NCBI GenBank assembly: GCA_029939595.1 | Contig: JAOZSQ010000001.1 | Location: 261,722-325,721, forward strand | From: Thermoplasmatota archaeon | GTDB taxonomy: Archaea; Thermoplasmatota; E2; DHVEG-1 | Length of the DNA stretch: 64,000 bases | Direction of reading: 5' to 3' | Shown: positions 1 through 64,000 of the stretch, piece after piece | How the letters are laid out: the number at the start of each line of letters is the position of its first letter | Numbering within the stretch: position 1 is the stretch's first letter | Position numbers and translations under genes: made by a program | The notes under the pieces: generated by a model | What the model was told of the DNA's origin: nothing | Database searches by the model: none | Seen by the model: only the letters and a program-made list of their open reading frames with translations

Positions 1-9936: not shown

Positions 9937-10871
9937 TTAGTTTTAAACTGTTTTTAGAGAAGCGGTCCCATGCGGATCAGAACCCAAAGATATCGGTGGT
10001 TGACGCATTAGAGAAATATAAGGATGATCCTGATGTATATGTTCATTTTTCAAAAAGGGATACTATGTTGGAAATCAATCTAAAGGCAGAACAAGGGACA
10101 CCTTTAGGTATTTACGTATACCCATTAAAAGAGATTTTTGATGAATTTGTGAATATGGATAGAACTAATTTAAAGGAATTTGGTACTTCTAAACGATATG
10201 TTTGGGTGTTAAGATCAAAGAATAATAAAAAGTTTATAAAGGATCTTCATAAAGAGTATAAACAGAAAAATTTAAATAGAGATTTCAGGATATTAAAGAA
10301 GAAGTATGGTGATGAGCTTTTGAAAAAAGGAAGTAAGTTTGATATAGAAGAAGAAAAGAAAAATCTAAAAAAACATAATAGAGAAGCTGTTCCGCCTAAA
10401 TTGTTTTTTGCTTATATGTATACGATAACCAACACATTAAAAGGTGATAAATCATATCCTGCTTTGTGGAATAAAATGTTAGTAAAGGATTTGGGTTATA
10501 CTGGAATTGTGGATAAATCTGGAAAGGGTTATATTCATGAGTTTGAGAAATTGCAAGGAGTGTTTTTGACAACTAATGCTTATACTGTTTTAGATGTGGT
10601 AGAAAATAAATCATATGAGACTAGAGAAATAAAAACATTTGATGATTTGGTAAAAAATAGTGCTAATATTTCTACACCTAGATTGATAAAGAGTGCGGGT
10701 GAGAATAATGATGATTATTTTTGGGTTAATGGTTCTGAACATATTCGTGGTGAGTTGGGTTCGGGTATTTCATCTTTTAAAATTAAAAGGAAAATATTGG
10801 GCGATTTGAATACTTTAAGTGATAGGATACGTAGTAGAAGTATTGAATTAAGAAATAAAGGTAAAAAATGA
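9933..10871 (+). CDS. CTS-tagged cargo protein, 'KISVVDALEKY' family, member 1
   Basis: Real start at the ATG (MISFKLFLEKRSHADQNPKISVVDALEKYKDDPD), overlapping the terL stop as ATGA. Family motifs GIYVYPLKEI, YVWVLRSKN..FIKDLHK, WNKMLVKDLGYTGIVDKSGKGYIHE. Confidence 0.7.
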   Translation: MISFKLFLEKRSHADQNPKISVVDALEKYKDDPDVYVHFSKRDTMLEINLKAEQGTPLGIYVYPLKEIFDEFVNMDRTNLKEFGTSKRYVWVLRSKNNKKFIKDLHKEYKQKNLNRDFRILKKKYGDELLKKGSKFDIEEEKKNLKKHNREAVPPKLFFAYMYTITNTLKGDKSYPALWNKMLVKDLGYTGIVDKSGKGYIHEFEKLQGVFLTTNAYTVLDVVENKSYETREIKTFDDLVKNSANISTPRLIKSAGENNDDYFWVNGSEHIRGELGSGISSFKIKRKILGDLNTLSDRIRSRSIELRNKGKK

Positions 10872-12070
10872 TTAGTTTCAGATTATTTTTAGAGAAGCGG
10901 TCCCATGCGGATCAGAACCCGAAGATATCGGTGGTAGATGCGTTGGAGAAGTACAAAGACGATCCTGATATTTATTTGCGTTTTTTTAATGGGGATAAAC
11001 TTGAGAGAAATCCCATGAGTGTTGATGCAACTCCTTATGGAATTTATGTTTTTGCCATTGATAAAATTTGGGATATATTTTTAAATAATAAATTGCGGTA
11101 TTTTACTTTAGATAAAGTAGCAGTTTTGCGTTCAAAAAATAAAGATAAATTTATAAAAGATCTTCATATAGAGTATCAACGAAAAGATTTAAATAGAGAT
11201 TTCAGTATAATAAAGAAGAAGTATGGTGATGAATTTTTGAAAAAAGGAACTAGTTTTGATGAAATTGTGGACGATGCAAAATTACCATCAGTTAAATATT
11301 CTCAAAAAGGAAAAAAAGCACCAGGAATATTTTTTAGAGTGATGTTTGCAATAAGTAATGTATTATCTAAAGATAATTATACAGGTATTTGGAATAAAAT
11401 ATTAGTAAATGATTTGGGTTATAGAGGAATGGTTGATAGATCTAATAAAGGATATATTTTCAGTGAACCATTTCAGGGCGTATTTTTGACAAATGATGGA
11501 TATGATGTTGTTGAGATATTGGAGAATAAAAGATATACTATTACTTTAATAGAAAAATGGGATGATTTAGAAAAATTGAATGAAGATCAAATATTGGAAA
11601 TAATAGGATCTATAAAAAGTTATTATGATTATGTTTGGTTAGGGTTTCATCCAGGCACAACAATAGGAATATATAAAGTATCAACAAATATTTTTAAAAT
11701 AAATCCACAAAAAACAGAAAAATTTTTGCTTAATTTTTTTTATTTTTCAAAGATGGTTGATATTTTGTTTAAAAAGGATAAATTTGAATGTATGAATGTA
11801 ACAAATAATTTTTGGGCGAGGCTTCTGGATGCAATATTTGCTAGAAAGGGTGGACATTACAGTGCTTTGGATTATGATATAAAAAGACATTTGGATTCTA
11901 AGAGGTTTAATATATTATTTGCATATAAACCAGATTTAAATAAAACAACTAAAAAAATAATGAAATTTATGTTTGGAGATAATGTAAAGAAGTATAGTCG
12001 TTTTGTTAAAAAAGAAATAGAAAATAGACTTACAAAGGGCGATTATTATAGTGAATATGGTAAAAAATGA
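10868..12070 (+). CDS. CTS-tagged cargo protein, family member 2
   Basis: MISFRLFLEKRSHADQNPKISVVDALEKYKDDPD. The 5-prime ~50 nt are near-identical to the other family members. Confidence 0.7.
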   Translation: MISFRLFLEKRSHADQNPKISVVDALEKYKDDPDIYLRFFNGDKLERNPMSVDATPYGIYVFAIDKIWDIFLNNKLRYFTLDKVAVLRSKNKDKFIKDLHIEYQRKDLNRDFSIIKKKYGDEFLKKGTSFDEIVDDAKLPSVKYSQKGKKAPGIFFRVMFAISNVLSKDNYTGIWNKILVNDLGYRGMVDRSNKGYIFSEPFQGVFLTNDGYDVVEILENKRYTITLIEKWDDLEKLNEDQILEIIGSIKSYYDYVWLGFHPGTTIGIYKVSTNIFKINPQKTEKFLLNFFYFSKMVDILFKKDKFECMNVTNNFWARLLDAIFARKGGHYSALDYDIKRHLDSKRFNILFAYKPDLNKTTKKIMKFMFGDNVKKYSRFVKKEIENRLTKGDYYSEYGKK

Positions 12071-12960
12071 TTAGTTTCAGATTATTTTTAGAGAAGCGGT
12101 CCCATGCGGATCAGAACCCAAAGATATCGGTGGTAGATGCGTTGGATAAGTATAAGGATGATCCTGATGTATATGTTCATTTTTCAGAGATAGAGAAATT
12201 AGGTATGAATCCACAAGTTTCAAATCAGGAATCGCCTTTAGGTGTTTATGTGTACCCATTAAAAGAGATTTGGGATGAATTTGTAGAGAATGATAAAACT
12301 CGTTTAGGTTCTTTTATTGGACGTTTTTATGTTTGGGTTTTGAGATCAAAAAATAAGAGTAAATTTATAAAGGATCTACACAAAAATTATAAGCGAAAGG
12401 ATTTAGATAGAGACATGCTTATTATAAAAAGAAAGTATGGAAAGCAACTTGTGGATAAAGGAACAAGTTTTGATGAAGTTATAAAAAAACAAAGGGATTT
12501 CTATTTGAAGAAACGAATAGCTCCTTCCAAACTTTTTTTTATTTATATGCATGGAATATGTAAAAAATTGAAACCTGATAATCAAGAAAGTATTTGGAAT
12601 AAAATGTTAGTAAAGGATTTGGGTTATACTGGAATTGTGGATAGATCTGGTAAAAGTTATATTCATCGTGCTGAGAAGATACAAGGAGTATTTTTAACTA
12701 ATGATTCTTATGATGTTATAACAATGTTAGAAAATAAAAGATATGAAGTTAAAAAAGTAACCACATTCAAAGATTTAGAATATGCGTTGGATAATGATTA
12801 TATTTTTGTTAAGAATATATTGGATGCGTTAAAAAAAAGAAAAAACAATAATGAATATGTTTGGGTTCGTGCTGAAAAAGATAAATTTTCATCTTATAAA
12901 ATTTCAAAGAAATTATTGAATAAAAAATTAGAATGGTTGGAGGATTATGATTGGGTTTAA
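12067..12960 (+). CDS. CTS-tagged cargo protein, family member 3
   Basis: The same N-terminal 30 aa and family motifs. Confidence 0.7.
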   Translation: MISFRLFLEKRSHADQNPKISVVDALDKYKDDPDVYVHFSEIEKLGMNPQVSNQESPLGVYVYPLKEIWDEFVENDKTRLGSFIGRFYVWVLRSKNKSKFIKDLHKNYKRKDLDRDMLIIKRKYGKQLVDKGTSFDEVIKKQRDFYLKKRIAPSKLFFIYMHGICKKLKPDNQESIWNKMLVKDLGYTGIVDRSGKSYIHRAEKIQGVFLTNDSYDVITMLENKRYEVKKVTTFKDLEYALDNDYIFVKNILDALKKRKNNNEYVWVRAEKDKFSSYKISKKLLNKKLEWLEDYDWV

Positions 12961-14110
12961 ATTATTTTTAGAGAAGCGGTCCCATGCGGATCAGAACCCA
13001 AAGATATCGGTGGTTGAGGCATTAGAACCGTTTAAAAATAATCCTGATATTTATATCCACTATTCTAAGATCCCAAAAATAGGGATAAATCCCAAGGCAC
13101 CATCTAGTAATGATACTCCTAATGGAATTTATTGTTATCCGGTAAGAGAGTGTTGGGATATGATAGAAAATAACAAATTGGAATATGCGGGTGATTTTCC
13201 CTATGTATGGGTGTTAAAATCAAAGAATAGGAACTTCATTAAGGATTTGCATAAGGATTATAAGGAATCGGATTTGAAGAGGGATAAACGTACATTAATG
13301 ATGAGATATGGCGATGTGGTAGAAAGAAGATTTGCGTCTTGGTATCCAAGAACAACTATGGATAAAATTATTTGGAGAAAAGCTGGTGGTCCGCATCCGG
13401 CTAGAATTCTTTTTAGAACAACCGAATTGTTTGCAAAATTGATTAGTAATTCTGATACCAAATACCAACATTTATGGAATGCGTTGTTGAGAAAGGATTT
13501 AGATTATTCTGGTTTTGCTGATAAATCGGGTGAGGGTCATATTCATGAAGGTGAGAAAATACAAGCAGTATTTTTAGATACAAAAGCATATACCATAGTG
13601 GATATGTTAGAAAACAAAACATATGAAACGATAGTTCCAAAGTCGTTTGATGAATTGCAAGAGTTTATTGATGAAGGTGAACTTAATTTGAGAGATGTTT
13701 TAATAGGTTTATTACATCCTGATAAAACAGGCAGGGTTAGAATTGACAATGATTATTATGCTGCTTCTGAGGATGAGATAAAGATATATTCTATTCCAGT
13801 TAGAATGTTCCAACGTAACCCGAAGGATGTTGCTAAGTTTTTAGTAGCAAATTGGGATGAGGATAATGTGTTGTTGCCTTTATTTGGTGATAATATGATT
13901 ATTAACAAGATTAATGTTGGTGACGATTTCTATATGGATATGGTTAAAGAGAGATTTTCAACTCAAACATTGAGAGATTGGAAAAAGATATATGACAAGA
14001 ATACAACCAGAGAGGTGGCAGAGAAGATATTGGATGCTGTGTTCAAGAGCCATTGGAAGAAGGTAGATGGGCTGGTTGATAGGGTTGTTAAGTTGTTGGA
14101 GGAAGTATGA
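12947..14110 (+). CDS. CTS-tagged cargo protein, family member 4
   Basis: MIGFKLFLEKRSHADQNPKISVVEALEPFKNNPD, with the family motifs. Confidence 0.7.
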   Translation: MIGFKLFLEKRSHADQNPKISVVEALEPFKNNPDIYIHYSKIPKIGINPKAPSSNDTPNGIYCYPVRECWDMIENNKLEYAGDFPYVWVLKSKNRNFIKDLHKDYKESDLKRDKRTLMMRYGDVVERRFASWYPRTTMDKIIWRKAGGPHPARILFRTTELFAKLISNSDTKYQHLWNALLRKDLDYSGFADKSGEGHIHEGEKIQAVFLDTKAYTIVDMLENKTYETIVPKSFDELQEFIDEGELNLRDVLIGLLHPDKTGRVRIDNDYYAASEDEIKIYSIPVRMFQRNPKDVAKFLVANWDEDNVLLPLFGDNMIINKINVGDDFYMDMVKERFSTQTLRDWKKIYDKNTTREVAEKILDAVFKSHWKKVDGLVDRVVKLLEEV

Positions 14111-15258
14111 TTAAATTGCGTGATATATTAAAAAGACGAGATAAGGAATTTCCTTCATTTACTGTTGTTGAAGGTTTGAAGGAATATAAGGATCAAGGGG
14201 ATGTGTATATACATTTTGGAAAGGTAAGAAGACTAAAGTTAAATCCGATGGTTTATGAAGAGCAAGGTTCTCCTGTTGGTATATATTTTTATGTTATTAA
14301 AGAATATTGGAAATCTATAGAAGGTGGACAAATTGATTATGCCCAAGACAGACCATATGCCTTTGTTTTGAAACCAAAAAATAAAAGAGGTCTTGTTTCG
14401 GATACTGCAACATATTCAAATAAAAAATTGGTTGCTGATACTAAAAAACTAGAAAAAAAATATGGTAAAAGGTTATTAAAAATATATTTGGATAAGAAAT
14501 CATCTTTACAGACGATTGAAGATCTTTTTGAAAATTACAGATATTATTATGGTGAAGAATCTTTTAAATGTTCAAGGAAACCTATTGCAGAACTGTTTCG
14601 CATAACAAGTGGTATAGCCAGAGATTTATATCGCCCATCTGGTACGAAACATCTTTTTGGTTGGAATGAAGTATTAAATAGTTTAGGTTATAATGGGTTT
14701 GTTGATAAGTCTGGTTTGGGTTGTATTCATAAGTTTGAAATGCATCAGGGATATTTTATTAATGAGAATGTTTATGATACTATTAAAACTTTTAAGATTG
14801 TACCAGGAGAGTATATTAATGTTAAAAATTTGGAACAATTAGAGCCGTATCTTGCCTCTGGTAAGCTTGATTTAAATGACATACTTAATCAAATGGCATT
14901 TTTTGGAGAAGAAAATTATGTAAGAGTTGATACCAGAATGTACGGAGAGACCCGAATATCTTTTATGATTAATAAAAAAGTGTTTAAAAATAATAGAAAC
15001 AATAAAGTTGACTATTTTTTAAATAAATTTTGGCATTTGTCTAGCAATGAAATGGTTAGAGTTATTGATGATTTTAATGTTGGTAATGAATTTTGGAAAA
15101 AAGTAATTCCAAGAGAATGTAATTGGTTATTTAAAAAACGAGAAAATTTTAGTAAAGAAGAATTTGTTGAAAAATGTTTTGAGGATTTTTTTGGGGATGA
15201 GAAATATAGAAAAAAATATTTCAAACAAGTAAAGAAGGTTATTGAGGAAATACCATGA
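14107..15258 (+). CDS. family member 5 (divergent N-terminus, CTS degenerate)
   Basis: MIKLRDILKRRDKEFPSFTVVEGLKEYKDQGDVYIHF. Retains the family core (VGIYFYVIKE, GYNGFVDKSGLGCIHKFE) but lacks the FL-x-E CTS. Confidence 0.65.
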   Translation: MIKLRDILKRRDKEFPSFTVVEGLKEYKDQGDVYIHFGKVRRLKLNPMVYEEQGSPVGIYFYVIKEYWKSIEGGQIDYAQDRPYAFVLKPKNKRGLVSDTATYSNKKLVADTKKLEKKYGKRLLKIYLDKKSSLQTIEDLFENYRYYYGEESFKCSRKPIAELFRITSGIARDLYRPSGTKHLFGWNEVLNSLGYNGFVDKSGLGCIHKFEMHQGYFINENVYDTIKTFKIVPGEYINVKNLEQLEPYLASGKLDLNDILNQMAFFGEENYVRVDTRMYGETRISFMINKKVFKNNRNNKVDYFLNKFWHLSSNEMVRVIDDFNVGNEFWKKVIPRECNWLFKKRENFSKEEFVEKCFEDFFGDEKYRKKYFKQVKKVIEEIP

Positions 15259-16337
15259 TTAAATTCAAAGATTATTTAGAGGAACTTAATGAGGTATTTA
15301 TAGTAGGCAAGAAACGCCCCAATGATGGGGATAAAGTTATTGCTTATAATAAGTGGATTTGGGTGTTTGATGAGGATACTTGGGAAGAGGTTGCCAATGA
15401 TATTGAAGGTAAGTTAAAACTTAAAATAGATTCAACTGATTATTGGGATTTTACTCAGCATTTTGAGGAGTCAATTACAAATTCGGTAACTGGTGAAATT
15501 GAAGATGGTTGGTTAAGAGTAAATACTATGAATTGGCGACATAGCACCGCTTCAGCGACTTTATATAAAGTGTTAAAAGCATTAAGGTTAAGAGGGGCTT
15601 CTGTAGTTAGTTATGATGGTATGGGAGATATTGAAATCATAAAGGATCAGGATAGAGACGAATATTTAACACCAATGAAGAAGAAAATATTTTATCATGG
15701 AACATCTATGGATGCTTTTCCAAGAATGTTTAAAATGGGATTGATGGCTGGAAAAAGTAAAACTAATTATAAAGATATCACTCACGAGGATAAAGTATTT
15801 ATTACTCTTAATATGGAGAAAGCCAATTATCATGCTTTTACAGCAGCAGAACAAAAAAATAGTTTACCTATTATAATTTCTTTGAAAGTACCGGATGTTA
15901 ACCAATTGGTATTGGATTATGATGTAGCTATTGATATGTATGGAATGGATCATGAGGAAACCATTAATTTGGGATATAGTGATATACATAATTATGCTAC
16001 AAGAGGTAATATGTATGGTGCATTTGCAAGAAATAAAGAAGTTCAAGAATTATTAAAACAAACACCAGAAGATTTGAATACTAAATTGGGTGTGTTTGGT
16101 TATATTGGTCGGATTCCTGCTAGTTTTTTTGATGGTGTTTTTGTGGATGAGAATTGGTTATGCCAATATGTTAGGAGCAGAGAATATGGAGATTGGGATT
16201 GGGGTGAGAATCAGCAACATATGGAAAAGGATTTTACCCGATGGGATGAATTTACAGTCAAAAATTTTATTGATTCTTATGATGAATGTGAAGAAGAAAT
16301 GAATGCCGAGATGGAAGAGGAAGATGAAGATTATTAA
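15255..16337 (+). CDS. CTS-tagged cargo protein with HGT motif (possible ADP-ribosyltransferase-like fold)
   Basis: MIKFKDYLEELNE, and KKIFYHGTSMDAFPRMFKMGL, which resembles the NAD-binding H-G-T/S motif of Tpt1/H-Y-E ART folds. Acidic C-terminus. Confidence 0.6.
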   Translation: MIKFKDYLEELNEVFIVGKKRPNDGDKVIAYNKWIWVFDEDTWEEVANDIEGKLKLKIDSTDYWDFTQHFEESITNSVTGEIEDGWLRVNTMNWRHSTASATLYKVLKALRLRGASVVSYDGMGDIEIIKDQDRDEYLTPMKKKIFYHGTSMDAFPRMFKMGLMAGKSKTNYKDITHEDKVFITLNMEKANYHAFTAAEQKNSLPIIISLKVPDVNQLVLDYDVAIDMYGMDHEETINLGYSDIHNYATRGNMYGAFARNKEVQELLKQTPEDLNTKLGVFGYIGRIPASFFDGVFVDENWLCQYVRSREYGDWDWGENQQHMEKDFTRWDEFTVKNFIDSYDECEEEMNAEMEEEDEDY

Positions 16338-16352
16338 TAAATATAGGTAAAT

Positions 16353-16946
16353 ATGAACTTTAAAAAATTCTTGATAGAAAAAAAACGAAATATTAATATG
16401 GTTGTTGTGGATATCCAGCCGGAGTATAGTAGTTCTATTCATTTTTTACCAGAATTCATTGATTTTTTAAATGAAAATGATTTTGCCAAAGTGCTTTACT
16501 TGTATAATGGCGAAGATTTGGGTATGTCCAGTGAATCCGATTTGATAAGTTGGTTACTTGATAATGGGTTGGATGAAGATAAAATAGATGATTTTGATTT
16601 TTTTGAAAAAAATTATGCTTTCTTTAGAGATCTGATGGACCAAGGAATGGGTGAAGATGATATTGTGGAAATTGGTCAATTTGTTATGAAAAAACGAAAG
16701 CATGATTGGAGAGATTTGAATGGAGAGGAATGGGAAGAATTAGATTCTATTGTGTCGGATATATCGGATGATTCTAATCGTGGTGAGAACATGATGTTTT
16801 ATTTACCAGAAGTAGTTGATGAAATCAAACCTTTGCGATTGCCCTTATTAGCCGGTGGCGGAAGGAATGAGTGTTTAAGAGAGGTTGAATTAGTTTTTCA
16901 AATGTTAAATAAGAGGTATAGACTTCATAGGAAGTTTGTTTATTAG
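16353..16946 (+). CDS. CTS-tagged acidic cargo protein
   Basis: MNFKKFLIEKKRN. Asp/Glu-rich. The only TATAAATA-like sequence upstream is imperfect. Confidence 0.6.
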   Translation: MNFKKFLIEKKRNINMVVVDIQPEYSSSIHFLPEFIDFLNENDFAKVLYLYNGEDLGMSSESDLISWLLDNGLDEDKIDDFDFFEKNYAFFRDLMDQGMGEDDIVEIGQFVMKKRKHDWRDLNGEEWEELDSIVSDISDDSNRGENMMFYLPEVVDEIKPLRLPLLAGGGRNECLREVELVFQMLNKRYRLHRKFVY

Positions 16947-16947
16947 T

Positions 16948-17442
16948 ATGAGATACAAACAATTTTTAACAGAGTGGAAACAGGTTGGAACCATTTACCA
17001 TTTTACAACTTTTGATAGTACCATACAAATATTGAAAATGGGGTATTTGAGAAATGCTCCAATGAGAAATTATGTTTCTTTTACACGTAATTGTAATATG
17101 AAATATGGTGCTGGAACTGATCAAGTTTGGGGTTCTGCTCGGTTAGTTTTTGATGGGAATAAATTATCTGAAAAATATAGTATTGAACCATTTTGTGATG
17201 TTCATAATGAGATTAATAGGCGAGATGATGAGTGCGAAGAACGGATTTTGATGCGACCTCTCATGGCGGTATCCAAGCGGGATAGAAAGCAACCGGATGA
17301 AATAAAAATAAAGGGAAGTTTGAAACATGTGAATATATTTAAAGGGGCAACTTATATGGGTGCTCATGGAAAGCTAGTAGATGCTTTGGAAAAACATAAA
17401 ATCCCATACAGCATAGTAGATAAATTTAGGCCATACAAATGA
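16948..17442 (+). CDS. CTS-tagged cargo protein (YHFT...SFTRN family)
   Basis: Met at 16948 (MRYKQFLTEWKQVGTIYHFTT). Paralog of the 17439 gene (LVFDGNKLS.KY..EPFCD, ECEERI). Confidence 0.65.
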   Translation: MRYKQFLTEWKQVGTIYHFTTFDSTIQILKMGYLRNAPMRNYVSFTRNCNMKYGAGTDQVWGSARLVFDGNKLSEKYSIEPFCDVHNEINRRDDECEERILMRPLMAVSKRDRKQPDEIKIKGSLKHVNIFKGATYMGAHGKLVDALEKHKIPYSIVDKFRPYK

Positions 17443-17927
17443 GATTCAAGCAATTTTTACAAGAAGGCAAACAAGTTGGTATTTTATATCATTTCACCAG
17501 TTGTAGAAATGGTAGAGGGATACTAAAAAAAGGTTATTTGGAAAGTGGAACCGAAGGTGACTATTTTTCCTTTACTCGGAACTTTGATTTGAGGTTTGTG
17601 AGTAACGAACCTTGGGGTGGAGCTAGGTTGGTGTTTGATGGAAATAAACTTTCAAATAAATATAAAGTGGAACCGTTTTGTGATTTAAAAGGTGGTGTTA
17701 ACCGACAGGCTAATGAGTGTGAAGAACGAATAATGATGCAACCCTGGAAAGCGATTACAAAGGAGCATAAAAGATTACCTAAAACGATACCTATAAAGGC
17801 ATATTTACTTCATGTTGATATCTTAGATGATATCACTTATGCAGCTTCTATAATGAGCTTTCAAGAGATATTGGAAGATAAAGGAATTGATTATAATATA
17901 GTTAGAGAATATAAGCCGTACCGATGA
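17439..17927 (+). CDS. CTS-tagged cargo protein, paralog of 16948 gene
   Basis: MRFKQFLQEGKQVGILYHFTS...SFTRN...ARLVFDGNKLSNKYKVEPFCD. Confidence 0.65.
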   Translation: MRFKQFLQEGKQVGILYHFTSCRNGRGILKKGYLESGTEGDYFSFTRNFDLRFVSNEPWGGARLVFDGNKLSNKYKVEPFCDLKGGVNRQANECEERIMMQPWKAITKEHKRLPKTIPIKAYLLHVDILDDITYAASIMSFQEILEDKGIDYNIVREYKPYR

Positions 17928-17990
17928 AAATTTACTTATCAGTATTATTATAGAAGGATAATTGAACCATGAATGAACTAAAAAGGATTT

Positions 17991-18455
17991 ATGAAACAAG
18001 TAGAAATAGAGGTGTACAGAACGCTGGAGGATGAGGTTCATGTTTGGCTCCCTTTGACGTGTTTAGATAAGACTTTGAAAGAAATAAAAGTTACTACTAA
18101 ATGCAAGCCAGGATGTTTTATGTGTTGTTATGGCTTTGAATTGGTGCAAGTAGAGCCTCACGAATACATGAATTTGTTGATGCATAGATGCGAAAGGATG
18201 TTCTATGAAAAGACTGCAAAGGAGTTCCGATTCAATATTTGGGGTGGTTGTCAGTTTTTAGATCAGGAATATAAATGTAAAATATATCATGGTCCGAGAC
18301 CTCAAAAATGTAAAGATTATTTTTGTTTTGCAGTTGATGATGATGGGTTTCCCTATGTACAGGATGATTATGTATTTAAAGATTGTATAAAGGAGGGAAA
18401 TCGTTTAAGAGTTGAATTTAAGAAAGGGAAAGAGGATGATCCAAGTAAATTATGA
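17991..18455 (+). CDS. YkgJ/UPF0153-like CxxCxxCC putative metal-chelating protein
   Basis: CKPGCFMCC motif plus downstream Cys pairs. No CTS. Confidence 0.45.
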   Translation: MKQVEIEVYRTLEDEVHVWLPLTCLDKTLKEIKVTTKCKPGCFMCCYGFELVQVEPHEYMNLLMHRCERMFYEKTAKEFRFNIWGGCQFLDQEYKCKIYHGPRPQKCKDYFCFAVDDDGFPYVQDDYVFKDCIKEGNRLRVEFKKGKEDDPSKL

Positions 18456-18876
18456 AATAGATTTGGCTCGTACAGCCGATGGAAGAATGTTATTATGGAT
18501 TCCTAGCGAGTCGTTAAAACATGAACCAAGGGAAATCCATTTTTCTATTAAATGTAAAAAAGGATGTAATTATTGTTGCAGTAAATATAAAGCTGTTCCA
18601 ATTACTGAAGAAGAGTATGATGATTTGATGTTAAAGGGGGCACAAGGATTATATTATAATGATGTTGATAATTGCCTTTCTTTAAAAACGGAAGGTGGCT
18701 GTGAATATCTAAATGATAAAGGTTTATGTGATATATACGATTCTTGCAGACCAGGAGAATGCAAACGCTATGTTTGTTATACAGAAGGCAGGATAAAGTT
18801 GCCAGATGTTCAGAAGTTTTATCAATATAAGGAAATGTTTAAAGATATTAAACCTCAAATGATTAAATATATGTAG
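18412..18876 (+). CDS. YkgJ/UPF0153-like CxxCxxCC protein, tandem paralog
   Basis: CKKGCNYCC. The Cys spacing and WIPSESLK / VWLPLTCL N-termini parallel the 17991 gene. Confidence 0.45.
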   Translation: MNLRKGKRMIQVNYEIDLARTADGRMLLWIPSESLKHEPREIHFSIKCKKGCNYCCSKYKAVPITEEEYDDLMLKGAQGLYYNDVDNCLSLKTEGGCEYLNDKGLCDIYDSCRPGECKRYVCYTEGRIKLPDVQKFYQYKEMFKDIKPQMIKYM

Positions 18877-18884
18877 GAGAAAAT

Positions 18885-19157
18885 ATGAAGATAAAAGAGA
18901 TGTTTGAAAATATGTTAATTGAAGTAAGTATACCAGAGCGTCTTTTAAGGCAATTTAAGAAAAGAGCCGAAGAGGAAAAGGCTAAAGGAAATACTATTGA
19001 AGTTAATAAAAACGCACCAAAAATTGTTATAAAAAACGCTAAAGGTGAAGTTCGTTTTACAAAACAAGGAAAGGAAGCGCAATCGTGGATAAGTGAAGCA
19101 CCAGATGAAGGTATGAGTTTGGAAGATTTCTTATTAGCTAAATCTCAAGATTGGTAG
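18885..19157 (+). CDS. small Lys-rich hypothetical protein
   Basis: ORF with a GGAGAAAATATG ribosome-binding site. Its MKIKEMFENMLIE start is only weakly CTS-like. Confidence 0.5.
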   Translation: MKIKEMFENMLIEVSIPERLLRQFKKRAEEEKAKGNTIEVNKNAPKIVIKNAKGEVRFTKQGKEAQSWISEAPDEGMSLEDFLLAKSQDW

Positions 19158-19165
19158 GAGTAAAA

Positions 19166-19600
19166 ATGGAACCAAAAAAGTTTTTTGAAAAATTGTTAGA
19201 ACATCATGTTGAAATCTCTGATAAAGATCAACAAGTCCAGAATTTTTTTGATGAATTTGCTAAAATTAAGGGTGGTCTTATAGAAGATGAACTTAGTGAA
19301 ACTATATCAAAGGATACTATTAAAGAAATTAAAAAATTTATTGAAGATAAGATCAAAATTAAAGGTGTTATTAAAAAAGAAGATATCCAGAGGTTCATTA
19401 ATGCTCATTCTGATAGGAAAGGAAAGGGTAGTGATGCCATATTAATTGATAAGATACGTGCGGATCACAACGGGAATATCATATTTAAGGGTTTTGGTAT
19501 GGTTGGAGATCATTATGAAATGGTGTTGGTAAGAGAAGATGTGAAGCACCTTTGGAAGTTTTTATTATCATTAAAAAAGGAGATAAAAATAGCGGCATGA
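19166..19600 (+). CDS. hypothetical protein (degenerate CTS-like N-terminus)
   Basis: The Met at 19166 has a TAGGAG site (MEPKKFFEKLLEH). Confidence 0.5.
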   Translation: MEPKKFFEKLLEHHVEISDKDQQVQNFFDEFAKIKGGLIEDELSETISKDTIKEIKKFIEDKIKIKGVIKKEDIQRFINAHSDRKGKGSDAILIDKIRADHNGNIIFKGFGMVGDHYEMVLVREDVKHLWKFLLSLKKEIKIAA

Positions 19601-20292
19601 AATTCAGTCAATTTTTAGAACATAAAAGGGTACTTACAACCTCTTTAGAACAGTTGTCAAAGTATATGGGTATGAATACGCTCATGGAAAGTGAGCAGGA
19701 TTTTAGGAAGGAATTTTTTCAATTATTAAATGAACGGGCAACCGATTTTACTTATTCTAAAGGAATGTTAGATAAACTTAGAGAAGCTGATTTGGAAGTT
19801 GGTTTGCAAATCACCAATTTAGCAAGTGGGAATTGGCCTTCGGATGATAGTCGGGTGTTTTATAGGTATGATGGAACCAATTATGAAGAATTGGAAAATA
19901 AAGAATTGGAGATTCGGGAGAACAAGACGGATAAAGCTTGGACTGCTGTTATTATGACAGCATTTTCCAGTATTGATGGAAGTTATATTGGACCGGTTAG
20001 GGATACTTATAATAAGATTAAAAAGTGGGGTGTCTCCAAGTTCCAGGCTGGTAAATTGGGTGGTACGGTAGCTAATATCGCTTTTAAAGAGTCTGTTGCG
20101 GAATCCGAAGATGGAGAAGGTTGGTGTGGATGGTCTCACAGGGCGAGAGTTTGTTTCAAAATAGGTGATAAGATTTTTGAAGAAGGTTTTGGTGATGACA
20201 AAACTTTATTTTCTCAACATGGAACTAAAACAATAAAAACTTTGGAAGATGCCAAATTGTCAGCATCCAAATTTGCTGAATATGTGAGTTGA
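19597..20292 (+). CDS. CTS-tagged cargo protein
   Basis: Internal Met with ATGA overlap (MKFSQFLEHK). No domain recognised. Confidence 0.55.
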   Translation: MKFSQFLEHKRVLTTSLEQLSKYMGMNTLMESEQDFRKEFFQLLNERATDFTYSKGMLDKLREADLEVGLQITNLASGNWPSDDSRVFYRYDGTNYEELENKELEIRENKTDKAWTAVIMTAFSSIDGSYIGPVRDTYNKIKKWGVSKFQAGKLGGTVANIAFKESVAESEDGEGWCGWSHRARVCFKIGDKIFEEGFGDDKTLFSQHGTKTIKTLEDAKLSASKFAEYVS

Positions 20293-20296
20293 GAAA

Positions 20297-20325
20297 TTGA
20301 CATAATTGAAATTTTGCAGTAATAT
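20297..20325 (+). promoter_or_regulatory. sigma70-like promoter (TTGACA-17-TAATAT)
   Basis: Good -35/-10 boxes with a 17-nt spacer in the 88-nt gap upstream of the 20380 gene. Confidence 0.4.
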
Positions 20326-20379
20326 AAAAGATTATGTGGGTAATTTTACCCAAAAATAATTGAAAATAAAGGAGAAAAA

Positions 20380-21195
20380 ATGGCTGCAAAATTAGCAAAA
20401 CAGAAACATGTGAAATATCAAATTCACGAGGGAAACTTTCCGTTGGCACCGGCGATGATGAAAAGGATTTTTGGAGGAACGGATGAAATAACTGCTTTTC
20501 ATCTTTGCAATCCTTCTAATCTTCGCAGATTGGTTGATTTGGATGAATCGGGTAATTCTGGTTCGGTATCGTGTTTTATAAACATGAAAAAAGCCAATTT
20601 CACTAAAGGAGTTTATGCGGGAGCCGGAGTTATTGCAAAGATAAAAGGTATTCCATTGGTTATGAGTGATGGTGATATTATATCAAGACCGGATACAAGT
20701 AAAATTAGATGGGTTCCTGTTGAGAAATTGTCTATTGATAAACCAGAATGGAAATTCGTAGCTAATGGAATGCGACAGGCAAAGGAGAATGTTCAAGAAA
20801 AATTACCGATTCCTATAAAGCACCCAACAACGGTGACAAATTATTGGGATTATTTTATTGGACCGCTTGATCATGGAAAACTGAAATATCAAATAATCAG
20901 AGGTTATTATGGTCAGGTTGAACGATTTGTTGTTAATAATAGAGATAAAATCAGGCAGTTATTGTTTGATTATGATCCTGATTGTACTCATGTTGAGAAT
21001 TGGGATGAGTTGGTAATAAACAATATAACGATAGAAGAAATATTTTTATTTGAGGATATTCTTCAAAGGGAAATAATAGAGCTTATAAAGGCGGAACCTA
21101 CAAGTTCTCGTTATAAGTTTCTAATAGGAAACATAGATAACGTATCAGATTGGATGAAAGAAACCAAAAATGAGGAGTCAACCACGCAAATTTAA
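20380..21195 (+). CDS. hypothetical protein (no CTS, own promoter and ribosome-binding site)
   Basis: AAGGAGAAAAAATG. No motif recognised. Confidence 0.55.
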   Translation: MAAKLAKQKHVKYQIHEGNFPLAPAMMKRIFGGTDEITAFHLCNPSNLRRLVDLDESGNSGSVSCFINMKKANFTKGVYAGAGVIAKIKGIPLVMSDGDIISRPDTSKIRWVPVEKLSIDKPEWKFVANGMRQAKENVQEKLPIPIKHPTTVTNYWDYFIGPLDHGKLKYQIIRGYYGQVERFVVNNRDKIRQLLFDYDPDCTHVENWDELVINNITIEEIFLFEDILQREIIELIKAEPTSSRYKFLIGNIDNVSDWMKETKNEESTTQI

Positions 21196-22192
21196 ATCTC
21201 ACCAACCAACACCAGGAGTCCCTGGTGTTCCCTCCTTTAAACAATTCCTTTTAGAACGATTAGAAACCTCTAAAAAAACCCTTTTAGAAGGCGTATCAGA
21301 TATATTATACCATTATACCCATTTGGGAAATTTGATGAACATATTGGAAGGGGATAGGTTTGTTTTATCTACCGATGTTGGAACGGGTGCGGATAGAGAT
21401 TTTAATAAGTCCAAAGGAAAATTTTATTATTTTTCAACTACTCGTCATAAGTTGGGAGGATATCATAAAGATCCTGGTGGCGAAAGTAGAGTAATGTTAG
21501 TATTAGATGGAAGATCATTAGGAAACAGGTTAAGTGGTGCGCCGGTTGATTATTGGGGTCCAGAATTTGCTAAATTGGATCGTACAAAACAAGAAGCCGA
21601 GGATAGACTTTGGAGTGAAAAACCTTACATTGAAAAGGCATCCAAGTATATTAAGGAAATCCATATAATGCAGTTTGAGGAATTTACCAAACAATATGAT
21701 TTGTTTTTGCCGAGGGATCAATGGAAAACAAAACAAAATGTATGGTCTCCTTTTATGGGCGATTTACAAAGATATAGAAAAGTATTGTTTATTACAAAGA
21801 AAAAGAATATTCCATGTTATATCTATAGGGATCATAAGAATTGGTTGTTGCAAAATAAAAGAAAATCAGTTCATTTGGATATTGCTTCATTAAAAAGTGA
21901 TCCGGTTTCGGGGTATTCTCGTGTTGGGCGTAATCATTTTGAAGAATATATTGAATTGTATCATAAGAAAAAAGAAAGAGATTTATCAAAGAAAGCTGAG
22001 AAATTATTATACGATTTAAAATACCATGATTATGGTAATGAACGAGCAAAAATGCTTAACAATGATATTCATAATAATAAAAGTAAACCAGAATCAGGTT
22101 TAAAAAGTTTATTGGATATAATGAAAAAGGAAAGGTTACGAACTCCCCAGGACTATATTGATATGTTAAAGGAGAGGTGGAAGATAACATGA
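21170..22192 (+). CDS. cargo-family protein with internal CTS-like motif and YHYT motif
   Basis: N-terminus MRSQPRKFKSHQPTPGVPGVPSFKQFLLERLE: the CTS-like decapeptide lies 20 aa inside the protein. Also DILYHYTHLGNLMNILEGDRF. Confidence 0.55.
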   Translation: MRSQPRKFKSHQPTPGVPGVPSFKQFLLERLETSKKTLLEGVSDILYHYTHLGNLMNILEGDRFVLSTDVGTGADRDFNKSKGKFYYFSTTRHKLGGYHKDPGGESRVMLVLDGRSLGNRLSGAPVDYWGPEFAKLDRTKQEAEDRLWSEKPYIEKASKYIKEIHIMQFEEFTKQYDLFLPRDQWKTKQNVWSPFMGDLQRYRKVLFITKKKNIPCYIYRDHKNWLLQNKRKSVHLDIASLKSDPVSGYSRVGRNHFEEYIELYHKKKERDLSKKAEKLLYDLKYHDYGNERAKMLNNDIHNNKSKPESGLKSLLDIMKKERLRTPQDYIDMLKERWKIT

Positions 22193-22293
22193 GATTTAAG
22201 AATTATTTAATAGAAAAAGCCAACCATAGATTGGGTTTGGCCAAAGAGTTAAATCTAAAAACAGTTCCAGTGAGGTTTTATTATTCATCATGA
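22189..22293 (+). CDS. 34-aa CTS-only mini-ORF (cargo cassette remnant?)
   Basis: Below the track cutoff: MRFKNYLIEKANHRLGLAKELNLKTVPVRFYYSS. ATGA-coupled to both neighbouring genes. Confidence 0.35.
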   Translation: MRFKNYLIEKANHRLGLAKELNLKTVPVRFYYSS

Positions 22294-22658
22294 AACCATT
22301 TAAACAGTTTTTGAGAGAAGGTAGAGATCCTAGACAGTTTTCTAAATATTTAGAAAACAAATATCCTGGTGTGGTTGTTGAGTTGTATTATGGCAACCAC
22401 GAAGATATTTTACAGTTGTCAAGTATTGTCGTTCCCAAAGAAGAACGCAAGACAGGAATCGGTTCTCAAGTAATGGAAGAATTGGTTGGTTATGCGGATA
22501 AGATGAATATGACACTTACTTTGACACCTTCCAGGGATTTTGGAGCTACCAGTGTTGAGCGTTTGAAAAAGTTTTATAGTCGGTTCGGGTTTGTGAGAAA
22601 CAAAGGCCGCAAGAAAGATTATCGTATATTTGATGTGATGTATAGGAGACCACAATGA
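22290..22658 (+). CDS. CTS-tagged GNAT-like acetyltransferase
   Basis: MKPFKQFLREG, and IGSQVMEEL...KFYSRFGF resembling the GNAT acetyl-CoA-binding motif. Confidence 0.45.
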   Translation: MKPFKQFLREGRDPRQFSKYLENKYPGVVVELYYGNHEDILQLSSIVVPKEERKTGIGSQVMEELVGYADKMNMTLTLTPSRDFGATSVERLKKFYSRFGFVRNKGRKKDYRIFDVMYRRPQ

Positions 22659-23113
22659 TTAGTTTTATTAGATTCTTAAAGGAGAAATATTTAGATACAT
22701 TGGTATATAGAAAATTTGGTGGTGAGAGTGCGGTTGATGTATTTTTAAATCCATCAAAACACGAGATAGGCAAAATTGCAAGGGAAAACCGATATGGAGA
22801 ACTTCGTTGGATAGCTGATTTAGAAAAAGAAAATATTTATTTTTGGGATGCTAATCATTTACATGATGATGTTTATAATTTATTGGATGGTTCGGGTGTA
22901 CATTTATCAGATATAGAAAAGGCTTATAATGGAAAAGTGTTGACAGGTATATTATCCATGCCAGGATTTAAAGTGAAACAAAGTAGTCTTACTCATTTTA
23001 CATTAGGTCAGCTTAATAAATTCAAAAATAGTGATGTGAATTTGAGTTGGTTGGAAAGATATATGAATTATGATGATTTGATGCAAGGATATGAACGTGG
23101 AGGGAGGATATGA
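22655..23113 (+). CDS. CTS-tagged cargo protein ('WDAN.LHD' family)
   Basis: MISFIRFLKEK. Shares NIYFWDANHLHDDV with the 27095 gene. Confidence 0.6.
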   Translation: MISFIRFLKEKYLDTLVYRKFGGESAVDVFLNPSKHEIGKIARENRYGELRWIADLEKENIYFWDANHLHDDVYNLLDGSGVHLSDIEKAYNGKVLTGILSMPGFKVKQSSLTHFTLGQLNKFKNSDVNLSWLERYMNYDDLMQGYERGGRI

Positions 23114-23922
23114 TTAGTTTTATTCAATTTTTATTAGAAAAAGCAAAAACGCCACCAAAATATGTAACCATGTCGGCTAAAACTTGGAAAGACCAAGATC
23201 CAATCGGTTGGTGGATGTCAATTAAATATGACGGTGTTCGGGCATATTGGGATGGTGAATATTTTTATAGTAGGGCTGGAAATATTTGGGCTGCTCCTGG
23301 TTGGTTAAAGGATAGTATGCCAAAAAATCATCTTGATGGGGAATTCTTTTGTGGCAGAGATAAATTTCATGAATGTAGTGGTATTGCAAGAAAAAAACAG
23401 CCACATGAAGGATGGAGAAAAATTAAATATTATGTGTTTGATTTGCCTGATTCAAACGAACCGTTTGAGACTAGAATGAAGAAATTAGAACAGTTGACAA
23501 AAGGTAACAAAAATATAGTGTTTGTTAAACAAACCAAGATTAAGGATTCCGATCATTTACAAACAGCATTGAAAAAAGAATTGGCTTTAAAAGGTGAAGG
23601 AATGATGTTGCGTAAACCTGGATCAAAATATGAAAGGAAGCGATCAAGTTCATTGTTGAAGATTAAAGAATTTTTTGATGCGGAAGCAGAGATTGTGGGT
23701 TATACCGAAGGAAAGGATAAGTATGAAGGAATGGTGGGGGCTTTTAAAGTAAAAGATGTAAAAAATGGAGCATTGTTTAATTTATCGGGGTTTTCTGATG
23801 CAATGAGAAAGAAACCCCCGAAGATTGGTACAATAGTAACTTACAAATACCAAGGATATCATGCTAGTGGTAAACCAAGGATTCCAGTATTTTTAAGAAT
23901 AAGGAGTGATGCGGGATTATGA
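23110..23922 (+). CDS. CTS-tagged ATP-dependent DNA/RNA ligase (minimal nucleotidyltransferase)
   Basis: MISFIQFLLEK. Motif I KYDGVR, motif III LDGEF, motif IV EGMMLRK, motif V LLKIK. 270 aa. Confidence 0.75.
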   Translation: MISFIQFLLEKAKTPPKYVTMSAKTWKDQDPIGWWMSIKYDGVRAYWDGEYFYSRAGNIWAAPGWLKDSMPKNHLDGEFFCGRDKFHECSGIARKKQPHEGWRKIKYYVFDLPDSNEPFETRMKKLEQLTKGNKNIVFVKQTKIKDSDHLQTALKKELALKGEGMMLRKPGSKYERKRSSSLLKIKEFFDAEAEIVGYTEGKDKYEGMVGAFKVKDVKNGALFNLSGFSDAMRKKPPKIGTIVTYKYQGYHASGKPRIPVFLRIRSDAGL

Positions 23923-24665
23923 TTAGTTTCAAAGGATTTCTAAATGAAGTGAAAGTAAATTTAAAGAGGTTAACCTTAAATAAAGCACCTTGGAAATATT
24001 TAATACATTTTGCTAGAGATGGAAAGAAAGAAAATAGAGATAAACTTTTAGAAGTTGGACCAAAAAAGTTCAAGCTTCGTGGAAAATTGGGAATATATAC
24101 AACACCAAACTATAAACCAATGGTTAACCTTGATAAAGATGTACATATAAAAATTACTACTAAAGATAATATAAAAATTTTGGATACTGGTGGCAGGAAA
24201 GCAACGGAGCTATGGTCAGGTATTGGAAAAAAAGAATATGGTATTTTGTTTGCTGATATTCTTAAAAAAATGGGGATTGATATTTCCGAACCAAAAAAGG
24301 ATTTTGATTATGATTGGTTAAAAAGTAATTTTAAAGAAGTGACTAAATTTAACCACACTAAATTTATTGTATTATTCAAACAATATTTAAAAAGGAACAA
24401 ATATGATGTGCTTATAAATGGAGGAGAGATTATTATAATAAATGTTAATTGTATTGAGAGTTGGGAACCTTACGTTATTAGTGATTTTGACAAAAATGAG
24501 CAAGAAATGGAAAAATTAGAGAGTAAATTAAAAAATGTGATATTGGGAATTATTGAAGATCCTGATGAAAAAAAAGAGTTGGAAATTAAAAATCAGCTAT
24601 TGAAAATGGGATGGGATCAAAAAGCTTTTGAAACCAGATTTTTTATGGAATGGGGTTTTATATGA
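23919..24665 (+). CDS. CTS-tagged cargo protein
   Basis: MISFKGFLNEV. The first 30 nt are identical to the start of the 24662 gene. Confidence 0.6.
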   Translation: MISFKGFLNEVKVNLKRLTLNKAPWKYLIHFARDGKKENRDKLLEVGPKKFKLRGKLGIYTTPNYKPMVNLDKDVHIKITTKDNIKILDTGGRKATELWSGIGKKEYGILFADILKKMGIDISEPKKDFDYDWLKSNFKEVTKFNHTKFIVLFKQYLKRNKYDVLINGGEIIIINVNCIESWEPYVISDFDKNEQEMEKLESKLKNVILGIIEDPDEKKELEIKNQLLKMGWDQKAFETRFFMEWGFI

Positions 24666-25747
24666 TTAGTTTCAAAGGATTTCTAAATGAAAGATTGAGT
24701 AAGTATAGGAAGAAGCTTACACGAGAAGAGTATAAGTTTTGTGAAGACTTCAGGAAGATATCTGATGTGTCTGCTGAGTGGGTTGCTATGCAGATTGATG
24801 ATGTAAAAAAGAATAGCCCTGATTTTACTTTAAAAGATATACCTAAAAACAGAAGAGAAGCTTTACCTGTAATGTTGAAATCTTATTTATATGCCTGGAA
24901 TGCCGGTTGGTTAATAAGGAAACAAGCGAATTTGCTTAATTTAAGTTGGCAGGAATTATCCGATCTGGCTGATGATATTAAAAGTGGAACCTTTACACCA
25001 AAAGGATTTAAGGCTGAAAGAGGAGTAAAAGAAGTTTATAATGATAAAAAAGGAGTTCAGGTTTTTTATATTGACACCAGAGAAGGCGCACAGAATATGA
25101 AGAAGAATGCTCCTTGGTGTATTACTTATGATTCAGAAGATGAGGATCATTGGGGTTCATATGTTACTGGTCAAACTTCTTTTTCAGGGCAAATGACATG
25201 TTTTTATTTTGTGCATGTTGCTTCTTTGTCTAAGAAGGATGTACTTCATTATATTGCTGTCCAGGTAGATGAAGATGATGATTATGTTGGATGGGATTTT
25301 AAGAATAAAGAAATGCATGGAAGAGAGGTTGATAAACATCTTGATACATGGGGTATCCCAAAAGACGTTTTTAAATTTGAATTACCTTCTGATGATCAAT
25401 ATCATGAACCATATGCCAAATATCAATGGTTAGCTGCAATAGAAGTTCATGAAAGGAAACCCGAAGGTCTTCCTGCTAATTGGGACAAGTATATGTTCAC
25501 TTTTGATAAATTTAAAGGTGGTTGGGAAGGTTTTTTAAAGGCAACTGCTCAAGGTAAATTTGATTATGTACTAGATTGTTGGGATATAATAAAGCAGGAA
25601 GCGATGTCTGATATAGACGGTTCGGAACCAATGAGTGAAGAAGATATGAATGGTTTATATACGGAGGTAATCGGTGATGGCGAGTATCTTCTTGGAATAT
25701 CAATGAGATCCAAAAGTGTAACGCTTTATTGGGAGAATGAATATTAA
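24662..25747 (+). CDS. CTS-tagged cargo protein with 'WCIT' domain
   Basis: Internal Met (MISFKGFLNER). NAPWCITYDSEDEDHW...CFYFVHV is related to the GSGTKWCIT proteins. Confidence 0.6.
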   Translation: MISFKGFLNERLSKYRKKLTREEYKFCEDFRKISDVSAEWVAMQIDDVKKNSPDFTLKDIPKNRREALPVMLKSYLYAWNAGWLIRKQANLLNLSWQELSDLADDIKSGTFTPKGFKAERGVKEVYNDKKGVQVFYIDTREGAQNMKKNAPWCITYDSEDEDHWGSYVTGQTSFSGQMTCFYFVHVASLSKKDVLHYIAVQVDEDDDYVGWDFKNKEMHGREVDKHLDTWGIPKDVFKFELPSDDQYHEPYAKYQWLAAIEVHERKPEGLPANWDKYMFTFDKFKGGWEGFLKATAQGKFDYVLDCWDIIKQEAMSDIDGSEPMSEEDMNGLYTEVIGDGEYLLGISMRSKSVTLYWENEY

Positions 25748-26262
25748 TGTTAGAGATAAAAAAAGATAATATATTAAAAAATGGTGTGTCGTTATTCTCA
25801 CCAGCAATGCCAATAGGGACTATGTTATCTTGGCATAAAACATTAGTTGGATTTGCTGTTTTGGGTGAAGAATGGTGGGAATGTAATGGACAAATTGTAG
25901 TTGATCCTTCAAGTCCATTGAATGGTAAGCAGTTACCCGATTTGAACCATGCTAGAAGATTTTTAAGGGGTGGTACAGAAAGTGGTATAGAAGAAGAGGA
26001 TTCGTTTAAAAAACATAAACATACTGGAACTACTGGAGGTCAATCAGTTAATCATATACATACTTATACTGGTTCATGGAAGGATCATTGTACAGGTTAT
26101 GGACCTGTTTCAAAATTGATGCAATACGTTTCGGGAACAACTCCATCCACAAGTACAAATACAAAAGGACATACACATACATATAATACAAGTGAAATTG
26201 GAGATAATTTGGAAACAAAACCAAAAAATATGAGTGTAGTTTGGATTATAAAGGTAAGATGA
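25747..26262 (+). CDS. phage tail-collar fibre domain protein with HxH motifs
   Basis: PIGTMLSWHK...WWECNGQ...LPDLNHARRFLRGG matches the tail-collar (MdpB-like) domain. HIHTY and HTHTY sit in the C-terminal part. No CTS. Confidence 0.55.
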   Translation: MLEIKKDNILKNGVSLFSPAMPIGTMLSWHKTLVGFAVLGEEWWECNGQIVVDPSSPLNGKQLPDLNHARRFLRGGTESGIEEEDSFKKHKHTGTTGGQSVNHIHTYTGSWKDHCTGYGPVSKLMQYVSGTTPSTSTNTKGHTHTYNTSEIGDNLETKPKNMSVVWIIKVR

Positions 26263-26747
26263 AATCATTTAAAAAACATTTACAAGAGAAAATCGGACCA
26301 CAAGAAACCGAGTATAAGATAGTATCCGGCAGCGGTGGAAGTCTATATTCTTTCAGTCATGAAGATGTTGACTATGGTGTGGGTTTTCAGGGTGTTAGTG
26401 ATTCCGAGGTTATATTTGGATTCCATCCGTTGACAAATGTTAACGATCCTTTCAATGCCAGAAAGATAGAAGATAACAAGGTCAAGGATATTCGGAGTTT
26501 CTTTGGGAAAGTGATTTATATTATATTTGAGTTTGTGAAAAAGAATCCGAATGTAAAATCCTTTATTGTAATGACAGATGAAGTAAAGAAGAATCGCTTG
26601 TATATACGCTTTGCGAAGGCTTTTAAAATAAAATATGAGATGGGAATGGATCAATTAAGTGACAACACCAAAGCAATGTGTGAAATGGTAGCCAAGTATA
26701 ATGGTCGGAGTTTAAGTGACTTTGATTGTTTGGTGCTATACAGATGA
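26259..26747 (+). CDS. CTS-like-tagged hypothetical protein
   Basis: Internal Met (MKSFKKHLQEK). Confidence 0.5.
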   Translation: MKSFKKHLQEKIGPQETEYKIVSGSGGSLYSFSHEDVDYGVGFQGVSDSEVIFGFHPLTNVNDPFNARKIEDNKVKDIRSFFGKVIYIIFEFVKKNPNVKSFIVMTDEVKKNRLYIRFAKAFKIKYEMGMDQLSDNTKAMCEMVAKYNGRSLSDFDCLVLYR

Positions 26748-26992
26748 AAAATATTTTGGTTTTATTTGTTTTATTTTTGATTGCATGTTCAACAACCAGG
26801 ACAATGACTGTGAAAGAATATTTACAAGAAACGAAGGTTGTACGAATAGGAACCAAATTTGCTTGTAAAGGTGGTCGTTTGTTTATTCAGAATACTCCTG
26901 GTGGGAGTTTGGCTCTTGTGATATATGACGAATTATATCCAGAAAAATATTCAATTTGTAAAAAATATTTTAGGAAGAAAGATGATGGATAA
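26744..26992 (+). CDS. small putative lipoprotein
   Basis: MKNILVLFVLFLIACSTT: a signal peptide ending in a lipobox-like LIAC. Confidence 0.4.
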   Translation: MKNILVLFVLFLIACSTTRTMTVKEYLQETKVVRIGTKFACKGGRLFIQNTPGGSLALVIYDELYPEKYSICKKYFRKKDDG

Positions 26993-27092
26993 AAATACAC
27001 AAGATGATATCAATTTGATAACTAGTCTATCTTTTGTGGCTATATTAGCGACAGTTATGGGCACTGGATTATTTATTTTTTTTGGGATTTAG
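26982..27092 (+). CDS. 36-aa single-TM mini-protein
   Basis: MMDKNTQDDINLITSLSFVAILATVMGTGLFIFFGI. Below the track cutoff and ATGA-coupled. Confidence 0.3.
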   Translation: MMDKNTQDDINLITSLSFVAILATVMGTGLFIFFGI

Positions 27093-27094
27093 AT

Positions 27095-27661
27095 ATGATT
27101 AGTTTCAAACAACATTTGGAAGAGTCAAAAACCAAGATTTTATATCATGGTACAACTTCTAAAATATTAAAATCAATAAAAAAGAATGGGTTCAACTCAC
27201 CTGTTTATTTGTGTCCTGATAAGAAAGATTTCAAACAATATTTTACAGAAAAATATGAGGATAGTTTCAATACTGCGGATGGGTTTGTTGAAATTTTTAT
27301 GAATCCGTCTAAGAAAGAATTGATGGAAATTGTAAAATTGAATGGTTTTGATTCTATTCGTTATGCAATCAATTTGGATAAGAAAAAGATATTTGTTTGG
27401 GATGCTAATATTTTACATGATAAAGTAGTTCCAAAGTTAAGATCGGTTTTGGGTACAAAATTGGTGCATGTTGCTTCTGGTATAATCTTTTATGAAAAAA
27501 ACAGTTTTTTAATGAGCAATTTCAGATTTCAAACTAAAATGGATGCCGAAGAATTTTTTCTTGGTTATTATGATAAGAAGATTGGTTGGTTAGATTCCAC
27601 TTTTGACTTGCAAGGAGTTAAGGCAGAATTTAAAACATGGAGAAAGAGGTTGAAGTTATGA
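27095..27661 (+). CDS. CTS-tagged cargo protein with HGT motif ('WDAN.LHD' family)
   Basis: MISFKQHLEESKTKILYHGTTSKILKSIKKNGF; KIFVWDANILHDKV. Confidence 0.6.
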   Translation: MISFKQHLEESKTKILYHGTTSKILKSIKKNGFNSPVYLCPDKKDFKQYFTEKYEDSFNTADGFVEIFMNPSKKELMEIVKLNGFDSIRYAINLDKKKIFVWDANILHDKVVPKLRSVLGTKLVHVASGIIFYEKNSFLMSNFRFQTKMDAEEFFLGYYDKKIGWLDSTFDLQGVKAEFKTWRKRLKL

Positions 27662-29073
27662 TTAGTTTCAAACAATATTTAATTGAGGAAAAAATGAAAG
27701 ATTGGAATCAGTATGTCAATTCTATACCTTCATTAAAGAAGGCTATAGAAGTTATGAAAATACTTGAGCCTTATGGAAGGATTTATATTGTGGGTGGTGC
27801 GGTTCGTGATTTAATCACTGGTGAAAAGGTGCCGGATGATATTGACTTGGCTTGTAATATTCCAATGGAAAAGATTGAATCTCTCTTCAAAACCCACGAT
27901 ATCGGAAAAAATAAGGATTTTGGTATTATAGTGATTGTTTATAAAGGCGAAGACATGGAAATAGCCCAATTCCGATCTGATGGAACCTACTCGGATGGAA
28001 GAAGACCGGATTCCATTAAAATTGAAATGTCATTTGAACAGGATGCCGAGAGAAGGGATTTCACAATAAACTCAATGGCAGTGGATGCCGATGGTAATAT
28101 CATTGATTATTTTGATGGAAAGAAGGATGTCAAAAACAAAGTAATCCGAACCGTTGGAGACCCAAATAAACGCTTCTCAGAGGATTACTTGAGAATGCTT
28201 AGAGCAGTACGTTTTTCGTCCAGAATGGGATTTGAGATGGCTCCAGAGACCTTAGAAGCGGTTAAAATTAATGCCGGTTACATAAAGGGTATTGCTGTTG
28301 AGAGAGTTGTTAAAGAACTTATGAAAATGGCCGACCAATCTGGTGACAAATTTGCAGATGCAATCCTTAAACTAAAGGAATCGGGATTGTTAAAATATAT
28401 TCTTCCTGAAGTGTTGAAGATGGACGAGTTTGAGCATCATGCAGAATACCATCCAGAAGGGAATGTATGGGAACATACGCTGGCTGCGTTACGAGTCAAT
28501 AAAATAACAGATCCCATACACAATTTGGCTATTCTCCTCCATGATATAGGAAAGATAGTAACCTACAAAAAGGAAGGTGATAAGATAACATATTTGCAAC
28601 ATGCGAAGAAAGGTATTGATCTTATTGATATGATTGCAGACCGATTGAAGTTGGATACCAAAACAAGGCAAACTTTGAAATTTGCTTGTGAGCATCATAT
28701 GAAGATGCATGATTTTGTTAAAATGTCTCCATCTAAGATCATGAAATTGGTTAATGATGATAATTGGGGTGTACTTCATAATGTTTCTCATTGTGATGAT
28801 AAATGTCGGCTTCAGTTGTACGATAAAAAGCATTGGGATGCCATAACTGATAAAATTGAGAAATTATCTGATAAATATAAAAAAGAGTCTGGAAAAGATC
28901 CGTTGAAAAAGATTGTTAATGGGCAGTTAGTTATGAAAACTAGAGGGATCAAGCCAGGAAAAGAGGTTGGTGTGGTTATTAATGCGACAATGGATTGGAT
29001 AATTAATAATGGTGTGAAATTAGATGATACTAAGAAGATCACCGATTTTGTTAAGAATTATAAAATAGCATGA
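27658..29073 (+). CDS. CTS-tagged CCA-adding / poly(A)-polymerase-family nucleotidyltransferase with HD domain
   Basis: Internal Met (MISFKQYLIEE). GGAVRD...DIDL head motifs, RRDFTINSMA, and a C-terminal HD region (LLHDIGK). Confidence 0.8.
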   Translation: MISFKQYLIEEKMKDWNQYVNSIPSLKKAIEVMKILEPYGRIYIVGGAVRDLITGEKVPDDIDLACNIPMEKIESLFKTHDIGKNKDFGIIVIVYKGEDMEIAQFRSDGTYSDGRRPDSIKIEMSFEQDAERRDFTINSMAVDADGNIIDYFDGKKDVKNKVIRTVGDPNKRFSEDYLRMLRAVRFSSRMGFEMAPETLEAVKINAGYIKGIAVERVVKELMKMADQSGDKFADAILKLKESGLLKYILPEVLKMDEFEHHAEYHPEGNVWEHTLAALRVNKITDPIHNLAILLHDIGKIVTYKKEGDKITYLQHAKKGIDLIDMIADRLKLDTKTRQTLKFACEHHMKMHDFVKMSPSKIMKLVNDDNWGVLHNVSHCDDKCRLQLYDKKHWDAITDKIEKLSDKYKKESGKDPLKKIVNGQLVMKTRGIKPGKEVGVVINATMDWIINNGVKLDDTKKITDFVKNYKIA

Positions 29074-29690
29074 AGTTTATATTAGTATTGTTGTTTGTTG
29101 TTCCTTGTATTGTTTCAGGCGAATCAAAATATTTGTTTCCTTGGGACTTGTCACAGTGGACATGCTTGGGGTATATTAATCAGATAAAGAATACGAAAAC
29201 TTATAAAACTCTTCAAAAATTATTAAAAAAGAGATCCCATAAATTTTATAAGTCGGCATCTCTTTCTGATCTTAAACTAATTCCAACGAAATATACTGTT
29301 AAATATCCATACCATAAGATACGTATTGATGCATATTCATCTTTGGTTAGGATGATACAAGATTCGCATGATAAGGGTTCCCCATTATATGTCTCATCGG
29401 CTTATCGGTCTCCTTATCTCCAGAATTTATTGTGGAAGAATAGATTGAATGCCGAATATGATGTATCAATGGATGCTTTATCAAACTATGTTAGAACCGC
29501 ATATAAAACGGCTCCACCATGTTATTCGGAACATGCAACAGGTTTGGCTGTTGATTTTTTGAAAACAAATAATTGGTTGCGTGATAATGCAAAGAAATAT
29601 GGTTGGAAACAGTCGTTTGATGGTTCAGGAGATGTAACTAACATTATGAAAGAAAGTTGGCATTATGCTTATATAAAGGAGAAATCATGA
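29070..29690 (+). CDS. secreted M15 (VanY-like) D,D- / L-Ala-D-Glu peptidase, endolysin candidate
   Basis: Signal peptide MKFILVLLFVVPCIVSG. SAYRSPYLQ and SEHATGLAVDF are the zinc-ligand motifs of peptidase M15. Confidence 0.7.
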   Translation: MKFILVLLFVVPCIVSGESKYLFPWDLSQWTCLGYINQIKNTKTYKTLQKLLKKRSHKFYKSASLSDLKLIPTKYTVKYPYHKIRIDAYSSLVRMIQDSHDKGSPLYVSSAYRSPYLQNLLWKNRLNAEYDVSMDALSNYVRTAYKTAPPCYSEHATGLAVDFLKTNNWLRDNAKKYGWKQSFDGSGDVTNIMKESWHYAYIKEKS

Positions 29691-30388
29691 AAAAGTATAT
29701 ACTTTTTCTAGGAATTTTATTATTTACAATGCCTGTCATTGCCGATGAATTGGTGCTTGTTTCAAATCCTTGGCCACCATATATATTTGGAAAGATGGGT
29801 TCATCTGATGTTACTGGAATAACAATAGGTCAATATAATAAAATATTTAAGAAGATGAAGATCAAGGTAAAATATATGATGATACCTTGGCGTAGAGCTT
29901 TACAAGAGATAAAAGAAGGATATGCTGATGGAGCAATAATTTTACAACAGAATTCTGAAAGATCAAAATATATGGTGTTTACTAATATTGTAATGGTTGA
30001 AAACACTTTTATGTTTTATTCCAAAAGGAAATATCCTGGGGGTATGGAATGGAAAACACCGTTGGATTTGGTTGGGTATCGTATAGGTTTGGTACGGGGG
30101 TATTCATACGGACCTATTCAGGCAATGATAGATACGGGATTACCTTTACAAATTGAAATGGTAAGTAAAGAAACACAGTTATTGCCCATGTTAGTTAGGG
30201 GAAATATTGATATATTTCCTTATTCAGAGATGATAGCAAAATATGCTTTTAAATTAAAAGGTATTGATTATGTGGTACATGCTTCAAAGGAAGTGTATAA
30301 AGCATATTATCGTATGGGAATTTCAAAGAAGTCAAAATGGAAAAAAATGATCCCTCAATTTAACAAGATTTTAAAAGAGGTTTTATGA
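29687..30388 (+). CDS. secreted substrate-binding-protein family 3 (SBP_bac_3)-like protein
   Basis: The Met at 29687 has an AAGGAG site. Signal peptide MKKYILFLGILLFTMPVIA. Paralog of the 39784 gene. Confidence 0.5.
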   Translation: MKKYILFLGILLFTMPVIADELVLVSNPWPPYIFGKMGSSDVTGITIGQYNKIFKKMKIKVKYMMIPWRRALQEIKEGYADGAIILQQNSERSKYMVFTNIVMVENTFMFYSKRKYPGGMEWKTPLDLVGYRIGLVRGYSYGPIQAMIDTGLPLQIEMVSKETQLLPMLVRGNIDIFPYSEMIAKYAFKLKGIDYVVHASKEVYKAYYRMGISKKSKWKKMIPQFNKILKEVL

Positions 30389-30852
30389 AAAAGTTTTTGA
30401 TTTTTTTACTTATTGCTTTTTTCACAACAACCGTTTTTGCAGAGAGATATTATATCAGATCAAGAACGGCTCATCTTTTATTGCGACCAAAAATTGGTTC
30501 TAAAAAAGTATTGAAATTGAAAAAGGGTGATTCGGTTGAGTTAATAAAGAGAAAGAAAGTATGGGTTTTTTTGAGACATGGAAAAAAACAAGGCTGGTTA
30601 AATAGGATGTTAATCTCAAAACGGAAACCAAAATTAAGAAAGTCTATTTTTTCTAATAAGGTTGATATTTCCAGTACAGCAAGAAGAAGAGCTTCTTCAT
30701 TCACGAGTGCGGCTGCTTCCAGAGGACTTGTAGCCGATCAAGAAACTATGAAAAATCTACCAACAGCGAATTATGCTGCTTTGCACAAAATTGAATCTTT
30801 GGTGATTGATGAAGAGGAAGCTGTTGAATTTTTAATGTATGAAGGAGATTGA
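30385..30852 (+). CDS. secreted SH3b-domain protein
   Basis: Signal peptide, then YYIRSRTAHLLLRPKIGSKKVLKLKKGDSVELIKRKKVWVFLRHGKKQGWL, a typical bacterial SH3 pattern. Basic C-terminus. Confidence 0.5.
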   Translation: MKKFLIFLLIAFFTTTVFAERYYIRSRTAHLLLRPKIGSKKVLKLKKGDSVELIKRKKVWVFLRHGKKQGWLNRMLISKRKPKLRKSIFSNKVDISSTARRRASSFTSAAASRGLVADQETMKNLPTANYAALHKIESLVIDEEEAVEFLMYEGD

Positions 30853-31358
30853 TGAGGTTTAAGCAATATATTAAAGAATTTAAAGGTGTTCCTTATGAAT
30901 GGATTATAAAGTCATCCGGTGAGTGGAAGGGTGAATTTGTTACTTCGGGTGGAAACAAATATGTTGTTTTTATGGAAAGAAAAAAATCTCTTCCAGGTAA
31001 AACTCCTCCACATCTTGTTGGTATGTGGCGAGTTGATTATGGCATGGTAGATAATAATAATAATATAGTTGGTAAAATGACTGGAACTGGTGACGAATTT
31101 GAAGTTATCGGAACAGTTAAAACTATGTTTGAAAATTGGTTTGCTACAAAGAAACCAGAGAAAATAAGATTTTCTGGTAATGCAAACGATAGGGGTAGGA
31201 CAGCAGTATATAAAAGGTTTGCGAAGATGATAGAGAAAAAAGGATTCTCATGTATACCAATGTCAGGCATTAATGACGAAACTTCTGATCCTGAGAATGT
31301 GCATATGTGCTTCAAAGGTAAAAATGCACCTTCTAGTTTTGAGGATTTATTGAAATGA
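30852..31358 (+). CDS. CTS-tagged cargo protein
   Basis: MRFKQYIKEFKG. Confidence 0.6.
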   Translation: MRFKQYIKEFKGVPYEWIIKSSGEWKGEFVTSGGNKYVVFMERKKSLPGKTPPHLVGMWRVDYGMVDNNNNIVGKMTGTGDEFEVIGTVKTMFENWFATKKPEKIRFSGNANDRGRTAVYKRFAKMIEKKGFSCIPMSGINDETSDPENVHMCFKGKNAPSSFEDLLK

Positions 31359-32038
31359 TTAGTTTTAAAGATTATTTTACAGAAGGTATCATTAAGTATA
31401 CTCCAACTATGCTTGATGATATGATTAAGGTAACAAAGGCTTTATCAGCCACTCCATTGCTTTATAAAGGATTTTTATTTAAATCGTTTATGGGTGCCGG
31501 ATTTGGAATTGATAATGATGGCAGAAAACCGTTTCGTGGCAGCGGGGATAAGATGACCGGAGAAAACAATACTGCGGAGGATATAGTAAAAGGATTGAAT
31601 ATAAAGAATCCGTCTTTTGTTTCTTTTGATTTATTGGCTGTTAGGTATTTTGGATCGGCTTTTGTGTTTATTCCACAAAAACCATATAAAACATATCAGT
31701 CTGAGAAGGTGAGAGATTGTTTGGTTATTGGTAGTGAGTGTAAAGTAGGAAAAGAGAAATTGAATAATTTGAAAGGCGAGAAATATAAGTTAGAGTTGAA
31801 GAAGTTAATAGACAGTTATACTACCAATTTGAACCCCAAGAATCATCATGAAGTAATATTTGAAGTTAAAAAATATTATCTTGTGAAACCAAGTCAGTGT
31901 TGGAGACTCTTGGATGATGAAATGGATTATGAGTATAGAGAGGAAAAAGGCCACGATATGAATAAATGGAGCGAATTAAGAACTTATGCGGATGTGTTGG
32001 AGTTATTAACCAAGTATAAGGGGGCAATAAGAAGATGA
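31355..32038 (+). CDS. CTS-tagged cargo protein
   Basis: MISFKDYFTEG. Confidence 0.6.
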   Translation: MISFKDYFTEGIIKYTPTMLDDMIKVTKALSATPLLYKGFLFKSFMGAGFGIDNDGRKPFRGSGDKMTGENNTAEDIVKGLNIKNPSFVSFDLLAVRYFGSAFVFIPQKPYKTYQSEKVRDCLVIGSECKVGKEKLNNLKGEKYKLELKKLIDSYTTNLNPKNHHEVIFEVKKYYLVKPSQCWRLLDDEMDYEYREEKGHDMNKWSELRTYADVLELLTKYKGAIRR

Positions 32039-32445
32039 ATGTAACAGTTGAGTGGAAAAAAGAAGATATTTTATTAATAAGAGTTATTGGAACACCAAGT
32101 AATGAATTGATATTTGATGCTTTGGAACAAATTAAAACAGTTGTTGGATCAGCAACAGGTTTTTATATTATTACCGATATCAGCAAATGTGATCCTACAT
32201 CAAGTACAATGTTTATGAATTTCTTAGGAAAGGTGATGATTGTTTTTAAGAATAAAAAGGTAAAGGGAGTAATACGTGTGGTTGCAGATGATATAAAAGG
32301 TACATTAACTAAGCAAATGTTTAGATCGGTATCTGGTAAAGTTCCAGATTATGCTCAAGTTGATGAGTGTTTTAATGTAACTCAGGCACTTACTATGATT
32401 GAAAATATGAAACTAAAAGATGTTCAAAGAGGGAGTCGGCATTGA
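32035..32445 (+). CDS. hypothetical protein (no CTS)
   Basis: ATGA-coupled ORF. Weak resemblance to STAS-like folds; not asserted. Confidence 0.5.
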   Translation: MNVTVEWKKEDILLIRVIGTPSNELIFDALEQIKTVVGSATGFYIITDISKCDPTSSTMFMNFLGKVMIVFKNKKVKGVIRVVADDIKGTLTKQMFRSVSGKVPDYAQVDECFNVTQALTMIENMKLKDVQRGSRH

Positions 32446-33401
32446 TAACTTTTAAGCAATTTCTAATAGAAGGTATGGGGCAGGTTAAAAGAAATTTTTT
32501 AACTCCTGGAAAAATAGATAATGATGATCTTCGTAAGATTAAATCATTAAATTCTTTAGATCTTAATGGTGATTATTTGGAATGGTTAGCAAAATTTATG
32601 GTTGATAACGAATATGCCAAAAGTAATACTTTAAATAAAAAGGTTTATGCTAAATTGAAAAATATACTTCCACGTTTTGACAGTTTGAAAAATAAAAATG
32701 TGGTTAAAGAAATTCCAAATGGAATGAATTTGGAAGAGTTGGAGTTTGAAATTAATTCATTAGAATCTAAATATTACGCTAATAAGAAAATGGATGTCGG
32801 GGGTTTGAAAGAAGGAGTTGATTATGAAAATTTTTATTTTGGTAATGGTTTTGAGATTTTACTTGTAAAGACACATAAAGGTATAATGAAAATTGGTTCT
32901 GGTACAAAGTGGTGTATAACAAGTGAATGGGGGCAAGATTGGAACGAGTTAGTTGGTGACAGATGTTTTTATGTATGTAGAAATAACAGAGTTAGAAGAA
33001 ACGATCCAATGTATAAAGTTGCTATTCAAGTACAAAAACTTGATAATGAAATTGCTCTTATTTGGGATGCTAAAGATAATGCATATTTGCCTCATAGCAA
33101 AGAATATAAGGAATTGTTTAGAATGTTGGAAATTAAAAATAAATTTGTTTATGTAAAAATTAGAAAGTTTTATCATTTAAGTAGACTTAAAAAGATATAT
33201 GATCAATTGGTTATGTTTAAAGATGAGAAAAATTTAGAAATTGAAATTGAAAGTGATGATATTATTAATCCAAACGGCAAAAAAATTGTGGGTGGTAGAC
33301 ATTATATGATGTGGGCACACGAAGAACAAGGGGTATGGGTGAAATATAACAATTTACCCAATCCATATTTATGGAATTCAAAGGGGGTTGATATAGAATG
33401 A
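32442..33401 (+). CDS. CTS-tagged 'GSGTKWCIT' family cargo protein (third paralog)
   Basis: MITFKQFLIEGMGQVKRNFLTPGKIDNDDL...GSGTKWCITSEWGQDW. Confidence 0.7.
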   Translation: MITFKQFLIEGMGQVKRNFLTPGKIDNDDLRKIKSLNSLDLNGDYLEWLAKFMVDNEYAKSNTLNKKVYAKLKNILPRFDSLKNKNVVKEIPNGMNLEELEFEINSLESKYYANKKMDVGGLKEGVDYENFYFGNGFEILLVKTHKGIMKIGSGTKWCITSEWGQDWNELVGDRCFYVCRNNRVRRNDPMYKVAIQVQKLDNEIALIWDAKDNAYLPHSKEYKELFRMLEIKNKFVYVKIRKFYHLSRLKKIYDQLVMFKDEKNLEIEIESDDIINPNGKKIVGGRHYMMWAHEEQGVWVKYNNLPNPYLWNSKGVDIE

Positions 33402-34480
33402 TTGGGTTTAAGCAATTTCTAATAGAACAATATAGAGGTTCCTTTTTTCATGGATGTGATGAAAGAGCCTTTAAATTTAATTTAGAGAATGGAATTCAGT
33501 ATGATCCTGGTGAAGCATGGTCCCCAGGACAAGTAATAAATTCGGGGGTTAAAGCAGTTTATTTTACTGGTTCTATAGAAACTGCTGCGAGATATGCTGT
33601 TGGTGTGGCTTATAATAGCGAACCGTTTATTATTGAATTCTATCTTAGTGGAAAATCCAAATTTAAAAAAATGAAATTTGATCCGATGGATCGTCCAGAT
33701 TATGATAATGAATTTCGTTTTGGTGATGATGATCTTTTCCAATTGAGTTCTTCTGTTGAAAAATTGTATAGGGATTTAACTGGTGATTCAAGTGCTTTTA
33801 AATTTGTAAAAGATATTAAATTAAGCGGGTTTGAAGAATTGGATGAGATCAGGGGTTTCAAATTACACCAAAATATGATTAATGTGCTTACTCGTAAATT
33901 GGGAAGATCCAGGAAACAGGAGATAAAAAGAGAAATAATGAAACGATTTGAACCAGGACAATTTTCTGAATATTTGGAAATAACCCGTTCTGGTACAATC
34001 GCATTAAATGATGATTATTATCAACATATCAAACAAGTTCAAATGACCACTCAAAAGATCCCACCTTCGGCTTTCAAGTTTGTTTGGGTCCGAACAGCCG
34101 ATCATCCACGATTAAGAGATTCTGATATTATTGAAACGGACAATTTTGGTGAAGAAGAGCTTCCACATGAGTCACAAGATAGAAGTGAACATTTGAGAGG
34201 TTTGTCAATAGATGCCGAATGGGGAATAGTGGATTTTGATGAATGGGAAGGTTATTCTGATCGGTATTCAGAGATTGGAAAGGTTTTAAAAGAGTTGAAA
34301 CCAATGTATAATGACGAATTGGATTCGGATGAACAATCGGATGAATTTAAACGCCTTGCTAATGAATTGGCTGGTTTGGCTGATGAGATAATAAATGATG
34401 AATGGGCTAATCCTCAAGAACAAAATATTACTACTTGGGCGAAAGTTAAAGTAAAAACAGCAGCGAGGTTGGCAAGATGA
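33398..34480 (+). CDS. CTS-tagged cargo protein (FHG motif)
   Basis: MIGFKQFLIEQYRGSFFHGCDERAF. Confidence 0.6.
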   Translation: MIGFKQFLIEQYRGSFFHGCDERAFKFNLENGIQYDPGEAWSPGQVINSGVKAVYFTGSIETAARYAVGVAYNSEPFIIEFYLSGKSKFKKMKFDPMDRPDYDNEFRFGDDDLFQLSSSVEKLYRDLTGDSSAFKFVKDIKLSGFEELDEIRGFKLHQNMINVLTRKLGRSRKQEIKREIMKRFEPGQFSEYLEITRSGTIALNDDYYQHIKQVQMTTQKIPPSAFKFVWVRTADHPRLRDSDIIETDNFGEEELPHESQDRSEHLRGLSIDAEWGIVDFDEWEGYSDRYSEIGKVLKELKPMYNDELDSDEQSDEFKRLANELAGLADEIINDEWANPQEQNITTWAKVKVKTAARLAR

Positions 34481-34899
34481 GATTTAAACAATTTTTGAAA
34501 GAGAAATTCCATGATATGTATGTTTCAATATATACTAAAAAAACAGTGGAAATCTTTAAAAACCCTTCCAGAAAGGAATATAGGGAAGTTATAGCTAGTG
34601 ATTCGGTTCGTGCGTTGTTAGGTCCGAAGGATCTTTATATTTGGAATACGTGGGCGGAATGCCATAACAATGTCAAAGATAAAAGTCCTAAATTTAAAAA
34701 TATGATTGCGGTGGTTATATTTGGAGAATATGGCAAAGATGTGGATGTACAACTTACAGATGGTAATTCGGGTACAAAATGGGATCACAATCCAGAGGTA
34801 TATGATTTTATAATGAATCATTCACTATTAAATAGCATGTTTAGAAGTATTGAAGTAAGTTATTATGATGAAGCGATAGGAGGAGCTTGGCATGATTAG
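34477..34899 (+). CDS. CTS-tagged cargo protein
   Basis: MRFKQFLKEKFHD. Confidence 0.6.
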   Translation: MRFKQFLKEKFHDMYVSIYTKKTVEIFKNPSRKEYREVIASDSVRALLGPKDLYIWNTWAECHNNVKDKSPKFKNMIAVVIFGEYGKDVDVQLTDGNSGTKWDHNPEVYDFIMNHSLLNSMFRSIEVSYYDEAIGGAWHD

Positions 34900-35722
34900 T
34901 TTTAAAAATTATTTAGAAGAACGAGAATCGGTAGATAGGGTTATTAGGGAAGAAGCTAAAGGGGTTTATGATAGACTCAAAAAATTTCTGAAGATGATGA
35001 AACCAAAACAACTGATAAAATATAAAGCATCAGATATTTCGTTAGATATACCTGCGAAAATATTTGGAGGACAATATAAAGATTTGGTTATTCAATTGGT
35101 GGATGAAGATCAAGTTGGTGGTGCTGGTGCAATGTTTAGAAATAATAGATATGATTCGGATGCTGAAAAAGGTATGTTTGGTGATGATTTTTGGAAAAGA
35201 CTAGGGTTGAAACAAGATCCTAAATTAACATATATAGTTCTTCCTAATCCACAAATATCAACTTTTTTTACCGATTATACTTTTGGAAGACCAATATCGG
35301 ATCTGATAACAAGACGTTGGGTTCAAACACTTAATACTATTTTTCCAATATTTCTCCATGAATTTGTTCATTATAAAGATTTGCAAAGATGGAAAGGTGG
35401 TGAAAAAGATTTTTGGAAACCAGGAAATCCTAATCTTAACCATGCACAGGCTTCGGAAGAATATTTTAATAGCCCTGCCGAATTTAATGCTTATTATCAT
35501 CAAGGTGTGCCTCGTATTAGAGATGATTTAGATCGTAGATTTAGCCAGGATAAAATAAACAAGACATTGGAAACTTTTGGTAGTTTTTGGAAAACATTTA
35601 GAAAGTATTATAGTGAAGATTTTTTGAAGAAGTTGGATCAAAGGAATTCAAGGGCATTAAAAAAGAGATTGTATGATCTTTTTTCAACCTTAAAGGATGA
35701 GTATTATAATGAAGAGTTTTAA
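34892..35722 (+). CDS. CTS-tagged HExxH metallopeptidase-like protein
   Basis: MISFKNYLEERES; FLHEFVHY. Confidence 0.5.
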   Translation: MISFKNYLEERESVDRVIREEAKGVYDRLKKFLKMMKPKQLIKYKASDISLDIPAKIFGGQYKDLVIQLVDEDQVGGAGAMFRNNRYDSDAEKGMFGDDFWKRLGLKQDPKLTYIVLPNPQISTFFTDYTFGRPISDLITRRWVQTLNTIFPIFLHEFVHYKDLQRWKGGEKDFWKPGNPNLNHAQASEEYFNSPAEFNAYYHQGVPRIRDDLDRRFSQDKINKTLETFGSFWKTFRKYYSEDFLKKLDQRNSRALKKRLYDLFSTLKDEYYNEEF

Positions 35723-36824
35723 ACAGTTTTTAAAAGAGAAATATGCCGAGGATATGCTGGAATTAGCATTTGCGGAGAGGTTATATACCGATTTGGTTGG
35801 TAAGGTGTTAAAATATGAAAATAAGCCAAGAAAATTATTTTTAACTTCAGGTAAGTTTTTTAAGAAATATTTACCTGTAATTCCTATTGCTGGTAAGTGG
35901 AAAGGTAAGCCTTTTGTGATATATTTTATTTTTGAAAAGTATCAATGTGGAAATACAGCTATGTTTAGGAAAGGATTGAAAGATGATAAATATATTTTTA
36001 TTGGATTACCAGAATTAAGAGGTAATTTTAGGCAAGTGGACTTATGTACAATATCAAAAGAAACTTTGAAAAATGATTGGAAGTTAGTTATAAATGGAAT
36101 TCTTTCACGAGGAAGTTTTAGAAAGAAGTTAAAATCAATTATGATACATGAACTTACGCATTTTATTAAAGATTTGACGTATGGGGAGTTTAGGGATGCA
36201 AAGAATTATAATTCAAAAGATGTTAAAGTATATCATAATCATATAGAGGAGATAGATGCTTTTTATCAGTCCATGTTAAATGATTTTTTGTCTGCTTACC
36301 CAGGAGGCAAATTGAAAAAATGGTTGAAATATGAAAATTTTAAAGAGGATATTTTGATATATAATGAAGGTTGGAAGTTTTATAATGATAAAACAAAAAA
36401 GATGCTTGATTTGAGGTTGCGAGATTTCTGGAAAAATTTTATGGATAGGGATTTTGGAGAAGAAACAAAAGAACAACAAAAAGAAAGGATATTGGATCAT
36501 TTTTATGAAGTTGTTCTTCCAGAAATAGACACATTTAATAATGCAATACCTCGCAGATTTGATTATTGGTATGATTTTATGATGGTTAATTATAAAAAAG
36601 ATTTTGCATTTGAGTTTGATACAGCCAGAAGAGTATTAAAAGATGTAGCAAAGAAGGAATATGATATTAGACAAAAGTATAGTATTGAAAAATTACTTGT
36701 AAAAAGGAAAAAGGCAGCGTTGATGTTTGGGCGTTCAAAAGGAACCGATAATTTTGGACAGGAATGGAAAAGCTTGGATGAGGCTTTTGTTGGTTGGTAT
36801 GAGGAAAATAATGGAAAATTATAA
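35709..36824 (+). CDS. CTS-tagged HExxH metallopeptidase-like protein
   Basis: Internal Met (MKSFKQFLKEK); IMIHELTHF. Confidence 0.5.
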   Translation: MKSFKQFLKEKYAEDMLELAFAERLYTDLVGKVLKYENKPRKLFLTSGKFFKKYLPVIPIAGKWKGKPFVIYFIFEKYQCGNTAMFRKGLKDDKYIFIGLPELRGNFRQVDLCTISKETLKNDWKLVINGILSRGSFRKKLKSIMIHELTHFIKDLTYGEFRDAKNYNSKDVKVYHNHIEEIDAFYQSMLNDFLSAYPGGKLKKWLKYENFKEDILIYNEGWKFYNDKTKKMLDLRLRDFWKNFMDRDFGEETKEQQKERILDHFYEVVLPEIDTFNNAIPRRFDYWYDFMMVNYKKDFAFEFDTARRVLKDVAKKEYDIRQKYSIEKLLVKRKKAALMFGRSKGTDNFGQEWKSLDEAFVGWYEENNGKL

Positions 36825-37047
36825 ATGTTTAAAGGTTCATAGAGACGATAGTACCCATTTTCATGTTTATCAGTGTAAATGTGGAAAGATTTTTGAAATG
36901 CCCGATAGTGCTTGTTGTTGTTGCATTTTCACAGAAGAAAATATGAAGGATATTGATAAGTATTACAAAGGTTTAGAAGTTGATTGTCCAGAACTTAATA
37001 GAAAGTTAACCAAAGAAGAATTTGAACATGAATTTGGAAAATACTAA
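36811..37047 (+). CDS. small Cys-rich (zinc-binding?) protein
   Basis: MENYKCLKVH...CKCG...CCCC...C. Internal start, overlapping the previous stop. Confidence 0.35.
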   Translation: MENYKCLKVHRDDSTHFHVYQCKCGKIFEMPDSACCCCIFTEENMKDIDKYYKGLEVDCPELNRKLTKEEFEHEFGKY

Positions 37048-37715
37048 TGAGATTCAAACAATTTTTGCAAGAATCACTTGCTTTTGTGAAAAAGAAAGCA
37101 GCCGATGGGGATATAAAAAGTGTTGGCGAATGGTTGGATTGTGATCCATCTGAAATAGATTTTAATTATAAATTAGAACCCATCACCAAATTTAAGAAAT
37201 CCATAGATGAAATGCAAGGAACTTATGATGAGTTCCCAAAAGATAAAAGAAGAACAGATAAGATTGTAAATGAGTTGAAAAAAGGTGGCAAACCATTGGC
37301 TATTTTTGTAGATCCAGAAGATAATTTTATTATGGAAGGAAGACATCGGATTGTTGGTTTTTGGATAGCTGGTTTGAAAAAGGTTCCGGTGTTTTATGTG
37401 AAGTGTAAAAAGTTAAAAGAATCTTATATTTCTCAAATTCCCAAATTAACCTTTAAGCCGGTTTCTGATTCGGTTTGGGAAACCATTCAGGATGAGGGAT
37501 TAGATGAAGAACAAAATAAACCTAATCGCCAAAGTTGGGAAATGGCAGAATTAAAAGTATCAACAAACGATCAAAAAATGTTGAAAGGATTTGATGATGA
37601 TACTTTGGAAAAATTCAACGATTTTGATATCAAATTGAAGGATAAATACAAATTAAAGTATATAGACCTCATAGACTACGATAAAGGGAAGATTACAATT
37701 GTAAGGGTATTTTAA
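37047..37715 (+). CDS. CTS-tagged ParB-like nuclease domain protein
   Basis: MRFKQFLQESLAF, and PLAIFVDPEDNFIMEGRHRIVGFWIAGLKKVPVF, which matches the ParB N-terminal-domain GxHR motif. Confidence 0.5.
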   Translation: MRFKQFLQESLAFVKKKAADGDIKSVGEWLDCDPSEIDFNYKLEPITKFKKSIDEMQGTYDEFPKDKRRTDKIVNELKKGGKPLAIFVDPEDNFIMEGRHRIVGFWIAGLKKVPVFYVKCKKLKESYISQIPKLTFKPVSDSVWETIQDEGLDEEQNKPNRQSWEMAELKVSTNDQKMLKGFDDDTLEKFNDFDIKLKDKYKLKYIDLIDYDKGKITIVRVF

Positions 37716-37722
37716 AGGTATT

Positions 37723-38142
37723 ATGGCAACATTTAAAGAATATCTTATTGAAGCAGATAAGAAATTAGAAAAGCTTGTTTGGGATTTTAGAAAAAAAGAA
37801 GAAAAAACTTGGGAATGGAAAACTGATAAACAAGCCATGAAAGGAATGTGTCAAGATATTACAAGACGTTTAGAAAAATATTTGAAAAAAAATGGGTATA
37901 AAGCAAATAGGGTTCCAGGTTATTATAAAGATGTATCGGATGATTTTGAACCAGAAGGAGAAAATTGGGATTTTGATGATTGGGAAGATTATAGAGAAAA
38001 TTTTGATAATAGTTGGACCCATTGGTGGGTCTTGGTAAATAATCGTATTATTGTGGATGTGACAGCAGATCAGTTTCATCTTGGAGAAGAAGATGAATAT
38101 CGGGTGGTTATAACGAGGAAGGGAGACAGAGATTACGATTAA
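37723..38142 (+). CDS. CTS-tagged cargo protein
   Basis: MATFKEYLIEADK. Confidence 0.6.
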   Translation: MATFKEYLIEADKKLEKLVWDFRKKEEKTWEWKTDKQAMKGMCQDITRRLEKYLKKNGYKANRVPGYYKDVSDDFEPEGENWDFDDWEDYRENFDNSWTHWWVLVNNRIIVDVTADQFHLGEEDEYRVVITRKGDRDYD

Positions 38143-38190
38143 ACGAGAAATAAATTAAATTCAAATAACAATAAAATAACGGAGGATAGA

Positions 38191-38898
38191 ATGAAATTAG
38201 TTCTTTACCCATGTGGATTTTTAGTTAGTTATTATGATGGATTTATTAATGAATTAAAAAATAATGGAATTGTTTTTAATTCTTATCTTGGGCTTTCTGG
38301 TGGCGCAATAAGCTCAGTTACATCCTGTTTGGATATTGATTCCAAAAAAATTTGGAATGATATTGAATGTGATCTCTGGCAGGACCAGAAACCAGGATTT
38401 GTTAGCCGGTTCTTTAAACGAGAATTTAAAACACGAATAGTCGGTAACACAGCCGAACAAGAAATTCTTGATAAAATAAATGGGAAGGTAGTTATTGTCG
38501 CTGCTAAAGTACCCTCCTTTGATCTTACCTATTTTACACATTTTGAAACTGTTGATGATCTGAGAAGAAAAATGATGGCATCATCAACTTTGCCATATCT
38601 AATGTACCCATTTCCAGCCAAAATAAAAGATGATTATTATGTGGATGGTTGGTTTGGTTTGTTCAATAGATTGAATTTTCATATAAATAGTGAAAAGGCA
38701 ATTATTTTAAGGGCTAGTCCAGGATTTAAAGTGAGAATGTGTAAAATCGGAGATCATATTTGGAGAGTTAAAATACTGCTTCCAAAAATGATTTGGAAAA
38801 TATTTAGACCAACTAAAGAAATCATGTTAGATTGGTTTGAGGAAGGTAAAATGGCGGGACAACAATTTTTAGATAAATATTATATGGAGATTAAATGA
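38191..38898 (+). CDS. patatin-like phospholipase candidate
   Basis: GLSGGA (GxSxG nucleophile) and YYVDGWFG (DGx catalytic Asp). GGAGGATAGAATG ribosome-binding site. Confidence 0.35.
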   Translation: MKLVLYPCGFLVSYYDGFINELKNNGIVFNSYLGLSGGAISSVTSCLDIDSKKIWNDIECDLWQDQKPGFVSRFFKREFKTRIVGNTAEQEILDKINGKVVIVAAKVPSFDLTYFTHFETVDDLRRKMMASSTLPYLMYPFPAKIKDDYYVDGWFGLFNRLNFHINSEKAIILRASPGFKVRMCKIGDHIWRVKILLPKMIWKIFRPTKEIMLDWFEEGKMAGQQFLDKYYMEIK

Positions 38899-39437
38899 AA
38901 TTAATGTTATTGAAAACAGAGTTGGATGAATTGCTCTCTTTTATGGAGAATGAAGCAACAACTTTGGGTATTGGACGAGAAGATATTGATAAAATAGAAG
39001 TAGAAACAGCAGCTAATATGCGGTTTACTTTTCCTAGTCATACTAGTCAGTTAGAATTAATTAGACGTGTTACCAGACAGGTTGCTTCTAGTTTAAGTTT
39101 TACTGAGGAAGCTTTAGATGATATTGGGTTAGCTATTGATGAGGCTTGTGCCAATATTATAAATCATTCGTATACAGAATCAAGAAGTGGATTGATTACA
39201 GTTGATTTTGAATTGGATCAATCTAAACTTGTTATGAGATTAATTGATAAAGGTGAAGCAGGACAAACTTTTAATCCAGAATTACTCAATCCAGTGGATA
39301 AAGAAAAATATCTTAAAGTTCTGACTAAGGGCGGATTGGGTGTGTATCTTGTAAAGAAAATTATGGATGAAGTTGAATATACAGTTTGTCCAGGTATTTC
39401 TAATTGTTTAACAATGGTTAAATATACAGGTAGGTAG
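38895..39437 (+). CDS. RsbW/SpoIIAB-like anti-sigma factor serine kinase (GHKL ATPase)
   Basis: N-box DEACANIINHSY, G-box GGLGVYLVKKIMDEV. About 180 aa, typical of partner-switching kinases. Confidence 0.6.
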   Translation: MKLMLLKTELDELLSFMENEATTLGIGREDIDKIEVETAANMRFTFPSHTSQLELIRRVTRQVASSLSFTEEALDDIGLAIDEACANIINHSYTESRSGLITVDFELDQSKLVMRLIDKGEAGQTFNPELLNPVDKEKYLKVLTKGGLGVYLVKKIMDEVEYTVCPGISNCLTMVKYTGR

Positions 39438-39439
39438 TT

Positions 39440-39784
39440 ATGAAAACGCTTGAAATTATCACTAAACATGGAAATAATGTGTTAGTTATTGTGTTAAAAG
39501 GTCTTTTAAATGCTGATACTAGTCCAGGATTGGAAAAGACACTTATTGATGTTGTGGAGCAAGAATCCAAACCTCAAATTTTGTTGGATATGAAAGAATT
39601 AACTTATATTAGTAGTGCTGGTATTGGTTGTTTTATTGGAGTGATTAAAAGAATTAGAGTTAAACAAGGAGATCTTAGATTTTGTTCTCTTGATTCTAAA
39701 GTTATGCGAGTTTTTAATCTTTTAGATATGGCCGATTTTTTTCAGTTTTTTGAAACACAAGAAGAAGGAGTGAAAAGTTTTTAA
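39440..39784 (+). CDS. STAS-domain anti-sigma-factor antagonist (RsbV/SpoIIAA-like)
   Basis: VLKGLLNADTSPGLEKTL...ILLDMKELTYISSAGIG. 114 aa. A Ser in ISSAG is a possible phospho-acceptor. Confidence 0.6.
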   Translation: MKTLEIITKHGNNVLVIVLKGLLNADTSPGLEKTLIDVVEQESKPQILLDMKELTYISSAGIGCFIGVIKRIRVKQGDLRFCSLDSKVMRVFNLLDMADFFQFFETQEEGVKSF

Positions 39785-40533
39785 TGAAAAAGTTAATATT
39801 GTTTTTAATTGTGTTTTGTTTTATAGCAACAAACTGTTTTTCTGAAAATTTGTTTACAGTAACAGCAGAACCATATCCACCTTATGTCGGTCCAAAACTG
39901 AAAAATAATGGATGGACTTGGGTGGTTGCTAAAACTGCTTTGGAGAGGGTTGGATATAAAGCAAAATTGAAATATTTACCTTGGGCTAGAGCACTAATGA
40001 CAACTAAAGCAGGTAAAATAGATGGATTATTTCCCGCATTCTTTACAGTGGAAAGAACAAAAACATATTTATATTCAGTGCCGATAGCAGAAGCAAGAAC
40101 AGGTTTTTTCAAACTTAAAAAACGAACAGATATTGTTTTCAATGGCAATCTGAGAACAATGACAAAATATAGAATTGGAGTGGGTAGAGGTTATGCTACA
40201 AGTCCTGAATTTGACAATGCAACCTATCTAAAGAAAAGACTACAAATCAAATCAATACAAAGTTTGAAAATGCTTTGGAAAGGTAGATTGGATTTGGCAA
40301 CAGGAAGTGAATTAGTTGATGGTTATAATCTAAAACAACTAGAACCAAAATATCCTGGAATATCAAAAAAAATAATGTTTGTGGAACCACCTCTTACTAT
40401 TCAGTATTGTCATATGGCAGTATCAAAGAATGCACCCAACGCAGCACAAAAATTGGAAGATTTTAATATAGGTATGAGAATGATAATGTTGGACGGTACT
40501 TATATGAAAATTTTTAAGAAATATAATAAGTAG
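39784..40533 (+). CDS. secreted SBP_bac_3-like substrate-binding protein, paralog of 29687 gene
   Basis: Signal peptide MKKLILFLIVFCFIATNCFS, and EPYPPYVGPK parallels NPWPPYIFGK. Confidence 0.5.
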   Translation: MKKLILFLIVFCFIATNCFSENLFTVTAEPYPPYVGPKLKNNGWTWVVAKTALERVGYKAKLKYLPWARALMTTKAGKIDGLFPAFFTVERTKTYLYSVPIAEARTGFFKLKKRTDIVFNGNLRTMTKYRIGVGRGYATSPEFDNATYLKKRLQIKSIQSLKMLWKGRLDLATGSELVDGYNLKQLEPKYPGISKKIMFVEPPLTIQYCHMAVSKNAPNAAQKLEDFNIGMRMIMLDGTYMKIFKKYNK

Positions 40534-40592
40534 GTTTTTATGAATTATACAGAGTTAGGAGCATCTATTACTAATTTACATTTGTCAGTTTG

Positions 40593-40985
40593 TTATTTCT
40601 TTTTACTATTCTGTTTACATAGTTTGGTTAGTTCTTTGGTACACTTTTTTTGATTTTTTGACTTTTGACAAGCTTTCTTGGCTTTTTGACTACAAGAACC
40701 TTTATAAGCACCATAAACGACACCTGTTACAGTCCCAATAGCAAGACCATACATACTACCAACTATAGCACCTAATCCCCCTGAAAGTTTCACATCATTT
40801 TTTCCTTGTCCAGATAACTTGGATACCGCTGCCATTCCCAAACCAGTGCTAACTGCACCAACACTTGAACCTATAGTACCTCCACTGGCTCCAGAAGCAA
40901 TTGCACTTCCTAGTTTGGAACTCTTGATGTGTTTGATACTTCCTGGTTTGGCTTTCTCTGTTAAATAACCTCTTCTATTAATCAT
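40593..40985 (-). CDS. glycine-zipper membrane protein with basic Cys-containing C-terminus
   Basis: Runs of GxxxG/SxxxG repeats (GASGGTIGSSVGAVSTGLGMAAV...GGLGAIVGSMYGLAIGTVTGVVYGAY). AGGAGAGATTATG ribosome-binding site. Confidence 0.55.
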   Translation of the reverse strand: MINRRGYLTEKAKPGSIKHIKSSKLGSAIASGASGGTIGSSVGAVSTGLGMAAVSKLSGQGKNDVKLSGGLGAIVGSMYGLAIGTVTGVVYGAYKGSCSQKAKKACQKSKNQKKCTKELTKLCKQNSKKK

Positions 40986-40993
40986 AATCTCTC

Positions 40994-41395
40994 CTATTTA
41001 TTTTTTTTTAAAGCGTTTATCATCGCTCGGTCTACCATATCCTTCCCACGATTTTTCAGTTTAGGTGGTTTGAAATCTCCCAAATTTGGATATTTATTGG
41101 CGATTTGTTTTCCTTGTTTCCTTGTTGTGAATGTTTCAAAATTACAGTCATCCATACTTGCTTGTTTTATACCATCACATACTTGTTCTTTTATCCAATC
41201 CGCATTTTTCATGCATTTGGTGTAGTTCTTTTCAACTTGTTTTATACATTTTTTCGTTTCTATTTTGTTTCGCCTATTTTTAAGTTTTGTGTTTACCTTG
41301 GAACCAAATTCTTTGACTTTTGTAACACCCATTTTTAATGCCGATGCAATTCCTTCATCTAACCTATTTTGTTTTATATGACATCTATTAATCAT
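40994..41395 (-). CDS. basic Lys/Cys-rich protein
   Basis: The second Met was chosen (MINRCHIKQ) because the RBS-plus-start string AGGAGAGATTATGATTAATAG duplicates that of the 40593 gene. Confidence 0.5.
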   Translation of the reverse strand: MINRCHIKQNRLDEGIASALKMGVTKVKEFGSKVNTKLKNRRNKIETKKCIKQVEKNYTKCMKNADWIKEQVCDGIKQASMDDCNFETFTTRKQGKQIANKYPNLGDFKPPKLKNRGKDMVDRAMINALKKNK

Positions 41396-41503
41396 AATCT
41401 CTCCTATAAAAAATATATTTATCATTATTTATATAGTCTCTTCATAAATAATAGAAAATCAGATAACACTATTTTTGGAACTCGTCTTTTTGACGATGCT
41501 TTT

Positions 41504-41511
41504 TATAAATA
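41504..41511 (+). promoter_or_regulatory. T4-type late promoter TATAAATA
   Basis: Exact box about 80 nt upstream of the sheath gene. Confidence 0.4.
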
Positions 41512-41556
41512 AAGTAAAAGATTTAAGACAATCAAAAAATGAGTAAAATTTAAAAT

Positions 41557-41564
41557 TATAAATA
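41557..41564 (+). promoter_or_regulatory. T4-type late promoter TATAAATA
   Basis: Exact box about 25 nt upstream of the sheath gene's CAGGAGG site. Confidence 0.45.
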
Positions 41565-41589
41565 GGAAATTATTTTCAGGAGGAATAAG

Positions 41590-43848
41590 ATGGCGTTTAG
41601 TTTATCCCCTAGTGTTGACGTAACTGAAAAGGATCTAAGTGTATCAGTAGCAAATTTGCCTTCTTCAAAAACTGCAATGGTTGTTAAAGCAGCAACCGGT
41701 GAGGCTTTGAAAATTGTTCAGGTAACTAGCGTAGGTGACTTGGAAACTATATTCGGTTTCCCAACAAATTTTAACTATAAGGACTGGTTCAATGCATGGA
41801 ACTTCCTACAATATGCAAATTCACTTTATTGTGTTCGTCCATTGTCAACAAAAGCCCATAACTGTGCAGTTGCACTTTCAGGTGGGACCGGACAAGCTGA
41901 CGCTCCGGCTGCAATAGTTGACGCAGATGGTAATCCAACATTAGACGATAAAGGTGTTCAAACATACGGTGCAGCAAAATTAGGTACTGGTATGAAAGTT
42001 AATGAAGCAGTTAGTTGTGGAAAATTGTATAATTCAGATGTAGCAGAATTGAGACTCAATGCATTAGCAGAAGTCCCTTCCCTCACTAAAACATTCTTTG
42101 ACGTATCTATTGATGGCGTTTCAGGTGAAATTACTTCTAAAATTGTAAGTAACTTGGCAGGAAAAGAAATTAAATACGATAATAAAGAATACTATATTGA
42201 AGAAAATGTTTGGGAAAAAGCAGGTATTACAGAAGAATTGATGGATTCAGAAGGTGAAGTTACTTTAATTAAAAATTTTAAAGCAGTTAAAGTAGACCAA
42301 AGAACCGATGACGAAAAAACAGCAGAAAAAGATCCTTATTATACCAAAAAAGTGGTTATTGCTAAAGTATCAGCTTCTAAAAAGCTTCTTCTTGAAATGA
42401 CTGCCGATAATCCAGCACTTCCTGTTATGAGTAAATACGGCGTGACAGGCGCAGAAGTTAAAGAAGATCCAACAGGCTCATTTAAAGTTGCCGGTGCTGT
42501 CGCACCTAAATTGGTTCTCTATAACAGATATGTTACAAATGAACAAGATGTCGCAGTTTCAGTATGTTCATCAAAAGATTCTTGGAATAAACCTCTGTAC
42601 CTCGGAACAGCAGTTAAATTCTCAGACTTCTTTGACTATGAACCAGAATGGGATCAAGGACAATTCGTTATGATCGTGTTTAAGAAAAACCCACAAGGTA
42701 ACTACGAAAATAAAGAAGAATGGTTGCTCTCATATAACGTGAAAGGTAGAGATCATAATAATAGTAACATCTTCGCTGAAGAAGTTATTAAAAATAAATC
42801 AAAATACCTCTACGTTAAAGTAGGAACCAACGGCGATCCAGTTAATACCTCTTGTAACGAAATGATTGAACTTCAACATTCAACTTTTGAATCAGTTACT
42901 CCAAGAGAAGCTGACGTGTTTCCAACCATTTCAACTGAAGCTTATAAAAAATCAGCTATCGTTAACGCATGTGAACTCTTCTCAGATCCAGATTCGTTTG
43001 ATATTAATATCCTCGTGCAACCAGCAGAAGCACCTAATAAAATGTCAAACCTAGCTGAAACTAGAAAAGACTGTGTGGCTGTTATCGGACCATACGAACA
43101 TGATAATTTACTCGGTAAATCAAACGGCGAAGCTACTGCCTATATGACAGGAAAATACGGAACAGTTGCAGGTAAACCCGAATCTAAAGTGTATTCAGCA
43201 TTCGGTACATACTCAGCAGTATACGGTAATATGAAATATCAATACGATAAATACAACGATCTTAATCGTTGGGTTCCAGTATTGGGTGACGTTGCAGGTC
43301 TATACGCAGCAACAGATAAAGATTTAGACCCTTGGTGGGCACCAGCAGGTCTCTCCAGAGGTAAAATTAAGAATTGTATCAAACTAGCTTTCAATCCTAA
43401 TAAAGCTCATAGAGATGAATTGTATTATAATGCAATCAACCCAATTATGGGTGTGCCAGGAGAAGGAACAGCTATCGTTTGGGGTCAGAAAACAGCTACC
43501 GCCAAACCTTCAGCTTTCAACAGATTGAACGTAAGACGCTTGATGATCACGATTGAAAAATCAGTGGCTACATCAGCTAGATACTTCTTGTTTGAATTTA
43601 ACGATTCATTTACTAGAAACTTCTTCAAAGGTATGGTTGACCCATATCTCGGTGGAATCCAAAGTAGACGTGGATTGTACGATTATCTGGTTGTCTGTGA
43701 CGACTCTAACAATACACCAGAAATTATTGATCAGAATGGCTTGTGTTTGGATATATATGTTAAACCTACGAAAGTAGCTGAATTTATCAAAATCCAAGCG
43801 GTGGTCGTTAAAACTGGGGCGAGCTTTTCCGAAGCCATAGGAGCCTAA
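41590..43848 (+). CDS. tail sheath protein (T4 gp18-like)
   Basis: The N-terminal ~85 aa parallel T4 gp18 (…IVQVTSVGDLETIFG…AWNFLQYANSLYCVRPL against …QIKQVTNEVDLVNTFG…AMNFLQYGNDLRVVR). 752 aa. Confidence 0.85.
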   Translation: MAFSLSPSVDVTEKDLSVSVANLPSSKTAMVVKAATGEALKIVQVTSVGDLETIFGFPTNFNYKDWFNAWNFLQYANSLYCVRPLSTKAHNCAVALSGGTGQADAPAAIVDADGNPTLDDKGVQTYGAAKLGTGMKVNEAVSCGKLYNSDVAELRLNALAEVPSLTKTFFDVSIDGVSGEITSKIVSNLAGKEIKYDNKEYYIEENVWEKAGITEELMDSEGEVTLIKNFKAVKVDQRTDDEKTAEKDPYYTKKVVIAKVSASKKLLLEMTADNPALPVMSKYGVTGAEVKEDPTGSFKVAGAVAPKLVLYNRYVTNEQDVAVSVCSSKDSWNKPLYLGTAVKFSDFFDYEPEWDQGQFVMIVFKKNPQGNYENKEEWLLSYNVKGRDHNNSNIFAEEVIKNKSKYLYVKVGTNGDPVNTSCNEMIELQHSTFESVTPREADVFPTISTEAYKKSAIVNACELFSDPDSFDINILVQPAEAPNKMSNLAETRKDCVAVIGPYEHDNLLGKSNGEATAYMTGKYGTVAGKPESKVYSAFGTYSAVYGNMKYQYDKYNDLNRWVPVLGDVAGLYAATDKDLDPWWAPAGLSRGKIKNCIKLAFNPNKAHRDELYYNAINPIMGVPGEGTAIVWGQKTATAKPSAFNRLNVRRLMITIEKSVATSARYFLFEFNDSFTRNFFKGMVDPYLGGIQSRRGLYDYLVVCDDSNNTPEIIDQNGLCLDIYVKPTKVAEFIKIQAVVVKTGASFSEAIGA

Positions 43849-43902
43849 TCACAGTGATGTGTTAAAATCAACACAGTAAAGTTGCTGAGTTGAAAAAGAA
43901 AT

Positions 43903-43931
43903 AGGAGGTTTTTCGGAACCTCCTTTTTTTA
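43903..43931 (+). terminator. rho-independent terminator
   Basis: AGGAGGTT-tttcgg-AACCTCCT hairpin followed by a 7-T run. Confidence 0.6.
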
Positions 43932-43938
43932 TGTTCTC

Positions 43939-43966
43939 TTGACTTAATAAATAGATAGTATATACT
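43939..43966 (+). promoter_or_regulatory. sigma70-like promoter TTGACT-16-TATACT
   Basis: Upstream of the 43985 gene. Confidence 0.35.
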
Positions 43967-43984
43967 AATTATTTAAGGAGAATT

Positions 43985-44932
43985 ATGCCAACAAATATAG
44001 TGTATACATATCAAATAGTTAAAGAATTTATAGAAAATAAAGGTTGCGAGTTAATTTCTACAACATATCAAAATTGCAAAACTGATTTAGAAATTAAATG
44101 TGAATGTGGAAACATATTTTTTCGTAGTTTTGATCATTTCAAAAATTCTAAACAAAGAAATTGCAAGAAATGCCGATATATCAAATCATCAAAATCCCAA
44201 CGTAAGTCCTTTTCAGAAGTAAAAACAAATATAGAAATAACAGGATGTGATTTACTATCTACAGAGAACGATTATAAGAATATTAAATCTAAGTTGCATG
44301 TTAAATGTAAGGATTGTGATAATACTTTTTTAAGAACATATGAGAAAGTTGTTAACCAAAAACAGTTCTTTTGTTCTGAATGTACTAATTTTTCCCGATC
44401 TAAAAAACATACCCGATTTTTTCAATCAGTAAAAGATGAAATTGATGCTACTGGTTGTGTGCTTTTATCAACTGAATATATTTCTAATAATGATCCGCTT
44501 CATATTAAATGTAAGGAGTGTAATAGTACATTTTATAGAACGCTTTCTGTTTTTCAAATGCATGAAGCATATTATTGTGATGTGTGTTCTAAACATCAAT
44601 CTAAAGATGTTCGTAAGGTGGAAGAATATTTAAAATTTCAAAAATTTAATTACGAGAAAGAATTCCGTTTTTCTGATTGCCGAGGCAAGAAATACCCATT
44701 GCCTTTTGATTTTGCCATTTTTAAAGAAGATGGTTCCATTAATTTTTTAATAGAACATATGGGAGAGCAACATTTTACTCCAAAGGAATGTTTTGGTGGA
44801 GAGGAGGCTTTTAAAAAGACTCTTATTAATGATGATACGAAGGTTAGATATTGTGAAGAAAACGAGATAGATTTGTATTATACTTATCCAAATATTGATC
44901 CAGATAACATTCGTTTTAGGAAGATTTGTTGA
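43985..44932 (+). CDS. zinc-ribbon-repeat protein with C-terminal DUF559/Vsr-like PD-(D/E)xK nuclease motif
   Basis: Three ~75-aa repeats (IE..GC.LLST.Y...KC.xC.N.F.R...C..C), then LPFDFAIFKEDGSINFLIEHMGEQH. Confidence 0.4.
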   Translation: MPTNIVYTYQIVKEFIENKGCELISTTYQNCKTDLEIKCECGNIFFRSFDHFKNSKQRNCKKCRYIKSSKSQRKSFSEVKTNIEITGCDLLSTENDYKNIKSKLHVKCKDCDNTFLRTYEKVVNQKQFFCSECTNFSRSKKHTRFFQSVKDEIDATGCVLLSTEYISNNDPLHIKCKECNSTFYRTLSVFQMHEAYYCDVCSKHQSKDVRKVEEYLKFQKFNYEKEFRFSDCRGKKYPLPFDFAIFKEDGSINFLIEHMGEQHFTPKECFGGEEAFKKTLINDDTKVRYCEENEIDLYYTYPNIDPDNIRFRKIC

Positions 44933-45026
44933 CAGTGCAAGAATCCATACGGGTCCGAGATTTAACCGAGTGGCATTTAGATGTAATTAAAAAACATGAT
45001 ATAGGTCTTGACAATTTCATAGCATC

Positions 45027-45055
45027 TTGACAGGGTTTTTTTGGTTTGCTATGAT
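45027..45055 (+). promoter_or_regulatory. sigma70-like promoter TTGACA-17-TATGAT
   Basis: A second TTGACA lies 19 nt upstream. The element is upstream of the 45086 gene. Confidence 0.35.
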
Positions 45056-45085
45056 TAAGTTTTAATTAATTTTTGGGGATAATGA

Positions 45086-46156
45086 ATGATTAAATTGCAA
45101 TTACACCAAAAACTTTCTTATTATGCAAGTAAAGATAGGGAAGGATTTGAATTAACTTTGGATGAAGCGGATATATTAATTCAGGTATTACAAAATCATC
45201 CTGATTATAACGAAATTATTGGATGTGGAATAGATAGAATAGTTATAGAAGGAGGAATTTTTTTTCTTATTAGAAGAGATAGTAATAAGGTTAAGTTGGA
45301 TTTGCGTAAGTGTGTGTATGGTGGTGGAATGATGGATGACAAAAGTGACATGGAGAAAATGTATGAAGCGTGTCGGATTGCCATCATGGATTATAGAGAA
45401 GAGTTTGAGATTAACCAAATTAGAAGTAAAGTATATTGTCCTTATACTGGAGAGTTATTAACCAAAAAAACATCATATGTTGATCATATGCTTCCTTTAA
45501 CTTTTAAAAAAATAATAGAACAATTTATAGATCATGAAGATTTATCTTTAAGTGATATAAAATTTATTAAATTTATTGAATATGGTGGGTGGTATAATTT
45601 ACCTTCACAATTAAAGGAGTCGTTTATAAAATATCATAGGGAGTGTGCTATATTGCATTTGTTGAAAATTCCAGGTAAATCTGAAGATATTTTAGAAGAT
45701 TCTTCTAAGGAAAATATTCCGTTTAGAACGAGTTTTAATTTAACGGTGTTCAAACAGGGTTCATTCAAAGACACCAAATCAAAATCTTTTAAATATTATA
45801 AATCAGACAGGCCAACTTTATTTTATATAGAAGAAAGTGATGATCCTGTAAAAAACAAATTTTTAAAGTCGTTTGCTGGTGTTATGGGTTCATTTACTAC
45901 ACATATTTTAAGAAAGTATTATCCCATAAAAAAACTATTGGAAGGTGATTTATTGTCTTCAATATTTGAAGAATATGTGAATAATCCTTCTTTAATTTCC
46001 AATAAAAATGGTGAAAAAACGGTTCATGAAAAAATGTTAGATGGTTATGCGAATGAAGAGGTTAAAATGAGTTTAATGAACATTTATCATCGGATTAGAG
46101 AAGGGTATTATGATGAACATAAGTTTCAATTAAAGCAAAAGGATAATGTTGCATAA
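45086..46156 (+). CDS. putative HNH-family endonuclease
   Basis: CPYTGELLTKKTSYVDHMLP (C-x-Y-x-G...DH..P) and later YHRECAILH. Confidence 0.35.
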   Translation: MIKLQLHQKLSYYASKDREGFELTLDEADILIQVLQNHPDYNEIIGCGIDRIVIEGGIFFLIRRDSNKVKLDLRKCVYGGGMMDDKSDMEKMYEACRIAIMDYREEFEINQIRSKVYCPYTGELLTKKTSYVDHMLPLTFKKIIEQFIDHEDLSLSDIKFIKFIEYGGWYNLPSQLKESFIKYHRECAILHLLKIPGKSEDILEDSSKENIPFRTSFNLTVFKQGSFKDTKSKSFKYYKSDRPTLFYIEESDDPVKNKFLKSFAGVMGSFTTHILRKYYPIKKLLEGDLLSSIFEEYVNNPSLISNKNGEKTVHEKMLDGYANEEVKMSLMNIYHRIREGYYDEHKFQLKQKDNVA

Positions 46157-46190
46157 AGATAAATAAGTGTAAACAATAATTGAGGTTTAC

Positions 46191-46973
46191 ATGAAGAGTT
46201 TCAAGCAATTTTTATTAGAGACGAGGGATTCTCAGCGTGAGATAAGGGCTATTGCTGATGAATTTTTTGATAGTTTTGTTGATCACATAGAGAGTTATCC
46301 GAAGGAGCAGGTTATTTTACCCAAACCGGAGGATGCATTTGATCATATGTTTTTAGATATGAAACGGATAGGTGATTATATTCGGATTGGAAGGTATTCG
46401 GTGTTAAAGGATTTTTTAAGGGATGCTTCCAGGCATATGCAGGTGATTATCACATCAATTGAGTCAGGTCGTTTTTTACCTAGTGGTAGTGCTGGTACAT
46501 TTGTTTTTCCTAAGAGTCAATATAAGCAGATGAAGGATACTGTATTGGTTGTTGGTGTACCTATTAAAGCGATTCAATTTGTTATTCAGATTTTCAAGAC
46601 CCAGGAAGATCCCAATAAGGCGTTTGGTAAGATAAAGGACCGTTGGAAAGTAGCTACTGAGAAGATATCAAGGGGAACTTTTATACATGAGTTAACTCAT
46701 GCATATGATTATTATGTATCTGAGGGTCGGTTTACTGATGCGGAGGGCATAGTCAAATCTGGAGATGATGAAGCAGGTTATTATGCTAGTCAGCATGAGG
46801 TTAATGCTAGGTATTCTGATACGATAGCTCAGTTGGATGGTGTCAAGGGCGATTTAGACAAGTATGATTATATTAAGCGATTTATGGAGATGTTTGTTGG
46901 TTGGGATGTATTGGATTATTCTCAACAGAAGAGGTTAATAAAGAGAGCCACAATGGAGTGGTATGAGAGGTAG
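46191..46973 (+). CDS. CTS-tagged HExxH metallopeptidase-like protein
   Basis: MKSFKQFLLETRD; FIHELTHAYDYY. Confidence 0.5.
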   Translation: MKSFKQFLLETRDSQREIRAIADEFFDSFVDHIESYPKEQVILPKPEDAFDHMFLDMKRIGDYIRIGRYSVLKDFLRDASRHMQVIITSIESGRFLPSGSAGTFVFPKSQYKQMKDTVLVVGVPIKAIQFVIQIFKTQEDPNKAFGKIKDRWKVATEKISRGTFIHELTHAYDYYVSEGRFTDAEGIVKSGDDEAGYYASQHEVNARYSDTIAQLDGVKGDLDKYDYIKRFMEMFVGWDVLDYSQQKRLIKRATMEWYER

Positions 46974-47162
46974 ATATGCAACCGATGGGACGTAAGCCGG
47001 TTCGTTTTCCAGGGAAGATAGATTGGCATATAAGGAAGTGTAAGAATTGGTGGGAGGATGAGCATGAACCCAACAGGAAAACTGAACGGCAAGATGTCAA
47101 GAAAGAGATAAAAGAGGATCTGATAAATATTGATAATTCTTTAATTTATTAGGTGGAGTTTT

Positions 47163-47939
47163 ATGAGACGAATTATAAAATTATCAGATATGGAAAAAAT
47201 ATCAGCATTGGAATCTGAAATAGAGATAATGAAATCTTCGGTGATTTCAATGGATAGCAATGTATCTGTTTTAACGGGTGGAGTTGGATTTCAAACATTA
47301 AGTGCGGAAAGGAACACATTAAATTTGGGTTTATATAGTGATACAACTCAAAATATTGACGTAGAATATTGGAAAGAAGGTCAAGTAACTCCTTCTGCGA
47401 ATAATGGAATAGAAGTAATACAAGATGAGACTAGAGTTCATACTATTAATAGTTTAGAAGTAGGAACTAAATATTTTGTTAAAATATATTCCAAGGGGAT
47501 TGGAAGTATGCCAAAAGTGGCATATACTCAACTTATTGATAAGCCATTTTTTACTATTGAGAAGATTGAAGTGAGTGAAAATTCACGATCTTATCCTAAT
47601 CCTTCTGATAGTTCATGGACAGTTTTTCAGAGGTGGTATCATAATGGAAGATGCACAATTTCCAATTTCAATCCAGAATTAGTTGGAAAATCTGTTACTT
47701 TGAATTATTCTATAACGGGAGGGGGTTCAGGTACTTTTGTTGTAACAGGAAATGGTTCAAAAACACTTCTGTCATCTAATTGGTTGACAGCACAAAATAA
47801 CCGATCTGATTGGCCAGCAATGAGTACAACAACGATTTATATTACATATTCTGATGGAACCCCTCTATGTCAAGGATCATTTAATGGTCGGGGGTCAAAA
47901 ACAACAAATGCGCTAATTGATTATTGGAAGGATATTTAA
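47163..47939 (+). CDS. hypothetical protein
   Basis: ORF with a GGTGGAG ribosome-binding site. No motif recognised. Confidence 0.5.
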   Translation: MRRIIKLSDMEKISALESEIEIMKSSVISMDSNVSVLTGGVGFQTLSAERNTLNLGLYSDTTQNIDVEYWKEGQVTPSANNGIEVIQDETRVHTINSLEVGTKYFVKIYSKGIGSMPKVAYTQLIDKPFFTIEKIEVSENSRSYPNPSDSSWTVFQRWYHNGRCTISNFNPELVGKSVTLNYSITGGGSGTFVVTGNGSKTLLSSNWLTAQNNRSDWPAMSTTTIYITYSDGTPLCQGSFNGRGSKTTNALIDYWKDI

Positions 47940-47973
47940 TGGTTGTTAAGCCATATTTTATTTTTATGGTGAA

Positions 47974-48002
47974 TTGACCATATTGTTTGAATTTGCTAGA
48001 AT
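47974..48002 (+). promoter_or_regulatory. sigma70-like promoter TTGACC-17-TAGAAT
   Basis: Lies in the noncoding region before the iterated repeats. Confidence 0.35.
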
Positions 48003-48009
48003 GTGATTT

Positions 48010-48160
48010 TGTTCGTTATTTTATACGTTAACCGGTATAAGGGGTTAAATATAGCACATTAACTAGTCTTAACTGGTATAATGGTCAAAATAAAGACCGT
48101 TATAGGGGATAATTAACATATTAACCGTTATAGCGGATAACAATTTAACTAATGAGGTAA
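48010..48160. repeat. iterated short-repeat noncoding region
   Basis: TTAACCGGTATAAGGGGTTAA, TTAACTGGTATAATGGTCAAAA, ACCGTTATAGGGGATAATTAAC and ACCGTTATAGCGGATAACAA. That is at least four copies of a ~20-nt motif (GTTATAG[GC]GGATAA / GGTATAA[GT]GG) within 150 nt. Confidence 0.6.
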
Positions 48161-48162
48161 AA

Positions 48163-48393
48163 ATGGCAAGAGTACGCACAACCAAGAGGAACAAAAGAAC
48201 GGGTTCTCTTTTATATAAAGATGTTGTAACTGGTAAGTATTATAATGATGTGAATTCAATGGATGAAGTTGAATCCATGTTAATTGTAGGCGAAGTTGGA
48301 AATCTTTATGGATCTGGTGGGTCCGACACCTATTTTTCAGGTGGCGGAAATGATTGTGATGGTTTAGATTCTAATTGTGGTGATGGTTGGTAG
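48163..48393 (+). CDS. small Gly/Asp-rich hypothetical protein
   Basis: ORF with a GAGG ribosome-binding site. Confidence 0.4.
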   Translation: MARVRTTKRNKRTGSLLYKDVVTGKYYNDVNSMDEVESMLIVGEVGNLYGSGGSDTYFSGGGNDCDGLDSNCGDGW

Positions 48394-48394
48394 T

Positions 48395-49069
48395 TTACAC
48401 AAACTGGTTATCGTATTCTGAATTAAATGCTTGCAAACCGATATTTTTTATCATTTCTTTTCTCCATTTATAGTTTCGTTCTGGTATATCCCGCCAATTA
48501 AGAGTAAAGGGTGCTAATTCATTGGTGCCTTTTATTGTTTTTTTCCATAACTTATGAAAGTGATTTTCTCCGTGTGGAATGGAGAGGAGAACATTTTTTT
48601 GAGATATGGGAATTACGTTTGTATAAAAATCCCCCCAAATTTTGTCTTCTACATAAGCTATTTCTGTAGCGATTAACACATCAAGTCTTATTCCTTTTAT
48701 AAATGGTCTTATGCTATTGGCAATGATCCTAGATCCATTTTTAAAGATTATTGTTAGGTCATTGCAATGGTCTATTAATGGTGATCCTTCCAACATCAGT
48801 TTTATTTTTTTAATTTCTTCTTTAGCATAATCCAATTTTGTTAAAAATAATCCTATAGTTGAGTATTGGTTATAGCAAGCATACCATGCGGTGTATAGTC
48901 TTAATGCTGTGCTTGAGCCACATTGTCTGGATGAGTTGATTACTGTGAAGTTATTTTCTTGGATATGTTCTAAAAGGGCTTCATCGTGATCCCGAAGTGT
49001 GAGTGGAATTAATCCTTCATCGTAGTTTATTATTTTACAAAATTCTGCGAATTCTTTTAATGATTTCAT
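48395..49069 (-). CDS. terminase-large-subunit-like ATPase domain only (no nuclease domain)
   Basis: Walker A NSSRQCGSSTAL and Walker B VLIATEIAYV, collinear with the 8206 terL ATPase half. 224 aa. Confidence 0.6.
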   Translation of the reverse strand: MKSLKEFAEFCKIINYDEGLIPLTLRDHDEALLEHIQENNFTVINSSRQCGSSTALRLYTAWYACYNQYSTIGLFLTKLDYAKEEIKKIKLMLEGSPLIDHCNDLTIIFKNGSRIIANSIRPFIKGIRLDVLIATEIAYVEDKIWGDFYTNVIPISQKNVLLSIPHGENHFHKLWKKTIKGTNELAPFTLNWRDIPERNYKWRKEMIKNIGLQAFNSEYDNQFV

Positions 49070-49110
49070 TTTTTCCTTGTTTAGTTGGTGATAAATAGAG
49101 GTAACAGTAT

Positions 49111-49269
49111 TTATGTTGGGTGATAGTGTCTTCTTAGTGTTTCTCCATTATGGGTAATAAATTTGGTGAGGATGAGATTAGTTTGTTCTTTATTTAGAGA
49201 TTTTTTATAATGTCTAAGATATCGTTTTAGGATTCTTAATTCTAATAGTAAAAATTGTTGGTTAGTCAT
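49111..49269 (-). CDS. 52-aa basic mini-ORF upstream of the terminase-like ATPase
   Basis: MTNQQFLLLELRILKRYLRHYKK... Below the track cutoff and lying immediately 5-prime of the minus-strand ATPase gene. Coordinates are approximate, within a few nt. Confidence 0.25.
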   Translation of the reverse strand: MTNQQFLLLELRILKRYLRHYKKSLNKEQTNLILTKFITHNGETLRRHYHPT

Positions 49270-49343
49270 TTTTTACTCTTTGGTTTGAAGTTAATTTTTA
49301 ATGGTTAACTATTTTATTATTATTTATAATGAGGAGATGATTT

Positions 49344-49598
49344 ATGAAGAAGAAAAAGAAGAAAATTTCATTAAAAAAACTGGTAAAAAAAACATTGAAT
49401 GATGATTTTGATGATGGGATTTGTTTAAGTTGTTGTTTTTGTAAAAACACGGAAGAAAATTCAATTTTGATGGGCGGACCGATAGCTTATATTTGCGATG
49501 AATGCATTCACAGATATGCGAAGGAATTGGATAAAAATGCATTGGATAATGGGCTGAGAAATCAAAAAGGGAAGGTTAGTGAGAAAAGGTATTGTTAA
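49344..49598 (+). CDS. ClpX N-terminal zinc-binding-domain-like small protein
   Basis: LSCCFCKNTEENSILMGGPIAYICDECIH parallels the ClpX zinc-binding domain C-S-F-C-G-K...L-I-A-G-P...Y-I-C-D-E-C. Poly-Lys N-terminus. Confidence 0.5.
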   Translation: MKKKKKKISLKKLVKKTLNDDFDDGICLSCCFCKNTEENSILMGGPIAYICDECIHRYAKELDKNALDNGLRNQKGKVSEKRYC

Positions 49599-49719
49599 AT
49601 TTTGGTTTGGATTCTGAGGTCATTTCAAGGGCATTCCGAATATATATTAGAAACTGGTTTAAATTTTGGTTTATGGCATTTTACTAAATAGATTGTAAGA
49701 GAAGAATTTGATTATAAAT

Positions 49720-49727
49720 TATAAATA
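49720..49727 (+). promoter_or_regulatory. T4-type late promoter TATAAATA
   Basis: Part of a duplicated element, TATAAATAAAAGAAAGC. Confidence 0.4.
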
Positions 49728-49755
49728 AAAGAAAGCGAAATGAAAGGTATAGACT

Positions 49756-49763
49756 TATAAATA
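49756..49763 (+). promoter_or_regulatory. T4-type late promoter TATAAATA
   Basis: Second copy, TATAAATAAGAAAGC, about 55 nt upstream of the tube gene. Confidence 0.4.
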
Positions 49764-49816
49764 AGAAAGCAAAATATAAAAGAGAAATATAACAATATTT
49801 CAAAAGAGAGGAAAAA

Positions 49817-50365
49817 ATGGCAGGTATTAAATTAAGCGATTTTAGAGCACATGCTACTGATGTTTCTAGGATGAACAGATTTTTTGTTGCTTTTAATGGT
49901 GCATATGGCATTATTGACGATGATGAATATTTAGCAAAGTCAATAGCTATTCCAGCGAGAGAAATAGGGAATTGTGAACTTGATTGGCAGGGTCAGAAGA
50001 TGAAGCTTGCTGGTGATCCGACTATTGGTGATTTAACCATTGGATTTTGGAACAAATATAATTTCAATTTACGTAAGAAATTTCAAATGTGGTCTACGTT
50101 TGTTGCTGGAACAGTTCCAAATACAAGGGGAAGACCAGTTGTAATGGGCGGAACAAATGCTTATAAATGTGATAAGATTACTGTTAGGACATTGGATGGA
50201 ATAGGTGCTGAGACTAACAAGTGGATATATAAGGATTGTTTCCCAACAAGTGTTGCTGAAATTGGTTTGGATATGGGTTCCGCAGACACACCTGAAGAAT
50301 ATGATGTTACATTTTCAGTAGAACAGACAGGTAATCCTTCTGTAGTTACAGGAATGAATTCATAA
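49817..50365 (+). CDS. tail tube protein (gp19-like), copy 1
   Basis: Paralog of the 50414 gene: SIPAREIGNCELDWQG, CFPTSVAEIGLD. GAGAGGAAAAAATG ribosome-binding site. Confidence 0.7.
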   Translation: MAGIKLSDFRAHATDVSRMNRFFVAFNGAYGIIDDDEYLAKSIAIPAREIGNCELDWQGQKMKLAGDPTIGDLTIGFWNKYNFNLRKKFQMWSTFVAGTVPNTRGRPVVMGGTNAYKCDKITVRTLDGIGAETNKWIYKDCFPTSVAEIGLDMGSADTPEEYDVTFSVEQTGNPSVVTGMNS

Positions 50366-50413
50366 AAATAAGAAAATAAAAGAAATTTTTAACCAAAAAT
50401 TTAGGAGAAAGAT

Positions 50414-50986
50414 ATGCCTACAATTTTATTAAAAGATTTTAGGTCAAAATTAACTGATGCCGCTAGACCTAACAGGTTTTTGGTACGTTTTTCAAATTTA
50501 CCAGCACTTCCAGGTATTAAAGATTGGATGATTGATGATGATTGGTATCAATGTAAAACGGCGAGTATTCCTGCGAAGGAAGTAGGAAGTTTTGAACTTG
50601 ATTGGCAAGGTATGAAGAGAAAAATCGGTGGAGATCCTACATATGGTGATCTAACACTTGGATTTTGGAGTCATGAGGATTATGGTTTGCGTTTAGGATT
50701 TGAGCAATGGATTGAGTATATGGCAGGAATGCTTACTAATGAAAGAGGTCCTGGTGGATCAAAAGACACAGCTATTGATTACAAAACTAATATTATTGTA
50801 AGTCAGCTTGGTAGAGGTGATGCGAGTAATGTTTTGGAAGAATATGCATATGATGGATGTTTTCCAACTAGTGTTGCTGAGATTGGTTTAGATCAATCGT
50901 CTGCTGATACCCCACAAGAGTTTGACGTAACATTTGCAGTTGATGTATCAGATCATGTGGCGATAGGAGCAAGTAAAGTATTATAA
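50414..50986 (+). CDS. tail tube protein (gp19-like), copy 2
   Basis: LTDAARPNRFLVRF resembles T4 gp19 FARPNLFQVEI. Shares blocks with copy 1. Confidence 0.75.
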   Translation: MPTILLKDFRSKLTDAARPNRFLVRFSNLPALPGIKDWMIDDDWYQCKTASIPAKEVGSFELDWQGMKRKIGGDPTYGDLTLGFWSHEDYGLRLGFEQWIEYMAGMLTNERGPGGSKDTAIDYKTNIIVSQLGRGDASNVLEEYAYDGCFPTSVAEIGLDQSSADTPQEFDVTFAVDVSDHVAIGASKVL

Positions 50987-51019
50987 TAATATTTTAACGA
51001 ACAAATTTTTCAAGGTATT

Positions 51020-52192
51020 ATGATATATAAAGATGATGTTTTTGTAGAAGGAGCGTTGGAAGCCATTGCTCCTTTGTCGGTTGAAGACAATACCAATCGT
51101 GTTGTTACAACCGAGTTTTTGAGACGTATTCCTTTGTCTATTCCCTCACCATTGAAGGCTAGTAGTCCTTTATTTGGACCAAATTTGAAGATAGAATTGG
51201 TTTTGGATGAATTGCTGGCTATTTTTACTTTTTATGATATGACTAATAAAAAGATAAAGTTGTCGGAGACCAATTTCAGACCGAAACCAGAAGTTTGGAA
51301 AGGTAAATATGGTGAGTTAATGAATGCCGAGGAAGCGTTGAATAATCTAATTATGTCAACTCACACACAAGAGTATATTGATGGTGAGTTTATTAGAGTA
51401 GATGGTTTAATAGCTAATGATACGGATAACCTCAAAAATAATTATTATACTAAAGTACAAATTGAGGATTCCATTCTTGTAATAAACAATAAAATAGATG
51501 CTTTAGATGCTGATACTTATTCCATTAAGAAGCTAGACGAAGAACATACCGAGATTCGTGGTTTGATAACCAGTTTATCTAGTGATACGTATACAAAGGC
51601 GGAAACAGATAACCAGTTGGTTTTGATTAATACTAAAATTGACGACAAGGTTGATGATTATGATCTCCGTTACATAAGGCTGGATGCGGATTCAAAGCCA
51701 AATAAAGATGCTGATTATGTTATTGGTGGTCCGAATTACCGATATTTAGAGTTTTATTGTAAGAATGTATATGCTAGTCTTATTGAGAGTGACAAAGCAG
51801 ATGTTGCTGAACTTTATTCGTTAAAGGGATTTAAACCAAGTCTTGATAATAGGAAATCTCATGAAGGAAGAGTTGTTGTAATTTCATCTGATGAAAATTA
51901 CGATTGTGAAATATGTGAAGAAAAAGAAAGTATTCGTATTTTAGGGGTTATTTCAGTTAATCCAGGATATATTTTAAACAGTAATTTAGCAAATGGTGTT
52001 CCGGTTGCTCTTATTGGTAGAGTACCTTGTTATGTAAGAGGCAAGGTAAAAAAAGGAAATCTTTTAAAAAGTGGAAAGAATGGAACTGCACGAAGGGCAA
52101 GCAGCAATGATAATCCTAATGTTGTTTTTGCAAAAGCGATGGAGGATAAATTAACGGGTGAAGACAAACAAATTGAAATTGTACTTCTTTAG
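51020..52192 (+). CDS. putative tail/baseplate structural protein
   Basis: 390-aa ORF located between the tube and fibre genes. No firm motif. Confidence 0.45.
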   Translation: MIYKDDVFVEGALEAIAPLSVEDNTNRVVTTEFLRRIPLSIPSPLKASSPLFGPNLKIELVLDELLAIFTFYDMTNKKIKLSETNFRPKPEVWKGKYGELMNAEEALNNLIMSTHTQEYIDGEFIRVDGLIANDTDNLKNNYYTKVQIEDSILVINNKIDALDADTYSIKKLDEEHTEIRGLITSLSSDTYTKAETDNQLVLINTKIDDKVDDYDLRYIRLDADSKPNKDADYVIGGPNYRYLEFYCKNVYASLIESDKADVAELYSLKGFKPSLDNRKSHEGRVVVISSDENYDCEICEEKESIRILGVISVNPGYILNSNLANGVPVALIGRVPCYVRGKVKKGNLLKSGKNGTARRASSNDNPNVVFAKAMEDKLTGEDKQIEIVLL

Positions 52193-52200
52193 GAGATGAG

Positions 52201-54084
52201 ATGGCAGAAAAGTCTTTTACAACCCAACTGAAACCTGGACAACTTATATTCAATAATATTGAATTTATTGATCAGACTCTCGCAAAACCTAGAATTGATG
52301 GTGATAAGGTTAATTTTAAGGGCAATTATATTACTCTTAATAACCATGTTCCCCTTTTAAAAGATGATTTAGAAGCTGGTTTAAAGATAGATAGAATTGA
52401 TAAGAGCGATGTTAGTATTAGATGGTCAGAATCAAACAAAAATTGGGAACTTACAGAAAATGGAACTTTCTTTTTTAGGGTTTGGCATCAAGGTAATGTT
52501 CGTGGTATTGCAAATCGGGTTTTAAAATGGAAAAGTGTTAATAAGCTGAATTTGGATGAAGGTGTTTCTGATGAATTTGATAATTCTATTATTGAGGATA
52601 CCAGGGATGGAGTATCTATTGATGGGCATGTTGAATCAGGATATAAGCTTTCAGTTGAAGGCAATGCGTTAGTAAAAGGAAATGTAGAAATACGAAGCAT
52701 AGCCGATTTAGCTTCAAAAACGTATGAACCATCTAATTTATTAGTAAAAAAGATGGCTTTAAGTCCTGACATCAGACCAGAGGATGTGCCTTCCGATTTA
52801 GGAGGTCATTTAACTGTTGAGGGCAATACTTTAATACATGGCTCTTTAGAAGTAAAGGGCGAAACCATCACATTTAAATCAGAAGTTGTTAAAATAGCTG
52901 ATAACATCATTGATTTAAATTCAAATTTCACGTCAGGTACACCAAGCGAACCCGCAGGAATTCAAATTACAAGAGGAAGTGAAAACAATACCACATTTAG
53001 ATGGAATGAAGATCTTGATTTGTGGGATTTGACAGAGAATGGAACCGATTTTCATAAACTTTGGCATCAGGGTAATTTTGATTGGGATTCCCGATTGAAC
53101 TATCTTCCAAAGTGGATAAATTGTGAGAAGGAGGGTGAGACGAGATTAAACAAGCTCACTCCAAGTCTTATTGTTGATGATGGTGAAACTGTTACGATAG
53201 AAGGCAATATTAAGATTATCAAAGCTCTTGAAATTGGGAATACCTTGACGTTGAATCTTTATGATAATATGGCGAGAATTATTGTAAATAGAGATATCAA
53301 TTCAACAAGTGAATTTAGGTGGGATGAAGTCAAAGGACAATTTGAGATAGCAGAAGATGGGAGTACATTTAAGAAGGTATGGCATCAAGGCAATTTGTTG
53401 GGTACTAGAAATATGGTAGCCAAGTGGACTGAAGACAATTTATTGGGTACAGGAACTATTGAAGATTCTGATGCGAAGGTTTTTATTAATAATGATTTAG
53501 AGATAGGAGCCAAGCATTCGCTTATTTTAAATTATGATGATGATAATGAGGCTAAGATAAAGGTATTTGATGTTTCCACTTTTCCTATGTTATTGTGGTC
53601 TGGTGTTAAAAAGGATTGGGAAGTTACTATTAAGAATGATGGTGAACGATTCAATATTTGGCATCGGGGAAATATAAATTTTTTGCCAGAGAATAATATT
53701 GTCCCTCGTTGGGACAGTTCTAGGTCGGTATTTGATTTGAAAAAAGGAAGCATATTGGACAGTGGAGAACGTGTTTCTATCGGTTCGGATTTGGATGAAA
53801 ATTATCGGTTTAAGGTTGGTGGTGATGTACGTGTTGATGGTTTTATAGAACTGGATAAGAATTTAGATATACATGCTACTAAAGATGCAAGCAATTTTGC
53901 CGAGGCTAGAATTAGTATAAATATGAATGATGGAGCAATAAGAAAACCATCAATAAGATATATTTATGATAAATTAAATACACAGAGCAGGTGGGAATTA
54001 ACAACTGATGGGACAAATTTCCATGAAGTTTGGGATAAACATAATATATATTTCAAGAAAGGATTTATGTTTGTTCTAGTATAA
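52201..54084 (+). CDS. tail fibre/baseplate protein with five internal 'W.LTENGT.F..VWHQGN' repeats
   Basis: Repeats near aa 80, 275, 385, 470 and 600. Confidence 0.55.
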   Translation: MAEKSFTTQLKPGQLIFNNIEFIDQTLAKPRIDGDKVNFKGNYITLNNHVPLLKDDLEAGLKIDRIDKSDVSIRWSESNKNWELTENGTFFFRVWHQGNVRGIANRVLKWKSVNKLNLDEGVSDEFDNSIIEDTRDGVSIDGHVESGYKLSVEGNALVKGNVEIRSIADLASKTYEPSNLLVKKMALSPDIRPEDVPSDLGGHLTVEGNTLIHGSLEVKGETITFKSEVVKIADNIIDLNSNFTSGTPSEPAGIQITRGSENNTTFRWNEDLDLWDLTENGTDFHKLWHQGNFDWDSRLNYLPKWINCEKEGETRLNKLTPSLIVDDGETVTIEGNIKIIKALEIGNTLTLNLYDNMARIIVNRDINSTSEFRWDEVKGQFEIAEDGSTFKKVWHQGNLLGTRNMVAKWTEDNLLGTGTIEDSDAKVFINNDLEIGAKHSLILNYDDDNEAKIKVFDVSTFPMLLWSGVKKDWEVTIKNDGERFNIWHRGNINFLPENNIVPRWDSSRSVFDLKKGSILDSGERVSIGSDLDENYRFKVGGDVRVDGFIELDKNLDIHATKDASNFAEARISINMNDGAIRKPSIRYIYDKLNTQSRWELTTDGTNFHEVWDKHNIYFKKGFMFVLV

Positions 54085-54096
54085 CAACTTAATAAG

Positions 54097-55341
54097 GTGA
54101 GAAGAAATATGACAAATCTTAAATTAACAAATAATAATATTCAGATTGGAGATGAGTTATTTATTAACCCACGCAAGAATAAAATTTATGGTTCGTTGGT
54201 TGATTTTGATAATCCGTTTATTACATTTAATAATTGTATAGGAGTTGAAAATCGCAATCACGTCATTGAAACAAAAGCAAAAGATGCTGGTCTGAAGGTT
54301 AACCGAGGGGGAGGCCATATTAATGATGCTTGGTTAAAATGGGATGAAAATTCAGTTGAATGGCAAATATCTGAAGATAACCAAAATTTTTATAAAGTGT
54401 GGCATCAAGGAAATTTAATTGGTACGAAAAATACAATAACCAAATGGGAGGAAGAAAACTTAATTGGACCGTCCAAGATTAGAGAAGACACGGAAGGTTA
54501 TGTTGCAATTGACGCAAGTATTGAAAGACCATATAAGTTGAAATTAAATGGGAATTTAAAAGTTGATGGGAATACTATTATTACTGGAACAGTATTAAGT
54601 GAAAAAGGTGTTAGTTTTAAAGAAGATTTATTAGTGGACAAATTAACAAGCACAACCGATTTATATGTTAGAGATGGAGTAGTATTGGATTTACGTGGAC
54701 CGATGAAAGATGAAAACGGTGATCCGATGAAAAATGCTGATGGTGAAACCATTGATAAAAAAGGTCAAGGATTGAGAATTCAGAGAAGCACAGTGAGTTT
54801 TGTTGAATTTGGTTGGAATGAAGATAAAAAAGCTCCAAGTGACGAAAAAAATCTCAAGTGGTACGTAACTGAGTTATCTGGTAAAAAGCATACATTATGG
54901 CATAATAATGATTTTTATTTTACAGGAGAAAAAAATGTATTACCAAAGTGGGATTCAGAAGAAAAAGGATTAGTGTCTTCTCTTGTTAAAGATGATGGAA
55001 AAGGAATTGGAATATGTGCGGAGCCTCAATTGGGCTACAGTTTAAAAGTAAATGGTTTAGTTGCATTGGCTGACCCCCTCACTTCATTTGTTGGTCATGG
55101 CACGGCACCTTTTATTATTAATTCAAAAACAATGGTTGAGAATTTAAATGCTGATTTATTGGATGGATTTGAAGCGGCTGAGTTAGCTAAGTTACACGGT
55201 TCTAATCGTGAAGATTTTCAAACAAAAAATTTAAAAATAGAAGAAGATGTAGAGATCTTTGGTAATCTTTGGTTAGAGTCTCAAGGTCAATTGAAACATC
55301 TTTTTATTGATGATAAAGGTTATGTAAGGGTAGTTGAATAA
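54097..55341 (+). CDS. tail fibre protein (shares the WHQGN repeat; C-terminal NADLLDG motif)
   Basis: WQISEDNQNFYKVWHQGN, and ...VENLNADLLDGFEAAELAKL, which is common in phage fibre proteins. Confidence 0.6.
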   Translation: MRRNMTNLKLTNNNIQIGDELFINPRKNKIYGSLVDFDNPFITFNNCIGVENRNHVIETKAKDAGLKVNRGGGHINDAWLKWDENSVEWQISEDNQNFYKVWHQGNLIGTKNTITKWEEENLIGPSKIREDTEGYVAIDASIERPYKLKLNGNLKVDGNTIITGTVLSEKGVSFKEDLLVDKLTSTTDLYVRDGVVLDLRGPMKDENGDPMKNADGETIDKKGQGLRIQRSTVSFVEFGWNEDKKAPSDEKNLKWYVTELSGKKHTLWHNNDFYFTGEKNVLPKWDSEEKGLVSSLVKDDGKGIGICAEPQLGYSLKVNGLVALADPLTSFVGHGTAPFIINSKTMVENLNADLLDGFEAAELAKLHGSNREDFQTKNLKIEEDVEIFGNLWLESQGQLKHLFIDDKGYVRVVE

Positions 55342-55454
55342 TGGCAAAAAAGAAGAAAAAGGTTTTTGATGACAAAGACATGAAAGAGCTTGAGAAGGCG
55401 ATTCATAATTTCAAAAAGAGCAAGAAGAAGTCTAAGAAGAGGAAGAAGAAATGA
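55341..55454 (+). CDS. 37-aa poly-Lys mini-protein
   Basis: MAKKKKKVFDDKDMKELEKAIHNFKKSKKKSKKRKKK. ATGA/TAATG-coupled on both sides and below the track cutoff. Confidence 0.3.
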   Translation: MAKKKKKVFDDKDMKELEKAIHNFKKSKKKSKKRKKK

Positions 55455-55633
55455 TTGTACGATTATGCGAGAAACAAGGTTGTATGGAATTGCGAAGGTT
55501 GGAATTTGCTAATTGCATGAACAAGAGGAATGAAGAATTATCAAAATCAAAGGAAAAATTACCATTATATGTAGATCCGTTTGAGGATTGTGGTAATACA
55601 TTTCGTAGTAAAATGAAGAGATGTAAGGATTAG
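55451..55633 (+). CDS. small Cys-containing hypothetical protein
   Basis: Coupled ORF. Confidence 0.4.
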   Translation: MIVRLCEKQGCMELRRLEFANCMNKRNEELSKSKEKLPLYVDPFEDCGNTFRSKMKRCKD

Positions 55634-55635
55634 AT

Positions 55636-55938
55636 ATGATAGTATTAAATGAGAGATATAAAAAATCCATTGCCGGACCGAAGGGTTCCACAAAGGGTAT
55701 GAAAGCTAACATTGCAAAGGAATTCAAGAGAAGTGATGATGCAATGGATGAAGTTATTGATTGTGTAAACAAGAAAAAGAAAGCGGCAGAAAAATGTATG
55801 GCTCAAATGAAAAAAGTTGATGCTTCAGAAAGGTACAAAGTTGGTGAAAAATGTTTGAAAACATTTGTTAATCAATATAAAAAATGTGGAAGTAATTGGG
55901 GAATGGATTTTTCAGGACTTAAAATAAAATCGGTTTAA
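55636..55938 (+). CDS. small Lys-rich hypothetical protein
   Basis: Coupled ORF. Confidence 0.45.
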   Translation: MIVLNERYKKSIAGPKGSTKGMKANIAKEFKRSDDAMDEVIDCVNKKKKAAEKCMAQMKKVDASERYKVGEKCLKTFVNQYKKCGSNWGMDFSGLKIKSV

Positions 55939-55973
55939 TTAAATATGAGATAATATGATAGTAAGGAATTAAT

Positions 55974-56534
55974 ATGGTAACAGTAGAATCGGCACAAAGA
56001 TTACAATTAAGAGGAACAAATAACAATTCTTGTTATATACCCAAGTTGCAAGTTATGATTGGGGATAAGTGGTATAATGCGCTTGAAGAAACCATTCAAA
56101 ATAACACCGATTGGAAGAAAGCAAAAGTGTCCGTGTTTTGTACACCTATTATATTAAATGAGACTGCCAAACAAGAATTGGAAAGTTTACAAAAAATGAA
56201 GACTGATGGAACACATCTTAACCAAGATGAAATAAAAAAATTGGCTGAATTGGAAGTGGCAGCAGCACAAGAGCGCAATAAAATGGTTGCCATGTTTTTG
56301 GCGGCTAATTATAAAGATGAACTGGATAGAAGAAGGATAGCCATTTATCAGACTGACGCAAGAGGTTATCCGATGAGAAAGACATTACAAACGTGGATGC
56401 CTTTTCCTACGTTTGTTGATAATGTTCGTTTGATAGAAACAGAAGAAGAAGAGGTAACAGGAAATATCCAATTTAGGAATAATATGTTGTTTATGGAAAT
56501 AGACGATAGTGAACATGCGAGACCAGAGGAATAA
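55974..56534 (+). CDS. hypothetical structural protein
   Basis: ORF in the fibre module. Confidence 0.45.
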   Translation: MVTVESAQRLQLRGTNNNSCYIPKLQVMIGDKWYNALEETIQNNTDWKKAKVSVFCTPIILNETAKQELESLQKMKTDGTHLNQDEIKKLAELEVAAAQERNKMVAMFLAANYKDELDRRRIAIYQTDARGYPMRKTLQTWMPFPTFVDNVRLIETEEEEVTGNIQFRNNMLFMEIDDSEHARPEE

Positions 56535-56536
56535 TT

Positions 56537-64000: not shown

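Follow-up and report, generated by a model that had tools for sequence, protein, structure and literature searches.

The window analysed here, a stretch of 64,000 nucleotides, is part of the 427-kb contig of a very large T4-like myovirus, for which a T4-type sheath and a large terminase were found. Between the terminase genes and the tail genes lies an array of genes that encode proteins with a short N-terminal leader (tag) of the consensus M-x-x-F-K-Q-F-L-x-E, similar to the capsid-targeting sequence of T4, and the pattern F[KRIS].[FYH][LIF].E was found within the first 11 residues of 22 ORFs of the window. A regular expression search of the 68 + strand ORFs of at least 80 aa showed that the motif [YFLI][YF]H[GFY][TC] was matched by exactly six of them, named A to F below and all located on the + strand. 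The tagged neighbours of these six ORFs include a ligase, a CCA-adding enzyme, a GNAT protein and a Thoeris inhibitor, the latter a Tad6 homologue within the array (Pfam E 6.6e-19). Each motif string quoted in the initial annotation was present at its ORF, and the sixth carrier that it had considered possible, the ORF starting at 33398, does have FFHGC at residues 15-19. In 2000 residue shuffles the motif was matched on average 0.07 times and at most 2 times as compared to the six matches observed, which is indicative only because the regular expression was set post hoc and two of the six proteins (B and C) are paralogous.

Proteins B (16948..17442; 164 aa) and C (17439..17927; 162 aa) each consist of a tag (MRYKQFLTE in B; MRFKQFLQE, nt 17439-17465, in C) and a single predicted ADP-ribosyltransferase (ART)-fold domain. 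The two paralogues are 47% identical, B scores 180 bits against the HMM of the B/C family, and the motif strings are IYHFTT...ILKMGYL in B and LYHFTS...ILKKGYL in C, both accompanied by SFTRN. The invariant residues, numbered as in C, are Y17-H18, R47 (of S-x-T-R), G68, S72 (of LSNKY) and E95; H18 lies within predicted strand 15-20 and E93-x-E95-E96 opens predicted strand 95-99. In the H-Y-[EDQ] division an aromatic Tyr on strand 2 or in the helix that follows contacts nicotinamide; in the B/C family a Tyr, Y75, is present in 39 of 41 members and maps to the helix behind predicted strand 3, and predicted strand 2 carries S44. The B/C family also had a sub-threshold PDB profile match to DarT1 (E 0.019) that spanned 37 residues.

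Protein D (21170..22192; 340 aa) carries a 22-residue extension ahead of an internal tag-like sequence, FKQFLLE (residues 23-29, nt 21236-21256), and no in-frame ATG, GTG or TTG was found between the ATG at 21170 and this tag. The motif string LYHYTHLGNLMNILEGDRF (residues 46-64) is part of an ART-like domain (about residues 31-232, nt 21260-21865), which is homologous to B and C and is followed by a C-terminal region of ~110 aa. The homology was recovered by profile comparison (B/C profile versus D profile: hhalign 99.35%, E 5.5e-21, 160 columns) as well as by HMM cross-matches. Residues S89, R92, Y128 and E142-x-E144-D-R146 are invariant in the D family, and the column equivalent to Y75 holds Tyr in 52 of 73 sequences and Leu in D itself. 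Homologues of the D domain amount to at least 1638 cluster representatives (50% identity clusters, E<=1e-3), and some of them sit inside multidomain phage proteins of 1.3-3.4 kaa where they adjoin ART-PolyVal, NUDIX and GNAT domains; such polyvalent proteins are predicted to be delivered by the virion (PMC5512222).

Protein A (15255..16337; 360 aa) is composed of a tag and leader (residues 1-13, nt 15255-15293; MIKFKDYLEELNE), an N-terminal domain with no assigned function (residues 14-140), a predicted ART-fold domain (about residues 141-300, nt 15675-16154) containing the motif string IFYHGTSMDAFPRMFKMGL (residues 145-163), and an acidic C-terminal tail. Among its 34 homologues the residues H148-G-T150, F182, H193, D214, D221-Y-D223, G279, Y283 and G285-R286-I287 are invariant. 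The His lies within predicted strand 146-151, whereas F182 occupies, according to the strand positions of the model, the site on strand 2 where the Tyr of an H-Y-E enzyme is expected. Strand 5 (predicted at 280-284) opens with G279/V280 and thus without an acidic residue, and a long helical insert separates strands 4 and 5 in the predicted structure. In this model a candidate to replace the strand-5 acidic residue is D221-Y-D223, which is invariant and follows strand 4. Sub-threshold sequence matches of A were to Tpt1 and PARP3, and those of its family members were to the Pfam models PTS_2-RNA (10/34), PARP (9/34) and Arr-ms (2/34); the best PTS_2-RNA match (E 7.8e-4) covers the motif region only. 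A PADLOC match of A to REase_II (E 0.0016) was set aside as weak and at odds with the fold result.

Protein F (33398..34480; 360 aa) is acidic and has a tag at residues 1-10, followed by a probable A-type ART core in two parts, residues 14-108 (nt 33437-33721; FFHGC, AVYFTG, AARYA, PFIIEF and DYD) and the co-linear second motif KIPPSAFKFVWV (residues 219-234, nt 34052-34099). The resemblance of F to A is weak; the two share HG, DYD and IPxSxF motifs, and the comparison of F with the A family (hhalign 30%, E 5.5e-4) aligned every conserved A motif including DYD. A homologue search dependent on shared exact words recovered only F itself, its match to the Pfam ART-PolyVal model (13.9 bits, E 0.095) stayed below the gathering threshold of 31.2 bits, and BLAST comparisons with two polyvalent proteins, confined to their ART-PolyVal regions, were not significant. 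Judged by its sequence motifs, F is probably related to A but has diverged. A and F are both acidic, lack a strand-5 Glu and keep an invariant D-Y-D and Y-x-G-R, so that it is harder to predict which reaction they catalyse and on which target.

Protein E (27095..27661; 188 aa) is a fusion in which the tag (residues 1-10) is followed by an ART-like beta1-alpha1-beta2 fragment of ~33 residues (residues 11-43, nt 27125-27223; motif string ILYHGTTSKILKSIKKNGF, residues 15-33), a second, internal tag FKQYFTE (residues 46-52, nt 27230-27250) and a C-terminal domain paralogous to the whole tagged proteins 22655-23113 and 34477-34899. In blastp searches residues 46-167 matched ORF 22655 (E 1.4e-12) and ORF 34477 (E 3.5e-8) in alignments that begin at the tags of these ORFs, and the probability of the C-terminal domain against ART profiles was below 6%. 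The N-terminal piece scored 17 bits against the A-family HMM and gave sub-threshold matches to Pfam PARP (E 0.036), PHROG Tpt1 (E 0.005) and NCBIfam Tpt1 (E 0.0016; 18 bits at cut-offs above 230); a tblastn search with E found no match. With ~33 ART-like residues fused to an unrelated domain, E was ruled out as a complete small ART, and the alignments identify it as a decayed ART N-terminus joined in frame to the next tagged gene.

The initial annotation had placed the motif right after the tag of all these proteins. This description fits B, C, E and F, with the His 7-9 residues past the tag Glu, but not A, whose motif comes after a distinct N-terminal domain, ~135 residues downstream of the tag. 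In D the motif starts 17 residues beyond the internal tag. The single group of six proposed at the same time divides into B/C/D, which are related to each other, a second group of A and perhaps F, and the fragment E. One family for all six was excluded by the comparison of A with the B/C family (hhalign 2.5%). As judged from profile comparisons, A and B/C/D are two ART families unrelated by sequence, neither of which has a Pfam or NCBIfam model. A five-paralogue family at 9921-15258 (Y-x-H-F ... G-I-Y-x-Y) was considered as a further ART family and rejected, since its His is replaced by Arg in one paralogue and by Ser in homologues on L009; no relevant PDB match was found for it.

Membership in the ART superfamily was evaluated on predicted structures, and catalytic assignments rest on predicted strand positions. 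The models have the split beta-sheet ART fold, and the structures closest to the A and B/C models were Tpt1, DarT, toxins and Arr, all of them transferases. Both models fall into one fold superfamily, and in each of them the motif occupies strand 1 and helix 1; all sub-threshold sequence matches of A and B/C fell within the ART clan. The strand-1 His of the H-Y-[EDQ] division is conserved in the three families, as the initial annotation had proposed to check (H18 in 41/41 for B/C, H48 in 71/73 for D, H148 in 34/34 for A). T4 Alt, ModA and ModB belong to the R-S-E clade, whose features (strand-1 Arg, strand-2 S-T-S and strand-5 E-x-E) were not found as a set in these proteins. Scans of A-F against Pfam, NCBIfam and PADLOC returned nothing significant, and none of the six reached the Pfam thresholds for Tpt1, DarT, PARP or ART-PolyVal. 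The suggested ART fold holds as a prediction for A-D and is only probable for F, whereas E is a remnant; of the assignment to Tpt1, PARP or DarT-like enzymes the His-bearing fold of A-D stands, but the family thresholds and the Tpt1 tetrad do not support it. Unrelated folds might have come by such a short motif by chance, which would suit the post hoc definition of the motif and the lack of a profile relationship between A and B/C. Given the shuffling result and the shared position of the motif at strand 1/helix 1, this is very improbable, and for A-D the fold searches on the predicted models rule it out.

We consider it fairly probable that A-D are complete His-clade ART-fold proteins that are loaded into the capsid and injected, with F as a divergent and E as a decayed member. 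The leader would steer the tagged proteins into the prohead core, a prohead protease would cut it off after the Glu, and the mature enzymes would enter the cell together with the DNA, where they would bind NAD+ through the beta1 His/alpha1 'IL..G' element and then transfer ADP-ribose to host targets. T4 internal proteins have only the CTS in common (PMC3012670), and myoviruses are enriched in head-packaged ARTs (PMC9503650). A homologue of C on a 167-kb contig starts with MLRFKEYLEE followed by AKQVG and adjoins tagged paralogues and tail genes. In other phages the homologues are found amid replication and nucleotide-metabolism genes, some without a leader, and packaging is therefore not family-wide. 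The tag-final Glu of B/C is invariant even where homologues have just 4-5 residues ahead of it; it hence belongs to the domain and provides no evidence of cleavage, and no prohead protease was identified within the window. Homologue neighbourhoods vary by phage (tail, replication, nucleotide metabolism and one RNA-repair-like set), and no consistent partner gene was present across those examined. A blastn search of 15255-22192 against 50,697 phage records revealed no DNA similarity, and ten ORFs neighbouring A-F had no PHROG match.

The Tad6 homologue in the array points to a theme of countering NAD-based immunity, and the ART fold could accordingly serve an injected anti-defence NADase or a binder or degrader of NAD-derived immune signals. 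NADases do occur in the ART superfamily (PMC9503650), and A lacks the canonical strand-5 Glu. We regard this explanation as unlikely because no resemblance to known sponges was seen, the nearest structures are all transferases, and the basic proteins B, C and D have kept E-x-E.

Alternatively, some or all of the proteins might serve in RNA repair alongside the tagged ligase and the tagged CCA-adding enzyme; as Tpt1/KptA-like 2'-phosphotransferases or RNA-end ADP-ribosylating enzymes they would help to mend tRNAs that anticodon nucleases of the host have cleaved. Tpt1 has two lobes and an Arg-His-Arg-Arg catalytic tetrad. The A family has not conserved this tetrad, as R95 is present in 20/34 and H96 in 18/34 sequences and R286 is the sole invariant Arg, and B and C are single-domain proteins that lack the N-terminal RNA lobe. 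PTS_2-RNA scores were far under the threshold, E-x-E, invariant in B, C and D, is typical of transferases and lies outside the Tpt1 tetrad, and no RNA-repair genes were found near other homologues, all of which makes this role quite improbable. Even less probable are catalytically dead ART-like scaffolds or decaying paralogues retained as internal head proteins, with the motif of E and F as the last remnant, because His, Arg, Glu and Asp residues are strictly invariant over 34-73 divergent homologues. This invariance, hard to explain otherwise, argues for a conserved active or ligand-binding site in A-D.

In B, C and D an invariant acid (E95 or E144) within E-x-E lies at the predicted start of strand 5, the position where ARTs bear [QE]-x-E; DarT1 carries Q150-A-E152 there (PMC11543638). 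Together with the basic pI (8.9-9.5) and the fold nearest to Tpt1 and DarT, this E-x-E suggests that B, C and D possibly act on DNA or RNA. The catalytic residues of DarT are the NAD-loop Arg (R51/R52) and a Glu (E160/E152) (PMC11543638). A Glu candidate, E95, is present in B/C, but the invariant R47 follows strand 2 whereas the R-x-D loop of DarT precedes it. A comparison with a six-sequence DarT alignment of annotated plasmid genes (hhalign 84%) was confident at the N-terminal motif only, and no DarG, Macro or NADAR partner was found among the window neighbours scanned or in the homologue neighbourhoods. By analogy we tentatively suggest that the B/C/D superfamily might be a phage counterpart of DarT, i.e., an injected nucleic-acid ART, and A/F a second, Asp-based (D-Y-D) type, a possibility on which we would not rely.

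Within the first seconds of an infection, phage-delivered ARTs reprogram the host or disable it; T4 Alt is the textbook case, and many further examples are predicted by surveys. Head-packaged phage ARTs are already well documented, and A-D expand this known class with a compact set of two multi-copy ART families apparently addressed to the capsid by one leader. Should B, C and D act on nucleic acids, as their DarT/Tpt1-like fold suggests, the phage would inject a DNA- or RNA-ADP-ribosylating enzyme and a very large uncharacterised protein family would gain a function; if they are indeed DarT counterparts, a chemistry of anti-phage defence would have been turned into an offensive weapon pre-packaged for use at entry. 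Ordinary protein-modifying ARTs would still extend the list of head-packaged effectors and would show that enzymes of many classes can travel behind a T4-type targeting tag.

Compared with known systems, A differs from PARP and Arr by its sub-threshold scores, the Phe in place of the motif Tyr and the missing strand-5 Glu, and its extra N-terminal domain and the helical insert between strands 4 and 5 are features of its own. Compared with Tpt1/KptA (PF01885), the matches are limited to the NAD+ lobe, B and C have no RNA-binding lobe, and the invariant E-x-E and S-x-T-R of B, C and D are not among the defining residues of Tpt1. There was no Pfam match to DarT (DUF4433), whose R-x-D NAD-loop motif is not apparent in B/C; DarT is a toxin-antitoxin defence module, whereas B, C and D are phage-encoded and tagged. 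ART-PolyVal (PF18760, H-Y-D) is likewise of the His clade and predicted to be virion-delivered (PMC5512222), but it sits in polyvalent fusions, in which the D-type domain is a separate region without a Pfam model, while A-F stand alone with tags. The Asp-type active site of ART-PolyVal may have a parallel in the D-Y-D that is invariant in A and F (PMC5512222). T4 Alt would share the proposed logic, as an ART-fold enzyme that travels in a T4-type phage head, has a short N-terminal leader ending in Glu and is delivered with the DNA (PMC9503650; PMC3012670; PMC5512222).

Six proteins encoded on the + strand of the window, A (15255-16337), B (16948-17442), C (17439-17927), D (21170-22192), E (27095-27661) and F (33398-34480), share an aromatic-His-Gly/aromatic-Thr motif. 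The peptides quoted in the initial annotation were each found in the ORF to which they had been assigned. Of the 68 + strand ORFs with at least 80 aa, exactly these six matched the pattern [YFLI][YF]H[GFY][TC], against a mean of 0.07 matches in shuffled proteins, a generous test because the pattern was derived from its own matches and B and C are paralogous. The initial annotation had also placed the motif directly after an N-terminal tag and proposed an ADP-ribosyltransferase (ART) fold. The placement fails for A, where an N-terminal domain of 127 residues comes before the motif (residues 146-150), and for D, in which the tag-like FKQFLLE is itself internal (residues 23-29). The core of the fold interpretation holds for A to D, is weak for F and is untenable for E as a complete enzyme. 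A leader-bearing gene array in the late region of a T4-type phage includes four proteins whose predicted ART fold is complete and whose polar residues are conserved.

The source contig, identified by exact-sequence matches, is 426,929 bp long; the GC content of the window is low (about 0.33), and nearly all of its genes are on the + strand. A long run of ORFs starting with M-x-x-F-K-Q-F-L-x-E is located between a T4-type large terminase (8206-9936) and the tail genes, including a tail sheath (41590-43848) with about 40% identity to its counterparts in T4-like Vibrio phages. In 22 ORFs the relaxed pattern F[KRIS].[FYH][LIF].E fell within the first 11 residues; internal occurrences numbered just three. 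Other tagged enzymes are a GNAT acetyltransferase (22290-22658), an ATP-dependent DNA ligase with ligase and OB domains (23110-23922) and a PolyA_pol/CCA-adding-type nucleotidyltransferase with an HD domain (27658-29073); should the tag be a packaging signal, the phage would inject a ligase and an enzyme for tRNA-end repair. The same array encodes a homologue of the type I Thoeris inhibitor Tad6 (19597-20292; PF25188, E 6.6e-19) with the tag-like start MKFSQFLEH; such a protein would counter an immune system based on a NAD-derived signal.

Several neighboring ORFs were also recorded. Directly downstream of B and C are two overlapping untagged paralogues (17991-18455 and 18412-18876), the first with a CxxCxxCC putative Zn/Fe-chelating domain (PF03692, E 2.9e-5). 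Between the genes of A and B lies a tagged 197-aa protein (16353-16946) without a match in Pfam and PHROG scans and with a second, looser tag-like string (FIDFLNE) at residue 35; from gene position alone it is a candidate partner or immunity factor. An untagged block at 29070-30852 encodes a VanY D-Ala-D-Ala carboxypeptidase, a family-3 solute-binding protein and an SH3-like protein with signal-peptide-like N-termini, and ORF 39784-40533 starts similarly; these are host-like envelope genes within the cargo array. Where the tagged array ends, a patatin-like phospholipase (38191-38898, E 4.7e-6) scored 27.4 bits, just under the Pfam gathering cut-off of 27.7.

The paralogues B and C share 47% identity, and C also matches D (E 0.001). 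Metagenomic and phage data contained 44 homologues of C, none of which carries a Pfam domain. For D, 1638 cluster representatives were retrieved at E<=1e-3. In an alignment of 41 B/C family sequences E9, K11, Y17, H18, R47 (S-x-T-R), G68, S72 and E95 were invariant and T20, S44, T46, N73, K74, Y75, E93 and E96 nearly so. The motif His, whose conservation the fold proposal calls for, was thus invariant here (H18), as it was in the A family (H148). Profile-profile comparison of the B/C and D families gave 99.35% probability (E 5.5e-21, 160 columns) and paired H18 with H48, S44-x-T-R47 with S89-x-T-R92, G68 with G114, and E93-x-E95 with E142-x-E144. E93-x-E95 opens predicted strand 5 (95-99), the place of the ART [QE]-x-E motif, at which DarT1 has Q150-A-E152 (PMC11543638); E95 is a candidate for the downstream catalytic Glu sought in the initial annotation. 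DarT1 was also the best PDB sequence match of the B/C profile (E 0.019), on LFHFTHSDNLTSILDNG, and the match list of the fold search went on through about fifty further ADP-ribosyltransferases. Among predicted viral structures (BFVD) the nearest were uncharacterised D-type phage proteins, followed at greater distance by ORFs of giant-virus, baculovirus and iridovirus origin. Mature B, C and D are basic (pI 8.9-9.5).

Pfam offers no model for the D-type region itself. Some D-type domains are embedded in proteins of 1.3-3.4 kaa; these include P0109, P0137, P0151, P0203 and P0240 (1376-3449 aa), and the four giant homologues scanned also held ART-PolyVal, NUDIX, GNAT or NT5C domains. A 649-aa homologue (P0113) carries PcfJ. 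The D-type domain is therefore a recurrent, unannotated module of polyvalent proteins. The ORF of D begins 26 nt within the preceding ORF (20380-21195), and 22 residues (MRSQPRKFKSHQPTPGVPGVPS) precede its tag-like FKQFLLE (21170-21256 from ORF start to tag end) with no in-frame alternative start before the tag; either an N-terminal extension does not disturb the tag or the gene is expressed in an unusual way at this junction.

Protein A matched phrog_11974 (E 1.6e-77) and had 61 homologues of about 350 aa each; by tblastn it was found in 52 phage records, from KVP40-like Vibrio phages and Salicola phage SCTP-2. The KVP40 copy (KVP40.0290) is annotated 'hypothetical protein', and one family record is labelled 'poly(ADP-ribose) polymerase catalytic domain protein'. 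Invariant positions were E13, H148-G-T150, G162, F182, H193, D214, D221-Y-D223, G279, Y283 and G285-R-I287. The family profile matched Tpt1/KptA chains (E 0.001-0.007) and PARP3 (E 1.3) below threshold and in the YHGT..IL..GL.P stretch only; single members likewise gave sub-threshold matches confined to the motif region to PTS_2-RNA (10/34), PARP (9/34) and Arr-ms (2/34). No acidic residue opens predicted strand 5. Strand 4 is followed by the invariant D-Y-D, and Y283-x-G-R comes after a long helical insert. Profile comparison detected no relationship between the A and B/C families (2.5%).

Protein F, which like A has 360 aa and is acidic (pI 5.0, and 4.65 for A), retrieved only itself from 5.8 billion proteins in a search that needs shared exact words, and matched ART-PolyVal in Pfam at E 0.095. 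Against the A family hhalign gave 30% probability (E 5.5e-4), pairing FFHGC/FYHGT, AVYFTG/KVFITL, AARYA/ANYHA, PFIIEF/PIIISL and PDYDNEF/LDYDVAI, with a second, co-linear match of KIPPSAFKFVWV to GRIPASFFDGVFV. F is a probable, as yet unproven, divergent A-type ART.

In E the ART resemblance is confined to residues 11-43 (strand 1, helix 1 and a short strand; Pfam PARP E 0.036, PHROG Tpt1 E 0.005, NCBIfam Tpt1 E 0.0016, A-family HMM 17 bits). Residues 46-167 are homologous to the whole tagged proteins at 22655-23113 (E 1.4e-12) and 34477-34899 (E 3.5e-8) and show no similarity to ART profiles (below 6%); a complete ART is ruled out. Besides the N-terminal MISFKQHLEE, E has a second tag, DFKQYFTE, at residues 45-52, and the alignment starts at this FKQYFTE (27230-27250), exactly at the tag position of the paralogues. 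E is best read as the in-frame fusion of an ART gene stump with the tagged gene that follows; cleavage at the tag, should it be a protease site, would release a peptide of about 40 residues.

Five tandem paralogues at 9921-15258, nearly identical over roughly their first 35 residues (MISFRLFLEKRSHADQNPKISVVDALEKYKDDPD) but divergent beyond, had no match in Pfam, PHROG and PDB searches. Tagged homologues adjoin a C homologue on an unrelated 167-kb contig (L009, 4945-5655 and 6949-7980). Their Y-x-H-F / G-I-Y-x-Y likeness to ARTs is superficial, and they were rejected as ARTs because the His is not conserved.

We propose that the leader would load the ART-fold proteins into the prohead, where the prohead protease would then cut it off, and that the enzymes would enter the host along with the DNA and ADP-ribosylate host targets using NAD+. 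The tag-ending Glu of B and C is invariant even where homologues have almost no leader, and is therefore a domain residue and not evidence of cleavage. Homologues in other phages lie within replication or nucleotide-metabolism clusters. A Tpt1-like role in RNA repair is still a live rival, since one homologue has a CCA-adding enzyme, a kinase-like gene and a NUDIX gene nearby. In the A family the Tpt1 tetrad is not kept (R95 20/34, H96 18/34), and the proteins fell below the Tpt1 family threshold and differed from Tpt1 in the lobes. Under the injection reading, B, C and D could possibly be DarT-like nucleic-acid modifiers.

From DarT itself the proteins differ in threshold, whole-domain alignment and antitoxin partner; they fall below the PARP and ART-PolyVal thresholds, and the Arg on strand 1 that is a feature of T4 Alt/Mod is absent. 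They therefore belong to uncurated ART families, and A to D may be likened to His-clade ARTs in predicted fold and proposed working. The array leader resembles the T4 capsid targeting sequence, the sole feature common to the diverse internal proteins of T4 (PMC3012670). That phages package ARTs in their heads is well established as a concept, and the PARP label already stands on one A-family record.

Follow-up and report, generated by a model that had tools for sequence, protein, structure and literature searches.

Zincin-like MPTase domains have been described in the polyvalent proteins of phages and plasmids and are represented in Pfam as MPTase-PolyVal (Iyer et al., 2017, PMC5512222). These proteins are delivered with the phage DNA; their HExxH helix is followed by a Glu helix, and in one phage clade HExxH is followed, three residues on, by an Asp (PMC5512222). 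[quoted passage not shown] A 'SprT-like metallopeptidase' has been reported in one to three copies in the group 2.2 (T4-related) jumbo phages, an example being APU01787.1 (Iyer et al., 2021, PMC7824862).

We compared these systems with four genes, A to D, in a window of 64 kb, the whole stretch of DNA analysed, which belongs to a contig of 426,929 bp. The initial annotation had placed the genes at 34892, 35709, 46191 and 37047, and all four positions are confirmed (Table 1). C is not in the main array but between the genes for the tail sheath and the tail tube. It also adjoins one clear homing/HNH endonuclease (43985-44932).

Table 1. Coordinates of genes A to D and of their leaders and motifs, in window positions. 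The length of B is counted from its MKSFKQFLKE start; the mechanical ORF opens at 35697.
Feature	Position	Strand	Description
Gene A	34892..35722	+	ORF, 276 aa; CTS-like leader and zincin-like domain, subfamily i-like
A leader	34892..34921	+	MISFKNYLEE; predicted propeptide, cut after Glu
A HEFVH	35357..35371	+	Residues 156-160 (H156, E157, H160), then D163
A YFNSPAEFNAYY	35462..35497	+	Y191 and E197; E197 is the predicted third zinc ligand
Gene B	35709..36824	+	371 aa; leader MKSFKQFLKE, zincin-like domain and C-terminal extension
B HELTH	36147..36161	+	Residues 147-151 (H147, E148, H151)
B YHNHIEEIDAFY	36231..36266	+	Y175 and E181; E181 is the predicted third zinc ligand
Gene D	37047..37715	+	222 aa; leader MRFKQFLQE, ParB/Srx-fold domain and C-terminal domain
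D EGRHR	37335..37349	+	Residues 97-101; longer motif EGRHRIVG, residues 97-104
Gene C	46191..46973	+	260 aa; leader MKSFKQFLLE and zincin-like domain, subfamily ii
C HELTH	46686..46700	+	Residues 166-170 (H166, E167, H170), then D173; predicted helix 161-176
C YYASQHEVNARY	46779..46814	+	Y197 and E203 (predicted third zinc ligand); E203 on predicted helix 201-216, pLDDT >90

Like the polyvalent MPTases, A, B and C combine a predicted HExxH helix with a later predicted Glu helix, and their long homologs are truly polyvalent, with ART-PolyVal and 2H domains. They differ in being solo domains behind a T4-type leader, with no fusion, and the His that the phage clade conserves at the end of strand 2 is not seen in the A-C columns. 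As in T4, the leader marks a hypervariable set of putative cargo genes in a T4-related phage, and one of the T4 cargo proteins, Alt, is an enzyme; however, at least 25 leader-bearing genes lie in this one window, compared with a handful in T4. Among the T4 internal proteins we know of neither a metallopeptidase nor a ParB/Srx protein.

By description, the SprT-like proteins of jumbo phages agree with A-C in the kind of phage, in copy number and in their proposed role of host-protein cleavage, and SprT-like is a joint best Pfam match of the A-C consensus. The third ligand is His in SprT, whereas the A-C family has an invariant Glu, and leaders are not discussed in the jumbo-phage study (PMC7824862). 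MtfA (M90) and Atp23 (M76) share both HExxHxxD and a Glu third ligand and are matched below threshold by some family members (see below), but there is no structural match to either, and the alignment to MtfA covers the motif only. For D, the nearest systems are the ParB/Srx and DdrB-like proteins, which have G-R-H-R at the N-terminus of a helix; DdrB-ParB domains (P1-type) are themselves phage head cargo.

Our preferred explanation, to which we assign a probability of roughly 0.55, is that A-C are gluzincin-type metallohydrolases which, together with the ParB/Srx protein D, are packaged by means of the leader and ejected, the zincins then cleaving proteins. Of this reading, zinc binding and proteolysis by A-C, the packaging and injection, and the targets are what we infer from the comparisons below. 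Zinc would be bound by H156, H160 and E197 in A, by H147, H151 and E181 in B and by H166, H170 and E203 in C; the Glu within HExxH would be the general base, and the pocket would be lined by the near-invariant Asp three residues past the motif, a Tyr and a C-terminal Arg. The leader would dock each protein onto the prohead scaffolding core, and a gp21-type prohead protease would cut it off after the Glu. The mature enzymes would remain alongside the DNA inside the head and be ejected when the phage infects; once in the cell, the zincins would cleave proteins of the host, or phage proteins injected with them, ahead of all phage gene expression. Judging by analogy with T4, A-D are probably loaded into the head and injected with the DNA.

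If packaged and active, these enzymes would work within the first seconds after infection begins, earlier than transcription, and would belong to a layer of phage counter-defence that has been little explored. Naming the family and its substrates would annotate hundreds of 'hypothetical' proteins of huge phages, and short phage-specific leaders could serve as a handle for predicting head cargo from sequence in uncultured phages. A bolder version, which we regard as speculative and somewhat doubtful, is that huge T4-related phages use phage-specific leader peptides to pre-load their heads with zinc proteases of this large, unnamed family and send them into the cell with the DNA as first-strike effectors, which would cleave host immune or envelope proteins ahead of phage gene expression, and that the array is an 'unbundled' polyvalent protein. 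If so, each effector, such as the ParB/Srx enzyme, a ligase or a CCA-adding enzyme, would be a separate tagged gene.

The zincin-like family of A, B and C

The non-nested plus-strand ORFs of the window encode 19,662 residues, among which HExxH appears exactly three times, each copy in a leader-bearing gene. Residue shuffling gives a chance expectation of 0.49 (P = 0.004). BLASTP aligns A with B (E = 1e-5) and B with C (E = 1e-4) in a single consistent alignment, and by this measure A, B and C are distant, diverged paralogs.

An exhaustive HMM search with the family profile found at least 623 representative clusters (50% identity) at E <= 1e-3; A was the top match of the profile (6e-106) and B matched it at 9e-89. 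Column conservation was scored on the best 150 of the 623 clusters, with residues numbered as in C. HExxH is present in all 150 of these best homologs, and its H, E and H are aligned in 147, as is D173, the Asp three residues past the motif, which in B stands one residue further along than elsewhere in the family (HELTHFIKD). Nearly as constant are Y197 (149/150), E203 (150/150), A206 (149/150) and R252 (143/150). The initial annotation had noted the three HExxH motifs but allowed that they might have arisen by chance, at positions not conserved among homologs. Because the columns are conserved, this objection fails: the shuffling and the 147 of 150 aligned columns rule out a chance motif, and HExxH here is real and homologous. 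Downstream of it come the conserved Tyr and Glu, the invariant Glu being 30-37 residues past the second His on a confidently predicted helix. It is the candidate found in the search for a third zinc ligand, and the conserved columns read as a predicted gluzincin-type signature with E197 (A), E181 (B) and E203 (C) in that role.

The AF2 model of C (m7540e004bc4e) places HExxH and the Glu on the two helices listed in Table 1, preceded by a helix at 12-35 and strands at 52-55, 83-88 and 117-120. In the zincin core, an N-terminal helix and three strands precede the HExxH helix, which the Glu helix follows (PMC5512222), and the order of elements in the predicted model may agree with this; residues 89-137, however, have a pLDDT below 50. 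The C-terminal extension of B, of about 120 aa, has no assigned function.

The A-C family is almost confined to phages, yet very few members come from cultured phages or from bacterial genomes. Vibrio Schizotequatrovirus accounts for 45 records with a homolog of C; in the Vibrio phage the homolog stands alone and begins with only a short MIIFE. Gp462 of the 440-kb Salicola phage SCTP-2 is another member, and cultured relatives also include Vibrio phage ValKK3/KVP40 with its ORF158 homolog. A word-indexed homolog search with the family profile returned only two proteins and added nothing, and tblastn against deposited phages gave no match for B, for the K-rich family consensus or for one member of subfamily i. 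A 9-sequence subfamily alignment served to find related loci.

Among the long homologs, ART-PolyVal is present in a protein of 2,207 aa and a 2H/Acb1-like domain in another, and in these multidomain polyvalent proteins the domain homologous to A-C is C-terminal. Metallopeptidase domains of polyvalent proteins have been argued to process polyproteins, as in P1 DdrB (PMC5512222). The zincins of the present phage could similarly act on phage proteins, trimming or activating co-packaged cargo in the head or just after ejection, and the size of the putative cargo set would suit such a role. Here, however, the cargo is encoded by separate genes with their own leaders, so that there is no polyprotein to cut, and three diverged paralogs suggest several substrates. 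Moreover, the G(V/M)AEG linkers of the related polyproteins at L012 and L013 resemble prohead-protease sites rather than zincin sites. We consider a purely phage-directed role unlikely, although it is the alternative that fares best.

The N-terminal leader

A-D share a leader of about ten residues, M-x-S/R-F-K-Q-F-L-x-E, which in D is one residue shorter. In T4, IPII and IPIII start with MKTYQEFIAE and IPI with MKTFKEF, and the leaders match this capsid-targeting sequence (CTS) in their aromatic residues 4 and 7, aliphatic residue 8 and Glu 10. The shared N-terminal tag of packaging type proposed at the outset is thus borne out as a close match to the T4 sequence. Its codons vary synonymously (Phe TTT/TTC 13/8, Glu GAA/GAG 14/11, and four Leu codons), and the DNA upstream of the leader-bearing genes is not conserved. 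Together these observations rule out that the leader works at the level of DNA, for example as a site of recombination or regulation, and indicate that selection on the leader is at the peptide level.

Leaders of this kind are not limited to the present phage. On other phage contigs, the A-C homolog sits among genes that bear that phage's own leader, and [LIVMF]xE ends at residues 6-16 in 86 of 130 short homologs, compared with 10-42 in control windows. The background of the phage itself is T4-related: its sheath is 40% identical to those of T4-like vibriophages, with a Gp18 domain match that is sub-threshold (21.2 against 27 bits), and T4-late-promoter-like TATAAATA motifs precede the sheath and tube genes.

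The identical leader type also begins two other proteins, a DNA ligase and a tRNA nucleotidyltransferase (CCA-adding enzyme). Both would be unusual head cargo, being normally cytoplasmic, and the tag might therefore mean something else. A-D could in that case be ordinary intracellular proteins made after infection, with a leader that serves turnover, localisation or chaperone binding. Compatible with this is that no prohead protease or scaffold gene lies within the 64-kb window and that genes of host-like metabolic and regulatory type lie downstream of the array. Yet the leader corresponds to the T4 CTS position by position in a T4-related phage, and the leaders of other phages, although phage-specific, always end in hydrophobic-x-Glu. 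AE|G-type linkers precede D-like domains in polyproteins, and T4 packages the enzyme Alt by its leader (PMC9026906). We find a non-targeting leader quite improbable, less credible than a role of the zincins on phage proteins, and favour packaging as the function of the tag.

Relation to known peptidases

The two best Pfam matches of the family consensus are Peptidase_M76 and SprT-like, at 4.4e-4 each over about 75-88 residues. Among the families listed for 62 individual members, M76 was matched in nine and M90 in seven (best M90 E-value 1.6e-3), with single matches to M91, WLM and Tox-MPTase, and CLCA_X matched C at 1.6e-3 over residues 160-253. The family-level signals in Pfam and NCBIfam are to zincins only, and all are below cut-off. 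No curated model of Pfam, NCBIfam or PHROG passes its cut-off for the A-C family, the best reaching 20.5 bits against 25.2, and we found no significant profile or structural match of the family to a known zincin. MPTase-PolyVal (PF18818) did not match A, B or C at E <= 1 and is absent among the 25 families listed of the 35 matched by the 62 members. A sequence-profile search of the PDB returned nothing for the A-C family or for the D family.

Direct assignment of A-C through Pfam, PHROG or NCBIfam was thus set aside, with nothing over threshold; C does match phrog_15811 (2.6e-8), a PHROG to which no function is assigned. Membership in MtfA (M90) was likewise rejected, as hhalign against E. coli MtfA gave a probability of 13.5% over 15 aligned columns that span only the motif. 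A-C belong to a large, unnamed family that has no Pfam or NCBIfam model.

A reading of the HExxH domain as a non-peptidase that binds zinc or is catalytic, for example some other hydrolase or an inactive module that blocks a host factor, would fit the lack of a curated peptidase model over threshold, but we judge it very unlikely, given that the catalytic set, general-base Glu included, is invariant in hundreds of diverged sequences, that mere binding modules rarely keep such a set intact, and that every weak profile match is to a peptidase family.

Protein D

D is unrelated to A-C. Behind its leader it has a ParB/Srx-fold domain, spanning residues 20-125 or so, and a distinct C-terminal domain at about 130-222, and the former has the alpha+beta fold of ParB/Srx type. 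In the predicted secondary structure, EGRHR stands at the N-terminus of a helix (98-107), where ParB/Srx proteins have their phosphate-binding motif, and E97, G98, R99, H100 and R101 do not vary among 10 homologs. Neither D nor any of its 11 homologs was matched at E <= 1 by the ParBc and ddrB-ParB HMMs, and the family consensus gave no match either; the sole PHROG signal for D is PHROG 8071, 'ParB-like' (E = 0.0024).

Activities known for the ParB/Srx fold include nuclease, NTPase, kinase and reductase. The initial annotation had described D as a ParB-like nuclease; the fold and the invariant EGRHR uphold the first part of this description, while nuclease is one of several activities of the fold. 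Judging from the motif and its position, D is most probably an enzyme that binds or hydrolyses NTPs, in which EGRHR would bind the nucleotide phosphate; it is possibly a DNase. The C-terminal domain of D is also found behind other N-terminal domains.

Conservation and predicted fold of the HExxH proteins

Positions, leaders and motifs of all four genes A–D are exactly as the initial annotation stated, with HExxH in A, B and C and a ParB-like motif in D. The window's plus-strand proteins, 19,662 residues in all, contain HExxH three times, where residue shuffling predicts 0.49 (P = 0.004), and each of the three lies in a leader-bearing gene. By BLASTP, A matches B (E = 1e-5) and B matches C (E = 1e-4), while A and C align in the same register; judged by this similarity, the three are distant paralogs, with the common pattern W ... 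HExxH..D ... Y.....E..A.Y.

A profile built from the leader-less sequences of A, B and C matched 623 of 1.84 billion representative proteins at E <= 1e-3. Every one of the best 150 of these contains HExxH (150/150), followed 30–45 residues downstream by E..A.[YFWH] in 139. When the same 150 were aligned with MAFFT (C numbering), H166, E167, H170 and D173 were kept in 147, Y197 in 149, E203 in 150, N205 in 134, A206 in 149 and R252 in 143. Since the HExxH columns are conserved among these homologs, the possibility that the motif arises by chance at non-conserved positions, raised in the initial annotation, does not hold. The signature HExxHxxD ... YxNxPxExNAxY is of gluzincin type, and the obvious candidate for the third zinc ligand is the Glu that never varies: E197 in A, E181 in B and E203 in C. 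Two subfamilies are visible among the homologs: subfamily i (HEFIHYLD / YYNSPxEFNAYYQE, ~240 aa), to which A is closest, and subfamily ii (HELTHAYDD / YLxxxHEINARY, ~350–400 aa), which includes C. B is an outlier.

Searches of A–C and their family against Pfam, NCBIfam and the annotated PHROGs gave no match above a model's cut-off. The recurrent weak matches among 62 family members are all zincins: Peptidase_M76 (9/62) and M90 (7/62), with M91, WLM, Tox-MPTase2/3 and SprT-like also present. For the family consensus, M76 and SprT-like are the two best Pfam matches (E = 4.4e-4 each), with alignments of ~75–88 residues that begin before HExxH and run across it; M61 and DUF3267 come next. C itself matches CLCA_X over residues 160–253 (1.6e-3). 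The AF2 model of C (pLDDT 71.7, pTM 0.73; residues 140–260 confident) places an N-terminal helix, three strands, the HExxH helix and the Glu helix in an order like the core of polyvalent-protein metallopeptidases (PMC5512222), although the strands are poorly predicted. With hhalign against E. coli MtfA, only the motif aligns. The evidence is coherent but sub-threshold; we therefore call the family zincin-like, by motif and topology, with putative fold membership.

Distribution of the family and architecture of its members

The long homologs are polyvalent proteins: one of 2,207 aa carries ART-PolyVal and DUF5662, one of 920 aa a 2',5'-ligase/Acb1-like domain, and two others PARP-like regions. 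Within a set of 50,697 deposited phages, members of subfamily ii are confined to 45 Vibrio Schizotequatrovirus records (e.g. ValKK3 ORF158, annotated hypothetical), and relatives of A to the 440-kb Salicola phage SCTP-2 (gp462) and a 484-kb uncultured phage; a subfamily i representative and B found nothing there. Subfamily i was found on only two MAG contigs in 185,579 species genomes, and IMG/VR contributes 32 loci, mostly on contigs between tens of kb and >200 kb in length; GC ranges from 29% to 62% across the eight loci inspected. The family is therefore all but confined to large phages, most of them uncultured, and gp462 would offer a practical experimental model for it. A–C belong to a new, unnamed family with a new solo, leader-tagged architecture, set within two known themes, namely T4 capsid-targeting (CTS) cargo and the zincin and ParB domains that injected polyvalent proteins carry. 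The SprT-like metallopeptidase described by Iyer et al. (PMC7824862) may belong to the same family.

Protein D (222 aa, EGRHR at residues 97–101) retrieved 16 proteins at E <= 0.01: itself, 13 homologs of residues 20–125, and two sharing the C-terminal domain only. Its N-terminal domain keeps YDEFPKD and F(V/I)MEGRHR, and E97–R101 is invariant in 10 aligned sequences. The C-terminal domain (~residues 130–222) is found elsewhere joined to other N-terminal domains, and D is therefore modular. EGRHR follows a strand and opens a helix, as its counterpart does in ParB/Srx proteins; one IMG/VR homolog carries the classical ParB motif IDGLHRLAKA in tandem with a D-like domain. In two IMG/VR polyproteins (L012, 4794–7937; L013, 7422–9395) such a domain is flanked by G(V/M)AEG linkers that recur along the protein and resemble prohead-protease sites; the layout suggests a polyprotein that a prohead protease cuts after Glu. 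The ParBc and ddrB-ParB HMMs do not match D. The assignment of D to the ParB/Srx fold is supported; nuclease, the activity named in the initial annotation, is just one among several that this fold can have (PMC5512222).

The leader and the proposed role as head cargo

At least 25 plus-strand genes between ~6.8 kb and 38.1 kb, and one more at 46191, start M-x-S/R-F-K-Q-F-L-x-E. T4 IPII and IPIII start MKTYQEFIAE and IPI MKTFKEF; in the T4 leader, residues 4 and 7 serve capsid targeting and 8 and 10 gp21 cleavage (PMC9026906). In the window leaders, positions 4 and 7 are likewise F/Y, position 8 is L and position 10 is E. Because their codons differ synonymously and no conservation is seen in the DNA upstream, it is the peptide that is under selection. 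Family-wide, 86 of 130 short homologs have a hydrophobic-x-Glu that ends at residues 6–16, against 10–42 in control windows. On other phage contigs, neighbours of the homologs carry the same phage-specific leader: MLxxQLQEA (L019), MKFK(I/L)xE (L040) and MKLRxILxE (L024) at IMG/VR loci, MKLEQLFE in SCTP-2. Such pairing of a local leader with a shared effector domain is the pattern to expect from a capsid-targeting system that co-evolves with the scaffold and protease of each phage.

We consider it slightly favoured (probability about 0.55) that A–D are head cargo: the leader would dock them, they would be trimmed after its Glu and ejected together with the DNA, A–C would be zinc hydrolases acting on proteins, and D is predicted to be an NTP-dependent enzyme. 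The observation in the initial annotation is confirmed, and its interpretation is supported in part. That A–C instead process co-packaged phage proteins is unlikely. Somewhat less likely still is that the leader does not signal packaging, a view to which its presence on a DNA ligase and a CCA-adding enzyme lends some weight; either the head cargo extends to such nucleic-acid repair enzymes, or the leader is not about packaging. It is improbable that the HExxH site serves something other than peptidase activity. The 360-aa leader-bearing protein at 33398–34480 is a possible Alt-like ADP-ribosyltransferase among the cargo.

Features of the window and of the SCTP-2 locus
Feature	Position	Strand	Details
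Five tandem paralogs	9933-15258		Far longer common N-terminus MISF(K/R)LFLEKRSHADQNPKISVV; Glu at position 9
ATP-dependent DNA ligase	23110-23922		PF01068 + PF14743; phrog_114 at 5e-63; leader MISF..(F/Y)L.E, as on zincin-like proteins
tRNA nucleotidyltransferase/CCA-adding enzyme	27658-29073		PF01743 at 1.7e-32; leader MISF..(F/Y)L.E
Further signal-peptide proteins	29070-30852
Leader-bearing 360-aa protein	33398-34480		Weak ART-PolyVal match (E = 0.095, residues 16-111)
A	34892-35722	+	HEFVH; leader MISFKNYLEE
B	35709-36824	+	HELTH; leader MKSFKQFLKE
Small Cys-rich ORF	36727-37047		CKCG ... CCCC; without leader; between B and D, overlaps B end
D	37047-37715	+	EGRHR
Host-like block	38191-40533		Separates tagged array from tail genes; patatin-like phospholipase, RsbW-type HATPase_c_2 kinase, STAS anti-sigma antagonist, SBP_bac_3 solute-binding protein with signal peptide
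Tail sheath	41590-43848		Phage_sheath_1 and 1C above Pfam cut-off
Homing/HNH endonuclease	43985-44932		phrog_559 at 9e-48; repeated zinc-ribbon units; directly before C's neighbour gene
C's upstream neighbour	45086-46156		Matches only DUF3223 and a PHROG without assigned function
C	46191-46973	+	HELTH
224-aa ORF	48395-49069	minus	Partial terminase large subunit match only (phrog_5989 at 1.6e-20)
SCTP-2 gp462, ASV44477.1	L053 5647-6399		Cultured 440-kb phage; HExxH family member; annotated hypothetical

Phage setting of the window

The window comes from a large tailed phage. No nucleotide similarity to the region was found among deposited phages; an identical protein C is recorded in a 426,929-bp contig (NCBI/Logan). 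The sheath shares 40% identity with its counterparts in T4-like vibriophages and 33% with those in Acinetobacter and E. coli T4-like phages, with a sub-threshold match to the T4 gp18 domain III model (21.2 vs 27 bits), and tube and baseplate genes lie downstream. The 224-aa ORF lies amid the tail genes on the opposite strand and could therefore be a terminase gene that is split or fragmentary. The T4 late-promoter consensus TATAAATA occurs 19 times across the whole window, against 12.4 expected; the copies at 41504, 41557, 49720 and 49756 directly precede the sheath and tube genes.

Follow-up and report, generated by a model that had tools for sequence, protein, structure and literature searches.

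Many bacteria rely on kinase–STAS partner-switching modules to control their responses to stress, biofilm formation, secretion and development. What is such a pair doing in a phage genome, between a patatin-fold gene and a gene for a periplasmic binding protein? An earlier note on this DNA had offered two answers, takeover of host sigma-factor or stress signalling and a self-contained sensor-effector circuit, and its interpretation as a whole was partly supported by the analysis reported here.

The gene block and its phage setting

Four tightly packed genes on the + strand occupy positions 38191–40533 of the window (the whole 64-kb stretch of DNA analysed), and all four ORFs were recovered exactly as previously described, coordinates included.

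38191..38898, + strand: divergent patatin-fold protein, 235 aa (Pfam, remote homologs, AF2/Foldseek)
38895..39437, + strand: RsbW-type GHKL serine protein kinase, 180 aa (HATPase_c_2, NCBIfam, PDB match)
39440..39784, + strand: single-domain STAS protein of the anti-sigma-antagonist superfamily, 114 aa (STAS, TIGR00377, PDB matches)
39784..40533, + strand: orphan SBP_bac_3 periplasmic binding protein (SBP), predicted to be secreted, 249 aa (Pfam; signal peptide by inspection)

Each of the motifs named before (EACANIINHSY, GGLGVYLVKKIMDEV, LDMKELTYISSAGIG, GLSGGA and DGW) was found in the translations. Coupling of all the genes by ATGA or TAATG had also been claimed; this holds for the patatin/kinase (ATGA) and STAS/SBP (TAATG) junctions, but the kinase and STAS genes are separated by a 2-nt spacer (TAG-tt-ATG). 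The block is bordered by a 48-nt gap upstream and convergent genes downstream. Overlaps of 4 nt were counted in 18 of 50 neighbouring gene pairs, so tight overlaps are generic in this genome, and for that reason the patatin and SBP genes are only weakly tied to the kinase–STAS pair. The N-terminal tag M-I-S-F-K-Q-F-L-x-E is real in about half of the listed ORFs and, as had been stated, missing from these four. Scans for sigma-70-type promoters and terminators around the cluster gave matches at chance level. Separately, TATAAATA was marginally enriched overall (19 observed versus 12.4 expected).

The phage setting was borne out by a tail sheath gene (41590–43848) about 1 kb downstream of the block, and by T4 gp15 and a T4-type terminase, both also encoded within the window. 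An identical kinase is present on a 426,929-bp contig, and the exact protein matches on this 427-kb contig indicate a giant T4-like phage. DNA similarity to any other phage was limited to LR756504.1 (636 kb), where the common part is a single upstream ORF (37723–38142); synteny of one ORF is uninformative.

The kinase–STAS pair and its bacterial source

Profile searches placed the kinase in the RsbW/SpoIIAB-like family, as had been proposed from its motifs. It matched HATPase_c_2 (PF13581) over the full length of the domain (1–127 of 127; E=4.2e-26, 91.9 bits versus a cutoff of 27.4), and its best PDB match was RsbW 6m36 (1.1e-16), with which the N-box (E..N), G1-box (DxG) and G2-box (GGxG) residues align. 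Across 29 homologs, E83, N87, D118, G120, G146, G147 and G149 of these boxes are invariant. The match to NCBIfam RsbW (E=2.8e-25) nevertheless fell under the equivalog cutoff, and all three RsbW/SpoIIAB equivalog cutoffs were missed (NF003144, 88.6 against 145; TIGR01924, 81.9 against 155; TIGR01925, 50.4 against 135). The kinase carries a family-specific N-terminal extension of ~45 aa.

Its partner, described before as a STAS antagonist, proved by profile search to belong to the anti-sigma-antagonist family. The 114-aa protein matched PF01740 (E=9.3e-18, 64.4 bits versus a cutoff of 22.6) with no second domain, and TIGR00377 at 71.2 bits (cutoff 53.45); it scored far under the SpoIIAA equivalog cutoff. 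Its PDB matches were SpoIIAA 1th8_B (7.6e-10) and RsbV 6m36_B. Ser59, the predicted phospho-acceptor where helix 2 begins, corresponds in alignments to the acceptor Ser of SpoIIAA (DSSG) and RsbV (DSTG) and is invariant in the phage protein and six bacterial orthologs, as is the surrounding motif Y-I-S-S-A-G-I-G-C-F-I-G in phage and bacteria alike.

The phage proteins thus share both folds with RsbW–RsbV (sigma-B) and SpoIIAB–SpoIIAA (sigma-F) of Bacillus. There the GHKL serine kinase transfers phosphate to a conserved helix-2 Ser of the single-domain STAS protein, and the same chemistry would be expected here. The differences from the Bacillus modules lie in the reversed gene order, the extra N-terminus and longer ATP-lid region of the phage kinase, and the lack of a sigma factor gene with the pair, which goes for the phage window and the source operons examined alike.

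Much closer relatives were found in bacteria. Bacterial orthologs are 54–80% identical to the kinase and 47–65% identical to the STAS protein, and three adjacent pairs from uncultured bacteria in the same gene order (L008, L010 and L011) reach 80, 76 and 67% for the kinase and 64, 64 and 59% for the STAS protein, respectively. Similarity at the DNA level (69–71%) is confined to these two genes. In the tree the phage kinase is a single leaf inside a bacterial clade, and the family counts more than 60 members from bacteria; named relatives are Desulfobacterales and Desulfobacteraceae, and neighbour genes on the bacterial contigs include FtsQ, DnaJ, YicC and lipoate ligase. A fixed core of PP2C, kinase, STAS and GAF histidine kinase was present in all ~10 distinct bacterial loci examined (examples are L002, L004, L005, L008, L010 and L011). 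The fuller operon reads CHASE5/HAMP-SpoIIE (PP2C), HATPase_c_2, STAS, an optional second HATPase_c_2, then GAF-HisKA-HATPase_c or a hybrid histidine kinase, and optionally REC-HD-GYP; hybrid histidine kinases with Hpt also occur in this context. No described function for the PP2C-kinase-STAS-GAF-HK operon was found in the literature.

Phage and bacterial pairs agree in gene order (kinase then STAS), in the N-terminal extension of the kinase, and in the catalytic and acceptor motifs. The order, noted before as the reverse of the Bacillus arrangement, is indeed kinase then STAS, but it is no peculiarity of the phage: it is native to all bacterial source operons examined, and the phage has it because it was inherited from such an operon. 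What differs is that the phage has just the two middle genes, recoded to its own composition, with the patatin-fold gene at the position of the PP2C and the SBP gene at that of the histidine kinase. GC3 is 0.17–0.19 for the phage pair (0.19 for the kinase) versus 0.29–0.37 in the closest bacterial copies. Between phage and bacterial pairs dN is low and dS saturated, so omega values of 0.09–0.14 (~0.14 for the kinase, 0.09–0.13 for the STAS protein) come with the limit that dN/dS against the closest homologs is not computable. The pair is under purifying selection and compositionally ameliorated, with all catalytic residues retained. Saturated dS, low dN, intact motifs and ameliorated codons together argue that the pair has long been selected for function in the phage. 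We hold the identity of the kinase and STAS protein, and their bacterial origin, with high confidence.

This source context bears directly on whether the pair acts on a sigma factor. A true anti-sigma/anti-anti-sigma pair would reprogram transcription by sequestering a sigma factor of the host or of the phage, be it like sigma-B or sigma-F or the T4-type late sigma. The best characterised relatives, RsbW, SpoIIAB, RsbV and SpoIIAA, would fit that role. Sigma factors are also established targets of phages, and huge phages have been reported to encode AsiA-like proteins (PMC7162821). The pair would resemble T4 AsiA and similar anti-sigma proteins of phages as a phage-encoded regulator that takes over a host regulatory node, but AsiA is unrelated in fold and mechanism and is no kinase, nor does it have a STAS partner. 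All of the ~10 bacterial loci examined encode a histidine kinase and none a sigma factor, no Sigma70 domain was detected in the 70 window ORFs scanned, and the scores lie far under the RsbW, SpoIIAB and SpoIIAA equivalog cutoffs. Partner switches that do not act on a sigma factor are moreover common in Gram-negative bacteria, with SypA, HsbA and BtrV as examples (see the review PMC8256260). The takeover of sigma factors proposed by the earlier note finds no support in these observations, and we regard it as unlikely.

A second signalling alternative was suggested by CapK and CapS, which resemble anti-sigma kinases and STAS antagonists, respectively, and are encoded kinase-then-STAS beside immune effectors including CBASS; the phage pair might by the same token regulate an adjacent immune effector. 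CapK is an HTH-STAS-GHKL protein and CapS a STAS-wHTH protein (PMC13373217), whereas each of the phage proteins (180 and 114 aa) consists of one domain and lacks any HTH or wHTH. Orthologs of the two are found in PP2C/HK signalling operons rather than immune operons, and PADLOC returned zero matches. Domain architecture together with the PADLOC result effectively refutes CapK/CapS-type regulation, which we consider extremely improbable.

The flanking genes

The patatin-fold protein is divergent. Against Pfam Patatin (PF01734) it scored 27.4 bits, just under the cutoff of 27.7, and a word-indexed search of 5.8 billion proteins returned only the protein itself. Exhaustive HMMER searching found 30 remote homologs, and Pfam Patatin was matched by 25 of the 27 that were aligned (best 2.5e-24). 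AF2 modelling gave a pLDDT of 31 from the single sequence and 87.7 (pTM 0.88) with the 27-sequence alignment; in this model Ser36 lies at the elbow between strand 31–35 and helix 37–46. The top 15 Foldseek matches were all patatin-like lipases, led by PlpD, CapV, VipD and ExoU. The fold is the same as in these proteins (TM-score up to 0.66, for PlpD) and GxSxG and DG are present, at only 11–15% sequence identity to solved structures. Both motifs of the Ser-Asp dyad are kept (G-L-S36-G-G and D152-G-W); S36 and D152 are conserved in at least 90% of the family alignment, and G38 and G153 are invariant. In contrast, the glycine-rich oxyanion loop, G-G-x-x-R in homologs (e.g. SGGAWRG), has degenerated to Y-P-C-G-F-L with loss of the Arg. 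The protein also differs from PlpD, CapV, ExoU and VipD in being very compact (235 aa) and in having no cyclic-nucleotide-sensing or secretion context. The candidate patatin-like lipase of the earlier note is upheld as to its fold and dyad motifs.

No counterpart of the patatin gene was found near any bacterial homolog of the kinase–STAS pair. Searched with the patatin homolog P0075, IMG/VR yielded only a giant-virus MAG contig and the phage collection a jumbo phage of Acinetobacter. The gene is probably unrelated cargo.

The downstream protein matched SBP_bac_3 (PF00497; E=3.2e-11, 43.5 bits versus a cutoff of 26.4), and its N-terminus MKKLILFLIVFCFIATNCFS, read from the sequence, consists of MKK followed by a 14-residue hydrophobic stretch, by inspection a predicted Sec-type signal peptide. 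Its description as an SBP3-like secreted protein agrees with both observations. The best homolog (57% identity) occurs in HK-REC-REC_SpoIIE-SBP-SBP clusters that lack an ABC transporter, and a 35% homolog lies just upstream of the PP2C-kinase-STAS operon in L005. Adjacency of an SBP to kinase–STAS genes was seen at only some loci (L004 and L005), in addition to the contigs with the best SBP homolog. No ABC permease or ATPase partner was found in the window or beside the closest homologs. A second, unrelated SBP_bac_3 protein with a signal peptide is encoded at 29657–30388, among other secreted proteins.

Could the four genes work as one circuit? The SBP would sense a periplasmic ligand, the kinase–STAS pair would relay the signal, and the patatin-like lipase would be the regulated effector, which might for instance remodel membranes, time lysis or exclude superinfecting phages. 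The contiguous, same-strand, tightly coupled block with its upstream gap and convergent downstream genes fits such a design, as does the absence of the common N-terminal tag from all four genes; patatin effectors under signalling control exist, including CapV, itself a fold match. The start/stop coupling on which the circuit was originally premised is, however, generic here, and no patatin homolog lies near any bacterial kinase–STAS locus to provide evidence of co-occurrence. No transmembrane link leads from a periplasmic SBP to two cytoplasmic proteins, because the membrane PP2C phosphatase that would form it is missing from the window. The degenerate oxyanion loop and the empty PADLOC result also count against the circuit, and this second proposal of the earlier note is accordingly not sustained; we judge it distinctly improbable.

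At the other extreme, the genes may be independent host-derived cargo ('morons') with separate or no current roles, the SBP serving nutrient uptake with a host ABC transporter and the kinase–STAS pair being a passenger. Giant phages accumulate host-like genes, of which the unrelated SBP_bac_3 at 29657–30388 may be another, and the three host-like genes of the block differ in their best donors and identities (80%, 64% and 57%). Decaying passengers would not be expected to combine saturated dS, omega of 0.09–0.14, intact catalytic motifs and ameliorated codons, and the closest homologs of the SBP belong to signalling clusters without ABC transporter genes. We find this reading unlikely.

A possible role in host signalling

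What remains of the bacterial switch in the phage is its middle. A Pfam scan of 70 ORFs from the 64-kb window gave zero matches to SpoIIE, HisKA or Sigma70, and tblastn with the bacterial PP2C and GAF histidine kinase found no trace of either in the same window. The phage module therefore has, within the window, no phosphatase of the kind that makes a partner switch reversible. The analysis covered 64 kb of the ~427-kb contig; a phage PP2C, sigma factor or other target could be encoded in the remainder, and the PP2C might instead come from the host. Captured without phosphatase or histidine kinase, the pair probably allows the phage to tamper with a host signalling pathway rather than with a sigma factor.

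Sigma-independent systems offer a comparison. In HsbR/HsbA of Pseudomonas, SypE/SypA of Vibrio fischeri and BtrW/BtrV of Bordetella, the kinase–STAS switch is tied to two-component, Hpt or c-di-GMP-type signalling, and by analogy these systems appear to match the gene context of the bacterial orthologs. HsbR and SypE combine kinase and PP2C in fusion with a receiver domain. The kinase described here is free-standing; its bacterial orthologs have the PP2C as a distinct membrane protein, and the phage window has none.

We propose that an ancestor of the giant T4-like phage took up kinase and STAS genes as one unit from a Desulfobacterota-type bacterium. In such bacteria, a membrane sensor PP2C would strip phosphate from the STAS protein and the kinase would restore it, with the GAF histidine kinase or hybrid histidine kinase, at times followed by REC-HD-GYP, as the likely output. 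Extra kinase supplied by the phage could then phosphorylate both host and phage STAS proteins, occupy the binding partner of the kinase, or both, while the phage STAS protein might buffer or time this effect. The net result would be to uncouple the envelope-sensing PP2C input of the host from its two-component or c-di-GMP output. From the periplasm, the secreted phage SBP may provide input to that same sensor of the host; orphan SBP_bac_3 genes are repeatedly seen next to operons of this kind. A kinase without phosphatase should phosphorylate all STAS protein, so a pure 'kinase overdose' leaves retention of the STAS gene unaccounted for.

Taken as a whole, the account that we favour by a modest measure is capture of the kinase and STAS genes in one piece from a Desulfobacterota-type donor, with their products most likely plugging into the homologous host pathway. 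Hijack or override of that pathway as the mechanism is put forward tentatively, from the 64–80% identity to the bacterial proteins and the identical interaction motifs around the acceptor Ser. Somewhat more speculative is the full scheme, in which half of a partner switch, deprived of its input, has been domesticated by a virus that uses kinase and STAS mimics to seize the envelope-sensing PP2C/HK/c-di-GMP pathway of its host, with the SBP perhaps acting on the same sensor.

Neither the 50,697 phage records, IMG/VR and PHROGs nor the literature searched yielded a genuine phage kinase–STAS partner switch. In IMG/VR, neither the single kinase nor the alignment of its family retrieved anything; these scans are pattern-limited and a weak negative for distant relatives. 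Apparent precedents from tblastn of the phage collection (four kinase matches and one STAS match) were discarded as UNVERIFIED fragments: the Listeria and Staphylococcus phage records carry the host rsbU-rsbV-rsbW-sigB(-rsbX) operon, and a fragment of faecal origin has genes for Mur ligase and TPR proteins.

Biochemically the novelty is modest, since both proteins are ordinary members of their families. If the proposal is true, it would be the first case of viral takeover of Ser-phosphorylation partner switching, and cross-talk with the host switch would place phage mimicry of host Ser-phosphorylation signalling beside the sigma-factor, nucleotide and metabolism routes. The 80% identity of the kinase is a lead on the host of the phage. 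The proposal, if true, would also offer a way into a signalling operon that has yet to be characterised despite being widespread among sulfate-reducing Desulfobacterota, for which the phage pair, a naturally minimised two-gene version, may serve as a tool for dissection.

A kinase-STAS pair on a giant phage

The tail-sheath gene (PHROG 23, 2e-91), whose relatives are T4-like myoviruses at ≤40% identity, is accompanied in the window by T4 gp15, a T4-type terminase, DNA ligase, CCA/poly(A) polymerase, VanY and a Tad6 homolog. Since the window is AT-rich (33% GC) and the kinase, the patatin-like protein and the SBP described below each have an identical record on a 426,929-bp contig, the genome is that of a giant, AT-rich T4-like phage. 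About 1 kb upstream of the sheath gene lie four co-directional genes (38191-40533). Their coordinates exactly matched those in the earlier note, and every peptide motif quoted there was found in their translations.

38191-38898, + strand: patatin-like protein, 235 aa
38895-39437, + strand: RsbW-type GHKL kinase, 180 aa
39440-39784, + strand: STAS protein, 114 aa
39784-40533, + strand: SBP, 249 aa

The kinase matched Pfam HATPase_c_2 across the whole domain (4.2e-26). Its best NCBIfam models were RsbW (2.8e-25) and SpoIIAB, at scores far under the equivalog cutoffs of both, and the closest solved structure was B. subtilis RsbW (6m36, 1.1e-16), followed by SpoIIAB. Residues of the N-box (E83, N87), G1 (D118, G120) and G2 (G146, G147, G149) were invariant across a 29-homolog alignment and retained in the phage kinase. 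The STAS protein matched PF01740 (9.3e-18) and exceeded the cutoff of the anti-sigma-antagonist model TIGR00377 (71.2 vs 53.45). Its Ser59 fell on the phospho-acceptor serine when aligned with SpoIIAA and RsbV, and the motif Y-I-S-S-A-G-I-G-C-F-I-G was invariant between the phage protein and six bacterial orthologs. The assignment to unrelated families, or loss of the conserved serine or ATP-site residues in homologs, that would have spoken against a partner-switching pair was not seen. A CapK/CapS-like regulator was also considered and rejected, CapK and CapS being multi-domain, HTH-containing proteins.

Start/stop coupling, previously proposed throughout the cluster, was read from the sequence at the patatin/kinase (ATGA) and STAS/SBP (TAATG) junctions, but the kinase and STAS genes are separated by a 2-nt spacer (TAG-tt-ATG) instead of sharing the TAATG proposed earlier. 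Such coupling is commonplace in this genome: of 50 consecutive gene pairs, 18 overlap by 4 nt and 42 lie within 10 nt of each other. A ribosome-binding site of the GGAG type stands ahead of each gene in the cluster. The cluster is bounded by a 48-nt gap 5' of its first gene and by a convergent gene pair downstream. A T4-type late-promoter motif, TATAAATA, lies just 5' of the sheath gene (41504, 41557), 5' of the ORF at 49817, and immediately 5' of the minus-strand genes (41426-41433, minus strand). The gap 5' of the cluster has none, which weakly suggests transcription together with the upstream non-structural block.

Bacterial source of the pair

More than 60 close kinase homologs were retrieved, all on bacterial-looking contigs; those named came from Desulfobacterales, Desulfobacteraceae or "Deltaproteobacteria" MAGs. 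The nearest (75-80% identity) were flanked by FtsQ, DnaJ, YicC, molybdopterin oxidoreductase and lipoate ligase. A STAS gene lay directly 3' of each bacterial kinase (47-65% identity to the phage STAS), loci ranked identically by kinase and by STAS identity, and neighbour joining placed the phage kinase as a single leaf, sister to the clade of bacterial homologs P0002-P0005, deep within the bacterial family. The pair was therefore captured whole from a bacterial donor, and the gene order, kinase then STAS, which was earlier singled out as a reversal of rsbV-rsbW, is native to the donor family. Synonymous sites between phage and bacterial pairs were saturated (dN 0.18-0.31) and GC3 had fallen to 0.17-0.19, vs 0.29-0.37 in the closest bacterial copies, so the capture was not recent. 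Low omega (0.09-0.14, only where computable), ameliorated GC3 and intact motifs together indicate that selection has long kept the pair functional in the phage.

All of the distinct bacterial loci inspected, about ten, place the pair within the same core. A membrane PP2C phosphatase (CHASE5 and/or HAMP plus SpoIIE) comes first, followed by the kinase and STAS genes and then by either a GAF-HisKA-HATPase_c kinase (GAF-HK) or a hybrid histidine kinase carrying REC and Hpt. At some loci a second HATPase_c_2 paralog follows STAS, and at some the core as a whole is followed by a REC-HD-GYP protein. In the closest bacterial operons (L008, 8983-9522; L011, 7667-8218) this paralog, 41% identical to the phage kinase, lies between STAS and the GAF histidine kinase. 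These loci thus hold two RsbW-like kinases per STAS, reminiscent of the RsbT/RsbW duality; only the first type occurs in the phage. No paper describing this operon type was found.

HsbR/HsbA, SypE/SypA and BtrW/BtrV are sigma-independent partner switches. By analogy with these systems, the source operon more likely acts on two-component or c-di-GMP signalling than on a sigma factor. Sigma-independent switches are covered by a review (PMC8256260). A genuine anti-sigma role for the pair is a rival reading, against which no sigma factor gene was found at the roughly ten bacterial loci and no Sigma70 domain among 70 window ORFs scanned against Pfam. That scan was equally negative for SpoIIE and HisKA, and tblastn with the bacterial PP2C and GAF-HK gave no match within the window. 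Thus, within the 64 kb, the phage encodes the kinase and its substrate but neither the phosphatase that resets the switch nor the output presumed for it.

Flanking genes

The SBP matched SBP_bac_3 (3.2e-11), with a Sec-type N-terminus obvious by inspection. Its best homolog (57%) belongs to HK-REC-REC_SpoIIE-SBP-SBP clusters that lack ABC transporter genes, a homolog of 35% identity is found immediately 5' of a PP2C-kinase-STAS operon, and in the bacterial locus L004 another SBP_bac_3 gene follows such an operon. These arrangements lend some comparative support to the SBP belonging with the pair; the rival reading is that the genes are unrelated cargo.

The patatin-like protein was marginal on its own against Pfam Patatin (27.4 vs 27.7 bits), and a search of 5.8 billion clustered proteins gave no close relative. 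An exhaustive HMMER search recovered 30 remote homologs, and 25 of the 27 aligned matched Pfam Patatin. The model built from the homolog alignment was confident (pLDDT 87.7), and its top structural matches were all patatin-like lipases (PlpD, CapV, VipD, ExoU). Both residues of the dyad, Ser36 and Asp152, are conserved. Where homologs have a glycine-rich oxyanion loop (G-G-x-x-R), the phage protein reads YPCGFL, leaving its catalytic competence uncertain. The gene has no comparative support for belonging with the pair: no homolog of it was found near any bacterial kinase-STAS locus. This, together with the generic nature of start/stop coupling here, argues against the rival reading that the four genes form a self-contained sensor-effector circuit.

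A second cluster of exported proteins occupies 29070-30852, and several phage proteins seem to be sent to the host periplasm.

29070-29690: VanY D-Ala-D-Ala carboxypeptidase, with signal peptide
29657-30388: second SBP_bac_3 protein, 28% identical to the first SBP
30385-30852: further signal-peptide ORF

Phage setting and a model for the pair

GC skew is strong, uniform and positive (about +0.3) over the plus-strand gene block of the whole window and falls to about 0 at 40-44 kb, the site of the minus-strand genes and the sheath gene. The sole minus-strand genes within the long plus-strand run are two small convergent ORFs at 40593-41425 without family assignment, both starting MINR: one of 130 aa, Gly/Ser/Ala-rich with a Lys/Cys-rich tail, the other of 143 aa and Lys/Cys-rich. 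Among 61 ORFs outside 28895-49437, Pfam matched Tad6, a type I Thoeris inhibitor (7.7e-19), suggesting an anti-defence gene, as well as GNAT acetyltransferase, LEM-3-like GIY-YIG, DNA ligase and CCA/poly(A) polymerase. About half of 65 listed ORFs (29 under a strict pattern, together with several near-misses) open with almost the same sequence, M-[IRK]-[SGT]-F-[KR]-x-[FY]-L-x-E, termed a packaging tag in the earlier note (variants MISFKQFLSE, MRFKQFLQE, MISFRLFLEK). It may be a signal for targeting or cleavage, or else a conserved element of translation initiation or of the DNA. The tagged ORFs span 1899-38142 and 46191, with starts at, for example, 6863, 10868, 12067, 17439, 23919, 33398, 34892, 35697, 37047 and 37723; structural genes, secreted proteins and the four cluster genes lack it. 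Inside the tagged block, the N-terminal regions of a tandem run of paralogs (9921-15258) are almost the same (MISFRLFLEKRSHADQNPKISVVDALEKYKDDPD...), and the run looks like a gene family that expanded recently.

Among 50,697 phage records, RsbW-like/STAS matches comprised five weak ones in four UNVERIFIED fragments (OR846974.1, OR845010.1, OR850167.1, MT837088.1) labelled Listeria phage, Staphylococcus phage or 'Bacteriophage sp.'. In the three fragments examined, a host sigB operon or other genes of bacterial type are present, excluding them as phage precedents; the records look like contigs binned wrongly or host DNA carried along in phage preparations. IMG/VR yielded nothing for the kinase by single-sequence or family-alignment scan, and PHROGs holds no family for the kinase or STAS protein. 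A huge-phage survey names only AsiA-like anti-sigma proteins (PMC7162821), and no phage-encoded partner switch was found in the other literature searched. Neither protein stands out within its known family; the unusual feature is the occurrence of a stripped-down pair on a giant phage.

The phage kinase and STAS are still 64-80% identical to bacterial orthologs, and surfaces near the acceptor serine and ATP site are invariant. In the simplest model, we propose that both would plug into a homologous pathway of the host. Excess kinase would hold STAS proteins in the phosphorylated state and/or tie up the other partner of the kinase, and the phage STAS, on which host PP2C could act, would buffer or time kinase activity. 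During infection, the host envelope sensor would thereby be decoupled from the histidine kinase or c-di-GMP output that it controls. The periplasmic sensor domain of this pathway might also be a target of the secreted SBP.

Follow-up and report, generated by a model that had tools for sequence, protein, structure and literature searches.

The window, by which we mean the whole 64-kb stretch of DNA that we analysed, covers ~15% of a 427-kb genome, and its source is a giant T4-like myovirus. Two genes, A and B, lie on the minus strand just upstream of the tail-sheath gene (41590-43848, plus strand; phrog_23 in PHROGs at 2e-91), and together they fill almost the whole of a 1-kb gap (Table 1). Their neighbours are the sheath gene and an SBP_bac_3 gene, with which B is convergent across a gap of 59 nt, as the original prediction had it. 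The same prediction had placed the pair inside a plus-strand run as its only minus-strand genes. We observed that the pair instead separates the end of this run from the sheath gene, and that there is a further minus-strand gene at 48395-49069. The interval from B to the SBP gene showed no terminator; in the leader and terminator search, the only such element was a weak hairpin at 41482-41496 (plus strand). About 33 neighbouring genes start with xxxFKQFLxE, and this array of tagged genes around the pair is a more striking feature of the window than the pair itself.

We compared this neighbourhood with 59 loci around related sheath genes (IMG/VR and JGI metagenomes), and also searched for the sheath in the 5.8e9 collection. 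Across both, the closest relative was just 52-54% identical. In the relatives, the terminase gene is directly upstream of the sheath gene, and we found neither an A- or B-like ORF nor a glycine-zipper ORF.

Table 1. Positions of genes A and B and of their features in the window
Feature	Position	Strand	Description
Gene A	40994..41395	-	133 aa, 15.4 kDa, pI 10.0, 19.5% Lys; predicted all-helical; ORFan
Four-cysteine module of A	41144..41248	-	C50, C61, C73, C84; spacings 10/11/10, mirror-symmetric about residue 67
Gene B	40593..40985	-	130 aa, 13.2 kDa, pI 10.2, 16.9% Lys, 21 Gly
First ten codons of B	40956..40985	-	MINRRGYLTE; weak in-register match (Y7, L8, E10) to the xxxFKQFLxE tag and the T4 CTS
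Candidate TM1 of B	40824..40913	-	Residues 25-54; Gly/Ala/Ser-rich, weakly hydrophobic, SAR-like in character
Candidate TM2 of B	40698..40784	-	Residues 68-96; in-register G72, 76, 80, 84, 88, 92, 96
Polybasic tail of B	40596..40697	-	Residues 97-130; net +12; C98, C106, C115, C123; predicted helix-turn-helix
24-nt repeat, copy 1	41384..41407	-	ATAGGAGAGATTATGATTAATAGA, exact match; SD GGAG, spacer, ATG and codons I-N-R of A
24-nt repeat, copy 2	40974..40997	-	Spans the TAG stop (40994-40996) that ends A, then the SD and start of B
TATAAATA motif upstream of A	41426..41433	-	T4-type late-promoter-like; predicted transcription start ~41420, 25-nt leader to the ATG of A
TATAAATA motif before the tail-sheath gene	41557..41564	+	Divergent; context setting the late-promoter geometry

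Gene starts, shared initiation region and promoter motif

Both minus-strand ORFs of the original prediction, at 40593-40985 and 40994-41425, were present, and an independent gene call found both genes, but the start of the second had to be moved. We took 41395 as the real start of A because a ribosome-binding site and the independent call mark that position, and because the upstream ATG precedes the predicted transcription start. The 143-aa version of A from 41425 was rejected; its ATG abuts TATAAATA and has no ribosome-binding site. The coding score was positive in the annotated frame alone (A, +0.27; B, +0.35) and negative in the other five frames. Each gene has a strong SD at the correct spacing and an unstructured initiation region, and we did not find RNA structure in the leaders.

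An identical sequence comprising ribosome-binding site and start had been noted for the two genes, and the analysis bears this out: the exact 24-mer ATAGGAGAGATTATGATTAATAGA stands before and at the start of both. These 24 nt comprise the ribosome-binding site, the ATG and four codons (MINR). The base after AATAG, given earlier as A or G, is A in both copies. A third copy with up to 3 mismatches was not found, with 0 expected in shuffles, and a 20-mer from the repeat was absent from GTDB genomes and IMG/VR. The two genes also have in common an additional ATGATAAA, which lies 13 or 21 nt upstream.

PeSLs are repeated early-promoter plus stem-loop units that flank novel ORFs in T4-type hyperplastic regions. 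The repeat described here resembles them in being a short identical regulatory sequence before unrelated ORFans in a plastic T4-type region, and both are plausible recombination substrates. It differs in that it is an RBS-start repeat behind a late promoter, of which just two copies were seen.

The gp15-like, sheath, tube and g720 starts are each preceded by TATAAATA at a distance of 17-48 nt, and the geometry at A is equal to that of the first three. The T4 late-promoter motif occupies −13 to −6 (PMC1524935). A sigma-70-like site was not found upstream of the pair. Given this late-type motif before A and the geometry that it shares with the sheath, tube and gp15-like sites, A and B look like one late operon under a predicted TATAAATA promoter.

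Proteins A and B and their cysteine pattern

Protein A begins MINRC without a hydrophobic stretch and has no signal peptide or lipobox, and a TopPred-style GES scan gave no membrane segment. The single-sequence AF2 model of A had a pLDDT of 45.4. A full HMMER search over 1.84 billion representatives returned A itself only, as did the word-index search (5.8e9 clusters) and a peptide-pattern scan of IMG/VR; tblastn against 50,697 phage genomes (E up to 1) and a search of the PDB returned no homolog.

In protein B, the same type of scan gave two “certain” membrane segments. The hydrophobicity of both is borderline. For TM1, GES exceeded 1.0 for centres 32-50, Kyte-Doolittle values were 0.8-1.2 and the unweighted Hessa sum was +5.4 kcal/mol; TM2 holds the Kyte-Doolittle maximum (1.56), with an unweighted Hessa sum of +3.2 kcal/mol. 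The seven glycines of TM2 are in perfect i+4 register (P = 0.0013, shuffles). The description of ~70 aa of small-xxx-small glycine zipper followed by a Lys- and Cys-rich tail was correct for B. Net charge is +6 for the N-terminus, +2 for the loop and +12 for the tail, a distribution that predicts N-in/C-in topology. AF2 placed helices at residues 79-93, 100-108 and 112-129 (pLDDT 70-81 for the tail helices) and none at residues 25-78, with an overall pLDDT of 55.8 from the single sequence; like the model of A, this one is of too low quality to support a fold search.

We did not find significant homologs of B in the word index, IMG/VR, PDB, Pfam, NCBIfam, PHROGs or PADLOC, nor a tblastn match in the 50,697 phage genomes. 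The Pfam glycine-zipper families (Gly-zipper_Omp, YMGG and 2TM) were not listed at E up to 10; the best Pfam matches in this test were DUF5862 (E = 0.038, with 14 bits where the cut-off is 33) and Romo1 (E = 2.6).

By Lys content, A and B rank second and third among the proteins of the window, and their cysteine content is 3 times the window average. Both carry a mirror-symmetric motif of four cysteines. The Cx7C pairs that had been assigned to the Lys-rich protein are those of B, whose spacings are 7/8/7 about residue 110.5 (P = 0.044), whereas A has 10/11/10 (P = 0.03 under random placement). The pattern is thus a twin CXnC, Cx10C...Cx10C in A and Cx7C...Cx7C in B, with putative disulfides.

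Twin CXnC hairpins (CHCH or twin Cx9C, and twin Cx3C) form a eukaryotic, mitochondrial family. A and B resemble CHCH-like proteins in the mirror placement of four cysteines, whose two “rungs” could bridge an antiparallel helix-turn-helix, and AF2 predicted a hairpin of this sort for the tail of B. They differ in their spacings and in that the tail of B is predicted to lie in the reducing cytoplasm. There was no CHCH match in Pfam.

The similarity of A and B past MINR is not significant. The KKC..K...C segment that they were said to share is at chance level (P = 0.13, Smith-Waterman shuffles). Nor did we accept BLASTP as proof of paralogy: it gave E = 0.004 for HIKxxxLxxxIAS, but a composition-preserving shuffle gave P = 0.13.

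Candidate functions of the pair

Our best explanation of the pair, which we put forward tentatively, makes B a late, pinholin-like permeabiliser of the membrane and A its partner. The features of B agree with the holin-like or pore-forming element first proposed (two predicted segments, a zipper, predicted N-in/C-in topology, a basic tail and a late motif), but B matches no holin family in Pfam, PHROGs or NCBIfam (E up to 10), and neither an endolysin nor a spanin gene was found adjacent to the pair. Membrane segments, the feature on which the original prediction had staked this idea, are predicted in B, and the holin idea survives. A has no such segment, and it is tied functionally to B by the shared operon and leader alone.

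N-in/C-in is the topology of class II holins (PMC9636201). The glycine zipper in TMD2 of pinholin S21 68 mediates pinhole-forming helix-helix contacts, and holins in general are small and basic at the C-terminus (PMC9025707); B has a hydrophilic, positively charged C-terminal domain. B resembles S21 68 of phage 21 in its two predicted TM helices, predicted N-in/C-in topology and low-hydrophobicity helix 1 (PMC9025707, PMC9636201), and in the glycine-zipper face on helix 2, the basic, presumably cytoplasmic C-terminus and putative late expression, to which the late-type motif points for B. S21 68 works with an exported endolysin, and B is proposed to do likewise (PMC9025707, PMC9636201). B matches S21 68 neither in sequence nor by family. 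It is also twice as long, has seven in-register glycines instead of a GxxxSxxxG motif, and has a 35-aa four-cysteine tail; it has no dual-start motif or adjacent endolysin. Its N-terminus of 24 residues and +6 charge is nearer to the locked S21 71 antiholin form, and by that precedent it would hold TM1 in the membrane in an antiholin-like manner (PMC9025707).

The proposed mechanism would begin with a two-gene late operon, read from a gp55-type TATAAATA promoter divergent to that of the tail-sheath gene, and with translation of A and B from identical initiation regions. B would insert into the inner membrane as a small protein with both ends cytoplasmic. Its helix 1 would be weakly hydrophobic and rich in Gly, Ala and Ser, and the unbroken glycine face of helix 2 may allow copies to pack into a small homo-oligomeric channel. 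As B accumulated late, the channels could collapse the membrane potential in the manner of a class II holin or pinholin, and so activate or release an exported cell-wall hydrolase, for example a VanY-type peptidase. The sole candidate wall hydrolase in the window is a VanY-domain protein at 29070-29690, 11 kb away on the other strand. Because this protein starts with a Sec-type signal sequence, lysis would need no more than a holin that makes small holes and depolarises the membrane. B, through its polybasic tail with four cysteines, and A, soluble and basic with a similar four-cysteine hairpin, might set the timing from the cytoplasm, antiholin-like, in the way of T4 RIII.

For the last step, the T4 holin T and its antiholin RIII provide the concept of a small soluble phage protein that binds the cytoplasmic part of a late holin and modulates lysis timing (PMC8385771). 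Homology is absent, however; T belongs to the class III holins, with a single TM helix and a large domain in the periplasm, and the A-B interaction is purely hypothetical. The usual holin of T4-type phages is this class III T holin (PMC9636201), a point against the holin reading of B, along with the small share (~15%) of the genome that the window covers. The borderline hydrophobicity of B and the lack of an AF2 helix at residues 25-78 speak against the holin reading, and the resemblance of its N-terminus to the capsid-targeting-like tag points to another fate. We know of no holin precedent for four cysteines in a cytoplasmic tail.

A two-component spanin was considered and rejected. An i-spanin combines a TM helix at its N-terminus with a long coiled coil in the periplasm, and an o-spanin is a lipoprotein with a lipobox; A lacks a signal peptide and lipobox, and B has two hydrophobic segments and just its short tail.

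The predictions that suggest a holin would equally fit a non-lytic small membrane protein, and it is somewhat doubtful, yet conceivable, that B acts in superinfection exclusion or immunity, as an ion-leak “viroporin” that tunes host physiology or as a membrane assembly factor, with A an unrelated basic, possibly nucleic-acid-binding operon-mate. Large phages such as T4 have many small membrane proteins of other or unknown function that are not holins. The position of the pair away from lysis genes and the lack of a holin family match agree with this, as does A, which is helical and Lys-rich and has no link to B beyond the leader. However, the T4 exclusion and immunity genes imm and sp are early genes, whereas the pair has only a late-type promoter motif, and the extreme glycine zipper favours a homo-oligomeric channel over a passive anchor.

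Because the N-terminus of B weakly matches the capsid-targeting-like tag, the main rival assigns A and B to the internal head (ejection) proteins of the T4 IP type: small, basic and hypervariable, made late, built into the prohead core and delivered with the DNA. We consider this unlikely. B would be targeted and/or trimmed via its N-terminal decapeptide, with cleavage after L8-x-E10; the four-cysteine hairpins would be disulfide-stapled in the released virion; and the shared 5' leader would correspond to the conserved 5' ends where T-even IP genes are shuffled. The phage is T4-like, and the tag of the neighbouring array matches the T4 CTS MKTYQEFIAE (PMC8442874) exactly at the residues known to matter: positions 4 and 7 (aromatic) for targeting, and 8 (I/L) and 10 (E) for processing (PMC9026906). 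MINRRGYLTE scored +7.9 bits, above every untagged gene of the window (null P ~0.001). T4 IPs are small (8-20 kDa), highly basic, non-essential and very diverse, sharing only a CTS (PMC3012670, PMC9026906). A and B, at 13-15 kDa and pI ~10, are likewise small, very basic, Lys-rich and non-conserved proteins of a T4-like phage (PMC3012670, PMC8442874, PMC9026906). B has the aromatic residue 7, L8 and E10 in register, and a conserved 5' end is common to two unrelated genes. The late promoter motif and the enriched, symmetrically spaced cysteines also agree with this origin.

Several observations stand against it. B has R4 and so no aromatic residue at the near-invariant targeting position, and its 7.9 bits compare with 18-29 for the tagged family; A shows nothing resembling a CTS (−13 bits). 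Known IPs have nothing like the 70-residue glycine-zipper region of B, and A and B share a ribosome-binding site and four codons, not a whole CTS. The tag is a presumed capsid-targeting signal, carried also by a DNA ligase and a CCA-adding enzyme, and the pair is on the strand opposite the tagged array. The presence of A and B in the virion is putative.

A combination of packaging and membrane activity seems improbable. B would be packaged, trimmed by the protease and, with its weakly hydrophobic helices, soluble; it would then be ejected with the DNA via the contractile tail and, once inserted in the inner membrane of the host, form a small channel or aid translocation. A would be a co-packaged basic partner, and the two would be part of a very large set of genes, at least 33, that have CTS-like N-terminal tags and lie between terminase and sheath. 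The N-terminus of the T6SS effector Tde1 offers a likeness, as its weakly hydrophobic GxxxG repeats permeabilise or cross the target membrane after contractile-tail-like delivery (PMC10240207). Tde1 has no homology with B, in contrast, and delivery of B from a virion is speculative.

A toxin/immunity or toxin-antitoxin pair, also raised originally, is very improbable. Two adjacent small genes in one operon, one of them potentially membrane-active, would suit it. However, PADLOC gave 0 families (E up to 1), no toxin, antitoxin or defence profile of Pfam or NCBIfam matched, and searches of plasmids, bacteria and phages gave no homologs. The strong basicity of both proteins makes electrostatic neutralisation unlikely, and the pair lies in the late structural region of a T4-like phage of lytic type, behind a late promoter motif. 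Least credible of all are unexpressed chance frames in an AT-rich spacer, with the repeat a non-coding duplication: the absence of homologs wherever we searched and the biased composition of both ORFs would allow this, but frame-specific codon usage, well-placed SDs, the nearly filled gap, and the non-random in-register glycines and symmetric cysteines contradict it.

Implications for T4-like phages

On present evidence, we regard A and B as a modest curiosity. That two otherwise unrelated ORFans open with the same 24-nt initiation region suggests that regulatory sequence was duplicated or exchanged independently of the genes behind it. If the pair is packaged, it would be a membrane-active addition to the injected-protein arsenal of T4-like phages, and B, should it act on the host membrane after ejection, would be a phage counterpart of the glycine-zipper effectors delivered by the T6SS. 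Should B prove to be a holin or pinholin, it would add a new example that belongs to no family, with an unusually pure glycine zipper and a cysteine-stapled regulatory tail. A giant T4-like phage would then have a holin unlike the T-type normally expected of the group, and B would inform how minimal channels are built and timed.

Coding status and starts of the two minus-strand genes

We scored coding potential as codon-usage log-odds trained on 37 long window genes (gene mean 0.44, sd 0.09). Genes A and B, two small basic minus-strand genes beside the tail-sheath gene, scored +0.27 and +0.35, respectively, with positive values only in the annotated frames and negative values in all other five. 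An independent gene call (Logan assembly, run SRR21545386) also returned proteins of 133 and 130 aa, and a Shine-Dalgarno (SD) sequence precedes the corrected ATG of A. The upstream ATG of A was rejected as a start; it abuts a TATAAATA motif and precedes the predicted transcription start. The frame-specific scores and the start evidence therefore led us to treat both as real genes, upholding the original prediction of a minus-strand pair with some details corrected; that they are spurious ORFs has a negligible probability.

Coordinates of the pair and of its surroundings
Feature	Position	Strand	Details
Gene A	40994-41425 (listed ORF)	-	start corrected to second ATG, 41395; 133 aa
Gene B	40593-40985	-	130 aa
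24-mer copies	41384-41407; 40974-40997	-	
TATAAATA motif upstream of A	41426-41433	-	25-nt leader for A, equal to that of gp15-like gene
Weak hairpin	41482-41496	+	
A cysteines	C50, C61, C73, C84		spacings 10/11/10, mirror-symmetric (chance 0.03)
B cysteines	C98, C106, C115, C123		spacings 7/8/7, mirror-symmetric (chance 0.044)
gp15-like sheath stabiliser	1130		
Small terminase subunit	4555		
Large terminase subunit	8206-9936	+	full-length
Terminase-large-subunit-like second fragment	48395-49069	-	224 aa
HNH/homing-endonuclease-like genes	43985-44932		
Example tagged gene starts	6863, 9933, 10868, 12067, 12947, 15255, 17439, 22290, 22655, 23110, 23919, 24662, 26259, 27095, 27658, 30852, 31355, 32442, 33398, 34477, 34892, 35709, 37047, 37723, 46191	+	23110-23922, DNA ligase; 27658, true start of CCA-adding enzyme
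Four tandem paralogs	10868-15258	+	400, 297, 387, 383 aa
Host-like genes	29070-30852; 38191-40533	+	
Two Cys-rich ORFs	17991-18876	+	154 aa each; 6.5-7.1% Cys
Lys-rich protein	55636-55938	+	100 aa; 21% Lys, 4% Cys

The duplicated leader and transcription signals

The identical ribosome-binding and start sequence claimed for A and B proved to be an exact 24-mer, ATAGGAGAGATTATGATTAATAGA, present in exactly two copies 410 nt apart; no third copy was found at ≤3 mismatches, and none in 100 shuffles. Each copy covers the SD, the spacer, the ATG and codons 2-4 (MINR), and the downstream copy contains the TAG stop codon of A. ATGATAAA occurs 13 or 21 nt further upstream of both copies, so the duplicated unit spans ~45-50 nt. 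Pieces of the 24-mer are frequent in the genome: the gp15-like gene also has GGAGAGATTA as its RBS, and ~15 genes start with ATGATTA. Despite these common sub-pieces, the full identity is far beyond convergence.

Leader identity ends sharply after codon 4. BLASTP aligned A and B over one 18-residue stretch (E = 0.004), and similarity past MINR was not significant (P = 0.13, Smith-Waterman, composition-preserving shuffles); the proposed shared KKC..K...C segment is thus unsupported. Either duplication or exchange affected the leader alone, or the genes arose by an old tandem duplication that preserved the initiation region as their bodies diverged past recognition.

TATAAATA is the T4 late-promoter consensus, located at -13 to -6 from the transcription start (PMC1524935). 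In intergenic regions of the window, the g720, gp15-like, sheath and tube genes each have it in sense orientation, 17-48 nt before the start. No sigma-70-like site was found upstream of A, and the geometry of its TATAAATA motif suggests late expression of the pair. B lacks a promoter motif of its own, and just 8 nt separate its start from the stop of A; the two are therefore probably co-transcribed. Neither initiation region is structured.

We observed no terminator-like hairpin between B and the convergent SBP_bac_3 gene; the sole hairpin is the weak one listed in the table. Sense-strand TATAAATA is near-absent from the 38-kb plus-strand run at 1130-40533 (one, internal, at 38682), and late-promoter motifs stand at its head (690 and 1092). 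Judged by these motifs, the run may be one very long late transcription unit, which, with no terminator before 41482, would extend antisense through B and A. GC skew along the coding strand is strongly positive (0.2-0.43) window-wide, at 33% GC, and is ~0 only at 40-44 kb, the site of the pair and the sheath gene.

Protein features and phage setting

A (pI 10.0, 26 Lys) has no hydrophobic segment in a GES scan and is predicted to be all-helical at low confidence (AF2 pLDDT 45). B (pI 10.2, 22 Lys, 21 Gly) has two segments over the 'certain' threshold in a TopPred-style GES scan (centres 32-50 and 74-87). Kyte-Doolittle values peak at just 1.2 and 1.56, with unweighted Hessa sums of +5.4 and +3.2 kcal/mol; the predicted helices are marginal, the Gly/Ala/Ser-rich first most so. 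In the second segment, Gly recurs at every fourth position seven times, from G72 to G96 (P = 0.0013, residues 25-96 shuffled). The net charges of residues 1-24 (+6), loop (+2) and tail (+12) predict an N-in/C-in topology. The single-sequence AF2 model of B is poor (pLDDT 55.8); it places one helix at 79-93 and, at pLDDT 70-81, a helix-turn-helix spanning 100-108 and 112-129. Cys makes up 3-4% of each protein, compared to 1.0% of the window's proteome, and in both the four-Cys spacing is consistent with an antiparallel helical hairpin carrying two cysteine rungs. The Cys-rich ORFs and the Lys-rich protein in the table, the latter among structural genes, are unlike A or B.

In a HMMER scan of 1.84 billion representatives, the sole match to A was A itself, and nothing further matched it in a word-index search, IMG/VR, 50,697 phage genomes or PDB. 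For B, nothing significant was found in the word-index search, IMG/VR, phage genomes, PDB, Pfam, NCBIfam, PHROGs or PADLOC; top scores were phrog_22557 (E = 0.0034, a function-unassigned family) and DUF5862 (E = 0.038). Related loci contain no A-like, B-like or glycine-zipper ORF.

The window belongs to a giant T4-like myovirus. Its tail sheath matches phrog_23 (2e-91) and is ~40% identical to that of Vibrio phage phiTY18. The nearest sheath proteins (IMG/VR, JGI metagenomes, a 5.8-billion-cluster collection) are just 52-54% identical, leaving no close relative for comparison. A terminase gene lies directly upstream of the sheath gene in 59 related loci; here, the two are separated by ~30 kb of additional plus-strand genes, followed by A/B. 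The window has two tail-tube genes and homing-endonuclease-like genes; the latter neighbour the terminase fragment (phrog_5989, 1.6e-20), which lies between sheath and tube genes. The two host-like stretches encode a patatin-like phospholipase, an RsbW-like anti-sigma kinase (HATPase_c_2), a STAS anti-sigma antagonist, two SBP_bac_3 proteins and a VanY peptidase with signal peptides, and another secreted 155-aa protein. Three minus-strand genes ~5.4 kb upstream of the window start (L061 1770-6030) include metallophosphatase-like and PI-PLC-C1 proteins, the latter a phospholipase C-like domain unusual in phage.

About 33 plus-strand genes (1896-46191), mostly mutually unrelated, begin M-I-S-F-K-Q-F-L-x-E or M-R-F-K-Q-F-L-x-E; no comparable minus-strand match was found. 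In several cases the listed ORF begins upstream of the tag Met, which is probably the true start. The T4 capsid targeting sequence (CTS) is MKTYQEFIAE (PMC8442874), in which targeting depends on residues 4 and 7, and prohead protease cleavage on 8 and 10 (PMC9026906). The conserved tag positions are exactly these four. By this analogy, the tagged genes may encode a very large set of proteins that are packaged in the capsid and injected; the array may have been inserted between the genes for terminase and sheath. The four tandem paralogs, 28-53% identical and without a Pfam match, are all tagged and have MISFRLFLEKRSHADQNPKISVV in common; the host-like genes all lack the tag.

Possible roles of the pair

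A class II holin or pinholin is the single most likely mechanism for B, although still a tentative one. This is the closest class because B combines two marginal helices (a SAR-like first, a glycine-zipper second), a basic cytoplasmic tail and a late-promoter motif. A glycine zipper in TMD2 of S21 68, the phage 21 pinholin, drives pinhole formation (PMC9025707; PMC9636201), and B resembles it in its predicted glycine-zipper second helix. The VanY-type peptidase, with its Sec signal sequence, would be a suitable exported partner, and we infer that A might be a regulator. However, B matches no holin family, does not adjoin lysis genes, has a long, basic N-terminus and is of borderline hydrophobicity. 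The originally proposed holin-like or pore-forming element is possible for B but unproven. Large phages also encode many small non-holin membrane proteins, and we consider another membrane role doubtful but conceivable.

That B is an internal head protein is unlikely, although its N-terminus, MINRRGYLTE, raises this reading by matching the tag in register at positions 7, 8 and 10. Against the tag-family PSSM, B scored +7.9 bits (members 18-29), above all untagged window genes and a level that ~0.1% of random decapeptides reach. The internal proteins of T4 form a diverse set of small, highly basic and non-essential proteins that have the CTS alone in common (PMC3012670). However, B carries Arg at position 4, and A has no tag match (-13 bits). 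A toxin/immunity pair, also proposed originally, is very improbable and unsupported, as PADLOC returned nothing significant for B. Overall, A and B form an ORFan operon that is specific to this lineage and of modest interest.

Follow-up and report, generated by a model that had tools for sequence, protein, structure and literature searches.

An uncultured giant phage carries, on the minus strand between its sheath and tube genes, a 224-aa paralog of the ATPase domain of the terminase protein TerL that very probably, judging from its sequence, can neither bind nor hydrolyse ATP and neither cuts nor translocates DNA. We tentatively read this protein, at slightly less than an even chance, as a non-catalytic mimic of the TerL motor that acts on the packaging machinery and is encoded by one of three separate accessory units at this locus. 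The original prediction had joined four pieces (the paralog, a 52-aa ORF, a set of repeats and a ClpX-like zinc-binding domain, ZBD) into one functional module. Only adjacency ties these pieces together: they differ in strand and codon usage, and a 76-aa unit has promoter- and terminator-like sites of its own.

Genomic setting of the locus

The window, by which we mean the whole 64-kb stretch of DNA that was analysed, comes from an AT-rich, T4-like orphan phage of ~427 kb, and the DNA of the locus has a GC content of 33%. This phage has no close relative anywhere: the closest foreign tube protein shares 34% identity, and single-member clusters were obtained for the paralog, the tube proteins and the ZBD protein alike. 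The minus-strand unit does lie between the sheath and tube genes, as had been proposed, but it does not interrupt a tight operon, since the interval holds five further plus-strand genes, an HNH homing endonuclease among them, which place the unit in an accessory island. The endonuclease gene has the second-lowest codon score in the window and marks the interval as a hotspot for insertion of mobile DNA; a DUF3223/HamC-like gene is also present in the island. The ORF layout bears out that the only other sizeable minus-strand block is the one at 40.6–41.4 kb.

In canonical T4-type genomes, TerL adjoins the sheath and tube genes, and the slot for the small terminase (TerS) is immediately upstream of TerL. 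The phage has a complete canonical TerL, which served as the reference for the paralog, and moderate evidence from family matches points to a candidate TerS (Table 1). Given this separate TerS candidate, the paralog is not needed for the TerS role in this phage.

Table 1. Features of the locus and terminase genes of the window.
Feature	Positions	Strand	Details
Candidate small terminase (TerS), 188 aa	4555..5121	+	phrog_445 E 2.4e-5, phrog_735 E 8.4e-5 ("terminase small subunit")
Canonical complete TerL, 576 aa	8206..9936	+	Intact Walker A PRQSGKST, Walker B LILDE, C-motif STP, nuclease domain
HNH/homing endonuclease	43985..44932	+	phrog_559 E 9.3e-48, phrog_9084 E 8e-22; directly downstream of sheath gene
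Sigma70-like promoter, TTGACC-17-TAGAAT	47974..48002	+	10/12 match; TG upstream of -10 (extended -10); faces repeats and 76-aa gene
Four ~20-bp repeats	48028..48140		R1 48028-48048, R2 48069-48089, R3 48093-48112, R4 48121-48140
Gene for 76-aa protein, previously overlooked	48163..48393	+	RBS GAGG; called by public gene caller; codon score 0.332, gene-typical
TerL ATPase-domain paralog, 224 aa, catalytically degenerate (putative pseudo-ATPase)	48395..49069	-	Homology, predicted fold, motif losses
Intrinsic-terminator-like hairpin (15-bp stem) and T-run	48503..48546	+	dG -16.1 kcal/mol, z -3.96; would serve the 76-aa unit
52-aa basic ORF upstream of paralog	49111..49269	-	Probably not a gene
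Free-standing ClpX-type C4 zinc-binding domain, 84 aa	49344..49598	+	C30-x2-C33...C51-x2-C54; poly-Lys N-terminus; RBS GAGGAG

A TerL ATPase domain with replaced catalytic residues

The description of the 224-aa ORF as an ATPase-only terminase paralog, collinear with the ATPase half of TerL, was correct as to homology and extent. The gene starts at an ATG with a likely RBS (AAGGA) 5 nt upstream, and its product matches the resident TerL at 29% identity (E 9e-32, 109–114 bits), T4 gp17 over residues 120–324 (E 2e-19) and phage TerLs in tblastn (E 1e-33). Foreign TerLs score above the resident one, at 130 bits, but none of its relatives exceeds 38% identity, which leaves the protein an orphan. 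The Pfam Terminase_6N match (14.4 bits) is below the cut-off of 22; despite this, homology to TerL is secure from phmmer, tblastn and PHROG comparisons.

The AlphaFold2 (AF2) model of the paralog has a pLDDT of 96.6 and a pTM of 0.92, and its top four Foldseek matches are the T4 gp17 ATPase domain (2O0J/2O0H, TMq 0.86–0.87). The two proteins have the Terminase_6N fold in common (2O0H/2O0J/3CPE; TMq 0.86, rmsd 2.3–2.7 Å), and the model and the Foldseek search agree on the ASCE/Rossmann-type ATPase fold of the gp17 N-domain. As modelled, the paralog is a complete, well-folded TerL ATPase domain, with a Rossmann-type core (NsubI in T4 gp17) and a C-terminal two-helix end beside the hinge. It is collinear with gp17 residues ~114–347 and, in the alignment, stops at the ATPase/nuclease boundary, as had been claimed, so that it has neither the conserved N-terminal ~50–110 residues nor the C-terminal RNase H-like nuclease domain of gp17. 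No TerL N-terminal motif was detected in any frame upstream of the gene (control with the real TerL, E 2.7e-29), and a nuclease HMM found no relic in any frame of the 44–50 kb region (control with the real TerL, 1e-70). The paralog has no sequence or fold kinship with TerS (T4 gp16), contains no DNA-binding domain and does not occupy the TerS slot; neither it nor the 52-aa ORF matched a TerS family in PHROG or Pfam.

The sequences quoted earlier as Walker A (SSRQCGSST) and Walker B (LIATEIAYV) are degenerate, with Lys replaced by Ser and Asp by Thr. Compared with 127–150 canonical TerLs, the paralog carries four replacements at near-invariant positions, Q29D, K52S, D135T and T164I, which correspond to the Q-motif Gln (98% conserved), the Walker A Lys (97%), the Walker B Asp (99%) and the C-motif Thr (100%). 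The Walker A consensus G-K-[ST], with its invariant Lys (T4 K166), thus reads SRQCGSST with Ser in place of Lys; the Walker B hhhhD and catalytic Glu (T4 D255-E256) read VLIATE, with Asp changed to Thr and the Glu kept; the adenine-binding Y-Q is H-D; and the coupling motif S/T-T-P is S-I-P. Because these four nucleotide-binding or catalytic residues are replaced, the suggestion of an accessory packaging ATPase is unsupported.

Much of the remaining conserved framework is kept. Among positions at least 80% conserved in TerLs, 27 of 39 (69%) are retained, against an overall identity of ~30%, including Arg48, Gln49, Gly51, Glu136, Ser163, Pro165, Trp192, Pro196, Arg198 and Glu218. Arg48 and Glu136 align with T4 Arg162 and Glu256, respectively, and the S-x-P-x-G motif and the C-terminal helix pair are also kept. 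Losses among motif residues (4/8) are not statistically distinctive from those at other conserved positions (8/31; Fisher p 0.18).

A stretch of 224 open codons would arise by chance in DNA of 33% GC with P ~1e-9. When a TerL-like sequence was allowed to drift neutrally in simulation, stop-free ORFs made up 9% at 90% identity, 1% at 80% and 0/2000 at 35%. It is therefore unlikely that the gene is a decayed terminase duplicate (a pseudogene), given that the frame is open, that fold residues are kept and that drift would have broken the ORF much earlier. The atypical codon usage of the gene leaves some room for the decayed-duplicate reading. Its codon log-odds is 0.003, against 0.294 ± 0.064 for genes (minimum 0.144), its synonymous-usage score is the lowest among genes of at least 150 aa in the window, and the plus-strand GC skew over it is not inverted, unlike over the true minus-strand genes at 40.6–41.4 kb. 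The paralog gene is separate from that of the real TerL, lies on the opposite strand and has foreign-looking codon usage; it probably arrived by horizontal transfer or has had a long evolutionary history of its own, distinct from that of the resident TerL. Such very atypical codon usage and strand skew are also expected of a poorly expressed or decaying passenger.

The neighbouring plus-strand units

The repeats had been placed in noncoding DNA downstream of the ATPase gene. The 76-aa plus-strand ORF lies between the two, so the repeats belong to the leader of this convergent gene, whose stop is 1 nt from that of the paralog gene. The encoded protein has a basic N-terminus and an acidic C-terminus rich in Gly, Asp, Ser and Cys; it had no family, structure or PDB match, and its AF2 model (pLDDT 47) is uninformative. 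The sigma70-like promoter reported upstream of the repeats is present. Promoter-like matches in the region (16) are not above those in shuffles (14.3), so its support comes from position and not from statistics. At the other end of the unit, the terminator-like hairpin lies within the 3' end of the 224-aa gene, in antisense orientation.

At least four copies of a ~20-nt motif had been noted, and four were found, with the dyad-symmetric consensus TTAACCG-kTATAr-sGGwTAA; R4 has the perfect form TTAWCCG-N6-CGGWTAA. The 64 kb contain no further copy (0 expected in shuffles), and in the predicted transcript the four span about +19 to +131, ahead of the RBS at 48153–48157. Single repeats formed no stable RNA hairpin in folding, which favours protein binding at the DNA level; no DNA-binding protein for them was identified. 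The entire leader folds with z -3.2 and has no Rfam match. Operator arrays and iterons, such as the lambda ori iterons and repressor operator clusters, likewise consist of clustered, promoter-proximal ~20-bp dyad sites, although here the sites are inside the 5' leader rather than upstream of or overlapping the promoter. This unit would thus run from the extended -10 promoter through a ~150-nt leader with the four sites to the 76-aa gene and the hairpin/T-run terminator, and the sites would most likely form an operator array for a dimeric DNA-binding protein that gates the 76-aa gene.

The 52-aa basic ORF does precede the paralog on the same strand, but it does not look like a gene: its codon log-odds is -0.19 (spurious ORFs -0.23 ± 0.16, real genes 0.31 ± 0.12), and the public gene caller did not call it. 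It matched no family and showed no similarity to the TerL N-terminus or to RHH domains. Its low codon score would carry less weight if the ORF and the atypical 224-aa gene had arrived together. Positions 49070–49343 more plausibly make up the 5' region from which the paralog and ZBD genes diverge.

The free-standing ClpX-like zinc-binding domain held up, with all four Cys aligned. The 84-aa protein matches Pfam zf-C4_ClpX (E 1.2e-5, 25.5 bits, cut-off 27), the NCBIfam ClpX N-terminus (E 2.5e-4) and, in phmmer, the E. coli ClpX ZBD structures 2DS7/2DS5/1OVX (E 1.5e-4), and its six best PDB matches are all ClpX. The Cys spacing and a G-P-x-x-Y-I-C-D-E-C core align with E. coli ClpX ~8–41 (zf-C4_ClpX; 1OVX, 2DS5-8). 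In contrast to ClpX, the protein is a domain of 84 aa with a poly-Lys N-terminus and without the AAA+ module, and ClpX models match only positions 6–50. Its gene has a gene-like codon score (0.207) and was called by the public gene caller. Elsewhere among the ORFs of the window, the C-x2-C...C-x2-C pattern occurs only in the HNH endonuclease, and a word search of 5.8 billion clusters returned no homolog.

Related paralogs and competing explanations

Among the 150 nearest 50%-identity clusters, 10 (~7%) are Lys-less and nuclease-less. The window paralog shares the features of this group, namely an ATPase domain only, a replaced Walker A Lys and a complete gene, and the comparators were verified to be complete. 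They have the same extent, ending at the ...F-x-x-E-Y/F-x-x-x-F boundary that precedes the nuclease; none retains the Walker A Lys, P0016 has "CGSST" in common with the window paralog, and Walker B or the C-motif is degenerate in several members. P0071, P0124, P0021 and P0143 each directly precede, in the same orientation, a canonical TerL to which they are 33–40% identical; these make up 4 of the 6 dead paralogs with readable context and tie such proteins to the terminase. P0137, which carries a Pfam RHH_1 domain, is probably also directly upstream of a canonical TerL. Sub-threshold matches were seen to RHH_1 in P0071 and P0124 and to a MerR/excisionase-type HTH in P0101, while P0008 has two dead domains in tandem. 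The tandem paralogs hold the TerS slot upstream of TerL, some with a DNA-binding-type domain, and no TerS family match was found among the small upstream ORFs scanned in three of their contigs. This analogy is not directly transferable to the window paralog, given that the phage has a TerS candidate of its own far away.

The window paralog departs from the group in several respects. The others have 290–400 aa with a TerL N-terminal motif or an RHH/HTH domain and mostly keep the Q-motif Gln and C-motif Thr, whereas it is trimmed to 224 aa and has lost both residues. Instead of being co-oriented and upstream of TerL, it is 39 kb away on the opposite strand, a stand-alone gene like P0016 and P0106. 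An HMM of the dead paralogs scores it at 198 bits, against 176.6 ± 3.4 bits for equally sized canonical-TerL HMMs, and neighbour joining groups it with them; yet it is about equally distant from canonical and dead sequences (0.62–0.67), and the grouping may be a long-branch or convergence artefact.

An unlikely explanation, though one that deserves some weight, is that the paralog is inert, a foreign TerL fragment brought in by homing-endonuclease-associated or illegitimate recombination, without function and not yet disrupted. Its codon score and strand skew, its orphan status, the lost catalytic residues and the trimming of both termini are all consistent with this, as is the HNH endonuclease in the same island; the position of TerL beside the sheath and tube genes in T4-type genomes means that a TerL fragment could travel with mobile DNA linked to them. 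Nevertheless, the long open frame is most improbable by chance, drift would have disrupted the ORF well before four invariant residues could be replaced, and highly conserved structural positions are retained well beyond overall identity. The gene also has clean domain boundaries, a start codon with a likely RBS and no relics of the missing parts, and comparable Lys-less paralogs are maintained elsewhere, P0106 being identical on 11 contigs. We consider it rather improbable that the TerL-N fold has been reused as a scaffold outside packaging, for example in nucleic-acid binding or in regulation of host or phage proteins. The location among accessory genes, far from TerL and on the opposite strand, the lost TerL N-terminus and the lack of a packaging partner encoded nearby would fit such a role, but most related dead paralogs with readable context are physically coupled to a canonical TerL gene, and the features of the whole TerL ATPase domain are kept down to the C-terminal helix pair.

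Avs1-3, which are STAND NTPases, sense TerL, and counter-defence genes are often placed in phage accessory islands. A dead ATPase domain could, in principle, serve as bait that sequesters such sensors without productive activation, and the fold search did recover the Avs3-TerL complex 8DGC among its TerL matches, with the DUF3223/HamC-like gene in the same island. However, Avs3 recognizes TerL via the ATPase active site with bound nucleotide and via the nuclease site, both missing here; no PADLOC or anti-defence family match was obtained, and a bait that binds a sensor is expected to trigger rather than silence it. We regard this decoy role as a slim prospect. The proposal of a pac or ori site at the repeats, on which an accessory packaging ATPase and the 52-aa protein would act, is slimmer still. 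Four direct repeats of the iteron type (at least three of 17–22 bp) do occur within 113 bp, unique in the 64 kb, dyad-symmetric and resembling iterons or terminase-binding boxes, and the promoter reads into them as at transcription-activated origins such as lambda ori and T4 oriE. They sit, however, between the promoter and RBS of a separate, well-supported gene, with TerL 39 kb and the TerS candidate 43 kb away; the "ATPase" lacks the Walker A Lys, Walker B Asp and Q-motif, the 52-aa ORF looks non-coding, the neighbouring genes matched no initiator-like family, and neither an AT-rich unwinding element nor a skew switch was seen, the flanks being an ordinary promoter and an RBS. A parasitic, satellite-like mini-element that hijacks packaging, also raised earlier, has scarcely any likelihood. 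Opposite strand, atypical composition and a terminase-related gene recall such elements, but the segment is only ~1.7 kb, a dead ATPase without nuclease cannot package anything, and the locus yielded none of the hallmarks of phage satellites or PICI-like elements (integrase, replication module, capsid-remodelling, packaging-redirection or TerS genes, att repeats) and no convincing flanking direct or inverted repeats.

We thus return to three adjacent, apparently separately transcribed units in a mobile-DNA-rich island, in which the paralog would imitate the TerL motor domain structurally; for this reading, all binding partners are inferred, and so is the direction in which any effect would go. 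The mimic would take the place of a TerL ATPase domain at its usual sites, on the portal clip, on TerS or on an adjacent TerL subunit, and would so modulate or poison assembly of a packaging motor, that of its own phage (timing) or that of another T4-like phage infecting the same cell (competition). It is the ATPase ring that contacts the portal clip in T4, via a helix-loop-helix near the hinge, and packaging motors tolerate one to three dead subunits with lower efficiency (PMC9958956). Engineered Walker A-mutant gp17 subunits enter the pentamer, with a fall in packaging efficiency (Dai et al. 2021, as summarised in PMC9958956). A dead copy of the motor ATPase could likewise co-assemble or compete with active subunits, although those mutants were full-length laboratory point mutants, whereas the window paralog is natural, separately encoded and domain-only, and its co-assembly is hypothetical. 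In the third unit, the free-standing ClpX-type ZBD would titrate ZBD-dependent adaptors or substrates, or pair with host ClpX ZBDs, and so shift the substrate choice of ClpXP. We found no publication that describes a group of Lys-less, ATPase-only TerL paralogs; the dead TerL ATPase paralog is a type of protein that recurs in other uncultured phages.

The stand-alone terminase ATPase domain and its altered motifs

The 224-aa protein encoded on the minus strand is the ATPase domain of a terminase large subunit (TerL), complete in span. It shares 29% identity with the resident TerL of the same phage (E 9e-32), aligns with residues 120-324 of T4 gp17 (E 2e-19), and has further matches among phage TerLs by the thousand (best E 1e-33), while a HMMER scan of 1.84 billion representatives returned 2,823 matching proteins at E <= 0.001, with a maximum identity of 38%. 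The AlphaFold2 model, built on a 62-sequence alignment, had a pLDDT of 96.6 and a pTM of 0.92; its best four Foldseek matches were T4 gp17 structures (TMq 0.86-0.87), and ATPase domains of other TerLs came next. In span, the protein is comparable to the P74-26 TerL construct in the PDB list (250 aa). Among isolated phages, the top-scoring loci in tblastn (LR756502, XacN1, MA9V-1, pT24, and C48C1) all proved to be ordinary full-length TerLs rather than ATPase-only copies.

The original prediction credited this ORF with Walker motifs and proposed an accessory packaging ATPase. Alignment with the resident TerL, T4 gp17, and the 150 nearest homologs revealed instead degenerate, non-functional motifs in which four key residues are replaced: the adenine-binding motif reads H-D for the canonical Y-Q (lost Gln conserved at 98%), Walker A reads G-S-S for G-K-[ST] (Lys to Ser; 97%), Walker B reads LIAT-E for hhhhD-E (Asp to Thr; 99%), and the coupling motif reads S-I-P for S-T-P (lost Thr; 100%). 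Of the 39 positions conserved at >=80%, 27 are retained, among them the counterparts of T4 Arg162 and Glu256 and those conserved in the C-terminal helix pair; motif residues were not significantly enriched among the losses (p 0.18). The protein is thus predicted not to be an ATPase and to represent a natural pseudo-ATPase derived from TerL. An HMM of the TerL N-terminus had no match in any frame upstream of the gene (control, resident TerL, 2.7e-29), and a nuclease-domain HMM had none in any frame of 44-50 kb, including downstream of and under the neighbouring 76-aa gene (control, resident TerL, 1e-70). Given that neither relic was found, we regard the protein as a cleanly excised ATPase core rather than a recently broken full-length gene.

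Recurrence of Lys-less terminase paralogs

Of the 150 nearest 50%-identity clusters, ten (about 7%) likewise lacked the Walker A Lys and had no nuclease domain, and we refer to such copies as dead paralogs; the family phrog_5989 also matches the resident TerL and is therefore not specific to them. Two are complete genes that stand alone and precede genes on the opposite strand: P0016 (299 aa, with SRKCGSST) and P0106 (308 aa), the latter found unchanged on 11 contigs, some of them 0.2-1 Mb long. Four others (P0071, P0124, P0021, and P0143), from independent lineages of metagenomic phages, each lie directly 5' of a canonical TerL in the same orientation, and these TerLs have intact G-K-[ST] and L-D-E and are 33-40% identical to the paralogs. 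P0137 has the same layout, although its contig gave no DNA. In the canonical gene order of T4-type genomes, the slot held by the tandem dead paralogs is that of TerS, and upstream small ORFs scanned in three tandem-pair contigs had no TerS family match. P0137 carries Pfam RHH_1, P0071 and P0124 have weak, sub-threshold N-terminal RHH_1 matches, P0101 has a sub-threshold MerR/excisionase-type HTH, and P0008 combines two tandem dead domains in one protein.

The 224-aa protein scored 198 bits against a dead-paralog HMM, compared with 176.6 ± 3.4 bits for size-matched canonical HMMs and 188.8 bits for an HMM of all 127 canonical sequences. A neighbor-joining tree also groups it with the dead paralogs, a placement to which long-branch attraction or convergence may contribute. 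Our core finding, the predicted pseudo-ATPase derived from TerL, is one instance of a recurrent phage protein type; our literature search found no description of dead or duplicated terminase ATPase domains or of Lys-less paralogs.

Genomic setting, repeats, and neighbouring genes

The window is AT-rich (32.7% GC) and coding almost wholly on the plus strand, and the region's proteins were found on one 426,929-bp contig (NCBI and Logan run SRR21545386). The portal of this phage is encoded outside the window. The closest isolate TerL is 39% identical to the resident one, and the closest foreign tube protein 34% identical to its counterpart. No phage was matched by blastn, IMG/VR gave nothing for either the tube protein or the paralog, and word-indexed searches with these two and the zinc-binding-domain protein gave no close relative. 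By these comparisons, the phage is evidently an orphan.

Features of the phage window and of comparator loci
Feature	Coordinates	Strand	Remarks
TerS candidate	4555-5121		window
Adjoining ~450-aa genes	5508-6866; 6863-8206	+	directly 5' of TerL
Complete T4-type TerL	8206-9936	+	window
Genes with patatin, HATPase_c_2, STAS, and SBP_bac_3 matches	38191-40533	+
Other minus-strand pair	40593-40985; 40994-41425	-
T4-type sheath	41590-43848		window
HNH homing endonuclease	43985-44932	+	phrog_559, E 9e-48; directly 3' of sheath gene
DUF3223 protein	45086-46156	+	Pfam E 3.6e-5, over cut-off; PADLOC HamC/HamC2 (Hachiman-associated) E 6.8e-10
Promoter	47974-48002
Repeats R1-R4	48028-48140
lac O1 half-site identity	48132-48146	+	in R4
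76-aa ORF	48163-48393	+	RBS GAGG; called by public gene caller
224-aa gene	48395-49069	-
Hairpin	48503-48546
52-aa ORF	49111-49269	-
Zinc-binding-domain gene	49344-49598	+	84 aa
14-nt direct repeat	49595-49608; 49659-49672	+	64 nt apart
Two tube paralogs	49817-50365; 50414-50986	+	window
Dead paralog with canonical TerL, four lineages	L012:3110-4850; L013/L014:6001-8614; L015:2106-5102; L016:5880-8058		L017 likewise

All features listed in the original prediction were present at their predicted positions, and its observation is largely real. However, the sheath-tube interval that the unit was said to interrupt has five further plus-strand genes. They include a DUF3223/HamC-like gene and an HNH homing endonuclease gene, which encodes the C-x2-C...C-x2-C motif twice and ranks second-lowest of the window in codon-usage score. 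The unit thus lies in an accessory island rich in mobile DNA. The 224-aa gene itself has the lowest codon log-odds (0.003) among genes of at least 150 aa (0.294 ± 0.064, minimum 0.144) and the lowest synonymous-usage score, and plus-strand GC skew is positive over it, in contrast to the genuine minus-strand genes at 40.6-41.4 kb. We read this atypical codon usage and skew as pointing to foreign origin or long separate evolution, which fits the slightly better scores against foreign TerLs (130 bits, versus 109-114 bits against the resident TerL) and the nearby homing endonuclease.

Several other features of this DNA deserve mention. The DUF3223 gene places a defence-associated domain on a phage. 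The two tandem tail-tube paralogs are 46% identical and both match Phage_TTP_2/phrog_45, whereas canonical T4-type phages have one tube gene. The ~450-aa genes between the TerS candidate and TerL share the same three PHROGs of unknown function and look like tandem paralogs. Upstream of the sheath, consecutive genes with precomputed Pfam matches to a faint patatin, HATPase_c_2 (anti-sigma kinase type), STAS (anti-anti-sigma type), and SBP_bac_3 resemble a partner-switching set within the phage structural region. In the other minus-strand pair, codon scores are normal and GC skew is inverted, contrary to the 224-aa gene, and PHROGs, PADLOC, and NCBIfam gave no family match.

The repeats had been taken for a non-coding tail of the ATPase gene, a reading that missed the 76-aa ORF, whose codon score (0.332) is that of real genes (0.305 ± 0.116 in 52-codon chunks) and whose stop lies 1 nt from that of the 224-aa gene. 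With this ORF in place, the repeats fall between the promoter and its RBS. The 76-aa protein has a strongly basic N-terminus and an acidic C-terminus rich in Gly, Asp, Ser, and Cys, with a weak RTX-repeat-like match (E 0.013), no detectable homologs, no PDB match, and an unusable AlphaFold2 model (pLDDT 47). The alignment of the four repeats gives TTAACCG-kTATAr-sGGwTAA, in which 11 columns are invariant, R4 being a perfect TTAWCCG-N6-CGGWTAA palindrome. Their dyad symmetry and their location 3' of a strong promoter of the extended -10 type are consistent with an array of operators, through which a dimeric DNA-binding protein would gate the 76-aa gene. A phage-wide promoter or regulon motif was rejected, given that the 64-kb window holds no further copy, and a genome-contig collection scanned without the source contig gave 32 scattered single chance matches. 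RNA hairpins or a known RNA family were also rejected, as single repeats fold no more stably than shuffles and Rfam had no match to the leader; taken as a whole, though, the leader is more stably folded than its shuffled versions (z -3.2). Over 15 nt, R4 also matches the right half of lac operator O1 of E. coli exactly (AGCGGATAACAATTT), an identity that is not expected in shuffles, covers one half-site only, and is probably a coincidence. A 15-bp hairpin (-16.1 kcal/mol, z -3.96) with a T-run behind it would end the 76-aa transcript within the 3' part of the 224-aa gene; if so, the two units would collide, and their expression may be mutually exclusive.

The 52-aa basic ORF has a codon score (-0.19) close to that of spurious ORFs (-0.227 ± 0.164), is not called by the public gene caller, and has no family match. 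It is not a frameshifted TerL N-terminus, since tblastn of 150 TerLs and the N-terminal HMM were empty upstream in all frames, nor an RHH domain that has become detached, as the dead paralogs with RHH might suggest (hhalign probability 0.3%; no Pfam RHH match). The free-standing ClpX-like zinc-binding domain was borne out, with three profile libraries and direct phmmer matches to E. coli ClpX structures in agreement and a Pfam score 1.5 bits below cut-off; the protein is without the AAA+ part. In ClpX, this domain forms dimers on which SspB, RssB, and substrates such as lambda O dock (PMC7804408). The simplest role for a free copy would be to titrate these partners or to pair with host domains, a plausible and uncomplicated means of retuning the ClpXP of the host; our literature search returned nothing relevant on free-standing copies in phages. 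The non-coding DNA from this gene to the first tube gene contains a 14-nt direct repeat with identical copies (TTAAATTTTGGTTT). We found no link between the zinc-binding-domain protein and the terminase paralog beyond adjacency, so that a single module is not supported.

Proposed role and its alternatives

The 224-codon frame is open although a random codon would be a stop with p = 0.088, and under simulated neutral drift from a TerL-like sequence, intact ORFs made up 9% at 90% identity, 1% at 80%, 0.1% at 70%, and 0 of 2000 at 35%. For drift alone to replace four invariant residues, the change needed far exceeds what an ORF survives, which counts for function, as does the preferential retention of structural positions. 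The atypical codon usage and skew complicate this reading, and the gene may be weakly expressed or under relaxed selection; on balance, an inert passenger seems unlikely. We consider an unrelated new function for the retained fold somewhat less likely still, given that the relatives in tandem with a TerL plausibly tie such proteins to the terminase.

In the AlphaFold2 model, the protein is a folded TerL motor domain, separately encoded, without nucleotide-binding signature residues and without nuclease. In T4, it is the ATPase ring that faces the portal clip, portal-contacting residues apparently lie in a helix-loop-helix near the hinge, and pentamers tolerate one to three dead subunits with a drop in efficiency (PMC9958956). 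By analogy, we tentatively favour a mimic of the TerL ATPase domain that would occupy a docking site on the portal clip, a neighbouring TerL, or TerS, and so modulate or block motor assembly. Given that the copy is stand-alone, antisense, and foreign-looking, an interference or timing role fits better than an obligatory subunit. An immune decoy of the Avs type would also use a TerL-like fold, and is improbable; PADLOC gave no defence match for the 224-, 76-, 52-, and 84-aa ORFs. Two readings of the original prediction were not supported: a pac/ori site with an accessory ATPase, for which the repeats had spoken, is very improbable with all four motif residues replaced, and a parasitic element is the least credible of all.

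A broader reading of the mimic, which we consider unlikely, joins these observations: dead paralogs would form an unrecognised class of non-catalytic terminase subunits, occupying the TerS slot of several uncultured T4-like phages, some fused to RHH or HTH domains and maybe serving as a DNA-recognition or regulatory subunit. The trimmed, horizontally acquired copy described here would then be a stand-alone packaging-interference protein, capping portals, poisoning the TerL rings of competitors, or delaying the phage's own packaging.

All tailed phages share TerL as their hallmark enzyme, and TerL-like ORFs are routinely annotated as terminase large subunit. Some appear to be natural pseudo-enzymes that keep the fold with the nucleotide-binding signature residues replaced. 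In practice, dead-paralog ORFs lead to mis-annotation and to spurious branches in TerL phylogenies. Should these proteins be non-catalytic partners or inhibitors of the terminase, a machine already studied in great depth would gain a new component, the difficulty of finding TerS in some phage lineages could have an explanation, and motor coordination could be probed with a natural dead subunit.
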